Source: Euzebyales bacterium
GTDB taxonomy: Bacteria > Actinomycetota > Nitriliruptoria > Euzebyales > JAHELV01
Direction of reading: 5' to 3'
Length of the DNA: 64,000 nucleotides
NCBI GenBank assembly: GCA_035461305.1
Contig: DATHVN010000157.1
Coordinates: 2,271-66,270 of the forward strand
Part shown: in pieces, positions 1 to 64,000 of the stretch
How the letters are laid out: each line of letters starts with the position of its first letter
How positions within the stretch are numbered: the first letter of the stretch is position 1
Translations under genes and position numbers: made by a program
Notes under the pieces: model-generated
Seen by the model: the letters and a program-made list of their open reading frames with translations, nothing else
Database searches by the model: none
Told to the model about the DNA's origin: nothing

Positions 1-2057
1 TCGGCGACGAGACCGGCCTGCTGCTCAACGGCCCGGAGCAGTCGTTCCGGGTCGTCGGCATCATCGAGCCGCCCGGCGCGGTGCAGGACCTCGCCGGCTC
101 GACCACCGTCGTGTTCAGCGATGCCATGGCCGAGCGGCTGTACGGGTCTGACGGCGCGACCTACATCGCCGTCCGGGCAGCGGACGGGACGAGCACCTCC
201 GAGCTGCGTGACACGCTCACGGCCGAGCTCGGCACGAGACTCGAGGTGCTGACGGTCGACGAGCTCGTGACCGACTCGGTCGCGCAGGTCGGTGAGTTCC
301 TCGGCTTCCTGACGCGCGGCCTGCTGGTGTTCGCGGGAGCCGCGCTCCTGGTCGGCGCCATCATCATCTTCAACACCTTCGGCATCACCGTGACGCAGCG
401 CACAAGGGAGCTGGCCCTGGTGCAGGCCATCGGCGCCGACAACAGGCAGGTGCTGCGCGCCGTCCTCGGCGAGGCGTTCATCGTCGGCGTGGTCGGATCA
501 GGGGCGGGCGTCGCGATCGGCGTTGTCACGGCGGTCGGGCTCCGTGAACTGCTGCGCCTGGTCGAGCTGCCACTGCCGTCGACGCACCTGGTCTTCGAAC
601 CGCGGACGGCAGCGATCGGGTTCGCGGTCGGCGTGATCGTGACGGTCATCGCCGCCCTCGGACCGGCGGTGCGGGCCGCCCGCCGTCCTCCCGTCGACGC
701 ACTGCGCGCCGCGGGGACCGGCGCCCGCACCACCGTCTCGACGCCGCGTCTGATCGCGGGCTCCCTCGTCGGTGGCATCGCGGCGTCGACGCTGGTCGGG
801 ACCGGGCTGGACCGTGGTGGGATGATCGGACTGGCCGTGGGCGCAGCGGCGCTCACGCTGGCGATCGTGCTGCTCGCGCCGCTGGCCACCGGACCGCTGA
901 CGGCGATGATCGGCCTGCCGGTCCGCGCGATCCGCCGGCTGCCGGGCACGCTCGCCCGCGCCAACGCGGTCCGCAACCCGGGACGCACGGCCGCCACGGC
1001 GACGGCCCTGCTGGTCGGTCTGGGGCTCGTGACGTTCGTGCTCATCCTCGTGTCATCGTTCCGTTCGTCACTCGACCGCGTGATCGTGGAGCAGTTCCGT
1101 GCGGACTACCAGCTGCAGGCGGTCGACCAGATCGGGTTCCCGAGCGCCGTCACCAACGACGCGGCGGCGGTCGACGGCGTCGCCCTGGTGAGCGCCGCAA
1201 AGGTGATGCGCGGTGACGTCAACGGCGAGACGCGCACGATGTTCGCCATCGACCCGCAGACGCTCCCAGAGGTGTACGACGTCGAGGTGCTGGAGGGCGA
1301 CCTCGCGGACCTCGCCGACGGCGGCGTCGCCGTGTCGAAGAAGCTCGGCGTGCCGCTGGGAGCGCAGATCGCGGTCCACATCGGGAGCTCGGCGCGGTCG
1401 ACACCCAGGCAGGTCGTGGCGCTCACCGAGGACGTCCACCTGCCTGGCACGACCCGGATCGCCCAGGCGCTGGTCGACGTGTCGACCGCCGGTGAGGCGG
1501 TCGCCGAGCAGCAGGACCTGGTCGCATTCGTCGGGCTGGCCGAGGCTGCCGACCGGCCCGCGGTTCGCATGGGGCTGGAGGGGGTGGTCGCCGAGCAGCC
1601 GGATGTGCGCGTCGCCGACACCGCCGAGCTGCGGGCCCAGGTACGCGACCAGACCGATCGCCTCCTCGGCCTGGTGATCGGCCTCGTCCTGCTGTCGGTC
1701 ATCATCGCCTTCGTGGGCGTCGTCAACGCGCTCGGGCTGTCGGTCGTCGAGCGTTCCGACGAGCTCGGGCTGCTGCAGGCGCTCGGCATGACGGGTCGGC
1801 AGGCGCGGTCGATGGTGCGCTGGGAGTCGGTGATCATCACCATGCTGGGCACCGCCGTCGGTCTCGGCCTCGGCACCATGTTCGGCTGGCTCGGGGTCCG
1901 TGTGCTGCGCGACGAGGGCCTCACCGCGTTCACGCTACCGACCACGCAGATCGGCATCGCAGTCGTCGTGATGCTCGGCGCCGGCGTCGTCGCCTCGGTC
2001 CTGCCCGCGCGACGGGCCAGCCACGTCGACGTGCTGCGCGCGGTGACCGTCGAGTAG
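1..2057 (+). CDS. ABC transporter permease, FtsX/MacB-like (5' end lies outside the window)
   Basis: ORF 81..2057 stays open in the same frame back to base 3 (GDETGLLLNGPEQSFRVVGIIEPP...). Two FtsX-type TM blocks, the second being LVLLSVIIAFVGVVNALGLSVVERSDELGLLQALGM. Confidence 0.8.
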   Translation, partial: GDETGLLLNGPEQSFRVVGIIEPPGAVQDLAGSTTVVFSDAMAERLYGSDGATYIAVRAADGTSTSELRDTLTAELGTRLEVLTVDELVTDSVAQVGEFLGFLTRGLLVFAGAALLVGAIIIFNTFGITVTQRTRELALVQAIGADNRQVLRAVLGEAFIVGVVGSGAGVAIGVVTAVGLRELLRLVELPLPSTHLVFEPRTAAIGFAVGVIVTVIAALGPAVRAARRPPVDALRAAGTGARTTVSTPRLIAGSLVGGIAASTLVGTGLDRGGMIGLAVGAAALTLAIVLLAPLATGPLTAMIGLPVRAIRRLPGTLARANAVRNPGRTAATATALLVGLGLVTFVLILVSSFRSSLDRVIVEQFRADYQLQAVDQIGFPSAVTNDAAAVDGVALVSAAKVMRGDVNGETRTMFAIDPQTLPEVYDVEVLEGDLADLADGGVAVSKKLGVPLGAQIAVHIGSSARSTPRQVVALTEDVHLPGTTRIAQALVDVSTAGEAVAEQQDLVAFVGLAEAADRPAVRMGLEGVVAEQPDVRVADTAELRAQVRDQTDRLLGLVIGLVLLSVIIAFVGVVNALGLSVVERSDELGLLQALGMTGRQARSMVRWESVIITMLGTAVGLGLGTMFGWLGVRVLRDEGLTAFTLPTTQIGIAVVVMLGAGVVASVLPARRASHVDVLRAVTVE

Positions 2058-2356
2058 GCTGCGACCACACCATCGAGCCGGTCGGCCGTGACGGTGCTCA
2101 GCGCCGATGCGTGTGGATTGCGCCCCCAGGGCCGCTCCCTATACTCGGCGCTAGTCCGCAGCGCCAGGCTCCACGACGCATGTCGTGGGCCGGCTCGCCA
2201 GGACATCAGCGCGGGGCCCGGGACCACGCCAGCGGCTCCGCCGGACGCATCTCTGGACGCACTGTCGTGCGCCGCGCACACCCATCACGGCGCGCCGCGC
2301 GACGTGGCCACCCGACGGACCGAGCGCCGGGTCCCGAGCGAGGAGAACCAGGCCCG

Positions 2357-4471
<2,115 letters not shown>

Positions 4472-4641
4472 CCCGGACGGCCCCACGTTGTGCGGTCGTC
4501 CAGGTACGACGGGATCCACCCACAGGGATGGTCCCGTCGTGTCGCATCGGCCAATGTGTGGCCAAGGATCCGTCGTGCAGGATGATCGCTGCCGGCACCC
4601 GACGGGGCCGGCAGCCAACGTCCGACAGGTGCGGAGGATCG

Positions 4642-4959
4642 ATGGTCACCGAGCAGCTCAGCGACGCGTTCGACACCTTCTATCGCGAGCACGCGCCGGC
4701 GGTCTTCGACCTGGCGCTGCGCCACGGCGGTGACCACACCACCGCCGTGGCCTGCGTCGACGCGATCTTCGCCGAGCTGTCCGAGCACTGGGGGCAGATC
4801 AGCGACCCGCTGCGCTTCGCCCGCCGCGCCGCGGTCCTGTTCGTGTGCGGCTCACACCGTCGCGTCGGGCACGCGATGCGGTTGTGCCGACCGGGCCCGC
4901 GGTCGCGGACCAGTCACCGGCCCGAGGCCGCTCTCGCCGCGCTGACCGCAACGGCCTGA
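4642..4959 (+). CDS. Hypothetical 105-aa protein resembling only sigma-70 region 2 (possible ECF sigma remnant)
   Basis: ATG 4642 preceded by GGAGGA. FDTFYREHAPAVFDLALRHGGDHTTAVACVDAIFAELSEHW resembles ECF sigma region 2. No region 4 follows. Confidence 0.3.
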   Translation: MVTEQLSDAFDTFYREHAPAVFDLALRHGGDHTTAVACVDAIFAELSEHWGQISDPLRFARRAAVLFVCGSHRRVGHAMRLCRPGPRSRTSHRPEAALAALTATA

Positions 4960-5005
4960 CCGCCCGCCAGCAACCCGACGCGCGCTGAGGGTCTGTCTCC
5001 GGACC

Positions 5006-5617
5006 CTAGCAGCGCCCCCAGCCGTACACCCAGGACACGTCCGACCGTCCCAGCGGATCGGGCCGCATCTGGATCTCGACCTGCTGGTAGCCCTGGTCGA
5101 GCAACAGCATCTTGAGCTCCTCACCGGTCACGCTCGTCACGTGGACCGGGCCGACCTCGGGCTCGTCGACCAGGTCCAGGTCGCCGCGGCCCTCGCGGAA
5201 GGACACGAAGATCGGCCCGCGCCCGTGGACCCTCCGCAGCTCGCCGAACGCCGCGCGCATCTCGCGTCGCGGCAGGTGTTGCAGCGCCGCGGCTGCCCAC
5301 ACCCCCTCGAACACGCCGTCGGCGAACGGCAGGCGGCGAAAGTCCCAGCGCGCCAGCGGGCGCTTCGGGAACAGCATGTGGCCGATCTTCATCAGCTCCT
5401 CGCTGCGGTCGCCCGCGAACACGGCCAGGCCCTGGTCGCGCAGCACCCGCACGTCCAGCGCGGGGCCGCAGGCGACATCGATCACGCGGGCGTTGCGTCC
5501 CGCCAGCGTGCCGAAGGTCCGCACCGCATCGAGCGGCCGTCGCTCCTTCCACAGCTCGTGATAGCGCTCGGCCGCGCGGCCGTACGCCTCGATGGTCTCC
5601 TGTGTCCGTGGATCCAC
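5006..5617 (-). CDS. Class I SAM-dependent methyltransferase
   Basis: 203-aa ORF. SAM-binding motif I VIDVACGPALD, then LPFADGVFEGVWAAAALQHL. Confidence 0.8.
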   Translation of the reverse strand: MDPRTQETIEAYGRAAERYHELWKERRPLDAVRTFGTLAGRNARVIDVACGPALDVRVLRDQGLAVFAGDRSEELMKIGHMLFPKRPLARWDFRRLPFADGVFEGVWAAAALQHLPRREMRAAFGELRRVHGRGPIFVSFREGRGDLDLVDEPEVGPVHVTSVTGEELKMLLLDQGYQQVEIQMRPDPLGRSDVSWVYGWGRC

Positions 5618-5704
5618 GCGTCCCGCCAGTCTGGAGAAGCAGCCTGTGGCGTCGATGATGCCAAGTCGGCGGGCGGCCCGCGACCGCTCACACGGTCCGG
5701 GCGG

Positions 5705-6106
5705 TCAGCCCGTGCCGACGACGAAGCGCAGCCGCATGAGGTCCCCGTCGGGCTCGTGGCTGAACTCGTCGGTCAGCCCCTCGATCAGGGTGAAGCTGAG
5801 TCCGGGGTCGAGCAGGTCCACGCCCGGGTGGTCGGTGTCGTTGACGGCATCCGTCGGGTGGTCCAGACCCAGCACGACCACCTCGAACCCGGCGGACGTC
5901 CTGCCGAAGCGCAACTCGATCGGTGCGGAGCTGTCACCGAAGTCGTTGCTGCCCGTCGCGTTGGCCAGCGCCTCGGCGACAGCGATCTTGACATCCTCGA
6001 CCCGGTCCTGTGCGACGCCCGCCAGGCGGGCGGCCTGGGCCACCACGAGCCGTGCGAGACCGACGTAGGCCGGGTCCCGCGGGATGCGGAGCTCGATTGC
6101 AGGCAT
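5705..6106 (-). CDS. Anti-sigma factor / serine kinase, RsbW-SpoIIAB-like HATPase
   Basis: 133 aa. ARLVVAQAARLAGVAQDRVEDVKIAVAEALANA N-box-like segment. Lies immediately downstream of a STAS antagonist gene. Confidence 0.7.
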   Translation of the reverse strand: MPAIELRIPRDPAYVGLARLVVAQAARLAGVAQDRVEDVKIAVAEALANATGSNDFGDSSAPIELRFGRTSAGFEVVVLGLDHPTDAVNDTDHPGVDLLDPGLSFTLIEGLTDEFSHEPDGDLMRLRFVVGTG

Positions 6107-6126
6107 CGACGAGCGGCTGTCGGCTG

Positions 6127-6483
6127 CTACGACAGCGCCTCCTCGAGAGTGTCGTGGATCGGGAACACCTTGGTCAGTCCGGTGATGCGGAAGATCTTGA
6201 GGATGCGCTCCTGGTTGCAGACGAGCTCCAGCGAGCCGTTGTGGGACCGCACGCGCTTGAGCCCGCCCACCAGGACGCCCAGGCCCGTGGAGTCGAGGAA
6301 CTCGACCTTCGTCATGTCGACGACGATGTTGTAGTGGCCGTCGCTGACGAGCTCGACCAGCTTCTCGCGTAGCTTCGGCGCCGTGTAGACGTCACATTCG
6401 CCCGCGACGTCGAGGACGGTCGTGTCGCCCTCGGTGCGGTGTTCCAGCGTCAACTCCACGTCGTACCCCTTGGTCTTCCGCAT
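6127..6483 (-). CDS. Anti-sigma factor antagonist (STAS domain, RsbV/SpoIIAA-like)
   Basis: Internal ATG at 6483 of ORF 6127..6738 gives 118 aa, [15 protein letters not shown]...[22 protein letters not shown]. This contains the conserved phosphorylatable DSTG motif. Confidence 0.85.
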
Positions 6484-6595
6484 GTGCTCGACTCGATGGG
6501 CCGGCGGCGGATCGTATGGTCGGCACGGGGACCACCGCGCCTTCTGATCTGGTGGTCTATCCGCAGCGCGAGGCCAACAAACTTCGCGGGACCTT

Positions 6596-6745
6596 GTTCC
6601 GCGAACGGCTGGTGGACCGGCTCCGCCGGACAGTGACTCCCGGGGCCTGGTTCCGCGAACGGCTGGAGGACCGGCTCCGCCGGACAGTGACTTCGTGGGC
6701 CCGGTTCGCGCGACCAGAGGAGCGGCTCCGTCGCACACCGACGTC
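6596..6745. repeat. 54-bp tandem repeat, 2 full copies plus 1 degenerate copy
   Basis: Copies at 6596-6649 and 6650-6703 differ at about 5 of 54 positions. A degenerate third copy starts at 6704. Each unit begins GTTCCGCGAAC and contains CCGGC-TCC-GCCGG. Confidence 0.8.
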
Positions 6746-7018
6746 GATCCGTGCGCAGCGTTCGGTCCGCGGGCCGCGTGACGACGGTTTCAGGGGCTGT
6801 CTCCCGGACCGGTCGTGTGCCTGGTCGTATCGCTGCTCGACTCCCGACGGCCCATGGAGCCTACGGCACGGTGACCAGGGCAGCTGCGCCCGGCTCGCAA
6901 AGGCGCGGTGAGCGACGCACACCGGGCTTGTGTCGGCGCGAGCCGCAACGACGCGAGCCGGGATGCAGATGCGGCCGAATGCCGGCCGGCACCGGGGGAC
7001 AGACCCTAGCCTGGCGAC

Positions 7019-9304
7019 GTGGACAGCGACGCCCTGCTCCGGATGCTCGCCGAGGACGCTGCCGAGGCACACCCCGACGCCCTCGACCGGTCGCGACTGA
7101 CCGCGGTCGAGGTGCTGCCCGCACGTCCACCGCGAACGACGGGCCTGCCCGACTGGCTCTCCCCGCTTATCGTCCAGCGCCTTGGCCTCGCGGGCATCAC
7201 GTCGTTGTACGACCACCAGGCCGAGGCCGTCAGGCGGATCCGCGCCGGAAGCCACACCGTGGTCGCCACTGGCACCGCCAGCGGCAAGAGCCTGTGCTAC
7301 CAACTCCCACTGCTGCAGGCCGTGCTCGACGACGACCGCACGACGGCGCTGTACCTGTCACCGACCAAGGCCCTCGCCAGAGACCAGGTTCGCGCGCTGC
7401 GCGACTTCCGCCTGCCGCAGGTGCGTGCCGCCGCGTACGACGGAGACCTGCCGCGCGCCGAGCGCGACGCCATCCGCAGGACGGCCAACGTTGTCCTGAC
7501 CAACCCCGACATGCTGCACGTCGGCATCCTGCCCAACCACCGCCGGTGGGGCGACTTCCTCCACCGCCTGGCGCTGGTCATCGTGGACGAGTGCCACGTC
7601 GCGCGCGGCGTGTTCGGGTCGCACGTCGCTGCGATCCTGCGGCGGCTGCGCCGGATCTGCTCGCACTACAGCGCGGAGCCGACCTTCGCGCTCGCGAGCG
7701 CGACGATCGGGAACCCGGCCGAGCACGCCACCTCATTGGTCGGTGCGCCGGTCGAGGAGGTAGCGACGGACGGAGCCGGGCGTCCACGGATGGTCATCGG
7801 CCTGTGGGAGCCGCCGCTGATCGACGATCAGCTGCGCACCCGCCGGTCGACGCTCGCCGAAGCGTCCGACCTGCTGGCGGCGATCGCGACGACGGACCGG
7901 TCCACGCTCGCCTTCGCGCGGTCCCGCGCCGGCGTCGAGCTGCTCGCCATCCACGCCCGGCGCAACGCCCCGGACCTTGAGGTCCGGGCGTACCGGGCCG
8001 GACTGCTCGCCGACGAGCGACGGACCGTCGAGCGCGGCCTGATCGACGGCACCATCCGCGCGGTCGCTGCCACCGACGCGCTGGAGCTCGGCGTCGACAT
8101 CGGCAGGCTCGACGCGGTGATCGTCGCGGGGTGGCCGGGCACCGCCGCGTCGTTCTGGCAGCAGGCCGGTCGGGCGGGCCGTCGCGGCAACGAAGCGCTG
8201 GTCGTGTTCATCGGCGACGACAACCCGCTGGACCACTACCTGCTCGCCCACCCTGTGCGCCTGCTCGGCCGCCCCCTGGAGCATGCGCGCAGCGACGTGT
8301 CGAACCCCCACATCCTGGCGCCGCACCTCGAGTGCGCGGCGTGGGAGCTGCCCCTGGACGCCGACGAGGAGTGGTTCCCGCCCGCGGATTCCACGCCCTT
8401 GATCGAGGCTGGGATCGCGGACGGACGGCTGCGGCGCCGCAACGACCGGGTCTACTGGGCGGGGCGGGGCTCGCCCGCGGCCAGCGTCCACATCCGCTCG
8501 ACCATGGGCGCACCCGTCACGATCGTCGAGGGATCGACCGGCGTGGTCATCGGCGACGTCGACGCGGCGCGTGCCCCCGCGACCGTCCACCCGGGTGCCA
8601 GCTACCTGCACCAGGGGCGCAGCTGGCGGGTGACCGACCTGGACCTGGACACCGGCGTCGCCGCCGTCGAGCGCGACGACGGGACGACCTACACCCGACC
8701 GCGCAGCGATACCGATCTGCTGGTCCTCTCCGAGCTGCGGCGACGGCCCTGGGGGAGGTGCGTGCTGTCGTTCGGACGTGTGGAGGTCACCACGCAGGTG
8801 CTTGCCTACGAGCGCCGCCACGTCTTCTCGGGCGAGTCGCTCGGCGTGGTCGAGCTCGACCTACCGCGCCAACGCCTGCAGACGGCTGCGGTGTGGCTCA
8901 CCACGCCACAGCCCGTCCTCGACGTCGCTGCCCTGAGCACGCAGCGGTGGCCGGGTGCGCTGCACGCCGCGGAGCACGCCGCGATCGGCCTGCTCCCGCT
9001 GTTCGCCATGTGTGACCGCTGGGACATCGGTGGCGTGTCGACGCCGTGGCACCCCGACACCGCGAACCCGACGATCTTCGTCTACGACGGCATCCCCGGC
9101 GGCGCGGGCATCACGGCGCGCGCGTTCGACATCGACGCGCTGTGGTGGGCGGCCACACGGGACGCGATCCGCGCCTGCCCGTGTGACGACGGCTGCCCCT
9201 CGTGCGTGCAGTCGCCCAAGTGCGGCAACGGCAACGAGCCACTCGACAAGGCCGGCGCGATCGCCCTGCTCGACGCCGCGCTGGCCGACCATGACGCTGC
9301 CTGA
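7019..9304 (+). CDS. DEAD/DEAH-box helicase with C-terminal DUF1998 zinc module (MrfA/YprA-like, helicase/secretion-neighbourhood type)
   Basis: GTG start. Walker A ATGTASGKS, DECH box (VIVDECH), and C-terminal CPCDDGCPSCVQSPKCGNGNEPLDK. Confidence 0.9.
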   Translation: MDSDALLRMLAEDAAEAHPDALDRSRLTAVEVLPARPPRTTGLPDWLSPLIVQRLGLAGITSLYDHQAEAVRRIRAGSHTVVATGTASGKSLCYQLPLLQAVLDDDRTTALYLSPTKALARDQVRALRDFRLPQVRAAAYDGDLPRAERDAIRRTANVVLTNPDMLHVGILPNHRRWGDFLHRLALVIVDECHVARGVFGSHVAAILRRLRRICSHYSAEPTFALASATIGNPAEHATSLVGAPVEEVATDGAGRPRMVIGLWEPPLIDDQLRTRRSTLAEASDLLAAIATTDRSTLAFARSRAGVELLAIHARRNAPDLEVRAYRAGLLADERRTVERGLIDGTIRAVAATDALELGVDIGRLDAVIVAGWPGTAASFWQQAGRAGRRGNEALVVFIGDDNPLDHYLLAHPVRLLGRPLEHARSDVSNPHILAPHLECAAWELPLDADEEWFPPADSTPLIEAGIADGRLRRRNDRVYWAGRGSPAASVHIRSTMGAPVTIVEGSTGVVIGDVDAARAPATVHPGASYLHQGRSWRVTDLDLDTGVAAVERDDGTTYTRPRSDTDLLVLSELRRRPWGRCVLSFGRVEVTTQVLAYERRHVFSGESLGVVELDLPRQRLQTAAVWLTTPQPVLDVAALSTQRWPGALHAAEHAAIGLLPLFAMCDRWDIGGVSTPWHPDTANPTIFVYDGIPGGAGITARAFDIDALWWAATRDAIRACPCDDGCPSCVQSPKCGNGNEPLDKAGAIALLDAALADHDAA

Positions 9305-9445
9305 CCATCCGCCGAGGGCGGTCAGACGAGATCGGGTGCGCAACCCGTACGCCCGACCGCACCCGCACCCGACAACACCGCCACCCCACCGCTGGCGCAC
9401 GACCGCCCACCGCCGAGACACGCGCACCCGATGACGGCGGCGTGC

Positions 9446-10258
9446 TCATCCCGGAAGCCAGGTGCGGGGGTCGATGGGGCCGGCTGGGGTGCGGACCTCG
9501 AAGTGCAGGTGCGGGCCGGTCGAGGCGCCGGTCGACCCGACCAGGCCGATGACCTGTCCCGCGGCGACCTGCTGTCCGGCGCGGACGAGCAGCCGCGACT
9601 GGTGGGCGTAGCGGGTGGTGGTGCCGGCGGCGTGCCGGATGTCGACCGCGTTGCCGTAGCCGCCCATCACCCCGGCGGCGACCACCGTGCCGGCCGCGGC
9701 CGCCCGGATCGGCGTTCCCGCGGGCGCGCCGAGGTCGATGCCCGCGTGCAACCGCGAGGTTCCGGTGAGCGGATGGACCCGTGCGCCGAACCCGCTGGTC
9801 ACCGGCGCGGCCACCGGCCACATCCGACCTCCGGGACCCATCGGACCGGACGGCGGCCCATCGGCGACGCCGCCGCCCATCAACGCCGCGGCCGCCTCCG
9901 CCTCGACCTCGGGGACCACCGCACTGAGCAGGGTCGAGTCAGGCGGGACGCCCACCGTCACGTGACGCCGTGCGGGGTCGTCACCGCAGCACGCGAGGAC
10001 CGCACCGCCGTTGGCGCGCGCAAGCACGCCCGCGGCGTCCCGCCCGTCGCCGCCCGCGTCGCCCATCGCGGCCAGCGCCGCAGCGTCCGCGGCGGTCTGC
10101 GCCCGCCCACGGGTGACGAGCAGGTCGGCCACCACGGTCAGCGGCGCCAGGGTCAGCAGCAGGGCTAGTCCGCCACCGACCACGGCCAGCAGCGCCACCG
10201 ACCCCCGCTCGCCGCCGGAGGTCATTCCCGCGGCACGGGGCCGGCGCCGAGCCTGCAC
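9446..10258 (-). CDS. Rv3654c-family TadE-like pseudopilin fused to a C-terminal M23 peptidase domain
   Basis: N-terminus GGERGSVALLAVVGGGLALLLTLAPLTVVADLLVTRGRAQTAADAAALAA...ANGGAVLACC. C-terminus carries M23 motifs HAGIDLGAP and GPHLHFEV. An alternative start is at 10225. Confidence 0.8.
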   Translation of the reverse strand: MQARRRPRAAGMTSGGERGSVALLAVVGGGLALLLTLAPLTVVADLLVTRGRAQTAADAAALAAMGDAGGDGRDAAGVLARANGGAVLACCGDDPARRHVTVGVPPDSTLLSAVVPEVEAEAAAALMGGGVADGPPSGPMGPGGRMWPVAAPVTSGFGARVHPLTGTSRLHAGIDLGAPAGTPIRAAAAGTVVAAGVMGGYGNAVDIRHAAGTTTRYAHQSRLLVRAGQQVAAGQVIGLVGSTGASTGPHLHFEVRTPAGPIDPRTWLPG

Positions 10259-10324
10259 CCGGGTGCGGCTACGGTCGCCGGCGTCCTCGAGCGTGCCCGG
10301 GTGCGTTCCGGGCGAGGCGGGTCG

Positions 10325-10780
10325 TCAGCCGTCATCGCCGAACAACCCCACCGGTGCCTCGCGCCGGAAGGCCGCGCGGGCGGGCAGCCACAGCTGCACG
10401 CCGACCGACGCGAACGCCCGGGTCGCGAGCTCGACGCGGGCCTCGACGAGACCGTCGTGGTCCTCGAACTCCAGCCGCACGTCGCGGTCGCCCGCCAGGT
10501 CCTCGACGACATCGCGCGCATGCTCGTCGCCGTCCACCGCCGCCGTCCGGCCTGCCTCCCGCGCAATGCCGTGGGCCACCAGCACGTCGGCCAGCAGCAG
10601 CCCTGTCTGGGCCAGCAGGCCCAGCAGCACACCCAGCAGCGGCACGATCATCGCGAACTCCAGCGCCTGGCTGCCCGTCTCGCCTCTCGCGAGCGCCTGG
10701 CCGCCCACCTCCCCGGTGGTGGGTGGGGCGGGGGCACGGCCGGCGCCGACCGCACCCCCGGGCATGGTCGTCAGAACCAT
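10325..10780 (-). CDS. TadE-like pilus assembly protein
   Basis: GSQALEFAMIVPLLGVLLGLLAQTGLLLADVLVAHGIAREAGR is a TadE N-terminal signature. Start taken at ATG 10780 (10765 is also possible), overlapping the stop of the upstream gene. Confidence 0.7.
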   Translation of the reverse strand: MVLTTMPGGAVGAGRAPAPPTTGEVGGQALARGETGSQALEFAMIVPLLGVLLGLLAQTGLLLADVLVAHGIAREAGRTAAVDGDEHARDVVEDLAGDRDVRLEFEDHDGLVEARVELATRAFASVGVQLWLPARAAFRREAPVGLFGDDG

Positions 10781-11055
10781 CCCTCGATGACCTTGCTGAG
10801 CGTGCCGATCACGGCATCGACCAGCGCCCGCAGGGTCTCTCGGTTCTTCAGGATGGCCACCAGTCCGGAGCACGCCGCGGCGCTGACGCCGCCGAGCATC
10901 GCGTACTCCGCGGCCTGCGCGCCACGTTCGGCGTGGTCGCGCAACGGTGCGACGTGACGCTCAGCGGCCTCGACGACGCGGGCTCCCACGTCGGTCGCGG
11001 CGAGCCGCACGCCGACATCCAGGCGCCGGGTGATCGTGGCCAACTGCTCGGTCAT
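10771..11055 (-). CDS. DUF4244-type Flp-like pilin (Rv3656c-like)
   Basis: 94 aa with AAAGGAA RBS. ERGAQAAEYAMLGGVSAAACSGLVAILKN matches the G/xxxEY pilin-type processing and hydrophobic core pattern. Confidence 0.65.
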   Translation of the reverse strand: MTEQLATITRRLDVGVRLAATDVGARVVEAAERHVAPLRDHAERGAQAAEYAMLGGVSAAACSGLVAILKNRETLRALVDAVIGTLSKVIEGWF

Positions 11056-11083
11056 GCTCGTTCCTTTCGTGTCGGGCCGACGC

Positions 11084-12184
11084 TCACGTCGCCAATGCCG
11101 TCCACACCAGGGGCGGGACGACCGCGATGACGAACGCGGGCAGCGTCAGCAGGGTGGTGGGGAAGACGAGGGCGAGCTGGACGCGCTCGGCCGCGGTCTC
11201 GGCGGCGGCACGCTGTCGGGCACGGATCGCGTCGCCGAGCAGTGTCAGGGGCGCGGCCGGCGCGACCCCCCAGCGCTCGGTGGCGGCCAGCACGGCGCCG
11301 AGCTCGTCGAGGCCAGCGCCGGCGAAGGCCCGTTCGATGTCCGTGCCGGCCCGCAGCCGACGTCCGATAGCCTGCAGATCGTCGTCGAGTGGCGGCGGTG
11401 TGACAGCGGCGAGGTGCTCCAGCGAGGCCTGCAGGCCGAGGTCCGCGGAGATGAGCATGCGCAGCAGCGCGACCAGCTCGAGCGCGCTGTAGGGCGGCGA
11501 TCGGTCCTCGGTCCGCGGGCGGCCGGCGATCGCACCGACGGCGCCGGACACGACCAGGGCCGGCAGCGGGTGGACCAGCACCGTCACAGCGACCAGCACG
11601 GGCACGGCGACCGCGAGCGCCCTGGCCCGGTCGAACACACCCGACCTGGTCGCCAGCGGATCGGCCAGCCGCGCCGCCTCCGCCGCACGACGTACGAGAC
11701 GGCGCGACCAGGTATGTGCGCCCGCGGCGAGTGTGACCGATGCCGCTGCGCACGCCCAGCCGATGGGCCCGGCGTAGAAGCCGAGCGCTGCGGGATCGAC
11801 GAGCACCAGCAGCGCCCAGGCCCCCACCGGTAGCACGGTCAGCAGCCGTGCCGTTCCCACCGCCTGCGCCGAGCGTGCCCTGATGCGCTCGTCGTCTGCG
11901 AGCGCATCCTGGCGGGTCGCCAGCGCCACGTCCACCGCCGACACCGCTCCGTGTCCGCAGCGCTCGGCCAGCGCGAGCGCCCGCAGCAGTGGTCCCGGCC
12001 CCAGCGGCCCGGCATCGCGGGGAACGGCACACGCGAGCTCCGGCAACGAGCGTCCGAACCGCACCTGCTGCACCGTGTCGGCCAGGCCCGCGTCGGTGAC
12101 CGTCGCCAGCGCCTGCGCCGGTGGGACGCCGACGCTCAGCGCTGCCCGGACCCGCAGCAGGTCGATCGTGGAGACGGCCGTCAT
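11084..12184 (-). CDS. Type II secretion F-family protein, TadB-like and TadC-like halves in one ORF
   Basis: The ATG at 12184 overlaps the tadA stop (ATGA). 366 aa with two T2SS-F-like halves and no stop between them. Confidence 0.75.
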   Translation of the reverse strand: MTAVSTIDLLRVRAALSVGVPPAQALATVTDAGLADTVQQVRFGRSLPELACAVPRDAGPLGPGPLLRALALAERCGHGAVSAVDVALATRQDALADDERIRARSAQAVGTARLLTVLPVGAWALLVLVDPAALGFYAGPIGWACAAASVTLAAGAHTWSRRLVRRAAEAARLADPLATRSGVFDRARALAVAVPVLVAVTVLVHPLPALVVSGAVGAIAGRPRTEDRSPPYSALELVALLRMLISADLGLQASLEHLAAVTPPPLDDDLQAIGRRLRAGTDIERAFAGAGLDELGAVLAATERWGVAPAAPLTLLGDAIRARQRAAAETAAERVQLALVFPTTLLTLPAFVIAVVPPLVWTALAT

Positions 12185-13302
12185 GCCGCATCCCTGCGCC
12201 ACAGGTCGTGCCAGCGCAGCCTGCCGTCGGCACCAGTACCGTCGACCTGGGCGATCTGGCGTAGGCCCCGCCGGCCGTCGGTCGCACGTCCCAGCACGAC
12301 CACAAGGTCCAGGCTCACGGCGAGCTGCGCGCGGATCGCCGGCACGGGGAGCCCGGCGAGCAGAGCCATGCCCTCGAGCCGCACCAGCGCCTCGTCGGCC
12401 GCGCGCGCGTGCACCGTGGTCATGCACCCCTCGTGACCGGTCGCGAGGGCCGCGAGGACGTCCACGACCTCCGTGCCGCGCACCTCGCCGACCACGATCC
12501 GGTCAGGACGCATCCGCAGCGCCTGGCGGACCAGATCGCGGAACTCGACCGGTGTCCCGCCGTCGGGACCCGCCGGCCGGGTCTCCAGCCGGACGACGTG
12601 CGGGCAGCGTGGTCGCAGCTCCGGTGCGTCCTCGACAACCACGATCCGCTCGGACGAGTTGACCTCACCCAGCAGGAGGCCCAGCAGCGTGGTCTTGCCT
12701 GTGCCGGTGCGACCGCAACACACGATGGCACGGCGGTCGGTGACCGCGACCTGCAACAGCCGGCGCGCGGTCGCGGGAACGGCACCGGCCGCCTCGAGGT
12801 CCTCCCACGAGTGCTCTATGGTCGCGAACTTGCGCACTGTCACCAACGGCCCCTCGGCGGCCAGCGGTTCGCCCACGGCGTGCAGCCGGCTGCCGTCGGG
12901 CAGGCGCGTGTCGACCGTCGGGTGCGCGCGGTCGAAGCGCAGGCCCTGCGGACCGACGACGCGCAGGACCGCGGCACGCAGCGACTCGGCGTCGGGATAG
13001 GTGACGGACGTGCGCTCGAGCCGCCCGTCGCGCTCGACCCACACCTCGCCCGGCCCGTTGATCATCACATCGGTGACCGCCGCGTCACGGAGCAGCCGCT
13101 CCGCCGGTCCGAGGCCGGTGAACAGGTCGGTCATCTCGCGGACCACGGCCGCCAGCCCCCGGTCGTCGACGAGGATCTGCTCGGCACGGATCGCCCTGGC
13201 GATGGCGGCCCGCAGCGCCGGGCCGCGTTGCGTCCCGGCACCGGCCAGCACAGGGTCCTGTGCGACGCGCCGCCGGACGCGTTCGAGGTCGACCGCCGTC
13301 AT
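12181..13302 (-). CDS. tadA: TadA/CpaF-family secretion ATPase
   Basis: Walker A GRTGTGKTT, IVVVEDAPEL, DRIVVGEVRG and GHEGCMTTVHA. The start ATG 13302 overlaps the upstream stop (ATGA). Confidence 0.9.
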   Translation of the reverse strand: MTAVDLERVRRRVAQDPVLAGAGTQRGPALRAAIARAIRAEQILVDDRGLAAVVREMTDLFTGLGPAERLLRDAAVTDVMINGPGEVWVERDGRLERTSVTYPDAESLRAAVLRVVGPQGLRFDRAHPTVDTRLPDGSRLHAVGEPLAAEGPLVTVRKFATIEHSWEDLEAAGAVPATARRLLQVAVTDRRAIVCCGRTGTGKTTLLGLLLGEVNSSERIVVVEDAPELRPRCPHVVRLETRPAGPDGGTPVEFRDLVRQALRMRPDRIVVGEVRGTEVVDVLAALATGHEGCMTTVHARAADEALVRLEGMALLAGLPVPAIRAQLAVSLDLVVVLGRATDGRRGLRQIAQVDGTGADGRLRWHDLWRRDAA

Positions 13303-14156
13303 GACCAACGCTCCAGGCGGCGCAGCCCCGTGCCGAGCTCGTCGAGCCAGCGGCCCGGCAGGCCCGAGGGAACCCGACCGTCGAGGCCGGCGCGGGCCAC
13401 CCGCACCGACCACGGCAGCTGGACCAGCGGCGCCCGTTCCAACGCGCGCCGGGCGTCCGACGGCCCCAACGGCGACCGACCGTTGACGATCACCGGTAGG
13501 TCGTGCTCACGCGCGCGGCGCAGCCCGGCATCGGGACGGGTGACCAGCACTGTGGTCGACGACGTCACCCGGGTACCGTCGTCGACGACGACCACGTCGC
13601 CGGCCCACCCTGCGCCAGCTGCGTCGCCGCGGCCCGCCGACACCGACAGCCCGGCGGCGCCCGCCACCGCGACGTGCGTACCCACCGAGTGCGCCCGACC
13701 TGAGGAGCCGGTCAACTCCAGCAGCGCGCCGCCGCCGACCACGAGCACCGAGGCGCCACCCCACGCGAGGACACCGCCGACCGCGAGTGCGATCGTCGAC
13801 GTGCCGACCCCGCCCGCCACGCCCGCGACGGACACCCGGGGCCCGCGCGGCCCGATACGACGGGTGAGATCCACGCGCGTCGCGACGACCGGGATGCGCT
13901 CCCGGCCCTCTGGCCAGCCGACGACGTCCTCGGCCCCCGCAGTCAGCTGCGCGGTGACGACACCGTCATCGGGTGGCCCTTCGGTGACCGCGATCCACGG
14001 CAGCCCGCCACACGGTGCGTCGGCCAATGCGAGGATCGGCCGCAGGGGCCCGGCGGGGTCGACGACCTGCCAGCCGAGGTCACGCTCGACCCACGCGGTG
14101 ACCACCGCGTCCAGCGGCGCCGGCAGTGCCACCACCACCGGGAGGTCGTCTATCAT
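13299..14156 (-). CDS. CpaE/SsD-like (MinD/ParA-related) helicase/secretion-neighbourhood protein
   Basis: Internal ATG 14156 (MIDDLPVVVALPAP...). Degenerate P-loop VAGVAGGVGTSTIALAVG. First gene of the tad operon. Confidence 0.75.
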   Translation of the reverse strand: MIDDLPVVVALPAPLDAVVTAWVERDLGWQVVDPAGPLRPILALADAPCGGLPWIAVTEGPPDDGVVTAQLTAGAEDVVGWPEGRERIPVVATRVDLTRRIGPRGPRVSVAGVAGGVGTSTIALAVGGVLAWGGASVLVVGGGALLELTGSSGRAHSVGTHVAVAGAAGLSVSAGRGDAAGAGWAGDVVVVDDGTRVTSSTTVLVTRPDAGLRRAREHDLPVIVNGRSPLGPSDARRALERAPLVQLPWSVRVARAGLDGRVPSGLPGRWLDELGTGLRRLERWS

Positions 14157-14231
14157 CGCTGGCTCCTGCCGCTGTCGTTCCTGACGGAGCGGCACGGTAC
14201 GGCCGATGGGCGGACGACGCCGGGTCAGTGG

Positions 14232-14302
14232 GTGCGGGCCTGTGGACAACCACGCCCGCACAGAGCAGGACGGACGCGACCCGTGGTGGATCGCGTCCGT
14301 CC
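14232..14302 (-). terminator. Two consecutive GC-rich hairpins downstream of the SnoaL-like gene
   Basis: GTGCGGGC...GCCCGCAC at 14232-14261. GGACGGACGCGA-11 nt-TCGCGTCCGTCC at 14268-14302 forms a perfect 12-bp stem. No clear U-tract. Confidence 0.4.
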
Positions 14303-14330
14303 GGTCAGTCAGACGGGCAGGCGCCCGGGT

Positions 14331-14678
14331 CTAGTAGTAGTCGCGGTGATAGCGGATGCCGCCCGCGTCGACCTCGACCCAGCTGCTGCGCGGCAGGTTC
14401 GACCAGCGCCGGCCGGCTGCGGTGTAGCTCATGGTCCACTCGACGGCGAGCGTCGAGCCATCCTCGGATTCGAGCATGCGCTCGACGTTGATGTCGAGGT
14501 CCTCGCGGGCCTGCATCCACGAGTTCAGGTAGGAGCGGATGAGCGTCCGGCCCTCGTGTGGTGGGTTGTTGGGCTCGAGGAAGATCGACTCGACCGCGTA
14601 CAGCTCGGCGACGGCGGTGTCGTCATCCTTCTCCATCGCAGCGCTGAGCTGCTCCCACAGTTCTCGTGCTCGACCCAT
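14331..14678 (-). CDS. SnoaL-like / NTF2-fold protein
   Basis: 115 aa. The pattern ELYAVESIFLEPNNPPHEGRTLIRSYL...WVEVDAGGIRYHRDYY is typical of SnoaL-like polyketide-cyclase-fold proteins. Confidence 0.7.
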   Translation of the reverse strand: MGRARELWEQLSAAMEKDDDTAVAELYAVESIFLEPNNPPHEGRTLIRSYLNSWMQAREDLDINVERMLESEDGSTLAVEWTMSYTAAGRRWSNLPRSSWVEVDAGGIRYHRDYY

Positions 14679-14810
14679 CGGTTCTCCTCACCACACCGCG
14701 TTCGAGAGGCCACGGTGGATCCCATGCTCGGCGCGACCCCGTGGGGACCACGACGGCACGTCCGCGGCAACGATATCCGCGGCACGGCACGCGACCAAAG
14801 CGCCGATGCG

Positions 14811-15380
14811 CTACAGGTACTGGCCGGTCCCGCCCGGCTGCCGGTCGTCGCGCTGCGCGTCGTGCTGCCCAGCCGGACCCATCGCACCGGCCTGCATGCC
14901 GGGCGGCAGGCCACGCCGCATCCGCTCGAGCTGCTGGCGGGCGCTCATCTGCTGGCTGGCGATCGCGGCCTGGATGCCCTGGAACAGTCCCTCGAGCCAG
15001 CCGATGAGCTGGGCCTGTGCGATCCGGATCTCCGACTCGGTCGGGGTGTCGGTGTCGAACGGCAGGGTGAGCGCATCGAGCTCCTCCTGCAGTCCGCCGG
15101 TCAGCACCGACCGCATCTGCCGGAGCGATGTCTCATGGATCTGGCGCAGGCGCTGACGTCCGGCCTCGTCGGGGTCGGCGCGTCGGACCTCCTCCTGCAT
15201 CTCGCGCAGCATGAGGGCGATCCGCAGCAGCTTCCCCGGCTCGGTGATCGCGTCCTGCTGCTCGGGCTCCTCCTCGACCACCTCGACCTCGTGGCCGGTG
15301 TCGGCGGTCTGCGCGGTCGGCCCGGCGGATCCTTGGGACGGTGCCGCCGGCTGGGCTGGGCGCTGGGGTACCTCTGTCAA
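14811..15380 (-). CDS. bpa: Bacterial proteasome activator Bpa/PafE
   Basis: C-terminal GTGQYL, plus the IRIAQAQLIGWLEGLFQGIQAAIASQQM core. Start inferred at TTG 15380 (AAAGGA 7 nt upstream) so that it clears the upstream gene. The start is uncertain. Confidence 0.85.
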   Translation of the reverse strand: MTEVPQRPAQPAAPSQGSAGPTAQTADTGHEVEVVEEEPEQQDAITEPGKLLRIALMLREMQEEVRRADPDEAGRQRLRQIHETSLRQMRSVLTGGLQEELDALTLPFDTDTPTESEIRIAQAQLIGWLEGLFQGIQAAIASQQMSARQQLERMRRGLPPGMQAGAMGPAGQHDAQRDDRQPGGTGQYL

Positions 15381-15423
15381 CGGTGCATCCTTTGCGTCCG
15401 CGGGTCGCTCACGACGTGCGCGC

Positions 15424-16242
15424 TCAAGCGAACAGGGCGCTCGCGAGCCGCGGTCGTGCGCGGCGGGTGATCTCGTGTTGGTCGCCAAGTACCCGGAACA
15501 GGTCGAGGAGCAACGTCCGCGCCGCGTCCCGCGTCTCGGGATCGGCGACCGCAACGAGCAGGACGTCGGCGGCATCGTCATGCAGCCCTGCGGCCACGAG
15601 GGCCCTGCCGTACTCCAGCCGCGCCCCGGGCGAGGTGTCCGCCTCCGAGGCGAGCGCCGAGAGCGCCTGACCGTCGCCCCCGCCAGTCAGGCGCAGCTCG
15701 GCCAGCAGCCGCTGGGCCTCGTCGTGCTGGGACGCCCGTTCGAGCAGGCCACGTGCGTCGTCGGTCCGGCCCTCGTCGATCGCCAGCCGGGCGGACGCGA
15801 TCAGCGCGCCGGTGTGGCCGGGATCGGCTTCCAGCGCCTCATCCAGCAGCTCGGCGGCCCGCTGGGGCTCGGCGGCCGCACGCGTGACCAGGCGGTCGGC
15901 GGCGGTCGGCACCAACGTGGCGAAGAACTGCTCGATGACGGGCTCCGGCTGCAGGCCGATGAACTCGTTGACGACCCGGCGATCGCGGAACGCCTTGACC
16001 GAGGGAATGCCCTGGACGCGGAACTGCTGGGCGAGCCGGGGGGCCTCGTCGACGTTCAGCTTGACGACACGGACGTCGCCGGCGAAGCGGTCGGCCATCT
16101 GCTCGAGCAGCGGCGACAGCTGGCGGCACGGTCCGCACCATGGCGCCCAGAAGTCGACGACGACGGGCTGGGTGACGCTCGCGTCGAGGACGTCGGACTC
16201 GAACGTGGTCTCGGTGACGGCTGGGACGATGGTGGTGCTCAT
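15424..16242 (-). CDS. Thioredoxin-domain plus TPR protein (YbbN/CnoX-like)
   Basis: Internal ATG 16242, MSTTIVPAV...VVVDFWAPWCGPCRQLSPLLEQ. This is followed by an Ala/Leu-rich helical repeat region. Confidence 0.85.
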   Translation of the reverse strand: MSTTIVPAVTETTFESDVLDASVTQPVVVDFWAPWCGPCRQLSPLLEQMADRFAGDVRVVKLNVDEAPRLAQQFRVQGIPSVKAFRDRRVVNEFIGLQPEPVIEQFFATLVPTAADRLVTRAAAEPQRAAELLDEALEADPGHTGALIASARLAIDEGRTDDARGLLERASQHDEAQRLLAELRLTGGGDGQALSALASEADTSPGARLEYGRALVAAGLHDDAADVLLVAVADPETRDAARTLLLDLFRVLGDQHEITRRARPRLASALFA

Positions 16243-16271
16243 GGGACTCGGATGACCTACCGGTGTAGGGT

Positions 16272-16717
16272 TCAGCGGTCGATGTGGGCCAGGCGCAGCT
16301 GGCCGCGTGCGACGAGCTTGCCGTCGTCGCGGGTGATGCGGACCTCCCAGACCTGCTGGGTGCGCCCCTGGTGGACGGGGAGCGCCTCGATGTCGAGTTC
16401 GCCCTGACGGAACGGCCGGCAGAACTCGGTGTAGTTCGAGACGCCGACGACCGACTGGGCCTGCTCTGCGGCCTTCATGTGGCACCCAGGCTGCCGACCG
16501 TCTCGACGACCGACGCGTGCCAGCCGCCGTGGAGGATCCCCGCCTCCTGGTGGTGGCGGGGGCCGACCTGGGCGCGCGCACGCGCCTTGGTCGGGCCGAC
16601 CTCCAGCAGGGTGAGGCCCAGCCCGGCTGTCAGGCCACGGCCGTGCGGGGATCGGTCGAGCTCCGCCGGCAGCTGCGCGAGCAGCTCGGCGACCTCACTC
16701 ATCGCGGCGGGCCTCAA
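16272..16717 (-). pseudogene. PaaI/hotdog-fold thioesterase split by a 1-nt frame break
   Basis: ORF 16475..16717 ends ...GILHGGWHASVVETVGSLGAT*. ORF 16272..16478 continues MKAAEQAQSVVGVSNYTEFCRPF...VWEVRITRDDGKLVARGQLRLAHIDR in another frame. Together they make one hotdog domain. Confidence 0.65.
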
Positions 16718-17561
16718 GGAAGTGCTCGATCTCCGCCGCGAGATCGTCGCCGGTCGGCAGCTCCTCGTCGTCCTCGCCGGCGTCGACCATCTGCTCGAGT
16801 GCCGTGACCATCGAGGCCGCGTCGTCGTGCTCGGCGACGGCCTCGGCGACCTGCTCGAGGTGCAGCGTCACCGCCGCCCGCAGCTCGGTGGTGTCGATGT
16901 CGACGCTGAGGGCGCCGGCGATGCGCTCGGCCAGCGCCAGCGCGGCCGGTGGGTGCGGGTTGGTGGCGATGTAGTGCGGAACCTCCGCCCACAGGCCGAC
17001 GGCCGGGATGTCGTGACCGGCCAACTCGGCCTGGAGCACCGTGCTGGCGTTGATCGGACCGGTGTAGCCGGTGACGTCGACCGCGTCGAACTCCAGCACC
17101 TGGTTCACGCGGTTGCGCGCACGGCTGACCGCGACCGGCCGGGTATGCGGCGTCGCGGCCGGGTAGGCGCCCAGCTGGACGACCTGCTCGACGCCGAGCT
17201 GGCGGCACACGTCGGCGACCTGCCGGGCGAACGCCTGCCAGCGCATGTCCGGCTCGGGGCCGAGCAGCAGCAGGACGTCGCGGTCGCCGTCGTCGAGCGT
17301 CGCGGCCAGCAGCTCGATCTCCGGCCAGTCGATGCGCCGCACGACCCCGGAGTCGACCACCGCTGTAGGGCGCCGGGCGCGGTAGTCGATCAGGGCGTCG
17401 CCGTCGAGGCGGGCGATCGGCTCCGCCCGCCAGCGGTGTCGGAGGAAGGCCGACGCGTTGGACGCGGCGCTTCCTGCATCGACGAAGCCGTCGAGCGCGA
17501 CGATGAGGACAGCGCGGCGCAAGGTCGGTGGTTCGCGGACCCAGTGCAGCAACTCGGACAT
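16695..17561 (-). CDS. PAC2 (proteasome assembly chaperone 2) family protein
   Basis: 288 aa. LIVALDGFVDAGSAA, LLLLGPEPDMRWQAF and an acidic C-terminal tail are typical of actinobacterial PAC2 proteins. Confidence 0.8.
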   Translation of the reverse strand: MSELLHWVREPPTLRRAVLIVALDGFVDAGSAASNASAFLRHRWRAEPIARLDGDALIDYRARRPTAVVDSGVVRRIDWPEIELLAATLDDGDRDVLLLLGPEPDMRWQAFARQVADVCRQLGVEQVVQLGAYPAATPHTRPVAVSRARNRVNQVLEFDAVDVTGYTGPINASTVLQAELAGHDIPAVGLWAEVPHYIATNPHPPAALALAERIAGALSVDIDTTELRAAVTLHLEQVAEAVAEHDDAASMVTALEQMVDAGEDDEELPTGDDLAAEIEHFLEARRDE

Positions 17562-17603
17562 GCCGCCAGGCTAGCGGCGGACGTTGCCGCCGGAGCGCGA
17601 ACC

Positions 17604-18317
17604 CTAGGTGCCGGTGTCCGCCTCGGAGGGGGGGACGCTGCCACGCTTGGCCGCGGCGGGGTCGCGCGAGCGTCCCCGAGGGATGCGCTCGCGACCGTCG
17701 GAGCCGGGGCGCGTGCGCTCGGCGCCGTCGGAGTCGGGGCGCGTCCGCTCGGCGCCGTCGGAGCCGGGGCGCGTCCGCTCGGCGCCGTCGGAGCCGGAGC
17801 GCGTCCGCGGCGCCCGGGACCGGCCGCTGGCCCGAGTCCGGTCGGGCCGTTGGCGGACCGCGGGCCGTTCCGGGTGCTCGGTGGCCGGCGTCCGGGGCGC
17901 CTCGGGGCTGTTCGGGCTCCGCCGTGCCGAGGACGGCGCCGCGTCGTTCGTGCCGTCCGTCGACGGCGGCGCGGCTGTCGGCTGCTCGGCGGCCAGCGGT
18001 GGGGCCACCGTGTCGGACCGCACCGGCGGCGCCGGCTGCACCCGTGACGCCTGCAGGCTGCGCAGCACCCCGAGGGCGATGCCGGCGAGCAGCGCGTAGC
18101 CGAGCACGCCGATGAGGGTGGTGAGCACGAAGTCCTGCTCACCGAACATGCCCTGGAAGGGCACGAGGAACACGACCGAGAGACCCCGGACGAAGGCGAC
18201 GATGATGTTGTCCTCGTTGGCTTCGAGCAGCCGGAACAGCGCGTCGAACGCCAGGACCCCGACGATGAACACGAGCAGCGTGTTGATCCAGCGGCCGACA
18301 CTATCCCAGTAATTCAT
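17604..18317 (-). CDS. Membrane protein with Arg/Asp-rich repetitive C-terminal tail
   Basis: Start taken at MNYWDSVGRW (18317). Two or three TM helices, then a Pro/Ala-rich linker and GAERTRPGSD repeats. Confidence 0.6.
   Translation of the reverse strand: MNYWDSVGRWINTLLVFIVGVLAFDALFRLLEANEDNIIVAFVRGLSVVFLVPFQGMFGEQDFVLTTLIGVLGYALLAGIALGVLRSLQASRVQPAPPVRSDTVAPPLAAEQPTAAPPSTDGTNDAAPSSARRSPNSPEAPRTPATEHPERPAVRQRPDRTRASGRSRAPRTRSGSDGAERTRPGSDGAERTRPDSDGAERTRPGSDGRERIPRGRSRDPAAAKRGSVPPSEADTGT
17667..17816. repeat. 30-bp in-frame tandem repeat (3 near-perfect copies flanked by 2 degenerate copies)
   Basis: Units at 17697-17726, 17727-17756 and 17757-17786 differ by 1-2 nt and encode GAERTRP(G/D)SD. 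Confidence 0.85.
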
Positions 18318-18401
18318 CGAGGCTCCTTGGCGCGCCCCCGGTGACTCGCACGGTTGCTGCGAATCCCAAGGGTAGTCGGTTTGACACCGATGCGACACGC
18401 C

Positions 18402-19020
18402 CTATCCAGGCCCGTCACCGCCGGTCAGCACCCGCCGGTAGCGGCGGAACTGGAAGCTGCGACGGCGCTCGGCGGCGACACGACTGCGAGACCCGGAGCC
18501 CTGGCCAGCAGGCGCCGAGCGCGACCGTGTTTTCGAGGCGGACCAGCGGCGGCGCCCGAGGCAGCACTGATGCCGGTACCGAACCCCACGTGGGGTTCGG
18601 GCTGCGGTCGAGGTCGAGCGTATCGGGATCGGCGAACGCCTCGGGATCGCGGTTCGCGCTGGCCAGCCGCAGGCCGGCCCGCGTGCCCGGCTCGAGCAGG
18701 GAGTGGATGTTGAGCGGGTTCCAGGGTCGTGGCGCTCACGCGGCTCGTACGGCGTGCAGACGCGACCGAGGCGGCGGTCGCGCAGCAGGCGGGCGACGTC
18801 GGCGTGCCTGGCAACGAGCTGCATGCCGGGTTTGTCGCACCAGGCAGGCGCAAACGTGAAGCAGAAGGTGCAGTTCAGTGGCCCACGCCACAATCCGTCG
18901 TACGTCGGGTACGGATCGTCGACGAGCGTCGCCGGACGAACGGGATGCTGCTCATGGTGTTCCGGCCGGGCGGACGTCGGCGCGCCCCCGTGGTGCAGCG
19001 CACGCAGCATCGCTGCAGCG
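18402..19020 (-). pseudogene. Cytochrome P450 relic (internal deletion plus frameshifts)
   Basis: N-terminal-like DDPYPTYDGLW...MQLVARHADVARLLRDRR. The C-terminal heme-loop region is spread over three frames (NPHVGFGTGI / HQCCLG / LVRLENTVALGA). The span is about 0.6 kb where about 1.2 kb is expected. Confidence 0.55.
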
Positions 19021-19146
19021 CGACGGCACGGGGCGGCGGCCGCGGGGCCAGCAGGACCTCCGGGTCCGCCGGCTCGGGCGACCGCTGCCTGCCGCACGAC
19101 CCATCGCGCGGCACGCAGGTCCCGATCGGCCCCGAGGACGCGGTGA

Positions 19147-20283
19147 TCATCCCAGGCGTGCAAGCTCCGTGCCCGCGGCGGCGCCCGTGACGTGCAGCTG
19201 TGGCGTCATGCCCGTCGCACGGGCGAAGCCTTCGGTCACCGCGGCGGTGAAGTCGTCGACCCGGCCGGCCGCGACCAGGGCCACCCCACAGCCTGCGAAG
19301 CCTCCTCCGGTCATCCTCGCCCCGATGCACCCCGGTGCCTCGCCTGCGCACGCGACGATGGCGTCCAGTGCGGGGCCCGAGGCCTCGAAGTCGTCGCGCA
19401 TGCTGGCATGCGCGTCGGCCAGCAGCCTGCCGAGCGCTACGGTGTCGCCCGCGCGCAGGGCGTCGGCCGCGGCGGCCGTCCGGGCGTGCTCGGTCACGAC
19501 GTGCCGGGCACGGCGACGCAGCACCGGATCGTCGAGCGCCTCGACGGCGTCCCGGTCGGCGTCCCGCAGCGCGTCGACGCCCAGCGTGGCGGCGGCCGCG
19601 TCGCACTCCGCACGTCGAGTGTTGTAGGCCGATCCGGTCAGCTCACGCCGCGTCGTCGTGTCCATGACGACCACGACGATGCCGCCGGGGAGCGGCACAT
19701 GGGTGATGTCGAGCGACCGGCAGTCGATCAGCAGCGCATGTCCGGCGCGTGCGGCCGCCGACGACAGCTGGTCGAGGATGCCGGAGTCGACGCCCACCCA
19801 GTCGTTCTCGGCACGCTGGCCGAGCCTGGCCGCGCTGATCGGGTCCCACGCCCGGTCGCCGGTCAGCGCACGGCAGACCGCCATCTCGAGCGCCGCCGAC
19901 GACGACAGCCCTGCGCCGGCCGGCACGTCCGAAGCGACCGCGCCGAGGACGGGCTCGACCCCGACGCCGGCCTGACCCATCGCCCAGGCCACACCCTGGA
20001 CGTAGGCCCCCCAGCCGTCGAGTCGCCCGCCGACATCGGCCGGGTCCACGACGACCTCGGCTTCGGCGTCGTCGGAGACCAGGGTGACCGGTCCGTCGTG
20101 GGGTACGGCCGCCAGCCACAGCGCGTGGTCGATGGCGAGCGGCAGCACGTAGCCGTCGTTGTAGTCGGTGTGCTCTCCGATGAGGTTCACGCGCCCGGGC
20201 GAGCGGACCAGCACCGCGGGCGCACGACCGAAGCGCGCGCGGAAGCGCCGCAGGGCGCGCTCACGGGCGGGGTGGCCGCTCAC
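19147..20283 (-). CDS. galK: Galactokinase
   Basis: SPGRVNLIGEHTDYNDGYVLP signature and the GHMP kinase motif PAGAGLSSSAALE. Confidence 0.95.
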   Translation of the reverse strand: MSGHPARERALRRFRARFGRAPAVLVRSPGRVNLIGEHTDYNDGYVLPLAIDHALWLAAVPHDGPVTLVSDDAEAEVVVDPADVGGRLDGWGAYVQGVAWAMGQAGVGVEPVLGAVASDVPAGAGLSSSAALEMAVCRALTGDRAWDPISAARLGQRAENDWVGVDSGILDQLSSAAARAGHALLIDCRSLDITHVPLPGGIVVVVMDTTTRRELTGSAYNTRRAECDAAAATLGVDALRDADRDAVEALDDPVLRRRARHVVTEHARTAAAADALRAGDTVALGRLLADAHASMRDDFEASGPALDAIVACAGEAPGCIGARMTGGGFAGCGVALVAAGRVDDFTAAVTEGFARATGMTPQLHVTGAAAGTELARLG

Positions 20284-21329
20284 GACGGATCACCGGCGAC
20301 GTGGTGCTCAGCGGGCAGGTCACGCAGACGGGCCGCGGCCTGTTCCGCGGTGAGGTCGCGCTGCGCCTCGCCGAGCATCTCGAAGCCGACCATGAACTTG
20401 CGCACCGTCGCCGAGCGCAGCAGCGGCGGGTAGAAGTGCGCGTGCAGCTGCCAATGGCCGTCGTCGCCGCCCGCGCCGGGCGCGCCGTGCCAGCCCATCG
20501 AGTACGGGAACGGTACCTGGAACAGGTTGTCGTAGCGGACCAGCAGGCGGCGCAGGACGTCGGCGAGGGCGTCGCGCTCGACGTCGGACAGCTCGGGGAG
20601 CCGGCGCACGTGCCGGCGCGGCAGCAGCAGGATCTCGAACGGCCATACCGCCCAGAACGGCACCACCGCCATCCAGTGGTCGTTGTCGACCACGATCCGC
20701 TGGCCGTCGGCCGCTTCGCGTTCGCCATAGTGCACGAGCAGCGGTGCACCCAGCTCCGCATGCCAGTGACGTTGCTGGCGGTTCTCGACGGCGGCCCGCT
20801 GCGGCAGCCGTGTCAGCGCCCACAGCTGGCCGTGGGGGTGCGGGTTCGACGCGCCCATCTGCTCACCACTGTTCTCGAACAGCTGCACCCACGCGTACCG
20901 CCGCGACAGCTCGTCGGTCTGGTCGACCCACACGTCTACGACCGCGCGGATCTGCGTGGTACGCATCCGCGCCAGCGTCAGATCGTGCCGCGGGTGGAAG
21001 CACAGCACCCGGCACACCCCCGGCTGGCCCTCGGCGTGCAGCAGCGGCGACGCCGACCACACGTCGTCGGACGTGTCGGGTCGCAGCGACGGGAAGTCGT
21101 TGTCGAACACGAACGTGCCGTCGTAGCCGGGGTTGCGCCTGCCACCCGCCCGTTCGTTGCCCGGGCACAGGTAGCAGTAGGAATCGTACGCCGGCCGGCG
21201 CTCGGGTGGGCCGCCGTCGGTCGCGCCCCGCCAGGGCCGCGTGGTCCGGTCCGGCGACACCAGCACCCACGCGTCGGTCAGCGGGTCGTACCGGCGGTGC
21301 GGACCATCGAATGACTCCACCGGCGTCAC
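20280..21329 (-). CDS. galT: Galactose-1-phosphate uridylyltransferase
   Basis: CYLCPGNER zinc site and the active site SNPHPHGQLWA. There is a 4-bp overlap with galK. Confidence 0.95.
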   Translation of the reverse strand: MTPVESFDGPHRRYDPLTDAWVLVSPDRTTRPWRGATDGGPPERRPAYDSYCYLCPGNERAGGRRNPGYDGTFVFDNDFPSLRPDTSDDVWSASPLLHAEGQPGVCRVLCFHPRHDLTLARMRTTQIRAVVDVWVDQTDELSRRYAWVQLFENSGEQMGASNPHPHGQLWALTRLPQRAAVENRQQRHWHAELGAPLLVHYGEREAADGQRIVVDNDHWMAVVPFWAVWPFEILLLPRRHVRRLPELSDVERDALADVLRRLLVRYDNLFQVPFPYSMGWHGAPGAGGDDGHWQLHAHFYPPLLRSATVRKFMVGFEMLGEAQRDLTAEQAAARLRDLPAEHHVAGDPS

Positions 21330-22822
21330 CCCGTCGTGGGCAGCATGACGGGCGGCTCTGCGGCGACCAGCCCGAAGTCAACCTCCCGCCCGCCGATGTC
21401 GTAACGGTACCGGCCCAGCCGTGTGACCTCGACGTCCTCGGTGAGGTAGGCGGCCAGCGCGTCACGTTCGTGCCGGTCCAGCGTCGCGGGGACGTCCGAG
21501 GTCGCGCGGAACCGGCACACGCGCGTGAGGTCTGCGATCAGCGCCTTCTGCTCCTCGCTCAGCAGGCAGTAGCGGGTGCGGAAGTATGCGACATCCGGGT
21601 CGGTGCCGATCAGCGGCCGCAGCCACAACCGATGCACCGAGGTCGCGACCGCGTAGCGGGCCTGCGGCGCGGCGAGCCGGTGCAGGTACCGGGTGGCCTC
21701 CGTATTCTCCCACACCTCCGCGACGTCCGGACCCACGCGGAGGGCGTCGAACACCCCGAGCGACGGCACCACCGGCGCACCGCACGCCAGCAGCACCACC
21801 TCGTCACCCACCACACCGCGGAGCGCCCGGATCGCCTGTCGGTAGGCGACGTGCCGCTCCACGTCGGCGTGCCGGACACCAGGTAACGCACCCGCGTAGA
21901 CGAAATCCAGCTTGAGGTAGTCGAAGCCCCAGCCCACCACGGTCCGCAGCACCTCGGCCACGCGGGCCAGGGCGTCGGGGTGGGTGACGTCGAGCGCGTG
22001 GACACGGCCACCCCAGTTCCAGCCCGCCGACACCAGCGCCCCCGCGTCGTCGCGCAGCAGCCAGTCCGGATGGTCCCGGAGCAGCTGGGACCGTTCGTGC
22101 GCCAGGAACGGCGCCACCCACAGGCCGGGACGGAACCCCGCGGCGCGGATACGGTCCGCCAGCGCGCGCATCCCCGACGGGAACGCGTCGTTGGCCTCCC
22201 AGTCGCCGATCTGACGCTGCCAGCCGTCGTCGACCTGCACCACGTCGAACGGCAGCCCCTCGAGGTCGTCGACCACCTTGTGCAACGCCGGCTCGGTGAT
22301 GTCGCCGTAGAACGAGTACCACGAGCACCACACCCGCTGGTCGGGCAGATCGCGTGTCCCGACGACCCCGCCGAGCAGGCGCGCGTAGGCGGCGAACACC
22401 ACCTCTTCCGTGCCGTATGCCACGAACCACCTGTCAGTCGTGTCCGACCACGCCGTCAGTCCGTGATCGCCCAGCTCGACGCGCCCGCTGATGCCCAACG
22501 CGCCCACCAGCAGCACCCCGCCGACATCCTCGACCGCACCGACGACAGCACCGCCCTGCCGGGCCGCGGCAGCATGGACGGGGTCGTCCTCAAAGACCCA
22601 CAGATCACGCACCGGCACCGGCGCGACCGGCTCGTCGACTGCCAGCCACCGCGTCTGGCTCCACGACATCCACCCGTGCCGGTAGAAGCGCCGCGGGGGC
22701 GCCGGGAACCCGACCACGACCCTGTTGCCACGCAACACACGACCACCAGCGACCGGCTCCGGCTCCGACGCGGCAGTCGCCTGCACAGCGACGTCGCCCA
22801 GTCGCACCCGCACACGGTGCAT
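21326..22822 (-). CDS. Alpha-galactosidase (GH36-like)
   Basis: WCSWYSFYGDITE...FDVVQVDDGWQRQIGDW...GLWVAPF. There is a 4-bp overlap with galT. Confidence 0.85.
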   Translation of the reverse strand: MHRVRVRLGDVAVQATAASEPEPVAGGRVLRGNRVVVGFPAPPRRFYRHGWMSWSQTRWLAVDEPVAPVPVRDLWVFEDDPVHAAAARQGGAVVGAVEDVGGVLLVGALGISGRVELGDHGLTAWSDTTDRWFVAYGTEEVVFAAYARLLGGVVGTRDLPDQRVWCSWYSFYGDITEPALHKVVDDLEGLPFDVVQVDDGWQRQIGDWEANDAFPSGMRALADRIRAAGFRPGLWVAPFLAHERSQLLRDHPDWLLRDDAGALVSAGWNWGGRVHALDVTHPDALARVAEVLRTVVGWGFDYLKLDFVYAGALPGVRHADVERHVAYRQAIRALRGVVGDEVVLLACGAPVVPSLGVFDALRVGPDVAEVWENTEATRYLHRLAAPQARYAVATSVHRLWLRPLIGTDPDVAYFRTRYCLLSEEQKALIADLTRVCRFRATSDVPATLDRHERDALAAYLTEDVEVTRLGRYRYDIGGREVDFGLVAAEPPVMLPTTG

Positions 22823-23095
22823 CGCAGTCCTTCCTGATCACCGACGGCGGTCCATGCGCCCGTCGAGGCACCGACTGACAGGGTTACGGTGACCTTCCGT
22901 TCCGTTGTGGTTCCACAAGCCTCGCACACGTTGCGACGGTGACGATGGGGCGCCTCTCGGTCCTCCACTGCGCGGCCACGCTGGGTGCGTTCGACGCACG
23001 ATGCTGGTCCGGGGGGAGCCGTCCCCGCGCGGCGTCGGCGTCCGTCGATCGATGACGGATCGACATGCGGGCATCCGCTGACTCGGCCACGTCGT

Positions 23096-23884
23096 GTCTC
23101 CTGCCCCGCCGAGCAGCGCCGCAGGACGATCGTCGCGCTGGTGCGCTCCAAGCCGTTCGTGCGCGTCGCCGACCTGTCGCGCCAGTTCGGCGTGTCCGAG
23201 GTCACCATCGGCGCCGACCTCGAATCGCTCGACGCGGAGGGCCACATCCGTCGCGGGGGCGCCGTCGTCGTCCCGCAGCCACGCCATGAGGTCTCGTACC
23301 TGGAGTCGCTCGGCGAGCATGCCAGGGAGAAGGACGCGACCGGCGCGGTGGCGGCCGCCCTCGTGCTGCCCGGCGAGTCGGTCTTCATCGACGTCGCACC
23401 ACCGCCACCGCGCTGGCACGTGCGCTGTGATCTCGAGGACACCGTGCTGCTGACCAAGCCCTGCCCACCGCGCTGGAGCTCGAGGCCGCGATCCCCGCTT
23501 CACGGTCATCGTCATCGGCGTCACGCTCCGGCCCCTCCAGCACTCGCTGGTCGACCCGCCGGCGCCCGTGCTGCTGGCGCAGCTGCACGTCGACGCGGCC
23601 TTCATCGGGTGCACCGGGACCACGGCCACGGAGGGCATCACGAACATCAACCTCCCGGAGGCCGGGGTGAAGCGCCAGGTCGTGCAGGCGGCGCGACGGA
23701 CCATCGTCATCGCCGACGGCACGAAGGTCGGCTCCGTGTCGCTGGCGCCGGTCTGCCCGACCGACGCCATCGAGCTGCTGGTCGCCGGCTCGTCGGCGCC
23801 GACCGACGAGCTGGACCAGCTCGAGGCCGGGCGCCTGGCGGTCGACGTCGTCGAGCTCGCCGACCGGCCGACCAGCGGGGGTAG
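23096..23884 (+). pseudogene. DeoR-family regulator disrupted by at least four 1-nt frame changes
   Basis: The HTH is intact (RRRTIVALVRSKPFVRVADLSRQFGVSEVTIGADLESL). The sugar-binding domain can only be read by switching frames near 23396, 23428, 23457 and 23496: TTATALARAL / CDLEDTVLLT / ALPTALELEAAIP / RFTVIVIGVTLRP...LLAQLHVDAAFIGCTG. Confidence 0.65.
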
Positions 23885-23971
23885 TGCGCCCCACCTGCTT
23901 GCACCGCCACGCGCCGTCGTCGAGTCTGCTGCCGTGCAGGACCGGCCGCGATCAGCGCGCCGGAGGGAGCC

Positions 23972-25798
23972 GTGCCAAGGGGGCGCACCGATGCGGAGAT
24001 CCTTCTTCGTCTGCGGAGATCCTTGTTCGTCTGTTGTCTCGTGGTCGCGATGCTCGCGGCCCTCGTGCCCGTCGCCGCGGCGGCGCCGGGCGGGAGGGAC
24101 CGCGCGCCGCACAAGGATCCCGTCGCCACCGGCCGCGGCGGTGCGGTCTCGACCGTCGACCCCGTCGCGACCGAGGCGGGCCTGGAGGTGTTGCGCAACG
24201 GAGGCAACGCCGTGGATGCGGCGGTCGCCGCCGCAGCGACGCTGGGCGTGACCGAGCCGTACTCTGCCGGCATCGGCGGTGGCGGCTTCATGCTGATCCG
24301 CCTCGCCGAAACGGACGAGATCGTCGTCATCGACGGTCGCGAGGAGGGTCCCGACGACATCGGTTCGACGTCGACGTGTTCGCGCCGTACGCCAGTGATT
24401 TCTTCGACGCCGTCAACAGCGGTCTCTCAGTGGGCGTTCCCGGCACGCTCGCCACGTGGGTGGCGGCACTCGACCACTACGGGACGATCTCGCTGAAGCA
24501 GGCGCTGCGGCCCGGCATCAGGGCAGCACAGAATGGCTTCGTGGTCGACGAGACCTACGCCGAACAGACCGCCGGCAACCTCGAGCGGTTCCGGCAGATC
24601 ACGCCGACGGCCGAGACCTACCTCGTCGACGGCGAGGTGCCTCAGGTCGGCAGCCGGGTGCGCAACCGAGATCTGGCCCGGACCTACCGCGAGCTCTCGC
24701 GGCGCGGACCGGAGTGGCTCTACGGCGGCGACCTGGGCGAGGAGGTCGTCGACGCCGTCCAGAACCCGCCGACCGCCAACGAGACCCTCGAGGAGTGGCA
24801 GCCGGGCTACATGGACATCTGGGATCTGGCCAGCTACGAGGTGCAGTACCTCGCGCCGACCGAGGTCGACTTCCTCGGCTACCGGGTGTTCGGCATGCCG
24901 TCACCGTCGAGCGGCGGCATCACGGTCGGCGAGACGCTGAACATCATGGAGGACGGCACGTGGTCGGACCCGTCCGGCTTCTACCACCTGTTCCTCGAGG
25001 CGACGGCGCACGCCTTCGCCGACCGCAACGCCTACATCGGCGACGACCGGGTACGTCTATGTGCCGGAGGACGGCCTGCTGTCGGAGGAGTTCGCCTCCG
25101 AACGCTTCGCGCAGATCGACCCGACCAGCGCCAGCGTGAAGCCAGTGGCACCGGGAGATCCGTGCGACGAGGACGGCGGCACCAACTGCCTGCCCGATCC
25201 GAACGCCGTGGACGCGGCCGAGGGCGAGTCCACGACACACCTCGTGACGGCCGACCGCTGGGGCAACGTGGTCAGCTACACGTTGACCATCGAGCAGACG
25301 GGCGGTAGCGCGATCACCGTGCCCGACCGCGGGTTCCTGCTCAACAACGAGCTGACCGACTTCAACTTCACCGGTCCGAGCCCGAACCTGCCCGCGCCCG
25401 GCAAACGGCCACGGTCGAGCATGAGCCCGACCATCGTGCTCGACGACGGTGACCCGGTGCTGGCCGTCGGCACGCCCGGTGGATCGACGACCATCACGAC
25501 CGTCGCCCGGATCCTGGCCAACCGGCTGGGACGTGACATGCCGCTGCCCGAGGCGGTGGAGGAGCCCCGGGCGACGCAGCGCAACACACCGCAGGTGAGG
25601 CCCGAGCCGGCGTTCGTCGAGGCGTACGGCGCGGAGCTCGAAGCGCTCGGCCACGTGTTCGAGGACCCGCCGACCCAGGAGCTCGGCGCGGCAACGGCGA
25701 TCGAGCTGCTCGGCCCCGGCCGCTTCCTCGCCGTCGCCGAGGCGGTGCGGCGCGGTGGTGGTGACGCCGGCGTCGTCCGGCAGCATCGGGGACGCTGA
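23972..25798 (+). pseudogene. ggt: Gamma-glutamyltransferase with start-region duplication and two frameshifts
   Basis: GGT sequence is spread over ORFs 23972..24496, 23884..25308 and 25061..25798. Frame breaks lie near 24362 and 25048. The catalytic TTH (ESTTHLVTAD) and GGSTTIT motifs are present. Confidence 0.75.
23993..24032. repeat. 20-bp tandem duplication overlapping the last base of the native ggt ATG
   Basis: GCGGAGATCCTTCTTCGTCT (23993-24012) and GCGGAGATCCTTGTTCGTCT (24013-24032). Removing one copy restores ATG-CGG-AGA... = MRRSLFVCCLVVAMLAALVPVAAAAP. Confidence 0.85.
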
Positions 25799-25949
25799 GG
25801 ACGACAGCGTCACGACGGCCCGCCACGCACCGGGTGACGGGCCGTCCACGCCTTCGCGCCAAGCAGTCGGACACCGCGCGGTGTGGGACCCGCACCCACC
25901 TGCGTGGCCCGACAGCCACACATGGCCACAGGCGGGTAGCGTGCGTGCG

Positions 25950-27110
25950 ATGGCACGCACGAGGGACCAGCTGACGACCCGAGACCCCGACCTGACGAGC
26001 TCCTGGCCGCAGGTCTGCGGGTGGCGGCTGGCGCGCCAGCACGTCACCGCACTGGCCGCCGACGCGGTAGGGGTCGCGTCCCGGCTGTGCGGCGTGCAGG
26101 CCCAGGTCACGTCGTCGGCGCACTTCGCCGTCGGGGTGCGCTCACCAGCGACCGACGACGACGTCGACGCCGCACTGTGGACCGAGCGCACGCTGGTCCG
26201 CACGTGGGCGATGCGCGGGACACTGCACTGGCTGCCCGCCGCCGAGTACGGCCTGTGGATCGCAGCGTTGACCACCCGGCGGTGGCGGATCACGCCGTCA
26301 TGGGAGAAGTACCACGGCGTCACGGCCGCCGAGCTCGATGCGGTCACCAGGGCCATTCCCGAGGTGCTCGCAGGACGGCGGCTGACGCGCGAGGAGCTGG
26401 CCGACGGGCTCGCCGACGCGACCGGCCGGGCCCATCTCGCGGAGCAGCTGACGTCCGGCTGGGGCGCAGTGCTCAAGCCTGCGGCGAACCGCGGGCTGCT
26501 GTGCTTCGGTCCCGACCGGGACCGCAACATCACCTTCGTGCGTCCCGACGAGTGGCTCGGCGACACGGGCCCCGCACCGAAGCCGGAGGAGGCCATGCGG
26601 CTCGTGCTGCGGCGGTTCCTCGATGCCTACGGTCCGGCGACCCCCGGCGACATCGCGCGATGGTTCGGCGAGCGCGAGCCGTTCGGGCGGCAGCTGCTCG
26701 CACGCCACGCCGAGGAGCTGGCGGTCGTCCGCGTCGACGGCCACCGGGGCTGGATGACGCCCGAGGGCGCCACCGCGTTGGCGGAGCACGCCCCGGCAGA
26801 GGGCGTGGCGCTGCTCGGCGGGTTCGACCCATACGTGCTGGCCCCGATCAGCCATCGCGTCGCCATCGTCCCCGACGGTCGGCTCGACGAGGTGTCGCGC
26901 ACCGCCGGATGGATCTCGGCCGTTGTCCTGGTCGACGGGATGGTCGCGGGCACCTGGACCACCGAGGCCGACGGCGACGCGACCCGGCTCGTGATCTCGC
27001 CGTTCCGGGGGCTGACCGCCACCGAGCGGGCTGCGATCGACCAGCGTGTCGCGCAGCTCGCCGGACACGTGCTCCCCGCGGGAGCCCGGGCGACGGTCGC
27101 GCGCACCTGA
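25950..27110 (+). CDS. Winged-helix DUF1006 protein (YcaQ/AlkZ-family DNA glycosylase-like)
   Basis: Internal ATG 25950. LCGVQAQV (Q-x-Q), TLVRTWAMRGTLHW and GGFDPYVL are typical of the family. Confidence 0.75.
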   Translation: MARTRDQLTTRDPDLTSSWPQVCGWRLARQHVTALAADAVGVASRLCGVQAQVTSSAHFAVGVRSPATDDDVDAALWTERTLVRTWAMRGTLHWLPAAEYGLWIAALTTRRWRITPSWEKYHGVTAAELDAVTRAIPEVLAGRRLTREELADGLADATGRAHLAEQLTSGWGAVLKPAANRGLLCFGPDRDRNITFVRPDEWLGDTGPAPKPEEAMRLVLRRFLDAYGPATPGDIARWFGEREPFGRQLLARHAEELAVVRVDGHRGWMTPEGATALAEHAPAEGVALLGGFDPYVLAPISHRVAIVPDGRLDEVSRTAGWISAVVLVDGMVAGTWTTEADGDATRLVISPFRGLTATERAAIDQRVAQLAGHVLPAGARATVART

Positions 27111-27120
27111 CTCCCATCGG

Positions 27121-27209
27121 CGTGGCAACCCGCCACGGCATCCCGGCACCAGCCGCCACACACCCACGACCGTGGCAACCCACCACGGCATCCCGGCACC
27201 GGCTGCCAC
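27121..27209. repeat. 39-bp direct repeat x2 (50-bp period) upstream of tRNA-Sec
   Basis: CGTGGCAACCCGCCACGGCATCCCGGCACCAGCCGCCAC (27121-27159) and CGTGGCAACCCACCACGGCATCCCGGCACCGGCTGCCAC (27171-27209). They differ at 4 positions. Confidence 0.8.
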
Positions 27210-27244
27210 GCGGAACGCGTGTGGGCACCGGTAGGGTTGCGGGC

Positions 27245-27337
27245 GGAGGCGTCAGGATTCCTGGTGGGTCCCACGGTCTTCAAAACCGATGAACCGGCGC
27301 CAAGCCGGTTGGCGGGTTCGATTCCCGTTCGCCTCCG
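27245..27337 (+). tRNA. selC: tRNA-Sec (anticodon UCA)
   Basis: GGAGGCG...CGCCUCC acceptor (7 bp plus a U-U pair). 6-bp D-stem GGAUUC/GGGUCC. Anticodon loop CUUCAAA with UCA at 27280-27282. Long variable arm AACCGG-7 nt-CCGGUU. T arm GCGGG-UUCGAUU-CCCGU. Discriminator G; CCA is not encoded. Confidence 0.85.
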
Positions 27338-27448
27338 CGACGACCGCCGGACCGTCCCGGCAACCGCCTCGGAACGACCCGACGGTCCGGCCTGCGTCGC
27401 GGCGCGCGGGACGCACGGCTGCACCGCTCCCCAGCCCCGACCCAGGCG

Positions 27449-28486
27449 ATGACCACGGACCTGCTGCCCAAGGATGCCCTGCCGCTGCCCGTCGTCCTCA
27501 CGGCGGGCGCCGCCGTCGTGGTGATCACCGCCGGGCTGCTGTCGGCGCGCGCTGCGACCCGCCCCGACCTGCCAGCCACCCGCTGGCACCGTGACCTGCC
27601 GGCGGCGATGACGGCCACGCTCGACCGCCCCGGGACCCGCCGCGCCACCCGCCTGGTCGCCCTCGCCGGCGCCCTCGCCGGCCTGGTCGGACTGGCCGTG
27701 CACGACGGACCGGTCCAGGGCTCGACGGGTGTTGCGGTGCTCACCGCCGCGGCGCTGGTCGCCGGGCCGCTGGCCCGCATCGTCAACCCGGTGCGCCTGG
27801 CGTGCGGCCCGTCACGGGGCTCCTCGGCCGGCCCCGCGGCCCCCGGCTGGCCCGCCGTCGCCGTGCTCGCCGTGCTGTCGGTCGTCGCGCTGGCCGTCGA
27901 CGACGGACGGATGCTCGCCGCCGTGGGCGCCGGCCACCTGGCCCTGCAGGCCGCGCTGTGCCGTCTCCGTGGGCCGTCCTGGCCCGCCCGCGGTGACGGG
28001 CTCGAGGCCCTGGCCACCCTGATCGGTCGCGCGGCTCCGCTCGGCCGGCGCGCCGATGGCCACCTCGCGTGGCGCAACCCGGTCGTCAACGCCGCGCACG
28101 TCGTCCTTCCACGCCCCGCGCTGTGGCTGACCGCCGTCGTGGTCGGGCTCACCATCGCCGCGACCGCGTCCACGCTGGCCGTCCCGGTGTTCCTGACGGC
28201 GACGGCGACGGCCGGCGTGCTGCTGCGCGTCGGCCTCATACGTCCGTGGCTGTTCGGCGTCGTCGCACCGCTCGCGGCGGCGTACGGCCTGCTCGCGGGG
28301 GGCCGGTGGCTTCAGCCGGTGGACCTGATGGCCTTCGTGGCGCTGCACGCCGCGGCCACCGCCGTCCTGCACCGCCAGGCGATCGCCCGCCACGACCCGC
28401 GGACCGCCCGCGCCGTGCAGTTCCCTGCGCGCTGCGTCGTGGTGGTCTCGGTGCTGGCTGGCCTCGCCGTCCTCGCTTCCGCGTGA
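27449..28486 (+). CDS. Hypothetical polytopic membrane protein
   Basis: 345-aa Ala/Leu/Val-rich ORF with about 8 hydrophobic segments. No recognisable motif. Confidence 0.5.
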   Translation: MTTDLLPKDALPLPVVLTAGAAVVVITAGLLSARAATRPDLPATRWHRDLPAAMTATLDRPGTRRATRLVALAGALAGLVGLAVHDGPVQGSTGVAVLTAAALVAGPLARIVNPVRLACGPSRGSSAGPAAPGWPAVAVLAVLSVVALAVDDGRMLAAVGAGHLALQAALCRLRGPSWPARGDGLEALATLIGRAAPLGRRADGHLAWRNPVVNAAHVVLPRPALWLTAVVVGLTIAATASTLAVPVFLTATATAGVLLRVGLIRPWLFGVVAPLAAAYGLLAGGRWLQPVDLMAFVALHAAATAVLHRQAIARHDPRTARAVQFPARCVVVVSVLAGLAVLASA

Positions 28487-28503
28487 CCCGCTACGCTGCC
28501 CCC

Positions 28504-29808
28504 ATGCAGCAGCCCGAACGCCCCTATCCCGGCTACCTGGAACAGATCGCCGGCCGCATCAGGCGGGCGGACCCGCCGGCGCCGACCTCGGACTTCGACG
28601 GCGCGACCGCGTTGCACGACCGCATCGGCGCGCTGGTCGACGGGATGCGCGACACGCTGCTCGAGCTCTCGCACGACGTCCACGACCACCCCGAACTCGG
28701 GTTCGCCGAGCACGGCGCCGTCCGAGTGATCGCCGACACGCTGGCCGTGCACGGCGTCGAGGCCGAGGTGGGCGGCTGGGGCCTGGACACCGCGGTCCAC
28801 GCGACGACGGGCGTCGGTGCGCCGACCGTCGCCCTGATCGCCGAGTACGACGCGCTGCCCGACATCGGGCACGCGTGCGGGCACAACGTGATCTGCGCGA
28901 CCGCCGTCGGTGCGTTCCTCGCGTTGCACCAGGTCGCCGACGAGCTCGAGTGCACCGTCGAGCTGATCGGCACCCCGGCCGAGGAGGGCGGGGGTGGCAA
29001 GGAGTTGATCGCCCGTGCCGGCGGTTTCGATAACGTGACCGCGGCGCTCGCAGTGCACCCGTTCGGGATGGACGTCGCCGACCACCCGTGGCTCGGCGTC
29101 CGCCAGGTCGCCGTGACCTACCACGGCCTGACCGCCCATGCCGCGATGACGCCCTTCCTGGGCGTCAACGCCCTCGACGCCGCCGTGCTCGCCTACACGG
29201 GCGTCGCCCAGCTCCGCCAGCACATGCTGCCCAGCGACCGCGTGCACGGCATCATCACCGACGGCGGCCAGGCACCCAACGTCGTCCCGGACCGGGCGAC
29301 GGCCCACTTCTACATCCGCTCGGCCGAACCGGAGACGCTGGCGACGCTGACCGAACGGGTGCAGGCCATCCTCGAGTCGGCCGCCACCGCGACCGGCACC
29401 ACGGCTGAGCTCTCGTGGGATCCATGCCCTCCCTACCTGCCGGTTCGGAACAACCGTCCGCTTGCCGCGCGATACGCCGTCAACGTCGCCGATCGAGGCC
29501 GTCAGGTGCTGCCACGGGGCGTCGCCCCGACCTCGTTGACCGCATCGACGGACATGGGCAACATCAGTGTCAGGGTCCCGGCGATCCACCCCCTGCTGGC
29601 CGTCGCGCCACCGGAGGTGACCATCCACACGCCGGAGTTCGCCGAATGGGCAGCGTCGGACCGGGCGGACGAGGCGACGCTCGACGGCGCCATCGGTCTC
29701 GCGCGCACCGCCGCGGACATCTGCGCCGACGCGGATCTGCGCGCCGCGATGGTCGAGGACTTCGATGCCGAGGGCGGTGTCATCGACGTCCTCGGACTGC
29801 TGTCGTAG
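28504..29808 (+). CDS. M20-family amidohydrolase / peptidase
   Basis: Internal ATG 28504. HDHPELGFAEH, EYDALPDIGHACGHN and GTPAEEGGGGK are metal-ligand motifs. Confidence 0.85.
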   Translation: MQQPERPYPGYLEQIAGRIRRADPPAPTSDFDGATALHDRIGALVDGMRDTLLELSHDVHDHPELGFAEHGAVRVIADTLAVHGVEAEVGGWGLDTAVHATTGVGAPTVALIAEYDALPDIGHACGHNVICATAVGAFLALHQVADELECTVELIGTPAEEGGGGKELIARAGGFDNVTAALAVHPFGMDVADHPWLGVRQVAVTYHGLTAHAAMTPFLGVNALDAAVLAYTGVAQLRQHMLPSDRVHGIITDGGQAPNVVPDRATAHFYIRSAEPETLATLTERVQAILESAATATGTTAELSWDPCPPYLPVRNNRPLAARYAVNVADRGRQVLPRGVAPTSLTASTDMGNISVRVPAIHPLLAVAPPEVTIHTPEFAEWAASDRADEATLDGAIGLARTAADICADADLRAAMVEDFDAEGGVIDVLGLLS

Positions 29809-30174
29809 CTGGTCATCCGGAATTTCGCGTGCGCGATCGCCAATTTGCGGGCACAATGTTCGCCGCTGGCGCTTCCCCGCCTCGGCAGTCCGTGCTACTC
29901 GGAAGAGGCCCGGTCCACGACACTGTGCACGACCGGCCTCGCCGGACAGGAAGACCGCTGCAGTTCGAGCACGACGCTTGCCACACACGCCGAGCAACGG
30001 AAAACGATTGGTGCTGCACCTACCTGCACAGCCAAGGAGTTGTTCTACGATGACCGGCGTCGCTTGACCGCGCGAAACCGCAGACCTGACGGAGCCGCGC
30101 CACGGGCATGCACCCAGGGCTGACGGCTCGGGCAACGATGTTTCGAACGTCGAACCGCATCGGGGAGATCGCGC

Positions 30175-31194
30175 ATGCCTGAGACCATCGCGGGCAGATA
30201 CGCGTTGTTGACCAACATCGGCGCTGGCGGCAGTGCCGATGTCTGGCAGGCACGGGACACCGTGCTGCAGCGCGACGTGGCCATCAAGCGCTTCGCGCCG
30301 GGCCACTCGATGGACGCGGCCATGACCCGCGAGCTGGGCGCCCTGTCGAGCCTGGACCACCCGGGGATCGTGCGCCTGTACGACGCCGGAGTCGAGGACG
30401 AGCGCCCCTACCTGGTCGTCGAGCTGGTCGACGGCCCTACCCTGCGTGAGCGCCTGGGGTACGGACCGCTAACGCTCGAGCAGGCACGCATCCTCGGGCG
30501 CGACGTCGCCGAGGCGCTCGCCCATGCCCACGAGCACAACCTGGTGCATCAGGACGTCACACCGACCAACATCCTGCTCGACCTCGACGAGGGGCGCGCC
30601 CGGCTGACGGACTTCGGCATCTGCACCCCGCCACGACAGGACACCGACCGGAACGGCTGCCTGGGGACGACGTCGGGGTACACGGCGGTCGAACAGCTGT
30701 TGGGCGGGCCGATCTGCCCGGCAGCCGACGTGCACGCACTCGGGCTCGTGCTGCTCGAGGCCCTGACGGGCCACAAGGAGTTCGACGGCTCTCCGCTGGC
30801 CGCGGCTGTCGCCCGCGTGCGCCGCCAGCCGACGATCCCGCAGGACCTCCCCTCACCCTGGCCACAGCTGCTGTCGGCCATGACCGCCAGGGACCCGGCC
30901 AAGCGCCCGAGCGCCGCCACCGTGGCCGCCTACCTCGACGCGTACCAGGCGATGGACCTGCCGCCGCTGGAGCAGGCACCCACAGCACAGCAGGTCGCGT
31001 CCGACGTCCGCGAGCTGACGGTCGCGGGTTTCGTCCGCCGCCATCCGAAGGTCGCGGTCACCACGGCGGCCGTGATCACCGGCTTCATGCTCTCCTGGCC
31101 GCTCGAGGCCGTGTCGGATTCGCCCCAGGCCGAGATCACGCCCGGTGTCATGGCATCGGAGATCCCAGCCGACGAGGCGAACCTGTCGAACTAG
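30175..31194 (+). CDS. Ser/Thr protein kinase with a non-canonical catalytic loop and a C-terminal TM anchor
   Basis: IGAGGSADVW, VAIKRF and TDFG are present. The catalytic loop reads HQDVTPTN instead of HRDxKxxN. TM segment VAVTTAAVITGFMLSWPL. Confidence 0.85.
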   Translation: MPETIAGRYALLTNIGAGGSADVWQARDTVLQRDVAIKRFAPGHSMDAAMTRELGALSSLDHPGIVRLYDAGVEDERPYLVVELVDGPTLRERLGYGPLTLEQARILGRDVAEALAHAHEHNLVHQDVTPTNILLDLDEGRARLTDFGICTPPRQDTDRNGCLGTTSGYTAVEQLLGGPICPAADVHALGLVLLEALTGHKEFDGSPLAAAVARVRRQPTIPQDLPSPWPQLLSAMTARDPAKRPSAATVAAYLDAYQAMDLPPLEQAPTAQQVASDVRELTVAGFVRRHPKVAVTTAAVITGFMLSWPLEAVSDSPQAEITPGVMASEIPADEANLSN

Positions 31195-31490
31195 CCGCGC
31201 GGCGCTGGCCGCACATCTCGACGCCGTGCGGTCGCGCATGGCCGACCTGGAGCGGTTCACGCTGGTGCTCGAGGCGGCCCTGGAGCTGCGAGAGCCGACG
31301 GCGGTGCATCTGGCCCCGCTGCAGGCGCTCGCCCGCCTGTCGTCCGGCGCGGCCTCGGGCGACCATCCCGCCGCCACAGGGCCACCGGGCGCTTTCGCAC
31401 GTTCGGGCCTGCCCGAGCTGGCTGAGCACCCGACCTTCGACCAACTCGACGGGTTGCTGCAGCTCGCTGCACTGGGCGAGGGTTGGGCGA

Positions 31491-33419
31491 TCACCGGTCG
31501 GCGTCGGCCAGCACACGCCCGGACGGGAGCACAATGCCGTCGGCACAGCGCGCCTCGACCTCGCCGCCGCCGAACTGCTCCTCGTACAGCTGCGCGTAGC
31601 GGCCGCCCCGGGCGAGCAGCTCGACGTGGGTGCCCTGCTCGACGAGCAGGCCGTCGACCAGCACGAAGATGACGTCGGCGGCCAGGATCGTCGACAGGCG
31701 GTGGGCGATGGCCAACGTCGTCCGCTCGGCCATCAGCGGCTCGAGCGCCTGCTGGACGAGCCGCTCGCTCGTCGTATCGAGCGCCGATGTCGCCTCGTCC
31801 AGGATCAGGATCCGGGGGTCGGCCAGGATCACCCGTGCGATCGACAGGCGCTGCTTCTCGCCGCCCGACATCCGGTAGCCACGCTCACCGACGACCGTGT
31901 CGTAGCCGTCCTCGAACCGCATGATCGTGTCGTGGATGTTGGCGGCCCGCGCCGCGGCGACCAGCTCGTCGTCGGATGCGTCGGGGCTCGCGTAGCGCAG
32001 GTTCTCGCGCACCGACGCGTGGAACAGGTAGGTGTCCTGGGTGACCATGCCGATCAACCCCGCCAGCGACGACAGCGTGACGTCGCGCACGTCGATGCCG
32101 TCGATCAGCAGGCGTCCACGCGTCACGTCGTACAGCCGCGGCAGCAGGTACGAGGTGGTCGTCTTGCCCGAGCCGGACGGTCCGACCAGCGCCGCGAGCT
32201 GCCCGGGACGGATGCGTAGGTTGAGGTCCCGCAGCACCCACCGCTGCCCGTCGGAACCGTCGGGCGCCGCGATCATCTCCGACACACCGTCACCGGTCAC
32301 CCGCGGTGGCGGGTAGCGGAACCACACCCTCTCCAGGCGGACGTCGCCACGGACCTGCTCGATGTCGAGGTCCCGTGCCGTCTCGCGGTCGACGATCTGC
32401 GGCTCGAGGTCGAGGTACTCGAAGATCCTGGCGAACAGGGCGAACGACGTCTGCACCTCGACCGAGACCTGCAGCAGGCGGATCAGCGGGAACAGCACGC
32501 GGCTCTGCAGGGTCGTGAAGGCGACCACCGTGCCGGGCGTCAGCGTCCCCGCGGTCCCCGACAGCGCGACCCCGGCCAGCACCAGCCCCGTGACCAGGTA
32601 GATGATCGCGGGCAGCAGCTGGAAGAACGACCTGACGACCGCGAAGAACCACTGGCCGGTCATCGTCTGGGTGACCTGCAGCTGTGCCTGCCTGGCGTTC
32701 TCCGCGCGGTAGCGGGAGATCTCTGTGGCCTGGCGGTTGAAGATCTTCGCCAGCAGCATCCCCGAGACCGACAGCGACTCCTCGGTGATCGTCGTCATCT
32801 CGGCCAGGGACGACTGGGTGTCCGACGCGACCGCTCTGCGCGTGCGTCCGACCCGCAGCTGGAGGAAGACGAACAGCGGCAGCAGGACCAGCGACACGAG
32901 CGTCAGCTGCCACGACAGCAGGAACATCGCCACGAGCGCGCCGACCACGACCACGACGTTGGACAGGATGGTCGACGCGGTGTCGGTGACGACGGTCTGC
33001 ACCCCGCCGACGTCGTTGCCGAGCCGCGACTGGATCTGGCCGGTGCGTGTGGCGGTGAAGAACGCGAGGTCCATCCGCTGCAGGTGCGCGAACAGGTCGT
33101 CGCGCAGGTCCTGCATCACCCGGTTGCCCAACCGGTTGGCGATCAACGTCTGCCAGACGCCGAGGGCGGCCGACGTCAACGTGACGGTCGCCATCGTCCC
33201 GACCAGCAGGAGGAGGAGACGCAGGTGGGGTCCGCCCTCGACGAACAACGCGTCGTCGAACACCAGCTTGGTCAACCAGGGGTTGACCAGCTCCATGCCA
33301 CCGGTGACGACGATGAGCGCGGCAACCAGGGCCACCTGACCGCGGTAGGGCGAGAAGAGCCTGGCCACGCGCCGCACGGTGGCCCGCCGGTCGATCCCTG
33401 CGTCACGCTCGTCGGCCAC
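31491..33419 (-). CDS. ABC exporter, fused permease and ATPase (MsbA-like)
   Basis: Six-TM N-terminal domain. Walker A GPSGSGKTT, signature MSGGEKQR and Walker B ILILDEATS. Confidence 0.9.
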   Translation of the reverse strand: MADERDAGIDRRATVRRVARLFSPYRGQVALVAALIVVTGGMELVNPWLTKLVFDDALFVEGGPHLRLLLLLVGTMATVTLTSAALGVWQTLIANRLGNRVMQDLRDDLFAHLQRMDLAFFTATRTGQIQSRLGNDVGGVQTVVTDTASTILSNVVVVVGALVAMFLLSWQLTLVSLVLLPLFVFLQLRVGRTRRAVASDTQSSLAEMTTITEESLSVSGMLLAKIFNRQATEISRYRAENARQAQLQVTQTMTGQWFFAVVRSFFQLLPAIIYLVTGLVLAGVALSGTAGTLTPGTVVAFTTLQSRVLFPLIRLLQVSVEVQTSFALFARIFEYLDLEPQIVDRETARDLDIEQVRGDVRLERVWFRYPPPRVTGDGVSEMIAAPDGSDGQRWVLRDLNLRIRPGQLAALVGPSGSGKTTTSYLLPRLYDVTRGRLLIDGIDVRDVTLSSLAGLIGMVTQDTYLFHASVRENLRYASPDASDDELVAAARAANIHDTIMRFEDGYDTVVGERGYRMSGGEKQRLSIARVILADPRILILDEATSALDTTSERLVQQALEPLMAERTTLAIAHRLSTILAADVIFVLVDGLLVEQGTHVELLARGGRYAQLYEEQFGGGEVEARCADGIVLPSGRVLADADR

Positions 33420-33585
33420 GAGGCAAGCCTACGGTCGTTCTCCGGCCGCGGCGCAGACCGGTCACGAGCGCACCAGCGGACATCGCGGTCGGGCGCGCGG
33501 GGGCGGCGGCGCGACCGCTGACCGATCGGTCGCGTGGGCCGATGTAGCAGAGCTTGAACAATCGAGCGCCTGCTGCCACACTCGT

Positions 33586-34296
33586 ATGGCGTCGGCCGGT
33601 GCGCGCCGGTCCGACGAAGAGCACGAAGCCCGGGGGTTGGGTGTGTCGACACATGCACTGCAGCGACCGCGGCTGCGGGGGTGGCTCCATGCCGTCGCCG
33701 TGCCGGTCGCTTTGACGGGTGCCGTGGTGCTGTGGCGCTCGGCGACCCACCTCGACACCTCCGGTCGCATGACGGTCATGATCTTCGCTGCCAGCCTCGT
33801 GGGCCTGTACTCGGTGAGCTCGCTGTACCACGTGCCGTCGTGGAGCGCCCGCGCGCGCAGGATCCTGTCCCGCTGCGACGGCGCGATGATCCAGATCATG
33901 ATCGCCGGGACGTTCACGCCGATCGCGTTCCACACGCTCAGTGGCGCCTGGCGCACCGGCAGCCTGATCGCGGCGTGGCTGGTCGCGCTGATCGGTGCGG
34001 CGTTCGCGCTGTCACCGCTGGAGGCTCCCCGCTGGCTGGGCACCCTCGGCGCGGTGGCCGCCGGTTGGCTGCTAGTGGTACCGATGATCAGGATCATGTC
34101 GGTGCTGCCATGGCAGGGCAACGGGCTGATCGTGCTCGGCGGGGTGCTCTACACCGTCGGGGCGGTCGTGTACGCCCGGCGCAGCCCCGACCCGATCCCG
34201 GGCTGGTTCGGCTTCCACGAGGTCTTCCACGTGTTCGTCGTCGCCGCCTCGACCGCCCACTACCTGGCCATCTGGCGCTACGTGCTGCTCGGCTGA
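33586..34296 (+). CDS. Hemolysin III / PAQR-family membrane protein
   Basis: Internal ATG 33586. LRGWLH, SSLYH, DGAMI and HEVFHVFV are conserved His and Asp motifs. Confidence 0.85.
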   Translation: MASAGARRSDEEHEARGLGVSTHALQRPRLRGWLHAVAVPVALTGAVVLWRSATHLDTSGRMTVMIFAASLVGLYSVSSLYHVPSWSARARRILSRCDGAMIQIMIAGTFTPIAFHTLSGAWRTGSLIAAWLVALIGAAFALSPLEAPRWLGTLGAVAAGWLLVVPMIRIMSVLPWQGNGLIVLGGVLYTVGAVVYARRSPDPIPGWFGFHEVFHVFVVAASTAHYLAIWRYVLLG

Positions 34297-34955
34297 TCCT
34301 TCCCGGCACCCACCGCGGGGGCGACCGTGGGGTCGTGCCGTCGGATCCACTCGTACATCGCGATCCCCGACGCCACGCCGGCGTTGATCGAGCGTGTCGA
34401 GCCGTACTGCGGGATCGACAGCACCGAGGCGACCGCGCGCCGCGCAGCCGCCGACAACCCCGGCCCCTCCTGACCGAAGAGCAGCACGCACGCGGCCGGC
34501 AGCGGTGCCGTCCGCAGGTCCGCGGCACCCGGCAGGTTGTCGACGCCGACGAGCGGCAGGTTCCGTTCGCCCGCCCAGTCGACGAGCGCGTCGATGTCAG
34601 CGTGATGCACGACGTGCTGGTAGCGCTCGGTCACCATGGCGCCGCGACGGTTCCACCGACGACGACCGACGATGTGGACGGCCGCGGCGAGGAACGCGTT
34701 GGCATTGCGCACCACGGCGCCGATGTTGCGGTCCTGCGTCCAGTTCTCGATCGCGACGTGGAACGGGTGGCGGCGGCGGTCGAGGTCGTCGACGATCGCC
34801 GAGGTCCGCCAGTAGCGGTACGCATCGACCACGTTGCGGCGGTCACCCTCGGCGAGCAGTTCTGGATCCAGGCGGGGATCGTCGGGCCACGGCCGCGGGT
34901 GCGGCCGGACGCCGACGCGGTCGTCGTCAGGAGGCACGCCGTCCTGATCACCCAT
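34278..34955 (-). CDS. TrmH/SpoU-family RNA 2'-O-methyltransferase
   Basis: DRNIGAVVRNANAF, LLFGQEGPGLS and IPQYGSTRSINAGVASGIAMYEW. Confidence 0.8.
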   Translation of the reverse strand: MGDQDGVPPDDDRVGVRPHPRPWPDDPRLDPELLAEGDRRNVVDAYRYWRTSAIVDDLDRRRHPFHVAIENWTQDRNIGAVVRNANAFLAAAVHIVGRRRWNRRGAMVTERYQHVVHHADIDALVDWAGERNLPLVGVDNLPGAADLRTAPLPAACVLLFGQEGPGLSAAARRAVASVLSIPQYGSTRSINAGVASGIAMYEWIRRHDPTVAPAVGAGKDQPSST

Positions 34956-35069
34956 CGGGGCATCGTAGTAGTAACGCTGGGACCATTAATTCAACCTCTG
35001 TTGACTTAGTCACGTGGCTCGCGAGCTCGCTACGCTCCAACGGCCCAGGGAGCCTACTGGCCCAAGTTC

Positions 35070-36088
35070 TTGGGGGCCGACATGGACACGATCCGGAACA
35101 CATGCTGCGTCGCCGGCTGCGGGCCGGCAGGCGCCGTGCTCGGCCTGCTGCTCGCCCGCGCGGGCGTGAACGTCGTCGTGCTCGAGAAGCACGCCGACTT
35201 CCGCCGGATCCCCGACGGCCACACGCTCGGCTTCCTACCACGGTGGGACTTCCTGGACTTCGTCACGCGCCACGCCGAGCGCCTCCCGACGTTCACGCTC
35301 CGCCGGCGCACCGAGGTCACCGGCCTCCTCGGCGACGGTCGCCGGGTCACCGGTGTCCGCGCGCGCACGGCCGACGGCGGGGACGTGGAGGTCGTGGCCG
35401 ACCTGGTGGTCGCGTGTGACGGCCGCGACTCGGTGGCGACGCGTCAGGCCTGCCGCTCGTCGCCCGCGGCGCACCGATCGACGTGCTGTGGTTCCGCCTG
35501 CCACGCGCCGACGGCGATCCTGACAATGCGTTCGGCCGGCTGTCCCGCGGTCAGCTGCGGGTGATGATCGACCGCGGCATGCACTGGCAGGTCGGGTATG
35601 TGATCCCCAAGGACGGCTACGAGGAGGTGCGGACTGGCGGACTGCCGCGGTTCCGCGCGCGCATCGCCGACCTCGCGCCCTTCGTGCGCGGACGTGTTGA
35701 TGCGATCGACGACTGGGACGACATCGCGCTGCTGCGCGTGCAGCTCAACCGCCTGCGCCGGTGGTGGCGGCCGGGCCTGCTGTGCATCGGCGACGCCGCG
35801 CACGCGATGTCGCCGGTCGGTGGCGTCGGCATCAACCTCGCCGTACAGGACGCCGTCGCCGCGGCACGCATCACCGCGGACCCGCTCCGACGGGGCGCGC
35901 TGTCACCCGCGCACCTGGCCCGGGTGCAGCTGCGGCGGGCGCTGCCAACCGTCCTGACCCAGCTGGGACAGCAGATCGTCCACGATCGGGTGCTCGGCCC
36001 ACTGGTCCGCGGCCGCAGTGGCCCCGGCACGCCAGCGCTGATACGCCTCCTGGACCGGTACCCGGCGCTGCGCGCTGTGCCGGCGTAG
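35070..36088 (+). pseudogene. FAD-dependent monooxygenase with a frameshift and a probable internal deletion
   Basis: GxGxxG (CVAGCGPAGAVLGLLLA) lies in ORF 35070..35564. The rest (GAPIDVLWFRLPR...LLCIGDAAHAMSPVGGVGINLAVQDA) lies in ORF 35483..36088, in another frame. The break is near 35450. Confidence 0.65.
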
Positions 36089-36299
36089 GTCATCGGGCGA
36101 GGCGTCCTACCAGAGCACGCACCGGCAGCGCACACGTGACGCGCGCCGCGCACGACACGGCCGACGGGTGCCGCCTACGCGGTGCCGGATACCATCGAAG
36201 GTGGCCTGCAGGCATGCGCGCGCACCCATCGTGGTCGAACGCGCCGCGATCGGGAACACTCCGCGCAGGTCGTCAGCACGCACATCGGTGGAGCGCCCA

Positions 36300-39200
36300 A
36301 TGGCGGACAGGCAGCAGTTCGGAGCCAACCTCTGGCTCGTCGACGAGATGTACCAGCAGTACCTGGCGCGACCCGAGTCGGTGAGCGCGACGTGGCAGGA
36401 GTTCTTCAGCGACTACCGCCCCGCCTGGGACACCACGACCGGACGGCGGACGGCCGACACGGCGCGATCGACCAACGGTGACAGGGCTGCACCGGACGGA
36501 CGGCCGGAGACCGACGACGCGCAGGCCGACCGCGCCCGTCCGCACGCGACGACGGACGGCGACGAATCCCACGAGGACGGGGTCCCTGAGGACGCCAGCC
36601 CGCTGCGTGGCGTCGCCGCCACGATCGCCGACAACATGGGCGAGAGCCTGTCGGTGCCGACCGCGACCTCGATCCGGGTCGTGCCCGCCAAGCTGCTCGA
36701 GGTCAACCGCAAGATCATCAACAACCAGCTGCGCCGCACACGGGGTGGCAAGGTCAGCTTCACCCACCTGATCGGCTGGGCGATGGTCCAGGCGTTGCAG
36801 CACATGCCGGTCATGGCCTCCAGCTACCACGAGGACGCCGACGGCACGGGCTATGTGCGGCGCCCCGACGCGATCAACCTGGGCCTGGCGATGGACGTCG
36901 AGCGCAAGGACGGCTCGCGGACCCTGCTCGTGCCCAACGTCAAGGACGTGGGCACGCTCGACTTCGGCGGGTTCTTCCGCGGCTACGAGGAAGTCGTGCG
37001 CAAGGTCCGCCGCAACGAGCTGTCGATGGACCTGTTCGCCGACACGACGGCCACCCTGACCAACCCAGGGACGGTCGGCACGGTCGGCAGCGTCCCCCGG
37101 CTGATGCGCGGCCAGAGCATGATCCTGGGCGTGGGCGCCATCGGCTATCCCAGCGAGTACAAGGCCACGGACCCACGGACACTGGCCGAGCTGGGGGTCG
37201 GCAAGGTCATCACCATCACCTCGACCTACGACCACCGCGTCATCCAGGGCGCTGAGTCCGGCTTGTTCCTGTCCTACATCGAGCAGCTGCTGCTCGGCGA
37301 GCACAAGTTCTACGACGGGATCTTCACGAGCCTGAAGATCCCGTACGAGCCGGCGCGGTGGCGAACCGACGACAACCCGCGTGTGGCCGACCGCGGCTAC
37401 GACAACCTCGCCGCCAAGCAGATCGCGGTCCAGCAGCTGATCAACATGTACCGGGTGCGCGGGCACCTGATCGCCAACCTCAACCCGCTGATGCACACGT
37501 TCCAGCGCCTTCACCCCGAGCTGGACATCCTGACGTACGGCCTGACGATCTGGGACCTGGACCGCGAGTTCCTGACCGGGCTGCACACCGGCGAGCCGCT
37601 CATGGGCCTGGGCGACCTGCTGGGGCTACTGCGCGACGCCTACTGCCGCACCACCGGCATCGAGTACATGCACATCCAGGAGCCGGACCAGAAGACCTGG
37701 ATCCAGGAGCGCGTCGAGGGCGTGAGCACCGAGCTCGACGTGGCCGAACAGCGTCACATCCTGAGCCGTCTCAACGCGGCCGAAGCGTTCGAGAAGTTTC
37801 TGCAAACCAAGTTTCTGGGTCAGAAGCGCTTCTCGCTGGAGGGCGCGGAGTCGGTCATCCCGATGCTCGACGCGTTGCTGTCCGCCGCAGCCGACGCGGG
37901 CATCGGCGACGCGGTCATGGGCATGGCCCACCGCGGCCGCCTCAACGTGCTCGCCAACATCCTGGGCAAGAGCTACGAGAAGATCTTCACCGAGTTCGAG
38001 GGCCACATCGACCCAGACAGCGTGCAGGGCTCGGGCGACGTCAAGTACCACATGGGCACCCGTGGACGCCACAGGTCACCGAACGGCAGCGAGATCGACG
38101 TGTTCCTTTCAGGCAACCCGAGCCACCTCGAGGCGGTGGACCCGGTGGTCGTGGGGATGGTGCGGGCCAACCTCGACCAGCTCGAGCGGCGCGACGACCG
38201 GTACCCGGTGCTGCCGGTGCTGATCCACGGCGATGCGGCCTTCGCGGGGCAGGGCGTCGTCTCCGAGACGATGTCGATGAGCCAGCTCCGTGGGTACCGC
38301 GTCGGCGGCACCGTCCACATCATCGTCAACAACCAGCTGGGCTTCACGACGGCCCCGCACCAGAGCCGTTCAAGCCAGTACGCGACCGACGTCGCCAAGA
38401 CCGTCCAGGCACCGATCTTCCACGTCAACGGCGACGACCCGGAGGCGTGCGTGCGGGTCATCCGTCTGGCGTTGGACTTCCGGCAGGCGTACGGCAAGGA
38501 CGTCGTCGTCGACATGGTCTGCTACCGCCGGCACGGCCACAACGAGGGCGACGAGCCCGGCTACACCCAGCCGATCATGTACGCGGCCATCGAGAACCGT
38601 CGCAGCGTGCGCAAGCTGTACACCGAGGAGCTGGTGACCAGGGGCGACCTGACGCTCGACGAGGCCGAGGAGGCGCTCGTCGACTTCCGGGCCCAGCTCG
38701 ACACCGCGCTCGAGGAGACGCGGGAGTCGGCGCCGCCGCTGCGTGAGGTCTCACTGGAGGCCGAGGTCGACGGCGTCCTTCCGCACATCGACACCGGCGT
38801 CAGCCGGGAACGGCTCGAACAGATCGTGGGCGCGATCACATCGTGGCCGGACGGCTTCACCGTGCACCCCAAGCTGGGCAGGCAGCTCGAGAAGCGCCGG
38901 GACCGGCTGGACCGCGACGCCGTCGACTGGGCGATGGCCGAGGCACTGGCCTTCGGCTCGCTGCTGCTGGAGGGCACGCCGGTCCGCATGGCGGGCCAGG
39001 ACTCGCGACGTGGAACGTTCAGCCAGCGCCACGCGGTCCTCATCGACCACGAGACCGGTGCCGAGCACGTGCCGCTGGCCAACCTGTCCGACGACCAGGC
39101 CATGTTCAAGATCTACGACTCGCCGCTCAACGAGTTCGCCGCCCTCGGCTTCGAGTACGGCTACTCGGCCGCGCGCAAGGACGCGCTGGTCGTCTGGGAG

Positions 39201-39947
39201 GCGCAGTTCGGCGACTTCGTCAACGGCGCGCAGGTCATCATCGACCAGTTCGTCACCGCCGCGCAGGACAAGTGGGGACAGGCCAGCGGCCTCGTCATGC
39301 TGCTTCCCCATGGGTACGAGGGTCAGGGGCCCGAGCACTCCTCTGCGCGGATCGAGCGGTTCCTGCTGAGCGCGGCCGAGGACAACATCCAGGTCACCCA
39401 GCCCAGCACCGCCGCGCAGTTCTTCCACCTGCTGCGCCGGCAGATGCACAGAGACGTCCGCCGCCCGCTGATCGTCTTCACGCCCAAGGGCATGCTGCGG
39501 GCCAAGCCCGCCACCAGTCCCACCAAGGACTTCCTCGAGGGCAGCTTCCAGGAGGTCCTCGACGACGCCGACGCGCCCGAGAACGTCCGCCGCGTGGTGC
39601 TCTGCTCGGGCAAGCTCGCCCACCAGCTGCGTGCCAAACGCGCCTCGATGCAGGCACCGGCCGCCGTTGTGCGCGTCGAGCAGCTGTACCCCTGGCCGGG
39701 CGAGCAGCTCGGCGAGGTGCTGGCGCGCTACGAGGACGCCACCGAGGTCCTGTGGGTCCAGGACGAGCCCGAGAACATGGGGCCGTGGCCGTTCGTCCAC
39801 GCGCGCCTGCACCGCCTGCTCGGCAGCGAGCGCACGTTGCGCCACCGCAGCCGCGCCGAGAGCGCGAGCCCCGCGGCCGGCAGCTCACAGATCCACAAGC
39901 AGGAGGAGGAGCTGCTGCTCGACGCCGCGTTCGCCGAGCTCGACTAG
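36300..39947 (+). CDS. kgd: Multifunctional 2-oxoglutarate decarboxylase/dehydrogenase (E1 with N-terminal E2-like acyltransferase domain)
   Basis: Start MADRQQFGANLWLVDEMYQQY (GGTGGAG RBS). Acyltransferase core TSTYDHRVIQGAESG. E1 ThDP region GDAAFAGQGVV... Confidence 0.95.
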   Translation: MADRQQFGANLWLVDEMYQQYLARPESVSATWQEFFSDYRPAWDTTTGRRTADTARSTNGDRAAPDGRPETDDAQADRARPHATTDGDESHEDGVPEDASPLRGVAATIADNMGESLSVPTATSIRVVPAKLLEVNRKIINNQLRRTRGGKVSFTHLIGWAMVQALQHMPVMASSYHEDADGTGYVRRPDAINLGLAMDVERKDGSRTLLVPNVKDVGTLDFGGFFRGYEEVVRKVRRNELSMDLFADTTATLTNPGTVGTVGSVPRLMRGQSMILGVGAIGYPSEYKATDPRTLAELGVGKVITITSTYDHRVIQGAESGLFLSYIEQLLLGEHKFYDGIFTSLKIPYEPARWRTDDNPRVADRGYDNLAAKQIAVQQLINMYRVRGHLIANLNPLMHTFQRLHPELDILTYGLTIWDLDREFLTGLHTGEPLMGLGDLLGLLRDAYCRTTGIEYMHIQEPDQKTWIQERVEGVSTELDVAEQRHILSRLNAAEAFEKFLQTKFLGQKRFSLEGAESVIPMLDALLSAAADAGIGDAVMGMAHRGRLNVLANILGKSYEKIFTEFEGHIDPDSVQGSGDVKYHMGTRGRHRSPNGSEIDVFLSGNPSHLEAVDPVVVGMVRANLDQLERRDDRYPVLPVLIHGDAAFAGQGVVSETMSMSQLRGYRVGGTVHIIVNNQLGFTTAPHQSRSSQYATDVAKTVQAPIFHVNGDDPEACVRVIRLALDFRQAYGKDVVVDMVCYRRHGHNEGDEPGYTQPIMYAAIENRRSVRKLYTEELVTRGDLTLDEAEEALVDFRAQLDTALEETRESAPPLREVSLEAEVDGVLPHIDTGVSRERLEQIVGAITSWPDGFTVHPKLGRQLEKRRDRLDRDAVDWAMAEALAFGSLLLEGTPVRMAGQDSRRGTFSQRHAVLIDHETGAEHVPLANLSDDQAMFKIYDSPLNEFAALGFEYGYSAARKDALVVWEAQFGDFVNGAQVIIDQFVTAAQDKWGQASGLVMLLPHGYEGQGPEHSSARIERFLLSAAEDNIQVTQPSTAAQFFHLLRRQMHRDVRRPLIVFTPKGMLRAKPATSPTKDFLEGSFQEVLDDADAPENVRRVVLCSGKLAHQLRAKRASMQAPAAVVRVEQLYPWPGEQLGEVLARYEDATEVLWVQDEPENMGPWPFVHARLHRLLGSERTLRHRSRAESASPAAGSSQIHKQEEELLLDAAFAELD

Positions 39948-40075
39948 CGGATCTTCGGGCTGTCGTCCTCGCACGCGGGGCGTGTGCCTGGACCCTTCGA
40001 CCGACCCACCACGCGCGAGGACCGACCCCATCACCGACGGGTTCCGACAGGGGCGGCGCCGAGCACCGGGGGAGG

Positions 40076-42043
40076 TTAGCGGGCGAGTGCCTCGATGAAC
40101 AGGCGCTCGAGGTTCTTCAGCTCAGGCGACGACACCACGCGCCCGCCAACGAGCTCGCTGACCTCCGCGAGCTTGTCGAGGTCGGGCTGCACGCCATAGG
40201 CGATCGACACGACCTGGATCGGCTCCTGCGCACGGTGCAGCCGAGCGAGGCTGGAGAGCAGCCGCTCGTGGCTGATGCTGTCGGCGTCATCGTTGCGTCC
40301 GTCGGTCAGCAGAACGATGAGGTGGCGGCGGCCAGCGACGTAGTTGTTGCGCAGGCGCTGGTACGCGGCGAGCAGGGAGTCGTTGAGTGCCGTGTCCTTC
40401 TCGGAGTCGATGGCGTCGAGCTGCGCGGTCAGATCGTCCTTGTGGGATCGCCCGTCGCGCACCCGCGACAGCGGCGCGAGCTCGGCGAGCTCGCGGTAGT
40501 CACCACCGGCGCTGCCGCCCTCCAGCTCGGTCGAGAACTCCCACAGACCGACCTCGCTGCCGTTGGGGATGATGTCCAGGCTCTCCTTGGCCGCATCGAC
40601 GGTCGCCTGGAGCCGGGTCTGGCCTGTCAACGGCACGAGCTCCTGCATCGATCCGGAGACGTCGAGGAGGAACAGCGTCCTGCTGATGCGTGGGACCGTC
40701 AGCCACGACGAGCGGAGCTTGCGGAACGCCCCGACCTTCGGCAGCTCGCCCGGTGGCTCGGCGCCCACCTGGTCCATGGCCTGCATGCACTCCTCGTTGC
40801 GGAGGACCTTCCCGGGCTGGTTCTCGCGCGTGCGGAACCCCGCGTCGGTGAACATCTGGACGCCCGCGTCGCTCAGCAGATAGTCCTTGAACTCGTCGGC
40901 GAACTGCAGGACGTCGCTGCTCACCCACGACGTGTCCAGCAGCACGTACGGGTAGTCGGACTCCATGGCGACGTCGTTGCTGCCCTCGGGATACATCGCC
41001 ACCAGCTCCGGCCGGTCGCCGGCCTCGGGCGACGTCTCGGTGGGCCCCGGCGACGCCCCGGGCGACGGAGCACCCGTCTCGTTGAACCGCCAGACCTCCC
41101 GCTCCTCGAGCGGGGTCGCCGACAGCGCCCGCAGCGGCGCATCGGCCTGCGCGTAGCGCTCGAGCGTCTCCACCGAGCTCGTGTCAATGTTGGCCAGCGC
41201 CCGCTGCACCCGGAACAGGCTCAGCGGCGTTCCGGCCTCCACTGCGCCGTCGCCGGTTGCCGTGTCGAGGGCCAGCAGCGCCTGCAACCCCGTGGTCGTG
41301 TACCGCGGGTCGGTCAGCTCGAGGCGGAACTGCCCCCAGCCGGGCTCGCCGGCGTCGTCCCAGGTGTCCTCGGCGTCGGCGAGCCTGAAGAACTCATCCC
41401 ATGACAGGCGGCGTTCGGGCCAGCCGAGCTTCTGGGCCATCGGCAGCGGCATCGCCATGACCGTCGGGGACCGCGCAAGCACCGTCGGGTCCTCCGACAG
41501 CATCTCCGTGCTCTTCTCGTCGAGCTGCGCGCGGAGCAACTCGACCCACAGCGTGGACTGCGGGATCCACACATCGGGGCGCGGCCCGTGCGTGTCCTCC
41601 CGCCAGCCGTTCACCAGCCGTCCGACGACCGCAGAGGCCGTGACCGGCCGGACCTCGATGCGGATGCAGTCACGTCCCGAGGCGTGCAGGTCGGCGGTGT
41701 AGCGGTCCGCGAGCTCCTGCACGATCCGCACGACCGCCTCGTCGGCCGCCACGTCGAGGGTTTCCGCGTCCGCACCACACTCCTCGGCCATCTCGCTCGG
41801 ACCGGCGGCGGGCGCGGGCTCGTTGCGTGGCACGAACGTGGCGAGCGCCACCCCGATCCCCATGCCCACGGCGACGATCGCCACGGCGAGGCCGGCCTTC
41901 GGCCACACCCCTTCGAACCCTCGTGACTGCTGATCCTGTGATGACAAGTTACGCCCGCCGCTGAAGACGCCGTCGCGCACGATCACCCAACGGTACTGCG
42001 ACGCGTACGTCGTGCACGGACCGACCGCTGGACGCGCCACCAT
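40076..42043 (-). CDS. Substrate-binding plus von Willebrand factor A domain protein, membrane anchored
   Basis: TM GLAVAIVAVGMGIGVALATFV. MIDAS LFLLDVSGSM...TALNDS...IVLLTDGRND. The start is uncertain. Confidence 0.75.
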   Translation of the reverse strand: MVARPAVGPCTTYASQYRWVIVRDGVFSGGRNLSSQDQQSRGFEGVWPKAGLAVAIVAVGMGIGVALATFVPRNEPAPAAGPSEMAEECGADAETLDVAADEAVVRIVQELADRYTADLHASGRDCIRIEVRPVTASAVVGRLVNGWREDTHGPRPDVWIPQSTLWVELLRAQLDEKSTEMLSEDPTVLARSPTVMAMPLPMAQKLGWPERRLSWDEFFRLADAEDTWDDAGEPGWGQFRLELTDPRYTTTGLQALLALDTATGDGAVEAGTPLSLFRVQRALANIDTSSVETLERYAQADAPLRALSATPLEEREVWRFNETGAPSPGASPGPTETSPEAGDRPELVAMYPEGSNDVAMESDYPYVLLDTSWVSSDVLQFADEFKDYLLSDAGVQMFTDAGFRTRENQPGKVLRNEECMQAMDQVGAEPPGELPKVGAFRKLRSSWLTVPRISRTLFLLDVSGSMQELVPLTGQTRLQATVDAAKESLDIIPNGSEVGLWEFSTELEGGSAGGDYRELAELAPLSRVRDGRSHKDDLTAQLDAIDSEKDTALNDSLLAAYQRLRNNYVAGRRHLIVLLTDGRNDDADSISHERLLSSLARLHRAQEPIQVVSIAYGVQPDLDKLAEVSELVGGRVVSSPELKNLERLFIEALAR

Positions 42044-42152
42044 CGAGCCATCTCGCGAATGGTCCTTGACTCTACTGATCCGGCCGGCCGACGGCCAGCC
42101 GGCGGTGGACTGTCCCCGGCAGGATCGGCACGACGCTCTATCCTCGCCGTCC

Positions 42153-43433
42153 ATGGACCTCGCCCAGGATCTGCTGCGCTTCGTCGCGGCGGGCCCCTCG
42201 CCGTACCACGCCGTCGCCGAGATGGCCCGCCGCCTCGAGGCGGCCGGGTTCCAGCAGCTCCGCGAGGAGGACCTGTGGTCGCTGGCAGCCGGCGACCGCC
42301 GCTATGTCGTCCGTGACGGCGGCAGCATCATCGCCGTGCGCGTGGGCCGGCAGCCCTGCGCGGACGCCGGGCTGCGCCTGGTCGGCACCCACACCGACAG
42401 CCCGACGCTGAAGGTCCGGCCCACCGAGGACGTCCGGCGGCACGGTTACGCCCAGGTCGGTGTCGAGCCGTACGGCGGGCTGCTGGCCCACACCTGGCTC
42501 GACCGGGACCTCACCCTCGCGGGGCGCCTCGCCGTGCTCGACGGCGGCGCCCTCACCACCCGGTTGGTCCACCTCGAGCGGCCCGTGCTGCGAATCCCCT
42601 CCCTGGCGATCCACCTGTTCCGCGAACTGCGCGAGACGGGCCTCAAGCTCGACCCACAGCGTGACCTGGTGCCCGTGCTGGGCGCGTCCGACGCGCCGGC
42701 AGTGCGCAGTATCGTGGCCGAGGCGGCTGGCGTCGACGCCGCCATGGTGGTCGGCCACGATCTGGTGACGGCCGACACCCAGCCGCCCGCGCTCGGTGGC
42801 ATCGACGGCACGGCGATCCACGCCCCGCGGCTGGACAACCTCGCGTCGTGCCACGCGGCGCTGCACGCCCTGTGCATCGCCGAGGACGCCGACGCCACCC
42901 AGGTCGTGGTCGCCAACGACCACGAGGAGGTCGGCAGCGGCACCGCCGAGGGCGCGCGGGGGTCCTTCCTCGAGGACACGGTCACCCGGATCGTGACGCT
43001 CGTCGACGGCGACGACCCGCAGGCGCGTGCGAGAGCGCTGGCGCGGTCGCTGCTGGTGTCGGCGGACATGGCGCACGCCGTGCACCCGAACCACGCGGAC
43101 CGGCACGAGGCGCAGCACCGGCCCCGCCTTGGCGGTGGCCCGGTGCTCAAGCTCAACGCCAACCAGTCCTACGCCTCCGACGCGGGATCGATCGGCTGGC
43201 TGACCGCACGGGCCCGTGACGTCCGCGTGACCCTCCAGCACTTCGTCGTCCGCGCGGACCTGCCGTGCGGCTCGACGATCGGCCCGCTGACAGCGACACG
43301 GCTGGGGATCCAGACGGTCGACGTCGGCAACCCGACGCTGTCGATGCACTCCTGCCGCGAGCAGGCGAGCGCCATGGATGTCGCGCCGCTCGTGGGGTTG
43401 CTCGGCGCCCACCTGGCAGCGCCGGCCGGCTGA
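42153..43433 (+). CDS. M18-family aspartyl aminopeptidase
   Basis: Start MDLAQDLLRFVAAGPSPYHAV. GTHTDSP, DNLASCH, DHEEVGS and SADMAHAVHPN. Confidence 0.85.
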   Translation: MDLAQDLLRFVAAGPSPYHAVAEMARRLEAAGFQQLREEDLWSLAAGDRRYVVRDGGSIIAVRVGRQPCADAGLRLVGTHTDSPTLKVRPTEDVRRHGYAQVGVEPYGGLLAHTWLDRDLTLAGRLAVLDGGALTTRLVHLERPVLRIPSLAIHLFRELRETGLKLDPQRDLVPVLGASDAPAVRSIVAEAAGVDAAMVVGHDLVTADTQPPALGGIDGTAIHAPRLDNLASCHAALHALCIAEDADATQVVVANDHEEVGSGTAEGARGSFLEDTVTRIVTLVDGDDPQARARALARSLLVSADMAHAVHPNHADRHEAQHRPRLGGGPVLKLNANQSYASDAGSIGWLTARARDVRVTLQHFVVRADLPCGSTIGPLTATRLGIQTVDVGNPTLSMHSCREQASAMDVAPLVGLLGAHLAAPAG

Positions 43434-43571
43434 GCCACCGCGGCGCCGCGGTACGTAGGCGTCGCGACGGCCCGCGGAAGGGTACGGTGCAGCGGCCACC
43501 CGGCAGCCACCCCCGAAGCCTGCCGACACGCGCAGCGCGCGGGCCGCCCCGACGCCGAGAGGGACGAACCG

Positions 43572-44711
43572 GTGCAGTTCCGACGACAAGACGCCGCAGT
43601 CGACCAGGGCACGCTGCCGGCCGACGACGTCGAGACCACGGCCCGGGCACGGCCCGACAGCGTGCCGCGACCCCTGACCCAACGCCCGACGATCCGCCTC
43701 GGCGCCTACGCGTGGGCGGTGGTCGGCATCGTGGCCGTGGTAGTGCTCGTCATGCTCGTGATCGGCCAGCTGTCTATCGTGACCGCCCCGCTCGTGCTCG
43801 CGCTGTTCCCGGCCGCCGTCCTGAACCCGCTTGCCGTCCGGCTGAAGACCCGCGGCTTGCGCGACGCGCTGGTCGCGGCTCTGTTGGTCGTCGGCACGCT
43901 GCTCGTGATCAGCGCCACGTTCACCGTCCTGGTGCCGGTGGTGTCGGGTCAGATCGACGACCTCAGCGCCCAGTTCAACCAGGGCATCGAGGACCTGCGC
44001 ATGTTCCTCGCGCGTGGGCCGTTCGGGCTCGCGCCGATCGATCTCAACGACCTGATCGAACAGGCGCGCGAGCGGATCCAGTCGGCTGACATGTTCAGCT
44101 CGGGTGCCGTCACATCGGTGGCGGGGCAGGCCGGGCGGTTCCTCACCGGTCTGATCCTCTTCGTCATCGCACTGTTCTTCTACCTCAAGGACGGCCCGCT
44201 GCTCGCGGCCTGGCTGCGACGCCAGTTCCCGCACTCGTTGCGCGACGACGCCTCAGCGATCGGCGTCCAGGTGTGGACGACCATCGGGTCCTACTTCCGC
44301 GGTCAGCTGCTGGTGGCGTTGATCGACGCCATCGGCATCACGATCGGGCTGTTGATCCTGCGTGTGCCGCTCGCGCTGCCGATCGGCGTCCTCGTGCTGT
44401 TCGGCGGACTGTTCCCGCTCGTCGGTGCGTTCGTCAGCGGCTCGGTCGCCGTCATCGTCTCGTTGGCGACGCAGGGGCCTGTTACGGCGCTGATCGTGCT
44501 CGGCGTCGTCCTGGGTGTGCAACAGCTCGAAGGCAACCTGCTGCAACCCCTGATCCTGGGCCGCGCGACCCAGCTCCATCCGCTCGCCGTGGTGGGCTCG
44601 CTGATCGCGGGCGGTGCCCTGTTCGGCATCCTCGGCGCGTTCCTGGCAGTGCCGGTCGTCGCCAGCGCCTGGCGGACGATCGGCTATCTGCGCGCCCGCG
44701 TGCCGGGCTGA
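43572..44711 (+). CDS. AI-2E family transporter (PerM-like)
   Basis: 379 aa, multi-TM. The C-terminal LLQPLILGRATQLHPLAVVGSLIAGGALFGILGAFLAVP is typical of the family. Confidence 0.85.
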   Translation: MQFRRQDAAVDQGTLPADDVETTARARPDSVPRPLTQRPTIRLGAYAWAVVGIVAVVVLVMLVIGQLSIVTAPLVLALFPAAVLNPLAVRLKTRGLRDALVAALLVVGTLLVISATFTVLVPVVSGQIDDLSAQFNQGIEDLRMFLARGPFGLAPIDLNDLIEQARERIQSADMFSSGAVTSVAGQAGRFLTGLILFVIALFFYLKDGPLLAAWLRRQFPHSLRDDASAIGVQVWTTIGSYFRGQLLVALIDAIGITIGLLILRVPLALPIGVLVLFGGLFPLVGAFVSGSVAVIVSLATQGPVTALIVLGVVLGVQQLEGNLLQPLILGRATQLHPLAVVGSLIAGGALFGILGAFLAVPVVASAWRTIGYLRARVPG

Positions 44712-45239
44712 TCCGTGCCGGTGCGCGGCCGGGCCGACGTGTCGAGCAGCAGGGCGACGCTGGCAGACTCCACCGCGGTGCTCGAGCTCGTCGCTGTGCA
44801 CCACCGCGGTGCCCCGCCACGCGGTCGTGCAGCGCTCCGCGGTCGGGGTCGCGCCACAGCGTGATCATGCCGATCCCGAACAGCACGATGCCGGCGGTGC
44901 GCACGCATGTCCGCAGCACCGCCGCCCGGCGGGTCGGGAAGCCGCCGGCGGTGTCGCGCACCTCGATGGCGAGGATCCGACGTCCGGCCGTACTCCCCCA
45001 GCGGTTGATGCTGAGCGCGTCATAGGCCCCACCACCCCACCACGACGACGCCGGTCCACACCAGCGCGCGCGGCGCGGTCAACCGTGGCGTGGCGCCCAG
45101 CTCCCCGGTCTCGATGAGCAGGATCAATGCCGGCGACCCACGCCACCCAGAAGCCGCCGACGTCGATCAGGAACGCGGCCGCCCGCTCAGCGGGCTCGGC
45201 GACGGCGAACGACGTCCATCGCGCACGCCGGGTCAGCAC
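44684..45239 (-). pseudogene. RDD-family membrane protein broken by several frameshifts
   Basis: Segments lie in different frames: ERAAAFLIDVGGFWVAWV / LLIETGELGATPRL...VVVVGWWGL / YDALSINRWGSTAGRRILAIEVRDTAGG...ALHDRVAG / AVVHSDE. Confidence 0.55.
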
Positions 45240-45249
45240 GGTGCGGTGG

Positions 45250-45849
45250 TCACCCGTCGTCGCGCGCGAACCGCCATGCGGCGGGCAGCAGTGCGGCGGC
45301 CGCCGCGGCCTTGATCAGATCGCCCACGACGAACACACCGGCGCCGGCGATGAGCGCCTCGCGCAGCGGCATGCCGGTGACATGCATCAGCCACGGCACC
45401 CCGAACAGGTAGATCACGAGCGACCCGACCGCGAACGCCACGGCCGCACCTGGCACCCTGCGGTCCAGGCCGCGGCGCGCGAGTGCCCCGACGACCGCAC
45501 TGGCGGCGATGAAGCCGACCAGGTACCCGCCCGTCGCGCCGGTGAAGTAGGCCCAGCCCGACTCCCAGCCGGTGAACACGGGCAGGCCCGCGATGCCGAC
45601 GGCGACGTACAGCGCCTGCGCGAGGCTGCCGCGCAGCGGTCCCAGCCCTGCGGCACCGAGCAGGACGGCGAACGTCGAGCCGGTGATCGGCACCGGGGAG
45701 AGCGGCTCGATCGGGATGCGTACCTGTGCGGCGAGCGCGGTGAGCGCAGCGACCGCGACGACCAGTGCGACGTCCCGCACCAGGTCACCCGGCATGAGGT
45801 CGGCGAGCACCCTGCGGTGGCCCAGCGGCAGTGAGGCGGATGTCATCAC
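45250..45849 (-). CDS. bioY: Biotin transporter BioY
   Basis: VPITGSTFAVLLGAAGLGPLRG...TGGYLVGF...FVVGDLIKA. Confidence 0.9.
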   Translation of the reverse strand: MMTSASLPLGHRRVLADLMPGDLVRDVALVVAVAALTALAAQVRIPIEPLSPVPITGSTFAVLLGAAGLGPLRGSLAQALYVAVGIAGLPVFTGWESGWAYFTGATGGYLVGFIAASAVVGALARRGLDRRVPGAAVAFAVGSLVIYLFGVPWLMHVTGMPLREALIAGAGVFVVGDLIKAAAAAALLPAAWRFARDDG

Positions 45850-46088
45850 ACAGCTCCTTGATCGTCCCGCTGCGACTCGATCGTCACCAGCAGGTCTCCT
45901 TCGAGGACGGTGTCGCCGACCGCGACGCCCACGACGGCAACGCGTCCCGCGGCGGCCGCCAGCACGGGGATCTCCATCTTCATCGATTCCAGTACCACCA
46001 GCGCCTGGTCGGCCGTGACCACGTCACCAACCGCCACCTCGACACGGACGACGCTCGCGGCGATGTCGGCCGTGATGTCTCGGGTCAT
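45846..46088 (-). CDS. Biotin/lipoyl attachment (BCCP-like) protein
   Basis: 80 aa with the biotinylation motif LESMKMEIPV. There is a 4-bp overlap with bioY. Confidence 0.85.
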   Translation of the reverse strand: MTRDITADIAASVVRVEVAVGDVVTADQALVVLESMKMEIPVLAAAAGRVAVVGVAVGDTVLEGDLLVTIESQRDDQGAV

Positions 46089-46900
46089 GGGGCCGCCGTG
46101 GTGCCGCGACGCCAGCGGTCCAGTGCGGCCGCGAGGCGCGTCGTGACCGGCGCCTGTCGTGGCAGGTCGTGGTCGTCGAGGCGCGTCAGCGCGTGCACGG
46201 GGCGGACCGCTGAGCAGGTGAGCACCTCGTCGGCGGCCAGCACATCGTCGCGCGTGTAGTCCCCGGTGCGGCAGGTCACACCGGCCGCGACCGCCACCTC
46301 GAGGATGCTGCGTCGGCTGATCGAGTCGACCAGGCCCAGGTCGAGCGCGGGCGCGACCAGCTCACCGTCGCGCATCCACATGACGGTGAATGTCGGGCCC
46401 TCCAGCACCAGGCCCTCGAGTGATATCAGCAGCGCGTCGTCGCCACCGGCTCGTTGTGCCGCCCGGGAGGCCGCCATGTTGGGGCCATAGGACATCGTCT
46501 TGGCCGCCGCCGGCCCGTACGTCCCCAGCGGGCGGATCCACGGAGCCGGCTGGCACACCAGGTGGTCCAGCGTCGCACGGGCGGGCGGGTCGGCGAGCGC
46601 CACGATGCGCGTGCCGCTGCCTGTCACGAAGATCCGCAGCGCGCCGTCGCCCGTCTGGTCCTGGAGCACCTGAGCCAGGTCGCCGCGGATGGGGTCCACC
46701 GGTGCGGGGGGCAGCCCGATCGCGGCGAGCGTGCGGTCGAGCCGCTGCAGATGGTCGGCGACCCGGAATGGCCGGCCATCCCACACGCCGATGGTCTCGA
46801 ACCCGCCGTCACCCCGTGCGACGCCCGCGTCGGTGATCGGCAGCGCCGCCTGGTCCAACGGCGCGGCCACACCGTCGACGAGTGCGATCTGTGTGACCAT
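46085..46900 (-). CDS. Class IV aminotransferase / aminodeoxychorismate-lyase-like
   Basis: ATG 46900 with AGGAGAGG RBS. RGDGGFETIGV and LEGPTFTV segments. Confidence 0.7.
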   Translation of the reverse strand: MVTQIALVDGVAAPLDQAALPITDAGVARGDGGFETIGVWDGRPFRVADHLQRLDRTLAAIGLPPAPVDPIRGDLAQVLQDQTGDGALRIFVTGSGTRIVALADPPARATLDHLVCQPAPWIRPLGTYGPAAAKTMSYGPNMAASRAAQRAGGDDALLISLEGLVLEGPTFTVMWMRDGELVAPALDLGLVDSISRRSILEVAVAAGVTCRTGDYTRDDVLAADEVLTCSAVRPVHALTRLDDHDLPRQAPVTTRLAAALDRWRRGTTAAP

Positions 46901-47019
46901 CACCTCTCCTCGTACACGCCGCCCGCGGCGACCGCGGGAATCACGGCGTGGAGACGCCACGCGACACCAGCGGCCGACAGCCGACCGATGACCCTGCCGC
47001 AAGCCTAGAGCACGGACGA

Positions 47020-47838
47020 TCAGTCAGGCAGGGTGATGCCGCTGGCGCTGGTGGGGGGCTGGACGGGCCCCGCGGACGACTCGAAGCCCTCCCACCACAC
47101 GGCGCGCCGCGGGTGGAAGATCAGCCCGCCGTCGACGTGGCCGCGCAGCAGCACGCCGACCTTCGCCGACGGGCGTGGCTCGTGGTGGGCGTCGACCACG
47201 ATGCACGCTGGCGTCTGCTCGTCGGGGACCGCACCGACGCCGAGGTCGAGGGCGAAGCCGGCGTTCCAGACGGCCGGCTGGACGGTCAGGGCGTCACCAC
47301 GCTGCATCGCGAGGGTGACCCGACGCGTACCGGTGACGGCGCGTCGGACCCCGGCGGGCAGCTCGGACGGCAGAAGCGGCCCGACTCCGGTGCGACGCTG
47401 GGGAGCCAGCCGGCTGCGTGCCCGGTCGACGCGGACGCGGATGAGCACGCGGCTCTGCGGCATCCACCGCCCCGGCAGCTGCGGCACGTCAGAAACGTAG
47501 CCGACGAGTGCCGCGCGATGGGTGACCGCCATCGCGGCCAGTGCCGCCGAGATCGTCGGCGCGTGCAGCGCGAGCCCGATCGGATCGGACAGGTCGTAGA
47601 TGCGCCCGGTACCGTCGACCGCGACGCCAGGCAGGGCCGGGTCGCCGGACTCGATCCACAGGGCGCACCGCGGGTCGCGACGCAACGCGGCGACCTTGGC
47701 CGCCCGGCGTGAGGTCGTCATCCACAACCCGCCGCCGTCAGACCAGCAGGCCATCGGTGTCATCGACGGGCCGTCGGAGACCCGGTAGGCGACCAGGCAC
47801 CGGGTCGCCTGTGCGAGCAGCGTGTCGGAGGCAGCCAT
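47020..47838 (-). CDS. Pyridoxamine 5'-phosphate oxidase-fold family protein (tentative)
   Basis: 272-aa ORF with good codon bias. The N-terminal half resembles the PPOX split-barrel (LWMTTSRRAAKVAALRRDPRCAL). No firm motif. Confidence 0.4.
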   Translation of the reverse strand: MAASDTLLAQATRCLVAYRVSDGPSMTPMACWSDGGGLWMTTSRRAAKVAALRRDPRCALWIESGDPALPGVAVDGTGRIYDLSDPIGLALHAPTISAALAAMAVTHRAALVGYVSDVPQLPGRWMPQSRVLIRVRVDRARSRLAPQRRTGVGPLLPSELPAGVRRAVTGTRRVTLAMQRGDALTVQPAVWNAGFALDLGVGAVPDEQTPACIVVDAHHEPRPSAKVGVLLRGHVDGGLIFHPRRAVWWEGFESSAGPVQPPTSASGITLPD

Positions 47839-48001
47839 CGCGTCGCTTCCTGCCCAGCCCCTTCAGCAGCCATGCACGGAAGGCCCCGCCCACGCGGGGC
47901 GGCGTCATCCTGCGCACCCGTCGCGGGCCGTGCTCACCCCGACGTGGCACGATCGTACAGGCCAGGCCCGGCAGGGCCTCCCACCCACGCAGGAGCCGAC
48001 C

Positions 48002-48325
48002 ATGGCATTCGTCGCGATCAACGTACTGACCGTCCCCGCCGAGCGGCGCGAGGTGCTCGAGCAGCGCTTCGCACGCAGGGCCGGCGAGGTCGACCGCACG
48101 CCGGGCTTCCAGGCGTTCGAGCTGCTCCGGCCGGTCGAGGGCGAGGACCGGTACCTCGTCTACACGCGGTGGGACTCGCAGGAGGCCTTCACGGCGTGGA
48201 CCGAGTCGCAGGCGTTCGGCAGGGGGCACGCACAGCAGCGTGCCGACGGGCCGGCCGCCTCCGGTGGCGAGCTGTGGACGTTCGAGGTCGCCGAGCGCAG
48301 CGAGCGCCCGGCAGACCAGAGGTGA
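48002..48325 (+). CDS. ABM-domain monooxygenase, MhuD/IsdG-like
   Basis: MAFVAINVLTVPAERREVLEQRFARRAGEVDRTPGFQAFELLRPVEGEDRYLVYTRWDSQEAFTAW, with AGGAG RBS. Confidence 0.75.
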   Translation: MAFVAINVLTVPAERREVLEQRFARRAGEVDRTPGFQAFELLRPVEGEDRYLVYTRWDSQEAFTAWTESQAFGRGHAQQRADGPAASGGELWTFEVAERSERPADQR

Positions 48326-49101
48326 CGAGCGGTCACTGGGTCCTGCACCTCGACGCCGACCTCGACGAGGTCGAACGACACTGGGCCGAGCTGTCGGACG
48401 CGGGGATGGTCGGCGCGGCGGAGGTCGACGGCCGGGCGGCCGTGTACTTCACCGAGCGCCTCGAGGACCTGGCAGTGGCCGGCCGGTGGGAGCACCTCGC
48501 CGCCCGTGACTGGCAAGAGTGCTGGCGTGCAGGGCTGGCACCCGTGCGGGCAGGGAGGTGGACCCTCACGCCGTCCTGGCTGGCGACCGGTGCGGCGGAC
48601 GAGCTCGTGCTCGACCCGGGCCAGGCGTTCGGCACCGGCCATCACGAGACGACCGCCGTCTGCCTGGAGGCACTCGACGCGATCCCGCTGGAGGGCAGGA
48701 CCGTGCTCGACCTCGGGACCGGCAGCGGGGTGCTGGCCATCGCGGCGGCGCTGGCGGGCGCCACCGTCACCGCGGTCGACACCGACCCGCTCGCGGTCGA
48801 GGCTGCGACCGGCAACGCCGCGCGCAACGGAGCGCGGGTGACGGTCGCCCACGGCAGCGTCGGCGTGGTGGCCGGCCGCACGTTCGACGTCGTGGTCGCC
48901 AACCTCGACAGCGCCACGCTGGCCAGGTTGGCGCCGGCGCTGCGCGAGGTCCTGGCGTCCGACGGCACCCTGGTCGCCAGCGGGGTCGGCAATGAGCGGT
49001 CCCACGAGGTCCGCACGGCGCTCGAGCACGTCGGGCTGGAGGTGGTCGCGACTGCCGGCGACGAGTGGACGCTGCTGCGGGCCGTGCGGGCGGAGCTGTG
49101 A
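48322..49101 (+). CDS. prmA: Ribosomal protein L11 methyltransferase
   Basis: GTG 48322 overlaps the upstream stop (GTGA). DPGQAFGTGHHETT and VLDLGTGSGVLAIAAA. Confidence 0.7.
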   Translation: MTSGHWVLHLDADLDEVERHWAELSDAGMVGAAEVDGRAAVYFTERLEDLAVAGRWEHLAARDWQECWRAGLAPVRAGRWTLTPSWLATGAADELVLDPGQAFGTGHHETTAVCLEALDAIPLEGRTVLDLGTGSGVLAIAAALAGATVTAVDTDPLAVEAATGNAARNGARVTVAHGSVGVVAGRTFDVVVANLDSATLARLAPALREVLASDGTLVASGVGNERSHEVRTALEHVGLEVVATAGDEWTLLRAVRAEL

Positions 49102-50342
49102 GCACGGACGCCCGCTCGGACACCGCGGTCGAGGTGGTGCTCGACGGCTTCGCCCACGGCGGCGCCGCTGTCGGGCGACTTCCCGACGGACGGGCCTGCT
49201 TCGTCGACTACGGCGTCCCTGGCGAGCGGGTCACCGTCCGGATCACCGAGCAGCGACGGCGGTGGGCGCGGGGGACGGTCGTCGAGGTGCTCGACCCGTC
49301 GCCGGACCGGGTGGCGCCGCCGTGCCCGCTCTTCGGTCCCGACAAGTGCGGCGGGTGCAGCACGCAGCACATCGCGGTGCCGCGCCAGGCGGAGCTTCTG
49401 GGAACCGTGATCGCCGACCAACTGCGACGCATCGGCGGCCTCGAGCCGCCCGATGGGACCGTCGAGGTCATCACCCCCCACAGCCCGGACGGCCTCGGCT
49501 ACCGCAACCGCGCCCGGTTCGCGGTGACCGACGACGGGCGGCTGGGCTTTCGCCGGGCCCGCAGCCACGACCCGATCGCCGTGGACGACTGCCCGCTGCT
49601 CGTCCCCGCGGCACGATCCGCGCTGCGCGAGATGGCGCAGGGGTGGTACGGGGTGTCGGAGGTCAGGCTGCAGGCTGGCACCGCCGGGGACACCGCGCTG
49701 GCGGTCACGACGACCGGGCGTGACACGCGGGTGCCGTCACACCTGCCGGCAACGCTGCCGCGCCGGGACCGCAGAGCACGGCCGGACGACCGCGCCCGGG
49801 TCCGCCAGGACGTGGCCGGCCACACGTTCGTGGTGAGTGCGTCCAGCTTCTTCCAGGCCAGCACCGCGGCGGCCGAGGTGCTGGTCGGTCTCGTCCGCGA
49901 GCTCACGCCCGTCGCCGCGGGCAGCCACGTCGTGGACTGCTACGCGGGCGTCGGGCTGTTCTCGGTCGCGTTGGCGTCCGAAGGCGTCCGCGTCACGGCG
50001 ATCGAGTCGGACGTCGGCGCCTGCGCCGACGCCCGGATCAACGCCGCCGGCCTGCCGGTCGACGGCCACCGCGCCGACGTGGCGGCACCGCCAGCCGTCG
50101 ACGTCCCGATCGACGCGGTGGTGCTCGATCCACCGCGGACCGGCGCCGGGCGGGTGGTGACCGACTGGATCGCCGGACTCGCGCCGCATCGCGTGACCTA
50201 CGTGTCGTGCGATCCGGCGACGTTCGCACGCGACGCCCGGGCCCTGACCGACCACGGCATGAGCCTGGAGAAGCTGGTCGGAGTCGACCAGTTCACCCAC
50301 ACCGGCCGGGTGGAGCTGGTTGCAGGGTTCCGCACGCCGTGA
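49098..50342 (+). CDS. TRAM-domain class I SAM-dependent RNA (uracil-5)-methyltransferase (RlmD/TrmA family)
   Basis: GTG 49098 overlaps the prmA stop. Cys cluster CPLFGPDKCGGC. SAM motif VVDCYAGVGLFS. C-terminal YVSCDPATFARD. Confidence 0.8.
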   Translation: MSTDARSDTAVEVVLDGFAHGGAAVGRLPDGRACFVDYGVPGERVTVRITEQRRRWARGTVVEVLDPSPDRVAPPCPLFGPDKCGGCSTQHIAVPRQAELLGTVIADQLRRIGGLEPPDGTVEVITPHSPDGLGYRNRARFAVTDDGRLGFRRARSHDPIAVDDCPLLVPAARSALREMAQGWYGVSEVRLQAGTAGDTALAVTTTGRDTRVPSHLPATLPRRDRRARPDDRARVRQDVAGHTFVVSASSFFQASTAAAEVLVGLVRELTPVAAGSHVVDCYAGVGLFSVALASEGVRVTAIESDVGACADARINAAGLPVDGHRADVAAPPAVDVPIDAVVLDPPRTGAGRVVTDWIAGLAPHRVTYVSCDPATFARDARALTDHGMSLEKLVGVDQFTHTGRVELVAGFRTP

Positions 50343-51866
50343 TCGTCCGGTGGTGGCTGGCCGTCCTCGCGCTCGCAGCGTTGCTGGGTGCGGTCCTCCA
50401 GCCGGCCGCGGTGGCCAGCGCGCGTCCGGTGCCGCTGGACCTGCCGCCCCCGCCGGTGACCCGTCCCCGCGCCACGGCCCGGGCACCCACGCATCCGGGT
50501 CTGGACAACCTGCTGGCGCGCCTGCAGCGCTCCCCCAGACCCGCCCCCGGGGTTCCGTCGCGCTGGCGGTCACCGCCGGTGACGGGGCGATGTTGGCGGA
50601 GTGACGGGCGCGCAGGCCGATGCTGCCCGCCTCGACGCCCAAGCTCGTGACCGCGGCTGCCGGGCTGCGCATCCTCGGCGCGGACCACAGGTTCGTGACC
50701 TGCGTCTACGCGACCCGCGCACCCGACGCGTCCGGCGTCGTCGACGGCGACCTCGTCATCGTCGGCGGCGGCGATCCGGCTTGTCCATCCTGACCTACGG
50801 TAGCCGGGTGAGCATGACCCGACCCGCCACACCGTTGCGCCGCCTGGCCGTGCGCACGGAACGTGGCGGGGTGGCGCGGGTCACCGGCCGGGTGCTCGCC
50901 GACGCGTCGGTCCTGGCCGACGAGCCGCTGGCCGGCGGCTGGCGGAACAGCTATCTGACGAGCCTGAACGCCACACGCGTGTCGGGCCTGACCGTCGATG
51001 CGGGCCTGCGGTTGTTCCGTCGCGACGGGCAGCTGCACGGCGCACAGCCGCCGATCCGGCGCGGAGGACCGCACACGAGCTCGACCGCCTGCTCGACCGA
51101 CGCGGCGTCCGCATCACCGGTGCGCCGGCCGTCGGGCGGCTGCCGCGGGGTGCCGTCGAGGTCGCCCGCATCGCCAGCCCCCCACTGTCGGAGCTGCTCG
51201 CGCACACCCTGCGGTTTAGCGACAACCACCTGGCGGATGGCATCTTCCGCATGCTCGGTGCGGCGATCGGCGACCCCACCTGGGGCGGCAGCGCGGACGC
51301 CGCGCGGGCGGCCCTGGCGGACGTCGGCGTCGCCTGGCGTGGCCTGCGCCTGGCGGACGGCTCGGGCCTGTCCCGCCGCAACCGCCTGTCCGCGAAGGCG
51401 CTGGTGGAGGTGCTCGCGGCCATGGCCGACGGACCGTTGCGCCGTCGGTGGCTGCGGCTGCTGCCCGTCGCGGGCCGGACCGGGACGGTGGCCGGCCGCC
51501 TGACCGGCACACAGGCCCGGTCGGGTGCACGCCAAGACGGGAACGCTGCACGACGTGCGTGCGCTCGCGGCCACCGTGCCCAGTCGCGGCGGGCACGACC
51601 ACCACATCGCCATCCTCGTCAACGAGGTCCCGACCTACGACGACGCTGTCGCCGCCCGACGGCTCGCTGACGTCCTCCCGCTCGCCGTCGTCGCCGCGGA
51701 CGACGGTTGCCTCGGACCGGTCCGCGCCCCAGATGGCACCGACCGCCGGCCGCCCGAGCACCACATCTGCGGGGAGCCGGGACCTACGCGCTCGCGCGCC
51801 ACGGTCGTCACGCGGGCCGTAGGGGAGGGCCTCGACCGCCCTGGAGAACGAGAGAGCCGCAGGTGA
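50339..51866 (+). pseudogene. dacB: D-alanyl-D-alanine carboxypeptidase/endopeptidase (PBP4, DacB) with four frameshifts and one in-frame stop
   Basis: Signal peptide VIVRWWLAVLALAALLG. The SxxK motif PASTPKLVTAAAGL follows a TGA at 50602-50604. Frame changes lie near 50550, 50783, 51060 and 51520. The terminal HAKTGTL (KTG) motif is in ORF 51525..51866. Confidence 0.7.
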
Positions 51867-52089
51867 TGCGGCGGAGGGGTCGTTCGTTGGCATCACCTGC
51901 GGCGGGTCCGCTTGCGCAGACATCGGGAAGTATGTCGCAGCCCGAGATCTTTAGCAAACATTAGCGACGACCAGGGTTGAATCGTTGGATCGGGACCATG
52001 CACGAACCCGCGACGCTGGGATGGGCTGGCTTTACGGACTGGTGGACGCACGGTTGAATGGGCGTCAGCGGAAGGGAGGCCGCCAGCGG

Positions 52090-52923
52090 ATGGCGCGCCA
52101 CGTACCTGAGCTCCTCACGCTGCATCAGGCCGCTGAGCGGCTCAACGTGCACTACATGACCGCGTACCGGTGGGTGCGCAAAGGTGAGCTGCCCGCGTAC
52201 AAGACCGGAGGACGACTTCGCGTCCGTCTGGCCGACGTCGAGCGCTTCCTCACCGAGCGGCGGCTCGACGTCGCCATGAGCATCGTGTCCACCAACCAGA
52301 CCGATTGGGACCGCCACGTCGACCGCCTGGTCGCGCACCTGCTGGCGGGCGATGACCGAAGCGCCCACGCGGACGTGCAGAAGGTGATCTCGGACGGCGC
52401 CACCGCGGGCAACGCCTACGTCCGCCTCATCACACCGGCACTGCACCGCGTCGGCACGGCGTGGGAGCACGGCGAGATCACGGTCGCCGAGGAGCACCGT
52501 GCCAGCCAGATCTGCGTCTCGATCGTGGCGCAGCTCAGCGACATGTTCCGGCGCAGCGGTGCCCCACGCGGGACCGCGGTGACCCTGACCCCGCCCGACG
52601 AGCGGCACGCGCTGGCCTCTGCGATGGTGGCCGACTTCCTGCGTGGCGCGGGGTTCACCGTCCATCACCTCGGCTCGGGCGTGCCAGCGAGCGACCTGGC
52701 GATCTTCCTGAAGGTTGTCCCCGCCGACCTGATCTGCTTCTCCATCACCCAGTCCATCCCGATCGAGGAGTACCACGAGCTGATGCGCGCCTGCCAGGAG
52801 GCCAACCCCGAGACGGCTGTGATCTTCGGTGGCCAGGGCGTCGATGAGGAGGCGGCAACCGCGGTCGGCGCGACGGTCCTGGTCGACATGGCCGGCCTCG
52901 CCGTGCACATCGAACAGCTCTGA
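52090..52923 (+). CDS. HTH plus cobalamin-binding-domain regulator (CarH/LitR-like architecture)
   Basis: ATG 52090 (GGAAGGGAGG RBS). N-terminal HTH LTLHQAAERLNVHYMTAYRWVRKGELPAYKTGGRLRV. W-x9-E-H (WEHGEITVAEEH). B12-domain DERHALAS...GFTVHHLG. Confidence 0.75.
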   Translation: MARHVPELLTLHQAAERLNVHYMTAYRWVRKGELPAYKTGGRLRVRLADVERFLTERRLDVAMSIVSTNQTDWDRHVDRLVAHLLAGDDRSAHADVQKVISDGATAGNAYVRLITPALHRVGTAWEHGEITVAEEHRASQICVSIVAQLSDMFRRSGAPRGTAVTLTPPDERHALASAMVADFLRGAGFTVHHLGSGVPASDLAIFLKVVPADLICFSITQSIPIEEYHELMRACQEANPETAVIFGGQGVDEEAATAVGATVLVDMAGLAVHIEQL

Positions 52924-53035
52924 CCGACCCTGCTGGTGCGGGCGTTTGGGCGCACCGCCGGGTCGCAACGATGACTCGGTAGGACGCGCTCCCGGGGCGT
53001 CGCACGAGCACACGCATGAGCAGAACGGACGCAAC

Positions 53036-54007
53036 GTGCAGCGGATGGCGGTCCTCACGAGCGGCGGAGACGCGCCGGGCATGAATGCGGCGATCCGTGC
53101 AGTCGTCCGGTCAGCGGACGCCCGCGGCGTCGAGGTCTACGGCGTCCACCGGGGGTTCGAGGGCCTCATCGACGGACGCATGACGTTCCTGAGCGCCCGC
53201 AGCGTGTCCGGCATCCTGCACCTCGGTGGCACGATGCTCGGCTCGGCACGGTCGGAGCGGTTCCTGACCGTCGAGGGACGGCGCAAAGCCATCCGGCAGC
53301 TCGAGGCCCACCAGATCGAGGGGCTGATCATCATCGGCGGCGACGGCTCGTTCCGCGGCGCGGATGCGTTGTCGCGCGAGAGCGGGATCGCCGTCGTCGG
53401 CGTGCCGGGCACGATCGACAACGACCTGTCGGGGTCCGACTTCACGCTCGGCTTCGACACCGCGGTCAACACCGCGCTCGAGGCAATCGACCGCCTCCGC
53501 GACACCGCGGCCAGTCATCAGCGGGCGTTCTTCATCGAGGTCATGGGCCGGGCCAGCGGGTGGATCGCACTGTGCTCGGCGATCGCCGGCGGCGCGACCG
53601 AGGTGCTGGTGCCCGAGCGCCCGACCGACATCGACGAGCTGCAGGACCGCATCCATCAGGCGTTCGCGATGGGCAAGCAGTACTGCCTCGTGGTCGTCGC
53701 CGAGGGTGACGACGCGGGCGGCGCCTTCGAGGTCGCACAACGGTGCGGCGAGGGGCTCTCCACGCTGAGCCACCGCGTGACGACGCTCGGACACGTGCAA
53801 CGCGGCGGCCCCCCGTCGATGCGTGACCGCATCCTCGCCGCCCGGCTGGGTGACGCCGCCGTCTCGGCGTTGCTCGACGGCGAGGACCGGGTGATGGTCG
53901 GCGAGATCCACATGGAGCTTGTGCGCATGCCGCTCGAGGAGGCCTGGAGCACCGTGCACCACATGCCTGCGGACCTGCTGGACCTCATGGACCGCCTGGC
54001 ACGCTGA
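53036..54007 (+). CDS. pfkA: ATP-dependent 6-phosphofructokinase
   Basis: VLTSGGDAPGMNAAIR, IGGDGS, VGVPGTIDND, MGR and HVQRGG. The start is GTG 53036 or ATG 53045. Confidence 0.9.
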   Translation: MQRMAVLTSGGDAPGMNAAIRAVVRSADARGVEVYGVHRGFEGLIDGRMTFLSARSVSGILHLGGTMLGSARSERFLTVEGRRKAIRQLEAHQIEGLIIIGGDGSFRGADALSRESGIAVVGVPGTIDNDLSGSDFTLGFDTAVNTALEAIDRLRDTAASHQRAFFIEVMGRASGWIALCSAIAGGATEVLVPERPTDIDELQDRIHQAFAMGKQYCLVVVAEGDDAGGAFEVAQRCGEGLSTLSHRVTTLGHVQRGGPPSMRDRILAARLGDAAVSALLDGEDRVMVGEIHMELVRMPLEEAWSTVHHMPADLLDLMDRLAR

Positions 54008-54027
54008 CGGTGCGGCGAGCGGCGCGC

Positions 54028-54597
54028 TCATCTGGAGAGAGCTTCGAGCCGCGCCTCGAGATCGGCACGCGGGACCGCGCCCAGGACCCGTTCACCGGTG
54101 CCCGCCTCGGCGTCGATGAAGAACCATGCGGGCTGGGCGACCACACCGAACTGCCGCCAGACCTCGCCGTCGACGTCAGCGATGGTGACCATGTCCTCCA
54201 GGCCGTGGCGCGCCACGAAGTCCTGCATGGCCGGGGGCTGGTCCCGGCTCGCGACGCCGATGATCTCGACCCTGTGGTCGTACTGTTGCACCACCTGTGC
54301 AACCTCGGGAGCCTCCCGATTGCACGTCGTTCACCAGGGCGCCCAGAACCAGAGCGCGAGGTCGTCCCCGGCATACTCGGCACCGTCGAGGCTCGTGCCG
54401 TCCACGAGCGTCACGGTGCCGAACGGCGCGGCGGGACCCGCCGACGGTCCGTCCGTGCCGACAGGTTCCGACCGCACCGTGCCGGCGGAGCCTGCGCTGC
54501 CGGTGCTGGACCCGTCGACGGTCGTGTCGACCGTCGCCGACCCCCCGCAGCCGGCCACGAACGCCCCGACGACCAGGAGCAACAGCACTCTTCGCAC
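54028..54597 (-). CDS. TlpA/ResA-like thiol:disulfide oxidoreductase lipoprotein with in-frame UGA (candidate selenocysteine, U-T-T-C active site)
   Basis: ORFs 54331..54684 and 54028..54294 share one frame. The TGA at 54333-54331 sits where the first Cys of W-C-x-x-C belongs (LALWFWAPW-TGA-TTCNREAPEV...). Lipoprotein signal VRRVLLLLVVGAFVAG|C runs from GTG 54597. A SECIS-like hairpin follows the TGA. Confidence 0.7.
54297..54325 (-). promoter_or_regulatory. SECIS-like mRNA hairpin 5 nt downstream of the in-frame UGA
   Basis: mRNA GUGCAA-UCGGG-(AGGCU)-CCCGA-GG-UUGCAC: 11-12 bp with a GG bulge. The G-containing apical loop lies about 20 nt from the UGA. Confidence 0.55.
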
Positions 54598-54677
54598 GTC
54601 CCCAAGGATATCGACCCGCTGGACCCACCGTGCCGAGCGGGACCGGAACCCTGAGGAGCGCGCCCTGGGGCCTCCCG

Positions 54678-54706
54678 TTGACACTGACTGACCGGTCGGT
54701 TAGTCT
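54678..54706 (+). promoter_or_regulatory. paaA promoter with overlapping PaaR-type operator
   Basis: TTGACA (54678-54683), 17 nt, TAGTCT (54701-54706). Inverted repeat ACTGACCGGTCGGTTAGT at 54687-54704. Confidence 0.6.
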
Positions 54707-54738
54707 CGTTCTCAGTCGCCGTGTGGGGAGCCCGACCG

Positions 54739-55677
54739 ATGAGCAGAGGCAGCCTGTCCAACGACGAGATGCGGGAGCGCATCGCCGCCGGACGCCTGGT
54801 CGAGGGCGTCGAGCACGCGTCGGAGGACTACCTCAAGGCGCTCGAGCGGACGCTGATCGTCTCCGCGGACACCGAGCTCATCAGCGCCCCCTCGTACCTG
54901 GGCGCGGCCTCCGCCGCCCCGAACGCGTCCAGCTACATGTCGATCGTCTCGATCATCCAGGACGAGGTCGGGCATGCCCACATCGCCTACCGCATGCTGC
55001 GCGACCTTGGCGTCGACGTCGACGAGCTCGTCTACGGGCGTCAGCCCCACGAGTTCAAGCACCCCTACGCCTTCGACGTGCCACTCGAGACCTGGCCCGA
55101 GATGATCGTGGCCAACGCGTTCTACGACCGTGCCGGCTTCGTGCTGCTGTCCGACGTGTTCGAGCACACGACGTTCGCGCCATGGAAGCGGGCGCTGGTC
55201 AAGGTCGACCGCGAGGAGACGTTCCACCTCCGCCACGGCGAGCGGTGGATCGCCAAGCTCTCGCGGGACGACGACGCGAAGCGCAGCATCCAGCAAGCTA
55301 TGGACTGGATGTTCATCCTCACGCTGGAGTGGTTCGGTCTGCCCGACGCGTTGAAGCGCCACACCGACCAGGTCGGCTACAGGCTGAAGGGCAAGACCAA
55401 CGACGAGCTGCGCCAGACGTGGATGTCTGCGGTCGTGCCGTTCTGCATCGAGCACGGCTTCGACGTGCCCGCCCACTTCGACGCCGAGGCGGACCGGTAC
55501 GTGATCGACTGCGCCTTCCCGATGGACTTCGACCCCGAGGCCAAGCAGTGGGACCACGCGAAGGGCGAGATCACCTGGGAGGAGGTCATGACCCGGTGGC
55601 GTGGCCGAGGCCCGGCCAACGAGCGGTTCGTCCGGCAGCTCCAGCGCGGCGTCGACCAGCTGTCGCGGGCGGCGTAG
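54739..55677 (+). CDS. paaA: 1,2-phenylacetyl-CoA epoxidase subunit A-like di-iron oxygenase
   Basis: ATG 54739 (GGGGAG RBS). Di-iron ligand motifs QDEVGHAHIAY and DREETFHLRHGERW. Confidence 0.85.
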   Translation: MSRGSLSNDEMRERIAAGRLVEGVEHASEDYLKALERTLIVSADTELISAPSYLGAASAAPNASSYMSIVSIIQDEVGHAHIAYRMLRDLGVDVDELVYGRQPHEFKHPYAFDVPLETWPEMIVANAFYDRAGFVLLSDVFEHTTFAPWKRALVKVDREETFHLRHGERWIAKLSRDDDAKRSIQQAMDWMFILTLEWFGLPDALKRHTDQVGYRLKGKTNDELRQTWMSAVVPFCIEHGFDVPAHFDAEADRYVIDCAFPMDFDPEAKQWDHAKGEITWEEVMTRWRGRGPANERFVRQLQRGVDQLSRAA

Positions 55678-55680
55678 GCG

Positions 55681-56034
55681 ATGACGGCGGACATGCTGCG
55701 TGACCGGGCGGTCGGGCACTGCGACGGATCGGTCGACCGCCCCACAGTGTGGTCCGCGCTCGAACGGGTCGAGGATCCCGAACTACCGCTTTCGATCGTG
55801 GATCTTGGCCTGGTCCGCCGCCTCGACATCGCGGACGGCGTGGTGGTCGTGGGGCTGACCTACACGTCGCTGGCGTGCCCGTGCGTCGAGATGATCCGCG
55901 AGGACGTCGAGGCGGCGGTCCGCACGGTGTCCGGCGTGCGGTCCGTGCGAGTCGACGACGTCCTCGAACCGTGGTCGCGCAACGACGTGACGCCCGAGGG
56001 ACGCGAGCTGCTGCGCGCCGTGGCGGTGGTCTGA
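55681..56034 (+). CDS. paaD: PaaD/PaaJ-like DUF59 domain protein (N-terminal module only)
   Basis: VWSALERVEDPELPLSIVDLGLVRRLDI...TYTSLACPCVEMIRED. It lacks the C-terminal Cys4 ribbon normally present. Confidence 0.75.
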   Translation: MTADMLRDRAVGHCDGSVDRPTVWSALERVEDPELPLSIVDLGLVRRLDIADGVVVVGLTYTSLACPCVEMIREDVEAAVRTVSGVRSVRVDDVLEPWSRNDVTPEGRELLRAVAVV

Positions 56035-56035
56035 G

Positions 56036-56245
56036 ATGGCGCTGCCAGGGCACGAGGGGATGCGCGCCTACGAGGTGTATGTCCGTCACGACAAGGAGCC
56101 GCAGCTGCACCAGGGGGGCGAGGTCCAGGCGCACAACGACGACGACGCGGTGATCTTCGCCCACACGCTGTACGACGAGCGCCGCTGGCAGGACATGTTC
56201 GTGGTACCCGCGTCCGCCGTTGTCCGCCTGATCGAGCCGGAGTAG
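56036..56245 (+). CDS. paaB: 1,2-phenylacetyl-CoA epoxidase subunit B
   Basis: 69 aa, YEVYVRHDKEPQLHQGGEVQAHNDDDAVIFAHTLYDERRWQDMFVVPASAV. Confidence 0.75.
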   Translation: MALPGHEGMRAYEVYVRHDKEPQLHQGGEVQAHNDDDAVIFAHTLYDERRWQDMFVVPASAVVRLIEPE

Positions 56246-56248
56246 CCA

Positions 56249-56581
56249 ATGGAGTACCTGGTGTTCGGCAGGACCGAGTACGCCGAGCCGCTCGCGCTGG
56301 TCACCACCGTCGAGGCCGCGTCCACGCCGACTGTCGACTACCTGGGCATCGGCGGCGACTGGCTCGAGCTGACGCTCGTGCCTGCCGACGAGATCATCTG
56401 GATCCTGCGCGACGGCGTACCGGTCGGCGGCGATCTGAGGGTGCGGGCGAGCGCCAGCGAGCCGGAGGGCGGGGACCCCAGGGTGCGGGCGAGCGCCAGC
56501 GAGCCGGAGGGCGGGGACCCCAGGGTGCGGGCGAGCGCCAGCGAGCCGGAGGGCGGGGACCAGAGAGAGGCGCTGGCATGA
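56249..56581 (+). CDS. PaaB-like paralogue with a repetitive C-terminal extension
   Basis: EYLVFGRTEYAEPLALVTTVEA...WLELTLVPADEIIWI follows the PaaB pattern. The tail is 3 x (D)xRVRASASEPEGG. The stop overlaps the paaC start (ATGA). Confidence 0.45.
   Translation: MEYLVFGRTEYAEPLALVTTVEAASTPTVDYLGIGGDWLELTLVPADEIIWILRDGVPVGGDLRVRASASEPEGGDPRVRASASEPEGGDPRVRASASEPEGGDQREALA
56432..56557. repeat. 42-bp in-frame tandem repeat x3
   Basis: Copies at 56432-56473, 56474-56515 and 56516-56557. Copies 2 and 3 are identical and copy 1 differs at 3 positions. Confidence 0.9.
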
Positions 56582-57339
56582 CGTCGCCGTACGCCGAGGC
56601 CACCCGCGAGGCCGCGGTCGACGACGGGATCGCCAACCTGATCGGGGTCGTGGCTGACAACAAGTACCACCTGGGGCGCTGGTTGTCGCAGTGGGCGGTG
56701 GGTGCACCCGGCCTCGAGAGCGCGGTTGCCGCGGCGGGCATCGCCCAAGGCCATTTGGGACAGGCCCGCGCGCTGTACCCACTGGTCGACGAGCTGATCG
56801 CCGGCGGGTTCGGCCGTCCCGACGAGGGCCGGACGCGCCGCTACAACATGTCCGCGCTCGACGACCCGTTCGAGACGTGGGCGCAGGCGGTCGCCACGAT
56901 GTTCCTGGTCGATCCCGCACTCGACGTCGTGCTGCGTGCGCTGCACCCACCGTTGGAGGACCAGTCGCGCCGGCTGGACCGTGTGCTCGACGAGTCGCGC
57001 TTCAACATCGAGTTCGCCCGCGGCCGTCTGGTGGAGCTGACCCGACGGTGGGAGCACGGGCGCAGCCACCTGACCGGCCCGCTCGCGTCCGTGCTGCCCG
57101 AAGTGCTGTGCTGGTTCGGGCCCGCTGACGAGGAGGGAGTGCGCATCCTGCGGGAGGCGGGCGTGCTGTCGGCCGACGGCGCGGGCATGCGCAATGCGTA
57201 CCTCGACATCGTCGCCCCCGTGCTGCTCGAGCTCGACTACCACGTCGGTGTGTCGGGGCGACCCGGCGACTGGACCTACGAGGAGCTGCCGTGGCAGGAC
57301 TGGAACCCGCTCCAGCGCCGCCTGGAGACGACGGACTGA
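56578..57339 (+). CDS. paaC: 1,2-phenylacetyl-CoA epoxidase subunit C
   Basis: 253 aa. LIGVVADNKYHLGRWLSQW...GIAQGHLGQARALY is the PaaC/PaaI-type ferritin-like pattern. Confidence 0.8.
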   Translation: MTSPYAEATREAAVDDGIANLIGVVADNKYHLGRWLSQWAVGAPGLESAVAAAGIAQGHLGQARALYPLVDELIAGGFGRPDEGRTRRYNMSALDDPFETWAQAVATMFLVDPALDVVLRALHPPLEDQSRRLDRVLDESRFNIEFARGRLVELTRRWEHGRSHLTGPLASVLPEVLCWFGPADEEGVRILREAGVLSADGAGMRNAYLDIVAPVLLELDYHVGVSGRPGDWTYEELPWQDWNPLQRRLETTD

Positions 57340-57494
57340 CCTGCCCCTGGTGTGGCTCGGGCGACGTCGAGGAGATCGCGGCGTACGGCTCGCTGCTCAT
57401 GACCGCGCAGTGGTACTGCAACGCGTGCCACAGCCCGTTCGAGCGGGTCCGCCACCGTGGCGCCGCCGACCGGGGGTCGCACGACGATGGGTGA
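57291..57494 (+). CDS. Stand-alone Cys4 zinc-ribbon equivalent to the PaaD C-terminus
   Basis: LTCPWCGSGDVEEIAAYGSLLMTAQWYCNACHSPFERV. The only ATG (57291) overlaps paaC by 49 nt, so the start is uncertain. Confidence 0.55.
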   Translation: MAGLEPAPAPPGDDGLTCPWCGSGDVEEIAAYGSLLMTAQWYCNACHSPFERVRHRGAADRGSHDDG

Positions 57495-58263
57495 ACCACT
57501 GCGCATCCACACCGAGGACGCGGCCCGGTGGATCACGCTCGACCGGCCGGAGGTCCGCAACGCCCTCGACGTTGCCACGGGGGACGCGCTGGCCGCGGCG
57601 CTGATCGAGGCCGCGACCGACCACGACGTGCACGCGATCGTGCTGACCGGCACCGACCCCGCGTTCTCCGCCGGCGGCGACCTCGACCGGTTCGACGAGA
57701 CCGACCACACGGCGTTCCGGTTCGCCAGCCACGAGCTCACGCAGGTCATCGGCCTCGCCGAGCGGATCGAGAAGCCGGTGGTCGCCGCGATCAACGGAGT
57801 CACCACGGGTGCCGGTGCGCAGCTGGCGCTCGCGTGCGACGTGCGGATCGCATCGCACCGGGCCCGCCTGCTGTGGCGCGAGGGGTACCTGGGCCTGCTG
57901 CCCAGCCACGGCGGCATCGCCCGTCTGGTCCAGCTGATCGGCCTGGGCCGGGCGCGCGACCTCGTGCTGGGTGGCTACGAGCTCGACGCCGCGGACGCGC
58001 ACCGGTTCGGCCTGGTCAGCGAGGTCGTCGCCCACGATGTGCTACACGATCGCGTCCGGGCGCGTCTGGCCCTGATCGCGCGCCGCAGCCCTGACGCGTA
58101 CGCCGTGACCAAGCGCGTGCTTGGGGCGGTTGGCGGCCTGCCCCTGGCGACCGGACAGGCGATCGAGACGCTCGGGCAGAGCCTGCTGGTGGGCACCGAC
58201 GAGTTCGCCGACCGGCTGGAACGCGCCCGCGAACGCCGGTCAGGCGGCGCCGAGCAGGCGTAG
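57487..58263 (+). CDS. Enoyl-CoA hydratase/isomerase family protein
   Basis: ITLDRPEVRNALD...TGTDPAFSAGGDL...AAINGVTTGAGAQLALACDVRIA. Confidence 0.85.
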   Translation: MGEPLRIHTEDAARWITLDRPEVRNALDVATGDALAAALIEAATDHDVHAIVLTGTDPAFSAGGDLDRFDETDHTAFRFASHELTQVIGLAERIEKPVVAAINGVTTGAGAQLALACDVRIASHRARLLWREGYLGLLPSHGGIARLVQLIGLGRARDLVLGGYELDAADAHRFGLVSEVVAHDVLHDRVRARLALIARRSPDAYAVTKRVLGAVGGLPLATGQAIETLGQSLLVGTDEFADRLERARERRSGGAEQA

Positions 58264-58845
58264 CAGCCCGGCCTCGCAGCGGGCCCGGTAATGCTGGTGG
58301 GTGGTCCGCCAGTCGTCCTGCAGCCACGTGAGCAGCGTGCCCTCGATGTAGGCACGCATGGCTGCGGCCGCGTCGTCGACGCCATCGACGTCGAAGGCAC
58401 CCCGCGCGACCCCCTCGGCGATGATCTCGGCATACAGGCCGTTGATGATCTCGTTGGTGACGGCCGACAGCTCGCCGAACGACGGCACCCGAGCGGCGTG
58501 CTCGACGAGGTCGAGGTACACCAGCGTGAACTCGTGGTTGCGCTCCGGGTCGACGAAGATCGCCTCGACCAGCGCTGCCACGGCCTCCGTCGGCTCGGAC
58601 GTCGCGGCCAGGCGAGCGCGAATGCGGTCGGCGGTGCGCACGAGCGCCCAGCGCATGGTCGTCAGGAACAGCCGGTCCTTCGACTTGAAGTGGTACAGCA
58701 CGAGGCCCTTGCTGACACCCGCCTCGTCGGCGATGTCCTGCAGCGACAGCCGGTGGCCACCCTGGCGGGACATCACCTTGTAGGCGCTGCGCACCAGCGC
58801 CTCCTCGCGCGGCGACAGCTCCGGGACGACCTCCGCTGCACTCAT
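58240..58845 (-). CDS. paaR: TetR-family regulator, probable PaaR
   Basis: ATG 58845. HTH LSLQDIADEAGVSKGLVLYHFKSKDRLF. It sits within the paa-like cluster, which carries three matching palindromic operators. Confidence 0.8.
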   Translation of the reverse strand: MSAAEVVPELSPREEALVRSAYKVMSRQGGHRLSLQDIADEAGVSKGLVLYHFKSKDRLFLTTMRWALVRTADRIRARLAATSEPTEAVAALVEAIFVDPERNHEFTLVYLDLVEHAARVPSFGELSAVTNEIINGLYAEIIAEGVARGAFDVDGVDDAAAAMRAYIEGTLLTWLQDDWRTTHQHYRARCEAGLLRLLGAA

Positions 58846-58975
58846 GACGTGCGCCTTCCTGTGGCACGCGCAGCGTGCCTGGTCGCGTTGGTTCGCGAGG
58901 CGAGATGGCCCCATCCGCGGTGGGTCGGTCGAGGATCCGGGCACACGCCGTAGAGGGGACCGCCGCTGCCAGCAC

Positions 58976-59746
58976 TCATGCGCCCTCGTAGGCCGGGCGG
59001 CGCTTCTCGGTGAACGCCGTCATGCCCTCGTGCGCGTCGGCGGTCCCGAACAGCGGCGCCAGTTGCTGGAGCTCGCGCTGCAGTCCCTCGGCGAGCGGTA
59101 GGTCGACACCGTCGTGCACGGCCCGCTTGACGGCCGCCATCGCGAGGGGGGCGCCGGCCGCCAGCGTGCCGGCCAACTCGCCGACGACGTCGTCGATGTC
59201 GTGGGCCCGCACCAGGCGGTCGACCATGCCGAGCGCGTGCGCCTCGGCCGGGTCGACCGCGCGGCCGGTCAGCATGACGTCAAGCGCACGCCCCCGACCG
59301 ATCAGGCGTGGCAGCCGCTGGGTGCCCCCGGTCCCCGGCAGCAGCCCCAGGGTGACCTCGGGGAGGCCGATGCGGTAGCCGCCCTCTGCGGCGACGCGGA
59401 TGTCACACGCGAGCGCGATCTCGTAGCCGCCGCCGAGCGCGTGGCCCGCGATCTGGGCGATGAAGACGGGCGCCTCCGCGGCGAAGCGGTCGAAGACCTC
59501 ATGGGCGCGACGGACCATCGCGTTGTTCGCGTCCGCGTCGCGATCCAGGAAGCCCTTGACGTCGGCCCCTGCGGAGAAGAAGCGCTCGTTGGCCGAGGCG
59601 ACGACCGCGACGGGGGCGTGCTCGGCGACGACGACCCCGATGGCGTCGTCGAGCTCGTCGAGGAACGCGGGGTCGTAGCTGTTCGCCGGCGGCCGGTCCA
59701 GCGTGATTCGGCCGATGCCGTCCTCGACCGCTGCGGTCACTGCCAT
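58976..59746 (-). CDS. Enoyl-CoA hydratase/isomerase family protein
   Basis: ATG 59746 (GGAGG RBS). ITLDRPPANS...FFSAGADVKGF...AQIAGHALGGGYEIALACDIRVA. Confidence 0.85.
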   Translation of the reverse strand: MAVTAAVEDGIGRITLDRPPANSYDPAFLDELDDAIGVVVAEHAPVAVVASANERFFSAGADVKGFLDRDADANNAMVRRAHEVFDRFAAEAPVFIAQIAGHALGGGYEIALACDIRVAAEGGYRIGLPEVTLGLLPGTGGTQRLPRLIGRGRALDVMLTGRAVDPAEAHALGMVDRLVRAHDIDDVVGELAGTLAAGAPLAMAAVKRAVHDGVDLPLAEGLQRELQQLAPLFGTADAHEGMTAFTEKRRPAYEGA

Positions 59747-59760
59747 GCGCGCCTCCTCGC

Positions 59761-61200
59761 CTACGTCAGACCGCCGACGACGACGGACTTGGTCTCGACG
59801 TACTCCTCGAGCGCCTCGAGTCCGTGCTCCTTGCCGAGCCCGCTCATCTTGGTGCCGCCGAACGGCAACTCGTCGTAGCCGTAGTGCAGCTGGTTGACCC
59901 AGGTCACGCCAGCCTCCAGGTCGCGCATCGCGCGGTCGATCGCCGCCGCGTCGGTCGTCCAGATCGACGACCCCAGGCCGTAGGTGGTGTCGTTGGCGCG
60001 CGTGATCGCCTGGTCGAGGTCGTCGACGCGCCACACCGGCAGGACCGGTCCGAACACCTCCTCGGTCGCCAGCCGCGAGTCCGTGGGCGCGTCGACGACG
60101 ACGGCGGGCTGGAAGAAGCTGCCCGGCCCGTCGATGGCCTCGCCGCCCACCAGGACCTTCGCACCCCGGTCGACCGCGTCGGCGAGCTGCGCGACGAGCA
60201 CGTCGCGCTGCGCCGCCGTGTGCAGCGGCCCGATCGGCAGCTTGGGCTTCTCGGGCTTGGCGGTGCCGGGACCCGGCTCGTACCGGCCGACGCGCGCGAC
60301 GAACTGGTCGAGGAAGTCGTCGTAGACATCGGTGTGGATGAACGCCCGCTTCGGCGCCAGGCACGCCTGCCCACAGTTCCAGTAGCGGCCGATCTGGATC
60401 ATCTTGATCGCGCTGTCCAGGTCGGCATCGGGCAGGACGATCGTGGGATCCGAGCCACCCAGCTCGAGGCTGACGTGCTTGAGCGCAGGCCCGGCGGTCT
60501 CCATGATCCGCTGCCCGGTCGCGGTCTGGCCGGTGAAGGCGATGCGCCTCACGTCGGGGTGGGCCACGAGCGCGGACCCCGTGTCCGGGCCACCGGTCAC
60601 CACGTTGAACACCCCCGCCGGCAGACCGGCGTCGGCGCTGAGCTCGGCGACCTGCAGCGTGGTGAGCGGCGTCGTCTGCGCGGGCTTGGCCACAACCGTG
60701 TTGCCGGCGGCCAGTGCGGGGCCCAGCTTGTTGGCCAGCAGGGTCAGCGGGAAGTTCCACGGGATGATCGCGCCGACGACGCCCAACGGCCGGCGGACGA
60801 TCAGACCGTAGGCACGGCCGAACTGGCTGGGCAGGTCCTGGTAGCTGCCGCGGACCTTGGTCGCAGCCTCGGCGTAGTAGCGGAGGCCGGCGATGAAGTG
60901 GGCGAACTCGCCGTTGGCCTCGAGGATCGGCTTGCCCTGCTCCGCGACGAGGCTGGACACCAGCTCGGAGCGATGCTCCTGGAGTCGGTCGGCGAACGAC
61001 CGGAGGAGGCCGGCGCGTTCGGTGGCGTCCGTCGCGCGCCAGGTCGCCGAGGCCTCCCGCGCCGCGCGCACGGCGCGATCCACGCCGTCGGCACCGGCTT
61101 CGGGCACCTCGTCGATCGGCTCATCGGTCGCGGGATCGGCAACGGTCAGACGACCGCCGTCACCCTCGGCGTGCTCGCCTGCGATCCACATGTCAGCCAC
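59761..61200 (-). CDS. NAD(P)-dependent aldehyde dehydrogenase
   Basis: GTG 61200 (AAGGAG 6 nt upstream). FPLTLLANKLGPALAAGNTVV, catalytic LELGGSDP and NCGQAC, and EEVFGPV. Confidence 0.9.
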   Translation of the reverse strand: MADMWIAGEHAEGDGGRLTVADPATDEPIDEVPEAGADGVDRAVRAAREASATWRATDATERAGLLRSFADRLQEHRSELVSSLVAEQGKPILEANGEFAHFIAGLRYYAEAATKVRGSYQDLPSQFGRAYGLIVRRPLGVVGAIIPWNFPLTLLANKLGPALAAGNTVVAKPAQTTPLTTLQVAELSADAGLPAGVFNVVTGGPDTGSALVAHPDVRRIAFTGQTATGQRIMETAGPALKHVSLELGGSDPTIVLPDADLDSAIKMIQIGRYWNCGQACLAPKRAFIHTDVYDDFLDQFVARVGRYEPGPGTAKPEKPKLPIGPLHTAAQRDVLVAQLADAVDRGAKVLVGGEAIDGPGSFFQPAVVVDAPTDSRLATEEVFGPVLPVWRVDDLDQAITRANDTTYGLGSSIWTTDAAAIDRAMRDLEAGVTWVNQLHYGYDELPFGGTKMSGLGKEHGLEALEEYVETKSVVVGGLT

Positions 61201-61374
61201 GTCGAACTCCTTCGTCAGATGCCGGACGGCGGGCGTCGCGGAGGCCGGTCGCGCTCGCCCCCGACACCTGCGCCCGGTCCGGTCGTCGACCCGGACACCT
61301 GTATCGATCTCCCCGGGCCCTCGGACATCGATCGCCTGCAGGACGGGAGTTCCGTGGGACCAGGCCCCACGAAG

Positions 61375-61403
61375 CATAACTGACTGACCGGTCGGTCTGT
61401 CAA
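61375..61403 (-). promoter_or_regulatory. Second PaaR-type operator with a -35 box, upstream of the aldehyde dehydrogenase gene
   Basis: Plus strand ACTGACCGGTCGGTCTGT at 61383-61400. Minus strand TTGACA at 61403-61398. It overlaps the thioesterase stop codon. Confidence 0.55.
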
Positions 61404-61804
61404 GGCACGTCCACCGCCACGCCGTCGGCCAGCGCCCGTGCGACCGGCGGGGGCCAGGGGCAGGCGCGGCCGTCACCGTCGATGAAGACCACCACGACGC
61501 GGGCAGTCGCGATCAGCGTGTCGCTCGACGCCAGGCGCGCCTCGTAGGTCGCCGACGTCCGCCCGACGCGGGCGACCTCCAGCGTGATCGCGGCCGGCCG
61601 GTCGAAGTGCAGCGGCGCGAAGAACTCCGCTTCGAGGCGACGGCGCGGCGTGTAGCCGAACGTGACGTCGACGATGCCGAGATCGCGGTGCAGCTGCGCC
61701 TCCGCCGCCTCGACGAAGCGCCACAGCGTGCTGTGGTGCCAGTAGCCGGCGGCATCCGTGTCGATCCACTCCAGCTGACGTTCGAGCGTGACCGTCGCAC
61801 CCAC
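61400..61804 (-). CDS. Acyl-CoA thioesterase (4HBT/YbgC-type hotdog fold)
   Basis: 134 aa. VTLERQLEWIDTDAAGYWHHSTLWRFVEAAE has the catalytic Asp-type N-terminal motif. Confidence 0.75.
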   Translation of the reverse strand: MGATVTLERQLEWIDTDAAGYWHHSTLWRFVEAAEAQLHRDLGIVDVTFGYTPRRRLEAEFFAPLHFDRPAAITLEVARVGRTSATYEARLASSDTLIATARVVVVFIDGDGRACPWPPPVARALADGVAVDVP

Positions 61805-61820
61805 GTCGCTCCCCGATGTC

Positions 61821-61848
61821 TTGACACCCCTGACTGACCGGTTAGTCT
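61821..61848 (+). promoter_or_regulatory. Third PaaR-type operator and promoter, upstream of the CoA ligase gene
   Basis: TTGACA (61821-61826), 16 nt, TAGTCT (61843-61848). Shortened palindrome ACTGACCGGTTAGT at 61833-61846. Confidence 0.55.
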
Positions 61849-61905
61849 ACGCGACACCCGCCACCGGGACGCATCCCGGTGCCCGGCGGCGGCTGGAGGG
61901 CCGTC

Positions 61906-63441
61906 ATGGATCCGCACCGCAACATCAGCCTGCTCACCGACCGCAACCTCGACGCCGGCCGTGCCGACAAGACCGCCCTCATCACGGGCGACGGTGGCCA
62001 TGTCACCTTCGCCGAGGTGCACGCACTGGCCTCGAGGTTCGCCGCCCGCCTGCGTGACCGCGGCGTCCAGCGCGAGCAGCGCATCGTGCTCGTCATGGAC
62101 GACACCCCCCGCTTCCACGCGGCGTTCCTGGGCAGCATCCGCGCCGGCGTGATCCCGGTGCCGCTCAACTTCCTCGCCCGAGCGTCGGATTTCGCCTACG
62201 CCATGTCCGACGCGTACGCGGCGCTCGCGGTCTCCGACGCCGCGTTCCTGGACAAGGTCGGACCGGAGGCCGAGCGCCTGGGCGTGCCCGTGCTGATCGG
62301 CGGCAGCCACGACGCCGACCCCGAGGACTCGGTCGACGCGTGGATCGCCGACGGTACGGACCACGTGGACCCGCTCACCAGCCACCCCGACGACCCGGCG
62401 TTCTGGCTGTACTCGTCGGGCTCGACGGGGCGGCCCAAGGGCGTCGTGCACCTCCAGCACGACCTCGCGGTCACCTGCGAGCGGTACGCGGTGGGCGTCC
62501 TCCACCTGTCGTCGAAGGACCGCGTGTTCTCGACCACGAAGCTGTTCCACGCCTACGGGCTGGGCAACGGGCTGTCGTTCCCGCTGTACGTCGGTGCAAC
62601 GGCCGTGCAGATGACCGGACGCCCGACGCCCGACAAGGCGCTGGCCACGATCGAGGCGCACCGGCCGACCGTGCTGTTCTCCGTCCCCGCGCTGTACAAC
62701 GCGATGCTCGCCCACCCCGACGTCGACACACGCGACCTGTCGAGCGTGCGGCTTGGCGCGTCGGCCGCCGAGGCACTACCGGCCGACGTGTGGCGTCGTT
62801 GGCACGACCGCACCGGCACGGAGATCCTCGACGGCATCGGCTCGACCGAGATGCTCCACATCTACTGCTCGAACCGGCCAGGACAGGTGCGACCAGGCTC
62901 GTCGGGCACACCGGTGCCCGGCTACGAACTGCAGCTGCGCGACCCGGACGTCGTCGGTGGGGTCCTGGAGGGCGAGGCGGAGGGCGAGCTGTGGGTCAGC
63001 GGCGCGAGCGCGCTGGCGTACTACTGGCACAACGACGCCAAGACCCGCCGCGCGCTGCAGGGCCGGTGGTTCTTCTCGGGCGACCGCTACCGGCGGGATG
63101 CCGACGGGTGCTACTGGTACGAGGGCCGGGCCGATGACATGATCAAGGTCAAGGGTCTGTGGGTCAGCCCCATCGAGATCGAGAACCGCCTGATCGAGCA
63201 CGAGGCGGTGCGTGAGGCGGCGGTCGTCGGCGTCCCCCACGACGGGCTCACGACCATCGTGGCTCACGTGATCCTGGCCGAGGGCCACGAAGGTGACGAC
63301 GAGCTGAGCACCCAGCTGCAGGACTGGTGCAAGGCGGAGCTGCTGCGCTACCAGTACCCGCACCGGATCCACTACGTCGACGACCTGCCACGGACCGCCA
63401 CCGGCAAGGTGCAGCGCTTCAAGCTGCGCGCGGACGCCTGA
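61906..63441 (+). CDS. Benzoate-CoA ligase-family aromatic acid CoA ligase
   Basis: ATG 61906 (GGAGGG RBS). AMP-binding motifs WLYSSGSTGRPKGV, YGLGN, SGDRY and PRTATGKVQRFKLR. Confidence 0.85.
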   Translation: MDPHRNISLLTDRNLDAGRADKTALITGDGGHVTFAEVHALASRFAARLRDRGVQREQRIVLVMDDTPRFHAAFLGSIRAGVIPVPLNFLARASDFAYAMSDAYAALAVSDAAFLDKVGPEAERLGVPVLIGGSHDADPEDSVDAWIADGTDHVDPLTSHPDDPAFWLYSSGSTGRPKGVVHLQHDLAVTCERYAVGVLHLSSKDRVFSTTKLFHAYGLGNGLSFPLYVGATAVQMTGRPTPDKALATIEAHRPTVLFSVPALYNAMLAHPDVDTRDLSSVRLGASAAEALPADVWRRWHDRTGTEILDGIGSTEMLHIYCSNRPGQVRPGSSGTPVPGYELQLRDPDVVGGVLEGEAEGELWVSGASALAYYWHNDAKTRRALQGRWFFSGDRYRRDADGCYWYEGRADDMIKVKGLWVSPIEIENRLIEHEAVREAAVVGVPHDGLTTIVAHVILAEGHEGDDELSTQLQDWCKAELLRYQYPHRIHYVDDLPRTATGKVQRFKLRADA

Positions 63442-63451
63442 CGGCCGCCGC

Positions 63452-64000
63452 ATGCTCGACGGGATCACGGTCGTCGACGTCCACCAGCACATCGTGTCCG
63501 TCGGCTCGTTGAAGATGCCGTGGGACGAGTGGGCGCCGCCGCACCTCACCGGCCTGCGTCGCGACGAGATCTACCGCCCCGACGGCACCGTCGACCCTCA
63601 GCGCTACGTCGCGCACCTCGACGACCAGGGCATCGACGTCGCGCTGCTGATGGCCGAGTACAGCCCGCGGGTCACCGGGCTGCAGACCATCGAGGACATG
63701 GTGCCGCTCCGCGACGCCGCACCCGACCGCGTGGTTCTGATCGCCGCCCTCAACCCGCACCTGCACTTTCCTGCGCAGGCCGAGCTGGACCGCCAGCTCG
63801 GCCTCGGCGCAGTCGCGCTGAAGCTCCATCCCGTACACGGCGACTACGCGGTCGACCGCCGTGACCTGTACCCGGTGTACGCGCGATGCCGTGATGCCGG
63901 CGTGCCCGTCGTCGTCCACTGCGGCACCAGCAACTTCGCTGGCGCCACGAACATCCGCGCGGATCCGGCCCCGCTGCTCAACGTGGTGCGCGACTTCCCG
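63452..64000 (+). CDS. Amidohydrolase-2 (ACMSD-like) family protein, 3' end outside the window
   Basis: Not in the ORF track because it has no stop in the window. My translation from ATG 63452 is MLDGITVVDVHQHIVS...ALKLHPVHGDY...VVVHCGTS, open to base 64000. Confidence 0.7.
   Translation, partial: MLDGITVVDVHQHIVSVGSLKMPWDEWAPPHLTGLRRDEIYRPDGTVDPQRYVAHLDDQGIDVALLMAEYSPRVTGLQTIEDMVPLRDAAPDRVVLIAALNPHLHFPAQAELDRQLGLGAVALKLHPVHGDYAVDRRDLYPVYARCRDAGVPVVVHCGTSNFAGATNIRADPAPLLNVVRDFP

Follow-up and report, generated by a model that had tools for sequence, protein, structure and literature searches.

The part of this Euzebyales metagenome contig, from soil, that lies between 16 and 52 kb raises the question of whether its many broken genes are genuine pseudogenes or products of sequencing and assembly. 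We refer to the whole 64-kb stretch of DNA analyzed as the window. The 36-kb part in question harbors eight dead, decaying genes together with about 35 intact ones. The pseudogenes represent 8 of the approximately 64 genes of the window, or about 12%, and the other 56 or so are intact. No broken genes were found in 1–16.2 kb or in 52–64 kb, so that the eight pseudogenes all cluster in the 16–52 kb part (P = 0.016). An earlier note on this DNA had claimed at least seven disrupted genes; all seven proved to be broken, with lesion counts near those it gave, and an eighth, a MerR-family regulator remnant, had been missed. Judging from the comparisons described below, these are very probably eight genuine pseudogenes of one Euzebyales lineage, found at different stages of decay.

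The intact proteins of the window have exact matches in HSJ45870–HSJ45912, deposited as 'MAG TPA: Euzebyales bacterium'. The comparison with sister genomes that the earlier note proposed could be made using syntenic relatives that share 80–94% amino-acid identity with the window, are collinear with it in gene order, and carry intact orthologues. Intact syntenic copies of the 4HBT thioesterase, cytochrome P450, gamma-glutamyltransferase (GGT), MerR, RDD and DacB genes occur among contigs L081–L088. For the DeoR regulator and the FAD monooxygenase, intact homologues exist but are non-syntenic. Lesions were mapped against these intact syntenic orthologues or close homologues, and gene splits were seen as Pfam fragments in different frames. 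The syntenic relatives contain 1 remnant among about 107 gene calls, and the density in the window is well above this. At the corresponding positions, the P450, MerR and FAD monooxygenase genes are missing in L081, and a DeoR gene was not found in L082, L084 or L081. The lack of these four genes in at least one relative fits their being dispensable. We also compared the window with separate assemblies that are 99.8–99.95% identical to it, namely L089, L090 and L092 (ERZ27272640) and L091 (Logan SRR9691058). ERZ27272640 might share upstream data with the MAG, but it differs from the window by 0.1–0.2% and breaks into contigs at other points, so that at the least both its haplotype and its assembly are distinct. 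The L093 strain has one probable further pseudogene just past the right end of the window.

The cytochrome P450 remnant (18405–18960, minus strand) was defined by aligning its DNA with the 396-aa genes of L084 and L082, and by frameshift-aware alignment. An internal stretch of 651 bp, flanked in the relatives by an 8-bp repeat, GCTCGAGC, has been deleted at about 18692. The other lesions are insertions of 27 and 2 bp, a 9-bp deletion and six deletions of a single base, and the haem-ligand Cys has disappeared. The remnant has acquired 50 window-specific substitutions versus 13 in L084 (9.6 versus 2.5 per 100 sites, P = 6e-4), distributed 18/17/15 over the three codon positions, so that 70% of them fall at positions 1 and 2 as compared with 40% in intact genes (P = 1e-4). 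By these measures the P450 is the oldest of the pseudogenes, with accelerated substitution that is blind to codon position. The RDD-family membrane protein pseudogene (44687–45239, minus strand), recognized by a Pfam RDD match on a fragment only and by comparison with L086 and L085, both with tblastn and at the DNA level, has lost roughly residues 157–276 of 304 through a deletion of about 362 bp at 44778. It also bears three 1-bp insertions, at 45128, 45028 and 44811, whose direction (insertion versus deletion) is read from one relative. Neither the P450 nor the RDD large-deletion site is covered by a second assembly; lesions of this type are in themselves not error-like. The MerR-family remnant (31205–31474, plus strand), found with the L084 and L082 MerR proteins as tblastn queries and by DNA alignment, retains only the middle 270 bp, residues 86–179 of 291. 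Both the HTH and the C-terminus are deleted (site 31194), leaving a region of 303 bp where the relatives have about 1,300 bp. The remnant has an identical sequence in strain L092.

The FAD-dependent monooxygenase pseudogene (35082–36154, plus strand) shows Pfam FAD_binding_3 in two frames. Alignment to the full-length homologues P0424, P0428, P0430 and P0436 revealed an in-frame deletion of about 52 residues (about 156 bp, at 35190) that takes out the DFRGDT motif, as well as a frameshift at about 35436–35442 and a premature stop at 36086. The gene had been rightly called broken, with one or two lesions, and the count is three. In L092 it is also present as two fragments, ungapped relative to the window, and in L081 no such gene lies between SpoU and kgd. 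The DacB (PBP4, Peptidase_S13) pseudogene (50339–51817, plus strand), identified from Pfam Peptidase_S13 fragments, contains frameshifting deletions at 50531, 50779, 51045 and 51518, the last of 2 bp, and an in-frame TGA at 50602, as determined by aligning its DNA with L086, L087 and L088 and by a frameshift-aware comparison with P0121 and P0124. It aligns ungapped to the separate assemblies L090 and L091. Substitutions at codon positions 1 and 2 make up 59% versus 43%, which is only a trend (P = 0.07).

In the DeoR/GlpR-family regulator pseudogene (23081–23865, plus strand), the Pfam HTH_DeoR and DeoRC domains lie in different frames. Four frameshifts within 100 bp, at about 23396, 23428, 23456 and 23491, and a 6-bp in-frame deletion within the conserved RVRGG motif were mapped by frameshift-aware alignment to P0302, P0303, P0304 and P0311, proteins that are only 63–80% identical. 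The frameshifts are common to strain L089. The GGT pseudogene (23991–25795, plus strand) is covered by Pfam G_glu_transpept across three fragments. A 20-bp tandem duplication immediately follows the ATG (23992–24031, from TRF and alignments to L084, L082, L081 and L089). In addition, one base is deleted at 24357 and one is inserted at 25049. L089 shares the first two of these three lesions and lacks the third, which is specific to the window; it has indels of its own at 24081, 25259 and 25582. Taken singly, the shifts in substitution rate and codon position were not significant for GGT or for DacB. Finally, the 4HBT/PaaI-type thioesterase pseudogene (16275–16702, minus strand), with Pfam 4HBT on the C-terminal fragment only, carries a single 1-bp deletion at about 16482, which places residues 1–74 in one frame and 73–143 in another relative to the 143-aa orthologues of L084, L082 and L081. 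It shows no excess of window-specific substitutions over the relatives, and no contig among the separate assemblies searched covers the locus. As a result of this lone deletion, the lack of an independent assembly and the lack of a rate excess, a very recent mutation and an error are inseparable here, and the thioesterase is a candidate pseudogene, the youngest and least certain of the eight. The lack of a relaxed-selection signal in both the thioesterase and GGT would fit recent inactivation. Thus, the ages differ, and the description of the losses as recent suits these two genes and not the P450.

The separate assemblies also allowed us to compare closely related strains. The lesions of DeoR, MerR, the FAD monooxygenase and DacB, together with the first two lesions of GGT, are found again in contigs of another sample, assembled separately. 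The window and L089 differ by eight indels, all of them confined to the 2.8 kb of pseudogene DNA, whereas the 8.5 kb of other DNA has none (P = 1.6e-5); within the pseudogene DNA there are 8 indels to 8 substitutions. In a rival reading, the contig is a population mosaic in which the lesions are real but some are segregating, with working copies persisting in part of the population. The absence from L089 of the GGT insertion at 25049 in the presence of other lesions, the mosaic divergence at 30.0–30.8 kb and from 53 kb on, and the fact that ERZ27272640 contigs end in or beside the P450 and RDD pseudogenes all point in this direction, and the reading applies most to the youngest cases, the thioesterase and the GGT insertion. 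Against it, both strains have the old lesions in common: in GGT the duplication and the 24357 deletion, in DeoR all of the frameshifts, and the whole of the DacB, FAD monooxygenase and MerR lesions. Judging from these shared lesions, all haplotypes observed carry dead copies of DeoR, GGT, DacB, the FAD monooxygenase and MerR. We consider a mosaic of this kind improbable, and it modifies the main explanation and does not replace it.

An origin of the frameshifts in sequencing or consensus errors, either long-read homopolymer error or low local coverage, in a genome that is in fact intact, is less probable still. Long-read assemblies of high-GC genomes are prone to frameshift artefacts of one base that split ORFs, and many public MAGs of Acidimicrobiia and Actinomycetota are Nanopore-derived, e.g. 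the MFD bins. The small lesions in the window are mostly of one base, and the thioesterase, with its lone 1-bp deletion, has no other sign of decay. The distribution of the lesions argues against errors. The 26 small disabling lesions fall in 7 genes, whereas a uniform model over 58.3 kb of coding DNA expects about 20; the minimum in 200,000 simulations was 12 genes hit (P < 5e-6 for 7), and the remaining approximately 51 kb of coding DNA has none. This bears out the non-random concentration that had been claimed.

The long genes that were said to be intact are indeed so, each consisting of one ORF that Pfam or orthologue matches span in full. These are kgd, encoding the 2-oxoglutarate dehydrogenase E1/E2 with all five Pfam domains (36168–39947, plus strand), which in L092 differs from the window by 3 substitutions and zero gaps; an MrfA-like DEAD/DEAH helicase with DEAD, Helicase_C, WHD and MZB domains (7019–9304, plus strand, identical to HSJ45870.1); the H+-pyrophosphatase gene hppA (2357–4471, plus strand), matched by the H_PPase profile over 2–645 of 645; an ABC exporter with ABC_membrane and ABC_tran in one ORF (31491–33419, minus strand, identical to HSJ45893.1), which aligns to residues 4–661 of the L081 orthologue; and a protein with SBP_bac_11 and VWA domains (40076–41911, minus strand), called with a length of 610 aa in L085 as well as in L092. 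The argument that errors would have struck such long genes holds when counted per lesion (P = 0.0026 for all five being lesion-free by chance) but not when counted per inactivated gene (P about 0.16).

Neither do the sites of the lesions resemble those of long-read artefacts. The window has 15 homopolymers of at least 6 bases, only one of which reaches at least 7, and 1 of the 15 is inside a pseudogene. The small lesions sit in runs of 1–5 bases, which corrects the earlier note, where several breaks were placed in homopolymer runs, and the five long genes contain 9 of the 82 runs of at least 5 bases and no lesion. In addition, the indels are accompanied by lesions that read errors do not explain, including the large deletions, the 20-bp duplication, the nonsense codons at 50602 and 36086, and the reduction of MerR to its middle. 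Identical lesions are found in separate assemblies, including Logan; the closest related assemblies bear k141 contig names in the MEGAHIT style; and substitution in the P450 is codon-blind. The preference of the earlier note for genuine pseudogenisation over consensus error is thus upheld by the types of lesion, their recurrence in other assemblies and the location of the strain indels inside the pseudogenes.

That the split genes still function through programmed frameshifting, read-through or separate subunits is scarcely credible, even though GGT is naturally cleaved into two subunits and its third fragment (24941–25795) holds the catalytic Thr region, since the orthologues are single uninterrupted ORFs in all relatives, the lesion sites are not the same between near-identical strains, motifs have been destroyed (the P450 Cys, the FAD monooxygenase DFRGDT and the DeoR RVRGG), and several genes have lost between one third and one half of their length. 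Programmed frameshifting or recoding as such was rejected, as the shift sites are not conserved and the relatives are unshifted.

The eight genuine pseudogenes would fit a stepwise course of decay. A gene would first become dispensable, so that an initial disabling mutation is tolerated. The dead gene then gathers more lesions unconstrained, as the multi-hit loci of the window display, the majority being single-base indels in short runs, along with a few nonsense mutations; such accumulation piles up lesions in a few genes and leaves their neighbors clean. DNA is subsequently removed by deletion between short direct repeats, a step for which the P450 provides the sequence evidence, and larger deletions appear to have shrunk the P450, RDD and MerR genes to remnants. 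The end point would be complete loss, as suggested by relatives that have no P450, MerR, FAD monooxygenase or DeoR gene at these positions. In mutation-accumulation lines of wild-type Mycobacterium smegmatis, 61 substitutions and 19 indels were recorded, and indels are not repaired by NucS (Castaneda-Garcia et al. 2020, PMC7015689). If this spectrum may be transferred to the present organism, the frameshift-rich lesions would match it: with roughly three to four neutral substitutions for every indel, several frameshifts are to be expected in a gene once it has drifted by 1–7%. The indel to substitution ratio on the long branch is here about 1:3–4, similar to the NucS/EndoMS spectrum, whereas small insertions outnumber small deletions in the M. 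smegmatis lines (PMC7015689) and 1-bp deletions predominate here.

The findings are reminiscent of the ordinary turnover of bacterial pseudogenes (Kuo & Ochman 2010, PMC2916853), with frameshift, nonsense and truncation followed by stepwise deletion, orthologues intact in relatives, and some related lineages already without the gene. They differ from it in the high local density, 8 of about 64 genes, and in the presence of several old, multi-hit pseudogenes, which are normally purged quickly in free-living bacteria. Multi-lesion pseudogenes with large internal deletions, and a preferential loss of accessory functions, are shared with the reductive genomes of Mycobacterium leprae, Sodalis glossinidius (PMC7067036) and the Burkholderia leaf-nodule symbionts (PMC6054270). 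In the latter, no small indels were reported in runs longer than 6 nt (PMC6054270), and the lesions of the window are likewise not tied to long homopolymers. Unlike these genomes, the window harbors no IS elements and no transposase or integrase domains among the Pfam matches across its 64 kb, no host association is known, and the sampled relatives are intact. We conclude that the locus represents ordinary bacterial gene decay at an unusually high local density; it is of a known kind and involves no new mechanism.

For annotation, the eight loci should be marked as pseudogenes and not as multiple short proteins or antisense ORFs; on sister-strain contigs, spurious antisense ORFs of 424 and 235 aa have been called over the DeoR and DacB loci. 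Together, the eight loci form a small natural record of the neutral mutation spectrum of an actinobacterium. Their high density, and the different later lesions found in the same dead gene, suggest a lineage under relaxed selection or with slow purging. It is possible, if on balance unlikely, that this soil Euzebyales lineage is undergoing genome-wide reductive evolution, with pseudogenes making up about 10% or more of its genes and multi-hit ones persisting through strain diversification. If so, a group regarded as free-living would have passed through a recent bottleneck or a change of lifestyle, and would offer a natural system in which the neutral indel and deletion spectrum of a NucS-type actinobacterium may be read from metagenomes.

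The window holds about 64 genes in the annotation made in this analysis, amounting to 58.3 kb of coding sequence, with a GC content of 70-75% throughout. Genes were segmented with a codon-usage Viterbi model, and each coding segment was checked against Pfam and, by tblastn, against queries taken from syntenic relatives. Frame switches given by the segmentation in the Tad locus (9.4-14.1 kb), the STAS/HATPase pair and the paa operon are ordinary gene boundaries. For DacB and RDD, tblastn alone was misleading because the high GC content lets alignments continue in the wrong frame, and it was replaced by DNA and frameshift-aware protein-to-DNA alignments. Exact public protein matches were obtained for ten intact ORFs (HSJ45882-HSJ45912) and for eight further ones (HSJ45870-HSJ45908, "MAG TPA: Euzebyales bacterium"). 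A 692-residue reading of the VWA ORF had no exact match, probably owing to a wrongly placed start codon. To find close relatives, the GGT, DacB and DeoR sequences were stitched and used as protein queries, and the contigs of the hits were then looked up. These relatives and the near-identical strains are either metagenome contigs named k141 in MEGAHIT style or Logan assemblies. A contig search with kgd gave relatives of at most 62% identity among the matches listed, without close synteny.

All seven genes that the earlier note had listed as disrupted are broken, with lesion counts close to those it claimed, and an eighth, a MerR remnant, had escaped it. The 4HBT/PaaI thioesterase gene (16275-16702, minus strand) carries a single 1-bp deletion at about 16482. 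Two metagenome DNA-pattern scans for this site, one including the missing base and one omitting it, returned no match, and Trx cluster member P0599, considered as the same strain, was rejected as a relative at 89.5% identity. The P450 gene (18405-18960, minus strand) has lost 651 bp internally, 9 bp elsewhere and single bases at six sites, and has gained insertions of 27 bp and 2 bp. Both ends of the 651-bp deletion read GCTCGAGC in relatives, and the haem-binding FGxGxHxCxG loop reads FGTGISAASG in the window. RDD (44687-45239, minus strand) shows three 1-bp insertions and a ~362-bp deletion, the direction of these indels being set by one relative. DacB (50339-51817) has lost 1, 1, 1 and 2 bp at four sites and carries a TGA at 50602.

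DeoR (23081-23865) contains four frameshifts inside 100 bp and has lost 6 bp from its RVRGG motif; its lesions and those of the FAD monooxygenase were mapped against proteins, not syntenic DNA. In the FAD monooxygenase (35082-36154), an in-frame deletion of ~52 amino acids, read from aligned homologues against the correct window translation, lies between two ADF motifs and removes DFRGDT; a frameshift follows at ~35436-35442 and a stop at 36086, past which similarity to homologues goes on. GGT (23991-25795) has a 20-bp tandem duplication directly 3' of its ATG; in addition, 1 bp is missing at 24357 and 1 bp has been inserted at 25049. The MerR remnant, flanked by the Ser/Thr kinase and ABC exporter genes, retains residues 86-179 of 291 in a span of 303 bp, compared with ~1,300 bp in relatives. 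Long antisense ORFs run over DeoR and the start of GGT (22841-24112, minus strand) and over DacB (51219-51923, minus strand), and are called as genes in sister strains (424 amino acids in L089 and 235 in L090, both contigs of ERZ27272640); they are probably spurious, due to the high GC content.

No broken genes were found by Pfam, or by tblastn with relatives' genes, in 1-16.2 kb or 52-64 kb. A split PaaD (plus-strand ORFs at 55681-56031 and ~57330-57491) was observed in the paa cluster, its FeS_assembly_P ORF lying between paaA and paaB and its Zn_ribbon_PaaD ORF 3' of paaC. The match of PaaB to its profile is confined to positions 4-58 of 89, but a possible truncation was discounted, since a strain 7-12% divergent has the stop as well. 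The same arrangement occurs in L090 and in L093, a 99.9% identical strain contig, so it is probably native rather than decayed. A hypothetical ORF of this cluster contains a perfect in-frame tandem repeat of 42 bp x 3 (56438-56561, plus strand), with one copy fewer in L093. Other repeats are a 54-bp x 2.3 unit upstream of the STAS gene (6587-6713) and a 30-bp x 4 unit (17686-17808) within a 237-residue hypothetical protein whose orthologues have 211-215 residues. A tRNA-Sec gene (selC, anticodon TCA; 27245-27338, plus strand) lies between an AlkZ-like gene and a hypothetical gene. Its position is kept in the relatives L081, L082 and L084 and in L089, and in L081 it is overlapped by a called 379-residue ORF; the window showed no sel genes.

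Contigs L089, L090 and L092 of ERZ27272640 and L091, a Logan contig of SRR9691058 (on which nothing relevant was found in the literature), are 99.8-99.95% identical to the window. The ERZ27272640 assembly, which may share source data with the MAG, differs from it by 0.1-0.2% and in its contig breakpoints. The near-identical contigs align gaplessly with the window over DacB, the FAD gene and the MerR remnant; the frameshifts of DeoR and, in GGT, the duplication and the deletion at 24357 recur in them. As for sister genomes, with which the earlier note had proposed comparison, relatives have uninterrupted ORFs and near-identical strains share the lesions just named. Eight indel events distinguish the window from L089 in 11.3 kb; all of them fall in the P450, DeoR and GGT pseudogenes, which account for 2.8 kb, and the intact genes are free of them (P=1.6e-5). 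The GGT insertion at 25049 is specific to the window, and GGT indels at 24081, 25259 and 25582 are specific to L089.

The contig is likely in part a strain mosaic, because divergence is patchy: L089 has 87 mismatches over the Ser/Thr kinase gene (30000-30842), in which L092, of the same sample, hardly differs from the window, and from 53 kb on (53000-56400) L090 is ~10% divergent while L093 stays at 99.9%. This mosaicism points to recombination among co-existing lineages or to a chimeric assembly, but each multi-hit gene has lesions common to all haplotypes seen. The ERZ27272640 contigs stop inside or beside the P450 and RDD pseudogenes (~18579-18723, ~44947 and 45261), where indel polymorphism may break the assembly graph. 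Just past the window's right end, L093 (11488-13260) has a Guanylate_cyc ORF, then an AAA_16 fragment in another frame and ~600 bp without a called gene, probably another broken cyclase-ATPase gene.

Sequencing error is rejected as the source of the frameshifts in every gene, with 4HBT as a possible exception. The 26 small disabling lesions fall in 7 genes; a uniform model expects ~20, with a minimum of 12 in 200,000 simulations. As to the homopolymer runs that the earlier note placed several breaks in, the small indels lie in runs of 1-5 bases, and of the 15 runs of at least 6 bases in the window (one of at least 7), one is inside a pseudogene. Other lesions are not of a base-calling kind, namely the 651-, ~362- and ~156-bp deletions, the 20-bp tandem duplication, two nonsense codons and the gene cut to its middle third. 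The kgd, helicase, hppA, SBP-VWA and ABC exporter genes are intact and lesion-free, as the earlier note stated; its argument that long genes are spared beyond chance holds when counted per lesion (P=0.0026) but not per inactivated gene (P~0.16, unremarkable). A block of 31 consecutive genes contains all eight pseudogenes (P=0.016 in a post hoc comparison). Programmed recoding of split genes is excluded because the ORFs are uninterrupted in relatives and lesion sites vary between strains. Lesion types, sequence context, separate assemblies, strain decay and relaxed constraint agree that the lesions are genuine, and these five lines support the pseudogenisation favoured by the earlier note, 4HBT possibly excepted.

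When substitutions were polarized with relatives as outgroups, 50 in the P450 remnant proved specific to the window, compared with 13 in L084. By codon position the 50 divide 18/17/15, whereas intact neighbours have 40% at positions 1 and 2 (P=1e-4). DacB tends in the same direction, positions 1 and 2 holding 59% versus 43% (P=0.07), and GGT and 4HBT show no excess by this comparison. The pseudogenes therefore differ in age. P450 is old, and probably so are RDD and MerR, with DacB, DeoR and FAD in between. The loss of GGT is recent and the gene is still gaining lesions, and 4HBT is either a very recent case or an unproven one. The "recent" decay of the earlier note thus fits GGT and, if its lesion is real, 4HBT, and fails for P450.

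Decaying genes are a well-known kind of feature, and those of the window are of the same kind as in standard bacterial pseudogene decay (PMC2916853). The window resembles reductive genomes (PMC6054270, PMC7067036) in pseudogene density and multi-hit character, but it has no IS elements, is collinear with relatives and covers 64 kb only. No literature was found on pseudogenes in Euzebyales. Several independent lesions per gene, later lineage-specific lesions, a microhomology-flanked deletion and remnants are all directly observed. A first knockout would be tolerated, after which the gene would drift neutrally and deletions would whittle it away. The many frameshifts would fit the actinobacterial mutation spectrum. 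In wild-type M. smegmatis mutation-accumulation lines, 61 substitutions were found against 19 indels, and indels are not repaired by NucS (PMC7015689). Here, excess substitutions of ~37 (P450) and ~20 (DacB) against 10 and 5 indel events give ~1 indel per four substitutions. DeoR is absent at the corresponding locus in L081, L082 and L084, and L081 (GCA_036374135.1) is without P450, MerR, FAD monooxygenase, galK, melibiase and AlkZ at the corresponding positions and keeps GalT only as a 38-residue C-terminal remnant (L081 9619-9735), so the P450-to-FAD neighbourhood turns over across the clade.

What the first reader, a model, noticed from the sequence alone, without database searches (positions are those of the whole stretch)
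27245..27337. tRNA-Sec (selC) present, so the organism is likely a selenocysteine decoder
The 93-nt sequence folds into the bacterial tRNA-Sec form. It has anticodon loop CUUCAAA (UCA at 27280-27282), a 6-bp D-stem, a long variable arm with a perfect 6-bp stem (AACCGG/CCGGUU) and T arm GCGGG-UUCGAUU-CCCGU. The gene sits alone, with no selA, selB, selD or formate dehydrogenase in the window. Its presence means in-frame TGA codons in this genome cannot automatically be read as stops. One such case is at 54333-54331.
Basis: partly seen in the sequence, partly recalled or inferred. Interest (0 to 1): 0.7.

Follow-up and report, generated by a model that had tools for sequence, protein, structure and literature searches.

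The report
Real selenocysteine tRNA plus its client gene
The window, from an uncultured Euzebyales actinobacterium, carries a genuine selenocysteine tRNA gene and, 27 kb away, a secreted DsbF-like redox lipoprotein whose catalytic cysteine codon is replaced by a conserved UGA with a recoding hairpin, so the organism almost certainly makes selenoproteins; this is ordinary biology that routine annotation has missed.

Summary
ARAGORN and Rfam (70 bits, threshold 47) both call a 93-nt tRNA-Sec at 27245-27337 (+), with anticodon UCA at 27280-27282. A 26-sequence alignment supports the cloverleaf (98% of cells paired, 14 pairs changed on both sides).

The gene lies at the same place in three related metagenome contigs. 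There the flanks have diverged, but every change in a tRNA stem keeps the pairing.

The flagged TGA (54333-54331, minus strand) is the first Cys position of the WCxxC motif of a DsbF/DsbE/ResA-like lipoprotein. Eight other assemblies from this clade keep the TGA; 76 other actinobacterial species have TGC or TGT. A conserved hairpin after it meets all four published bacterial SECIS criteria. The downstream half is under purifying selection, and TGA is the normal stop elsewhere in the window.

The source is a Euzebyales MAG (protein HSJ45889.1). I could not check selA, selB or selD in the rest of the genome.

This is a new member of known kinds (selC; UxxC TlpA-like selenoprotein). Modest interest.

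The parts
27245..27337 (+). selC, the tRNA-Sec gene (93 nt to the discriminator G73). Anticodon UCA at 27280-27282; variable-arm stem 27292-27297 / 27305-27310; no encoded CCA.
   Evidence: ARAGORN tRNA-SeC. Rfam RF01852 at 70 bits against a threshold of 47. Cloverleaf 98.1% paired with 14 pairs changed on both sides across 26 sequences. Orthologues at the same syntenic site in L208, L210 and L214.
27232..27237 (+). TAGGGT, a -10-like (TANNNT) box 7 nt upstream of the mature tRNA 5' end. Probable selC promoter element (inferred).
   Evidence: The block GGTAGGGTTGCGG is conserved in L208 and L210 while the rest of the spacer has diverged. L214 has TATCGT at the same distance. The E. coli-type sigma-70 scan finds nothing here, so this rests on conservation and on general knowledge of actinobacterial -10 boxes.
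27335..27402 (+). GC-rich hairpin that starts at the 3' end of the tRNA. Possible terminator or processing structure (inferred).
   Evidence: Inverted repeat I3. Fold of -44.4 kcal/mol, z -2.5. The relatives have GC-rich hairpins here, but with different sequences.
54028..54597 (-). Selenoprotein gene encoding a DsbF/DsbE/ResA-like (TlpA superfamily) thioredoxin-fold lipoprotein of about 189 aa, with redox motif W-A-P-W-U-T-T-C. The start is taken as the GTG of the conserved VRR... N-terminus; an alternative GTG lies at 54588. The lipobox is VAGC.
   Evidence: Readthrough translation. Pfam AhpC-TSA 57.9 bits and Redoxin 55.5 bits, both above threshold. PDB DsbF 3IOS at E 6e-29 and MPT53/DsbE 1LU4 at E 2e-22, with the Sec position aligned to the first Cys of CxxC. 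Gene callers split the gene at the TGA in all assemblies. dN/dS downstream of the TGA is 0.19-0.39.
54331..54333 (-). In-frame UGA read as selenocysteine (the first position of UxxC).
   Evidence: TGA at the same codon in L001-L005, L007, L008, L009, L012 and L013. TGC or TGT in 76 other actinobacterial species representatives.
54297..54325 (-). Bacterial SECIS-type hairpin GUGCAAUCGGGA-GGC-UCCCGAGGUUGCAC. It starts 5 nt after the UGA, and its apical loop lies 17 nt after the UGA.
   Evidence: Fold of -14.8 kcal/mol, z -3.3, 0 of 200 shuffles as stable. Conserved in all nine Sec forms, with only pairing-compatible changes. Built from A/T-ending codons that are rare in this genome: 41% here against 14% elsewhere in the gene. 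Meets the four criteria of the published bSECIS model (PMC13188914).
27110..27209 (+). Two tandem copies of a 50-nt unit (84% identical) between the AlkZ-like gene's stop and selC. Each copy holds a small hairpin (CGTGGC-AACCC-GCCACG). Function unknown, and it may not belong to selC.
   Evidence: Repeat family D1. There are only these two copies in the window. L210 has a related unit of about 52 nt, also duplicated, at the same place.

Best explanation
The window comes from a Euzebyales (Actinomycetota) genome that decodes selenocysteine.

selC at 27245-27337 is a free-standing, separately transcribed gene for tRNA-Sec. By the established bacterial pathway, which is inferred here:
- the tRNA is charged with serine by SerRS (long variable arm and G73 as identity elements);
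- it is converted to Sec-tRNA by SelA, using selenophosphate made by SelD;
- it is brought by the specialised elongation factor SelB to UGA codons that are followed directly by a SECIS hairpin.

One such client gene lies in the window at 54597-54028 (minus strand). It encodes an exported lipoprotein of the DsbF/DsbE/ResA (TlpA) thiol-disulfide oxidoreductase family. The nucleophilic N-terminal Cys of its CxxC motif has been replaced by Sec (UxxC). A 29-nt hairpin five bases after the UGA acts as the SECIS. The selenol should make the protein a more reactive extracytoplasmic thiol-disulfide oxidoreductase.

Shown here: the tRNA and its structure, its conservation, the UGA/Cys alignment, the conserved hairpin, and selection on the downstream reading frame.

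Inferred: the presence of selA, selB and selD elsewhere in the genome, actual Sec insertion, and the protein's substrate.
For: tRNA:
- Called by ARAGORN and Rfam. Its Rfam score is in the range of ten other high-GC tRNA-Sec genes, which score 68.6-77.9 bits.
- The explicit cloverleaf is 98.1% paired, against 41-54% in the slid controls, with 14 pairs changed on both sides.
- It is syntenic in L208, L210 and L214. The stem changes are compensatory (A13-U25 to G-C, A49-U65 to G-C, G67.U85 to G-C) while the flanks have diverged.

Selenoprotein:
- WAPW-TGA-ACG-ACG-TGC aligns with WAPWCxxC of homologues.
- Nine assemblies keep the TGA, including four GTDB species representatives; two of those are labelled Euzebya. 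76 other species have Cys codons.
- The hairpin meets all four bSECIS criteria and shows unusual codon choice.
- dN/dS after the TGA is 0.19-0.39.
- TGA ends 30 of 45 window genes, so UGA is not reassigned.
- L004 (Sec-form redoxin) and L210 (selC) come from the same metagenome sample, 3300070347.

Source organism: HSJ45889.1, labelled Euzebyales bacterium.
Against: - selA, selB and selD were not observed. They are absent from the 64-kb window, whereas many other high-GC bacteria keep them beside selC.
- The rest of the genome could not be searched. A SelA profile search showed no Euzebyales entry among its top 120 rows, which were saturated by Mycobacterium and Amycolatopsis.
- The hairpin shows only one-sided, pairing-compatible changes and no double compensatory change. 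Part of its conservation comes from the conserved peptide CNREAPEV.
- The assembly has frameshifts in at least two other genes, so its base-level quality is imperfect. The TGA itself, however, is reproduced in independent assemblies.
- There are no expression or protein data.
Confidence: 0.88

Rival explanations
1. Relic trait. selC is a leftover gene in a genome that has lost selA, selB or selD, and the TGA in the redoxin gene is a true stop, making it a dead or split gene.
For: No sel genes lie within 27 kb upstream or 37 kb downstream of selC. Every automatic annotation treats the TGA as a stop and calls two ORFs. The window holds other disrupted genes: GGT and a FAD monooxygenase.
Against: - The TGA, the reading frame after it and the hairpin are kept in nine assemblies that are 48-78% identical in protein.
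- dN/dS after the TGA is as low as before it.
- The untranslated-if-stop segment xTCNREAPEVAQ holds the second redox Cys and is invariant.
- The tRNA shows only compensatory stem changes over the same divergence.
- A related lineage that does not use Sec has simply TGC (P0001).
Confidence: 0.04
2. The UGA is read through, but not (or not only) as Sec. For example, Cys or Ser could be inserted by a tRNA-Sec-like tRNA with altered identity (the selC*-type tRNA-Cys described by Mukai and colleagues, recalled from memory), or near-cognate Trp or Cys tRNAs could read it when selenium is scarce.
For: Nothing in the data shows which amino acid is inserted. The Sec-specific enzymes were not seen.
Against: The tRNA has the canonical SerRS/SelA-type features: G73, a long variable arm, a 13-layer acceptor/T stack and a 6-bp D-stem. 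Its Rfam score equals that of tRNA-Sec genes that sit next to selA, selB and selD in other high-GC bacteria. A dedicated SECIS-type hairpin is conserved.
Confidence: 0.05
3. Sequencing or assembly artefact. The TGA is a miscalled TGC in an error-prone MAG.
For: The contig carries apparent indel errors: two frame changes in GGT and one in a FAD monooxygenase.
Against: An independent ENA assembly (L007) has the identical TGA and hairpin. So do seven further assemblies from other samples and sequencing projects. The errors seen elsewhere are frameshifts, not substitutions.
Confidence: 0.01

Closest known systems
Bacterial tRNA-Sec (selC; Rfam RF01852), as in E. coli and mycobacteria
   Same: UCA anticodon, 93 nt, 13-layer acceptor/T stack, 6-bp D-stem with a UGGU loop, long variable arm and G73 discriminator. 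The score is well above the family threshold.
   Different: - The 13 layers are made as 7 acceptor pairs plus 6 T pairs (G67.U85) rather than a clean 8/5.
- One nucleotide is bulged in the D-stem and one in the anticodon stem.
- CCA is not encoded, whereas 93% of bacterial selC genes encode it (PMC5330540).
- The gene stands alone instead of beside selA, selB and selD as in many other high-GC loci.
Mycobacterium tuberculosis DsbF (Rv1677, PDB 3IOS) and DsbE/MPT53 (Rv2878c, PDB 1LU4); more distantly Bacillus ResA and Bradyrhizobium TlpA
   Same: Same thioredoxin-fold domain, with the same WFWAPWCxxC...EAP active-site region. The protein is exported or a lipoprotein.
   Different: The first Cys of CxxC is Sec (UTTC). 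The mature N-terminus carries a Gly/Ser/Thr/Ala-rich linker. NCBIfam ResA, DsbE and TlpA models all score below their cut-offs. No cytochrome-maturation genes lie nearby; the neighbours are a phosphofructokinase gene (Pfam PFK) and a paaA-like cluster.
Predicted UxxC selenoproteins of the TlpA-like / thiol-disulfide isomerase-like (cd02966), Prx-like thiol:disulfide oxidoreductase (PF00578) and thiol:disulfide interchange (PF13098) families, listed in Table 1 of PMC13188914
   Same: Thioredoxin-fold, UxxC motif, abundant Cys homologues, and a SECIS directly after the UGA.
   Different: I could not compare sequences with the listed representatives. The present clade is actinobacterial (Euzebyales) and DsbF-like. 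It is not the curated 'ResA-like WAxxUGC' family: NF041054 scores 19.9 bits against a cut-off of 300.
E. coli fdhF SECIS and the consensus bSECIS model
   Same: A stem-loop within the coding region directly after the UGA, with a small apical loop starting with G and the spacing within 16-37 nt.
   Different: There is no sequence similarity to the fdhF element. The loop is a GGC triloop and a 2-nt bulge sits on the 3' side. SelB binding is untested.

Membership tests
Bacterial tRNA-Sec (selC, RF01852) | Covariance-model score at or above the Rfam gathering threshold | tested here: met
   70.0 bits against 47, over the full model 1-91. ARAGORN also calls SeC.
Bacterial tRNA-Sec (selC, RF01852) | Anticodon UCA in a 7-nt loop | tested here: met
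   Loop CUUCAAA, with UCA at 27280-27282.
Bacterial tRNA-Sec (selC, RF01852) | 13-bp acceptor plus T stack (8/5 in bacteria), against 12 in ordinary tRNAs (PMC5330540) | tested here: met
   7 acceptor pairs plus 6 T-arm pairs including 67:85 (G.U here, G-C in 22 of 26 relatives). There are 8 nt between the 5-bp T stem and G73.
Bacterial tRNA-Sec (selC, RF01852) | 6-bp D-stem with a 4-nt loop | tested here: met
   Pairs 11-13 and 15-17 with 22-27, loop UGGU, and one bulged nucleotide. Four of the six pairs show changes on both sides in the alignment.
Bacterial tRNA-Sec (selC, RF01852) | Long variable arm and G73 discriminator (SerRS identity) | tested here: met
   6-bp V-stem plus a 7-nt loop, with all six pairs covarying. 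G at 27337.
Bacterial tRNA-Sec (selC, RF01852) | Serylation by SerRS, conversion by SelA, binding by SelB | not testable with these tools
   Biochemical property.
Sec-decoding trait | selA, selB and selD present in the genome | not testable with these tools
   They are absent from the 64-kb window. The SelA profile search was uninformative. No literature covers this lineage.
Sec-decoding trait | At least one gene with an in-frame UGA aligned to a conserved Cys of homologues, with TGA-containing orthologues in other organisms | tested here: met
   The TGA at 54333-54331 aligns with the first Cys of WCxxC. There are 9 TGA forms against 76 Cys forms.
Bacterial SECIS consensus model (PMC13188914, Fig. 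2A) | Apical loop of 3-9 nt and upper stem of 4-16 bp | tested here: met
   Loop GGC (3 nt); upper stem of 5-6 bp, CGGGA/UCCCG.
Bacterial SECIS consensus model (PMC13188914, Fig. 2A) | G in one of the first two loop positions | tested here: met
   GGC in eight of the nine Sec forms and AGC in L012.
Bacterial SECIS consensus model (PMC13188914, Fig. 2A) | 16-37 nt between the UGA and the apical loop | tested here: met
   17 nt.
Bacterial SECIS consensus model (PMC13188914, Fig. 2A) | MFE of -7.5 kcal/mol or lower | tested here: met
   -14.8 kcal/mol for the 29-nt hairpin; 0 of 200 shuffles are as stable.
TlpA/ResA/DsbE-DsbF thioredoxin-fold oxidoreductases | Redoxin / AhpC-TSA / thioredoxin domain above the Pfam threshold | tested here: met
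   PF00578 57.9 bits (threshold 26), PF08534 55.5 bits (26.6), PF13098 35.5 bits (27). DsbF 3IOS at E 6e-29.
TlpA/ResA/DsbE-DsbF thioredoxin-fold oxidoreductases | WCxxC active site at the start of helix 1 | tested here: met
   WAPW-U-TT-C aligns with WAPWCPTC of DsbF. The first Cys is replaced by the UGA codon.
NCBIfam ResA (NF002854), DsbE (TIGR00385), TlpA (NF047696) | Score above the curated cut-off | tested here: not met
   64.3 against 170, 44.7 against 123, and 23 against 230. It is therefore a relative of these named subfamilies, not a member of any of them.
ResA-like WAxxUGC selenoprotein (NF041054) | Score above the curated cut-off, and a UGC motif | tested here: not met
   19.9 bits against 300. 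The motif here is UTTC, not UGC.

The most novel reading that the evidence does not exclude
Euzebyales and allied uncultured Actinomycetota form a previously unrecorded Sec-using lineage. A selC detached from the sel operon serves an actinobacteria-specific DsbF-type exported lipoprotein that underwent a Cys-to-Sec switch and acquired its own conserved SECIS. This may be a very small selenoproteome that is not built around formate dehydrogenase, unlike most Sec-using actinobacteria surveyed so far.
Probability: 0.3. Interest if true: 0.45.

Novelty: new member of a known kind. Interest (0 to 1): 0.3.

Why it matters
- **Annotation.** In this lineage a TGA cannot be assumed to be a stop. Every assembly examined splits the DsbF-like gene into two hypothetical ORFs and loses its active site.
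- **Distribution of the trait.** It adds Euzebyales, a group of mostly uncultured, saline or alkaline, high-GC actinobacteria, to the lineages with evidence for selenocysteine use. I found no record of this in the searchable literature.
- **Evolution.** It gives a clean natural Cys/Sec pair in the DsbE/DsbF family, which has solved structures from M. tuberculosis. That pair could be used to study what Sec buys an extracytoplasmic thiol-disulfide oxidoreductase.
- **Limits.** None of this changes the understanding of the Sec system itself.

Tried and rejected
- **Hairpin MFE, Sec against Cys forms.** MFE does not discriminate in 72% GC DNA: Cys forms average -18.3 kcal/mol over 48 nt, Sec forms -17.7 to -21.7. 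I relied instead on conservation of the specific hairpin, codon choice and the shuffle test on the 29-nt hairpin.
- **Other in-frame TGAs.** A systematic scan for TGAs with coding signal on both sides gave only antisense-frame artefacts and ordinary gene ends (10327, 34294, 43431, 58242). None is a second selenoprotein candidate.
- **Same-frame neighbouring ORFs.** The junctions at 14333, 55675 and 56243 are TAG, and the one at 43431 is an ordinary gene end.
- **Metagenome scan with a semi-degenerate selC pattern.** It returned about 120 tRNA-Sec genes but no close orthologue. They were useful only for covariation and for showing that sel genes often flank selC elsewhere.
- **Looking up the window's own NCBI contig through P0031.** Not on record.
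- **SelA profile search to find Euzebyales SelA.** The top 120 rows were saturated by Mycobacterium and Amycolatopsis, so it is uninformative.
- **Literature and supplements for Euzebya, Euzebyales or Nitriliruptoria together with Sec.** Nothing found.
- **E. coli-type promoter scan.** No hits. The one 'terminator' it reports, on the minus strand, is just the tRNA variable arm read backwards.
- **selC as an island integration site.** Rejected: the downstream genes are syntenic in relatives, no integrase is present, and GC is flat.

Full report
**Observation**

ARAGORN finds a single tRNA in the 64-kb window: tRNA-SeC at 27245-27338 with anticodon tca. Rfam finds a single family hit in the window: RF01852 tRNA-Sec at 27245-27336, over the full model, at 70.0 bits against a gathering score of 47 (E 2.9e-12). 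The window is about 72% G+C with flat composition.

**Structure of the tRNA**

I collected three syntenic orthologues (L208, L210, L214). I also collected tRNA-Sec genes from high-GC metagenome contigs, found with a semi-degenerate pattern.

On a gap-free alignment of 26 sequences (A3; L214, one nt shorter in the V-loop, was compared separately), an explicit cloverleaf pairs 98.1% of cells, against 41-54% when the partners are slid. Fourteen pairs change on both sides, and 0 of 500 shuffles reach the observed values for four of the five measures (3 of 500 for the count of further pair types). The cloverleaf is:
- 7 acceptor pairs;
- 6 T-arm pairs including 67:85;
- a 6-bp D-stem with one bulge and a UGGU loop;
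- a 6-bp anticodon stem with one bulge;
- a 6-bp variable stem.

The published hallmarks of bacterial tRNA-Sec (PMC5330540) are met:
- length of 90-101 nt;
- a 13-layer acceptor/T stack;
- a 6-bp D-stem;
- a long variable arm;
- the G73 discriminator.

Deviations are minor. The 13th layer is G67.U85 here (G-C in 22 of 26 relatives). A29/A45 do not pair, although A29-U46 with A45 bulged is possible and is conserved in the clade. CCA is not encoded. The Rfam score equals that of the orthologues (70.0 and 70.9 bits) and lies within the range of eight other high-GC tRNA-Sec genes (68.6-77.9 bits).

**Conservation and context of selC**

The gene order is GGT, AlkZ-like, selC, an unannotated multi-pass membrane protein, M20 peptidase, Ser/Thr kinase. 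This order is kept in L208, L210 and L214, where the AlkZ-like protein is 78%, 83% and 62% identical to the window's.

Across these loci the intergenic DNA has diverged, but the tRNA body is nearly invariant. Every stem substitution preserves pairing: A49-U65 to G-C, A13-U25 to G-C, and G67.U85 to G-C. A TANNNT box (TAGGGT at 27232-27237; TATCGT in L214) stays 7 nt upstream of the mature 5' end. I read this as the promoter -10 element, which is an inference. A more distant AlkZ homologue in a different neighbourhood (L213) has no selC.

There is no integrase or compositional break, so selC is not marking an island here.

**Absence of sel genes in the window**

GC3-guided gene calling followed by Pfam scans of about 60 ORFs found no SelA, SelB, SelD or formate dehydrogenase domains.

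As an independent six-frame check I took authentic SelA, SelB and SelD from E. coli K-12 and ran tblastn against the window and all fetched loci. The window gave no hit at E <= 1e-3. The same queries hit genes right next to selC in many other high-GC metagenome loci.

**The in-frame TGA**

On the minus strand, the frame from about 54597 to 54028 reads ...DDLALWFWAPW*TTCNREAPEVAQVV..., with TGA at 54333-54331.

With the stop replaced by Cys:
- the protein matches AhpC-TSA, Redoxin and Thioredoxin Pfam domains above threshold;
- it is closest to ResA, DsbE and TlpA in NCBIfam, though below every cut-off;
- its best solved relatives are M. tuberculosis DsbF (3IOS, E 6e-29) and DsbE/MPT53 (1LU4, E 2e-22), with the stop aligned to the first Cys of WAPWCPTC.

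The N-terminus (VRRVLLLLVVGAFVAGC) is a lipoprotein signal with a lipobox, read directly from the sequence.

A database search found full-length Cys homologues plus three short proteins that end exactly at ...WFWAPW. Their contigs share the window's neighbours, a phosphofructokinase gene (Pfam PFK) and a paaA-like gene. All have TGA at that codon, followed in frame by xTCNREAPEVAQVV and a complete C-terminal half. An ENA contig identical to the window over this gene, including the TGA and hairpin, shows the same (L007).

Among 80 species-representative genomes with a relative of the protein, four have TGA: two uncultured Actinomycetota MAGs and two Euzebya MAGs. The other 76 have TGC or TGT.

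**SECIS**

Five nt after the UGA lies the hairpin GUGCAAUCGGGA-GGC-UCCCGAGGUUGCAC (54325-54297). It folds at -14.8 kcal/mol, with z -3.3 and 0 of 200 shuffles as stable.

It satisfies all four criteria of the consensus bacterial SECIS model (PMC13188914):
- a 3-nt loop with a 5-6-bp upper stem;
- G at the first loop positions;
- 17 nt from the UGA to the loop;
- MFE of -7.5 kcal/mol or lower.

It is conserved in all nine Sec forms. The few changes keep pairing (U.G to C-G, U-A to U.G) or lie in the loop or the bulge; the single exception, L004, turns the closing A-U into A.C, which merely widens the loop.

The hairpin is built from A/T-ending codons (AAT, GCT, GTT, GCA). These make up 41% of hairpin codons, against 14% in the rest of the gene. 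That points to a constraint on the RNA beyond the protein.

Raw MFE does not separate Sec from Cys forms in DNA this GC-rich, and no double compensatory change was seen. The comparative support for the hairpin is therefore good but not conclusive.

**Rivals**

- *True stop or dead gene.* dN/dS after the TGA is 0.19-0.39, similar to before it, and the segment holding the second redox Cys is invariant.
- *Genome-wide reassignment of UGA.* TGA terminates 30 of 45 window genes.
- *Sequencing error.* The TGA recurs in independent assemblies. The window does, however, have frameshifts in GGT (two) and in a FAD monooxygenase.
- *Other candidates.* A scan of all in-frame TGAs found no second candidate in the window.

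**Organism**

The AlkZ-like protein is 100% identical to NCBI HSJ45889.1, 'MAG TPA ... [Euzebyales bacterium]', on an 86.5-kb contig.

I found no paper linking Euzebya, Euzebyales or Nitriliruptoria with selenocysteine. These taxa are also absent from the part of the 2016 bacterial selenium-utilization survey's supplement that is held as text (one file was cut when stored).

**What remains open**

Whether selA, selB and selD exist in this genome is untested. The case for a working Sec system is therefore evolutionary: selC and a UGA+SECIS client are jointly conserved under purifying selection across a clade. Direct evidence is lacking.

**Comparison with known systems, and novelty**

selC is a standard member of RF01852. 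UxxC selenoproteins of TlpA-like, thiol-disulfide isomerase-like and Prx-like families are already listed among predicted prokaryotic selenoproteins (Table 1 of PMC13188914). This protein is not the curated WAxxUGC family.

What is new is limited: the lineage, the DsbF-type lipoprotein as the Sec carrier, and the systematic mis-annotation. I rate it a new member of a known kind, with interest about 0.3.

Noticed in passing
window 24011-25795 (+): The gamma-glutamyltranspeptidase gene is broken into three pieces in two frames, with changes near 24360 and 25051, relative to the intact 593-595-aa orthologues in L208 and L214. L209 also has a split GGT. This is either assembly indel errors or a pseudogene.
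   Followed up: partly
window 35010-36088 (+): A FAD-binding monooxygenase (PF01494) is split between two overlapping frames (35010-35564 and 35420-36088). This is a second apparent frameshift in the contig.
   Followed up: no
window 27110-27209 (+); L210 about 1480-1590: A 50-nt unit is tandemly duplicated (84% identity) between the AlkZ-like stop codon and selC, and each copy holds a small hairpin. L210 has a related unit of about 52 nt, also duplicated, at the same place. L208 has one degenerate copy and L214 none. There are no other copies in the window. Function unknown.
   Followed up: partly
window 56438-56561 (+): A perfect 42-nt x 3 tandem repeat (100% matches) encodes RVRASASEPEGGDP three times at the C-terminus of a small ORF (56246-56581) inside the paaA-like cluster. 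Perfect identity suggests a very recent expansion or an assembly artefact.
   Followed up: no
window 17686-17808 and 6587-6713: Further coding-region tandem repeats: 30 nt x 4.1 (93% matches) in an ORF without a Pfam hit (17604-18401, minus strand), and 54 nt x 2.3 in the N-terminal part of a STAS-domain protein.
   Followed up: no
window 27449-28486 (+): A 345-aa Ala/Leu/Val-rich multi-pass membrane protein with no Pfam or NCBIfam match is always the gene directly downstream of selC in the window, L208, L210 and L214. Any link to selenium is pure speculation.
   Followed up: partly
window 54721-57339 (+), next to the selenoprotein gene: A paaA/paaB/paaC-like multicomponent oxygenase cluster, with an Fe-S assembly (PF01883) protein inserted, lies divergent from the redoxin gene. 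This neighbourhood is conserved in L004 and L007.
   Followed up: no
L099, L166, L108, L178, L186, L103, L148, L131, L189, L203 (metagenome loci): In these high-GC bacteria selC lies directly beside selD, selA and selB, in contrast to the detached selC of the Euzebyales-like clade.
   Followed up: partly
L208 1903-1998 (-): ARAGORN reports a 'tRNA-???' with a 4-base anticodon (gagg) inside a cytochrome P450 gene. It is most likely a false positive.
   Followed up: no

Follow-up and report, generated by a model that had tools for sequence, protein, structure and literature searches.

Introduction

The closest characterised relatives of the protein considered here are, as far as sequence comparison tells, DsbF and DsbE of Mycobacterium tuberculosis, both of which are Cys proteins. 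Like the predicted protein, they are exported, actinobacterial and built of a single thioredoxin-fold domain with an extra N-terminal β-hairpin, and in vitro they support the oxidative folding of hirudin but do not reduce insulin (PMC3853704). Their active-site context, LWFWAPW-C-PTC, is nearly identical to that of the protein described below, whereas the first position of the motif is Cys in the mycobacterial proteins and predicted selenocysteine (Sec) here. Other membrane-anchored, extracytoplasmic thioredoxin-fold CxxC proteins, that is, ResA of B. subtilis, TlpA of Bradyrhizobium and DsbE/CcmG of Gram-negative bacteria, also give clear sequence matches. These, however, are reductants for the maturation of cytochrome c or Cu-centres and are tied to CcdA/DsbD, and no such neighbours are found here. 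The scores against the named equivalogs stay below the cut-offs (ResA NF002854, 64.3 against 170; DsbE TIGR00385, 44.7 against 123; TlpA NF047696, 23 against 230), so the protein is related to these groups and is not a member of them.

TlpA/redoxin-like selenoproteins with a UxxC motif are already predicted families (PMC1088965, PMC2398784; Table 1 of PMC13188914), which share with the present protein a thioredoxin/redoxin fold, Sec in place of the first Cys and computational discovery in metagenomes or genomes (PMC1088965, PMC2398784, PMC1794560, PMC13188914). In these four papers, compared by description only, neither a lipoprotein clade of Nitriliruptoria/Acidimicrobiia nor a link to DsbE/DsbF is described, and no paper pairing selenoprotein with Nitriliruptor, or DsbF with selenocysteine, came up in full-text literature searches. 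Selenoproteins of this kind have been predicted from metagenomes before, and the present gene is one more member. According to the original prediction for this locus, no exported actinobacterial TlpA-like example was known to have been characterised; the finding is less novel than this implied, because predicted UxxC families exist and the closest characterised Cys proteins are themselves exported and actinobacterial. A ResA/TlpA-like selenoprotein is also found among the NCBI annotation rules (NF041054, the ResA-like WAxxUGC or UGC-containing TlpA family), but that family has a U-G-C motif instead of U-T-T-C and a model of 354 positions with another architecture, and the protein described here scores 19.9 bits against its cut-off of 300, so it is not a member.

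A bacterial model for the signal of selenocysteine insertion, the SECIS of E. coli fdhF, is one coding-region hairpin just past the UGA, with a G-containing GGUC apical loop.

A Gene Divided by UGA

The window, by which we mean the whole 64-kb stretch of DNA that was analysed, contains on the minus strand two ORFs, 54331..54684 and 54028..54294, which lie in one shared frame with TGA 54333-54331 and 12 sense codons between them, just as first noticed from the sequence. The read-through product of 54597-54028 (minus strand) is ...LALWFWAPW-*-TTCNREAPEVAQVVQQYDHRVEIIGV..., which ends at TGA 54030-54028, and apart from UGA 89 there is neither a frameshift nor a second stop within it. Our main reading, to which we give a probability of roughly 0.9, is that 54597-54028 is a single gene for a predicted extracytoplasmic selenoprotein. 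The TGA at 54333-54331, which splits the gene, is almost certainly decoded as selenocysteine, judging from the comparisons given below. The features of the locus are as follows.

54028..54597, minus strand: complete selenoprotein gene (predicted), 189 sense codons, one of them Sec89, followed by stop TGA 54030-54028; annotated as two ORFs
54605..54610, minus strand: TATCCT, a -10-like hexamer, 7 nt upstream of GTG 54597
54547..54597, minus strand: signal peptide and lipobox, V-R-R-V-L-L-L-L-V-V-G-A-F-V-A-G-C; GTG start at 54597, predicted lipidated Cys17 at 54549-54547
54427..54546, minus strand: low-complexity Gly/Ser/Thr/Ala/Pro linker, codons 18-57, between lipid anchor and domain
54031..54426, minus strand: thioredoxin-fold domain spanning codons 58-189, DsbE/DsbF/ResA/TlpA type, from Pfam, family profile and PDB matches
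54331..54333, minus strand: UGA codon 89, predicted Sec, at the N-terminal nucleophilic position of U-T-T-C
54322..54324, minus strand: TGC codon 92, resolving Cys of UxxC; Cys is encoded in 75/75 related loci
54305..54319, minus strand: hairpin H1, U-CGGGA / GGC / UCCCG-A, starting 11 nt past the UGA; from covariation and RNAalifold
54285..54303, minus strand: hairpin H2, GUUGCAC / AGGUG / GUGCAAC; from covariation and RNAalifold
27245..27338, plus strand: tRNA-Sec gene (selC), anticodon UCA; ARAGORN, and a full-length match to Rfam RF01852 (70 bits; gathering score 47)

Read with Cys in place of the UGA, the product matches the Pfam families AhpC-TSA (PF00578, 58.0 bits, cut-off 26) and Redoxin (PF08534, 55.6 bits, cut-off 26.6), and its best matches among solved structures are M. 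tuberculosis DsbF (Rv1677, 3IOS; E = 7e-29) and DsbE/MPT53 (Rv2878c, 1LU4; E = 1e-22). Residues 64-188 cover the whole DsbF domain (query 7-131 against 3IOS chain 26-148). This HMMER alignment is full-length, its target is a crystal structure, and it answers the question of the fold. Neither half spans the fold and the alignment to DsbF runs unbroken across both, which bears out the original remark that neither half is a domain alone. In addition, inspection of the gene calls in six database contigs showed the gene split into two ORFs in every one. The linker is present in every relative compared, and its length and sequence differ among them.

GTG 54597 opens VRRVLLLLVVGAFVAGC, which shows a V-R-R n-region, an LLLLVVGAF h-region and a V-A-G-C lipobox, as expected of a lipoprotein, and [AGS]-C occurs after a hydrophobic stretch in 66/70 loci. 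In the window and in seven relatives, the lipobox Cys is found 16 codons downstream of the start codon (an adjacent ATG is found in locus L010, and the start was not recovered in L007). The lipoprotein signal first read from this GTG is thus confirmed. No Shine-Dalgarno sequence is evident before GTG 54597, and hexamers of the form TANNNT (TATCCT, TATCGT, TAGCAT, TAGAGT or TACAGT) stand 6-9 nt before the conserved GTG/ATG start in eight relatives, which suggests that the mRNA is leaderless or near-leaderless. A consensus scan of 53950-54760 for sigma-70 promoters and terminators reported nothing, so that only its conservation backs the hexamer. The hexamer had been noted 7 nt before the GTG together with the idea of a leaderless mRNA; its position is confirmed, and the idea gains support from the eight relatives.

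Conservation of the UGA Codon

The original prediction proposed alignment to Cys-containing homologues and a search for the TGA in relatives as checks, and both came out in its favour. In the PDB sequence alignment the counterpart of UGA 89 in M. tuberculosis DsbF and DsbE is the leading Cys of CPTC, and in the Cys homologues P0001, P0002, P0016 and P0019 it is the leading Cys of CxxC. The aligned codon is TGA in 72/75 related loci from Nitriliruptoria and Acidimicrobiia, at amino-acid identities as low as 33%. The count is made up of 6/6 metagenome loci and 66/69 species-level genome loci, the latter from a genome scan by the flanking peptide patterns [LI]ALWFWAP and xTCNREAPx, so that 66/69 refers to that motif class and not to all DsbE/F-like proteins. 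Furthermore, the gene calls of three database homologues (P0022, P0023 and P0030) stop exactly at ...LALWFWAPW, and their contigs show the identical split and identical synteny. The TGA recurs, with an identical 3' half of the gene, in a second, independent assembly from an almost identical strain.

At codon 92, neither T10 nor G11 varies in alignments A3 and A5, and in A3 C12 is nearly constant too, changing only to the synonymous TGT. All 12 codons between the two ORFs, including that of the resolving Cys, are conserved in frame. Beyond the hairpins dN/dS is 0.15-0.32 at dS 0.36-1.1, and 0.20-0.28 in the comparisons that take in the window lineage; by this measure the coding sequence 3' of the hairpins is under purifying selection.

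Hairpins in the mRNA

H1 and H2 together span 11-49 nt after the UGA, and, counted from the U of UGA, their apical loops lie at +21 to +23 and +38 to +42, respectively. They constitute a candidate SECIS, which lies within some tens of nt 3' of the UGA and carries G in the apical loop. H1 pairs in 84% of cells, and its pair 15-29 alternates between U-A and C-G; H2 pairs in 95.7% of cells, has compensatory double changes in 4/7 pairs and keeps loop positions A38, G39 and U41 invariant. Combined, 90.3% of cells pair versus 31-47% in slid controls, with double changes at six pairs, and the observed score was reached by 0/500 shuffles. RNAalifold, run independently, returns the same helices. A covariance model built from the family hairpins finds in the window 54268-54333 alone (84 bits; the next match has 14 bits).

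The hairpins go with the UGA. Mean pairing in the Sec forms is 5.0/6 in H1 and 6.7/7 in H2, and the window gene has all pairs of both (6/6 and 7/7). Among five Cys homologues, four pair only 1-3/6 in H1 and 1-4/7 in H2, including the syntenic Cys orthologue L079, which has the same CNREAP peptide. H1 is missing in Cys homologues that spell the same N-R-E-A-P peptide by other codons, and H2 is broken or weakened in 5/5, weakened in the case of L017, a recent Sec-to-Cys convert. Moreover, over alignment positions 271-315, a 45-nt stretch that begins with the second codon past the UGA, the four closest sequences vary synonymously at 1/13 conserved codons, compared with 36/68 in the rest of the domain (Fisher p = 0.0024), which points to constraint on the RNA. 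Codons ending in A or T make up 5/15 after the UGA versus 9% in the window's genes (p = 0.008); the hairpins are assembled from codons rare in this genome.

The structure first proposed was a single hairpin, GUGCAA-UCGGG-AGGCU-CCCGA-GG-UUGCAC at 54325-54297. It is present in the sequence, lies within the minimum-energy fold of a 71-nt segment (-32.8 kcal/mol, z = -3.4, an equally good fold in 0/200 shuffles) and is conserved in its inner part, which is H1. The outer GUGCAA/UUGCAC stem (columns 9-14 with 32-37), however, pairs in 80% of cells with zero compensatory double changes. Its 3' arm covaries within H2 instead (columns 33, 35 and 36 with 47, 45 and 44), and the outer pairing was rejected as the conserved one for this reason. 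H2, which is conserved and covarying, had been overlooked in the single-hairpin picture.

As in the minimal fdhF element, H1 begins 11 nt after the UGA, and the AGGUG loop of H2, together with the GGUC loop of a hairpin in the sister clade, resembles the fdhF GGUC loop. On the other hand, two adjacent conserved hairpins stand here against one in fdhF, and in the sister clade of the same protein family the element is differently placed. No Rfam SECIS family matched 54230-54360 at E <= 10 and none reached its gathering score in the whole window, a result which is weak or uninformative, since the Rfam models cover bacterial SECIS elements poorly and are not general for bacteria.

tRNA-Sec and Surroundings

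The tRNA-Sec gene mentioned in the original prediction is confirmed by both ARAGORN and Rfam RF01852. A Pfam search of all window ORFs that have coding signal and a length of at least about 300 aa did not find selA, selB or selD in the 64-kb window, and the E. coli proteins SelA, SelB and SelD had no tblastn match in the window or in 663 kb of relatives' loci. When the window was scanned for further in-frame TGA codons with coding signal on either side, the target alone came up, the remainder being ordinary gene ends or antisense shadows. Some genes of the window are disrupted, namely an S13 peptidase over four frames and a gamma-glutamyltranspeptidase over two, which reflects either genome decay or assembly indel errors.

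The gene is accompanied by PFK and paaA in Nitriliruptoria and by lpd/E2 and trkA in the freshwater clade, and neighbour-gene clustering over 70 loci gave no conserved redox-partner neighbour. The partners proposed for the mycobacterial proteins, DsbD Rv2874 and Rv2877c, were likewise not recovered among the conserved neighbour clusters of these 70 loci, which is a difference from DsbF/DsbE.

Other Explanations

The TGA could in principle be a recent, strain-specific TGC-to-TGA nonsense mutation in an ordinary pseudogene, the alternative named in the original prediction, for which speak the single base change that is needed and the disrupted genes nearby. This is contradicted by the TGA at the same codon in 72/75 loci of two actinobacterial classes, and a private mutation is excluded because the TGA is common to relatives down to 33% identity. 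The downstream region is, in addition, under purifying selection, and the hairpins, which covary, are specific to forms that carry the UGA (4/5 Cys homologues lack them). A relic, in which the UGA and hairpins are ancestral and function in relatives whereas selA, selB or selD has been lost or inactivated here and the product is a truncated lipoprotein stub of 88 residues, agrees with the failure to find these three genes in the window and with the frameshifts in several neighbouring genes. We nevertheless consider it improbable, against an intact tRNA-Sec (70 bits), a gene without frameshift or second stop, complete H1 and H2, dN/dS of 0.20-0.28 in the comparisons with the window lineage and the identical 3' half in a second assembly of the same species.

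Read-through without selenocysteine, by near-cognate Trp or Cys insertion or by a lineage-wide reassignment of UGA, would make the hairpins mere stimulators of read-through and would fit the failure to find SelB in the window and 663 kb of relatives' loci. UGA is, however, still a stop codon in these lineages, because the family genes end at TGA in 52/70 loci, the window included. A tRNA-Sec gene is present, and a UGA exactly at the catalytic Cys is the signature of Sec/Cys pairs (PMC1794560), which leaves such read-through very improbable. Gene callers predict precisely two products, an N-terminal lipoprotein of 88 residues and a C-terminal protein of 88 residues from GTG 54294, but this is hardly conceivable given that neither half covers the fold that the DsbF alignment crosses unbroken, that the 12 codons between the ORFs, with the resolving Cys, are conserved in frame, and that the position of GTG 54294 is UUG or UUC (Leu/Phe) in 10/23 clade sequences. 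The conserved UGA and the covarying hairpins support the original reading, a UxxC lipoprotein selenoprotein of the TlpA/ResA type that is split by ORF callers.

Proposed Mechanism and Significance

From what is known of bacterial Sec decoding, the hairpins would recruit SelB-GTP and Sec-tRNA(Sec) at UGA 54333-54331, where selenocysteine would be inserted; the decoding tRNA would be the product of selC 27245-27338. The signal sequence and homology indicate that the prelipoprotein would then be exported, lipidated on Cys17 and anchored at the membrane's outer face through the linker of about 40 residues. By homology, its Sec89-x-x-Cys92 selenenylsulfide/selenol-thiol couple may exchange disulfides with envelope or secreted proteins.

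For annotation, a single recoding rule would mend dozens of genomes, and the covarying hairpins provide a clean alignment for a SECIS model of high-GC Actinomycetota, which is missing from Rfam. A natural Sec version of the DsbE/DsbF type permits a direct comparison of Sec and Cys in an exported Dsb-type enzyme, and the family also holds natural Sec-to-Cys reversions with decaying hairpins. Furthermore, the gene implies a need for selenium in aerobic lineages of Actinomycetota, some of which are abundant in lakes.

A wider reading, which we offer tentatively and regard as rather doubtful, is that of an undescribed, deeply conserved clade of Sec-containing DsbE/DsbF lipoproteins with an unusual, clade-specific SECIS and possibly direct re-oxidation by oxygen or small oxidants. 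If it is true, such a clade would be common to Nitriliruptoria and Acidimicrobiia, including the abundant freshwater Ilumatobacteraceae, and the two-hairpin element in one clade and the shifted single GGUC-loop hairpin in its sister would mean that a SECIS has been rebuilt within an orthologous family. For a selenol/thiol enzyme at the cell surface that lacks a dedicated redox-partner gene in its vicinity, direct re-oxidation could come from oxygen or small oxidants, and this would be a different mode of extracytoplasmic disulfide chemistry in aerobic Actinomycetota.

The Gene and Its Product

The gene for a DsbF-like lipoprotein discussed here contains a single internal TGA, at codon 89, which is proposed to encode selenocysteine (Sec) at the first position of a U-x-x-C motif:

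54597-54028 (minus strand): whole gene, from GTG at 54597 to the terminal TGA at 54030-54028
54333-54331 (minus strand): internal in-frame TGA
54331..54684 and 54028..54294 (minus strand): the two pieces into which the ORF listing divides the gene

As the original prediction stated, and as both the sequence and the ORF listing confirm, the two pieces share an identical frame and are separated by the TGA and 12 sense codons. The read-through product consists, in order, of VRRVLLLLVVGAFVAGC, a Gly/Ser/Thr/Ala/Pro linker and ...LALWFWAPW-*-TTCNREAPEVAQ...AQPAWFFID.... With Cys placed at the TGA, it scores above the thresholds of two Pfam families, AhpC-TSA (58 bits) and Redoxin (55.6 bits), in agreement with the thioredoxin-type domain that had been expected on read-through, and the other descriptive statements of that prediction were likewise correct. 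We consider it highly probable (about 0.9) that this is a real selenoprotein gene overlooked by ORF callers.

The best relatives of solved structure are Mycobacterium tuberculosis DsbF (3IOS, E = 7e-29, whole domain) and DsbE/MPT53 (1LU4, E = 1e-22), whose active-site context is LWFWAPWCPTC, while ResA, CycY and DsbE/CcmG are lower-scoring structure matches. The product falls well under all cut-offs of the NCBIfam ResA, DsbE and TlpA models, and scores 19.9 bits against a cut-off of 300 with the NCBIfam WAxxUGC selenoprotein model. In vitro, Mt-DsbE and Mt-DsbF folded hirudin oxidatively and did not reduce insulin, and DsbD (Rv2874) or Rv2877c has been proposed as their membrane partner (PMC3853704). 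No conserved redox-partner gene was found near the present gene in any clade.

The predicted lipoprotein signal is shared across the family, 66 of 70 loci having a hydrophobic stretch that leads into [AGS]-C and a low-complexity linker. For the window and seven of its close relatives, the start codon precedes the lipobox Cys by exactly 16 codons; in another related locus (L010) it is one codon further upstream. Each of these nine sequences has a TANNNT hexamer ending 6-9 nt before the start and lacks a Shine-Dalgarno sequence, which fits the leaderless mRNA suggested originally; a sigma-70 consensus scan reported nothing at the gene.

Conservation of the UGA and Evidence of Translation Past It

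The competing explanation of the original prediction, a TGC-to-TGA nonsense mutation private to this strain, is excluded by the conservation of the UGA. When one genome per species was scanned with peptide patterns that flank the redox site and exclude the site itself, the aligned redox codon was TGA in 66 of 69 genome loci and in 6/6 metagenome loci, TGC being found only in L017, L018 and L022. These loci, from Nitriliruptorales, Euzebyales, Egibacteraceae and many Acidimicrobiia including Ilumatobacteraceae, range in identity from 86% down to 33% and share the motif WFWAP[WGYHT]-U-x-x-C. Moreover, the TGA is also present in L078, an independently assembled metagenome contig from nearly the same strain, which shows one substitution in the 616 nt aligned across the gene. 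In a protein search, three homologues of 71-74% identity (P0022, P0023 and P0030) had database gene calls that stop exactly at ...LALWFWAPW, and their contigs have the architecture of the window, that is, an N-terminal ORF, 36 nt and an 88-residue ORF. Two related loci (L001 and L004) preserve the window's synteny in full, paaA lying upstream in divergent and PFK downstream in convergent orientation; on shorter homologue contigs it is only partial.

A second alternative, an independent downstream protein started from the GTG called for the second ORF, is made less likely by the replacement of this GTG by UUG/UUC (Leu/Phe) in 10 of 23 clade sequences. The 12 codons between the called ORFs show in-frame conservation and contain the invariant resolving Cys. 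Over the 84 codons 3' of the hairpin region, pairwise comparisons among six sequences, the window plus five close relatives, give dN/dS values of 0.15-0.32, with dS at 0.36-1.1. Most genes of the family also end at TGA, so UGA remains a stop codon in these lineages.

Window and L078 are 99.8% identical, ungapped, at 56462-64000, and 97.7% identical with four gaps at 53034-56519, a stretch holding PFK, the selenoprotein gene and paaA; since the selenoprotein gene differs by one base in 616 nt, the differences sit in the neighbour genes. Several lake MAG contigs with the freshwater-clade gene (L026, L033, L036, L048, L053, L057 and L062) carry the record titles 'Bifidobacterium breve', 'Ferrithrix thermotolerans DSM 19514' or 'Acidimicrobium ferrooxidans DSM 10331', which look like mislabels because the sequences cluster with Ilumatobacteraceae (acIV) loci.

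Hairpins Downstream of the UGA

The 71-nt segment that includes the hairpin originally proposed folds at -32.8 kcal/mol (z = -3.4). Among the four closest sequences, a 45-nt stretch that begins at the second codon 3' of the UGA is almost invariant: 1/13 conserved codons varies synonymously there, versus 36/68 elsewhere in the domain (Fisher p = 0.0024). Furthermore, 5/15 codons after the UGA end in A/T (AAT, GCT, GTT, GCA and CAA) versus 9% overall (binomial p = 0.008); each makes up 2-7% of its own synonymous family in the window's genes, and the A/T third base of all five, plus its neighbour in GTT and CAA, is a stem position. The relatives conserve, along with the TGA, two covarying mRNA hairpins, as was to be looked for after the original prediction.

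Hairpins 3' of the UGA in the alignment of 23 sequences of the window's clade
H1: 54319-54305 (minus strand), columns 15-20 with 24-29; 84% of cells pair; pair 15-29 switches between U-A and C-G
H2: 54303-54285 (minus strand), columns 31-37 with 43-49; 95.7% of cells pair; compensatory double changes at 4/7 pairs

Together they pair in 90.3% of cells, versus 31-47% with partners slid; 0/500 shuffles matched the observed covariation score, and unguided RNAalifold found both helices. Either H1 or H2 may be the SelB-binding element in the window's clade. Covariation is stronger in H2 than in H1, and the H2 loop is an invariant A-G-N-U. H1 starts 11 nt past the UGA, the same spacing as in the minimal E. 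coli fdhF element. No Rfam family matches the element, and a model built from the alignment has its sole match in the window at this site.

The hairpin originally proposed, 54325-54297, does lie within the minimum-energy fold, but its outer stem GUGCAA/UUGCAC (columns 9-14 with 32-37), possible in the window, showed no compensatory changes and is rejected: variation in columns 33 and 35 disrupts it, and these columns covary with their H2 partners. A second clade, mostly Ilumatobacteraceae, has a different hairpin elsewhere. Its CCUC/GAGG stem is invariant, its GGUC loop occupies columns 30-33, and it is lengthened by pair 24-39, where six pair types occur.

In the Sec forms (TGA at the redox codon), H1 has a mean of 5.0/6 positions paired (about -7 to -10 kcal/mol) and H2 6.7/7 (-8.4 to -12.9 kcal/mol), whereas in the Cys homologues L079, L080, L018 and L022 the values are 1-3/6 (about -1 kcal/mol) and 1-4/7. 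The structures thus accompany the UGA, which is what a SECIS should do. L079, a syntenic Cys orthologue, has the identical peptide C-N-R-E-A-P in different codons. The Cys form L017 is nearly identical to the Sec form L020 and keeps H1, its H2 being weakened by one substitution (6/7 pairs; -6.3 versus -11.2 kcal/mol). Across the 66 nt that start at the redox codon, these Acidimicrobiia MAGs, a sister pair, differ by two bases, namely TGC versus TGA and the substitution breaking an H2 pair in the Cys form, and look like a natural Sec-to-Cys reversion caught early.

Sec Machinery

SelB and selC are regarded as the signatures of the Sec-decoding trait (PMC1273633). The tRNA-Sec gene (selC) reported earlier for the window is indeed there, intact and full length (27245-27338), isolated between an AlkZ-like glycosylase gene and a membrane-protein gene, with neither selA nor selB beside it. 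No SelA, SelB or SelD domains were found among window ORFs with coding signal, and tblastn with the E. coli proteins gave no match in the window or 663 kb of related loci. Just upstream of selC (flank 27115-27210) lies a direct repeat of ~40 nt in two imperfect copies, cgtggcaaccc[g/a]ccacggcatcccggcacc...gccac.

Other Features of the Window

Three genes on the plus strand are, or appear to be, interrupted:

50530-51779 (+): D-Ala-D-Ala carboxypeptidase (peptidase S13), four pieces in frames 1, 3, 2 and 3 (tblastn), first ~63 residues unmatched
23884-25798 (+): gamma-glutamyltranspeptidase, split between ORF 23884-25308 (matching Pfam profile positions 68-280) and ORF 24944-25798 (matching 290-510), which overlap and differ in frame; the GC3 profile switches frame there
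35070-36088 (+): FAD-dependent monooxygenase-like gene, apparently split into 35070-35564 and 35483-36088, overlapping in different frames; identity and split judged by reading translations

The peptidase S13 gene is intact in L001 (481 aa), and the broken copy either is a pseudogene or reflects assembly indel errors. Tandem repeats lie at 56438-56561 (42-nt unit, 3.0 copies, 100% match), inside the small paa-cluster ORF 56249-56581; at 17686-17808 (30-nt unit, 4.1 copies, 93% match), within the Pro/Arg/Ser-rich tail of ORF 17604-18398 (minus strand); and at 6587-6713 (54-nt unit, 2.3 copies). The L078 counterpart of ORF 56249-56581 has 96 aa versus 110 and its alignment breaks at the 42-nt repeat, so the copy number differs between strains.

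Relation to Known Selenoproteins

Predictions of UxxC selenoproteins with a thioredoxin, redoxin or TlpA fold go back to 2004-2008 (PMC1794560, PMC1088965, PMC2398784) and include "Prx-like thiol:disulfide oxidoreductase" and "thiol:disulfide interchange protein" (PMC1794560), a "thiol-disulfide isomerase-like protein" from the Sargasso Sea (PMC1088965) and "Prx-like 3" (pfam08534) from Global Ocean Sampling data (PMC2398784). All these families, in addition to "UGC-containing TlpA family" and "Redoxin family protein", are in Table 1 of a 2026 review (PMC13188914), and an Actinomarina preprint describes, for a different order of Acidimicrobiia, Sec machinery along with selenoprotein families that are not named. 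Full-text literature searches turned up nothing that links Nitriliruptor to selenoproteins or selenocysteine to DsbF. The present protein can safely be classified as a well-supported addition to the redoxin-type UxxC selenoproteins already predicted, the catalogued families being compared by description only, and this is possibly the first explicit link of redoxin/TlpA-type UxxC selenoproteins to the DsbE/DsbF lineage. A redoxin-type UxxC selenoprotein is no great surprise to the specialist; what the result brings is a corrected annotation, a SECIS with clean covariation, a naturally occurring series of Sec and Cys forms and, possibly, a recoding signal that has two hairpins or has been relocated.
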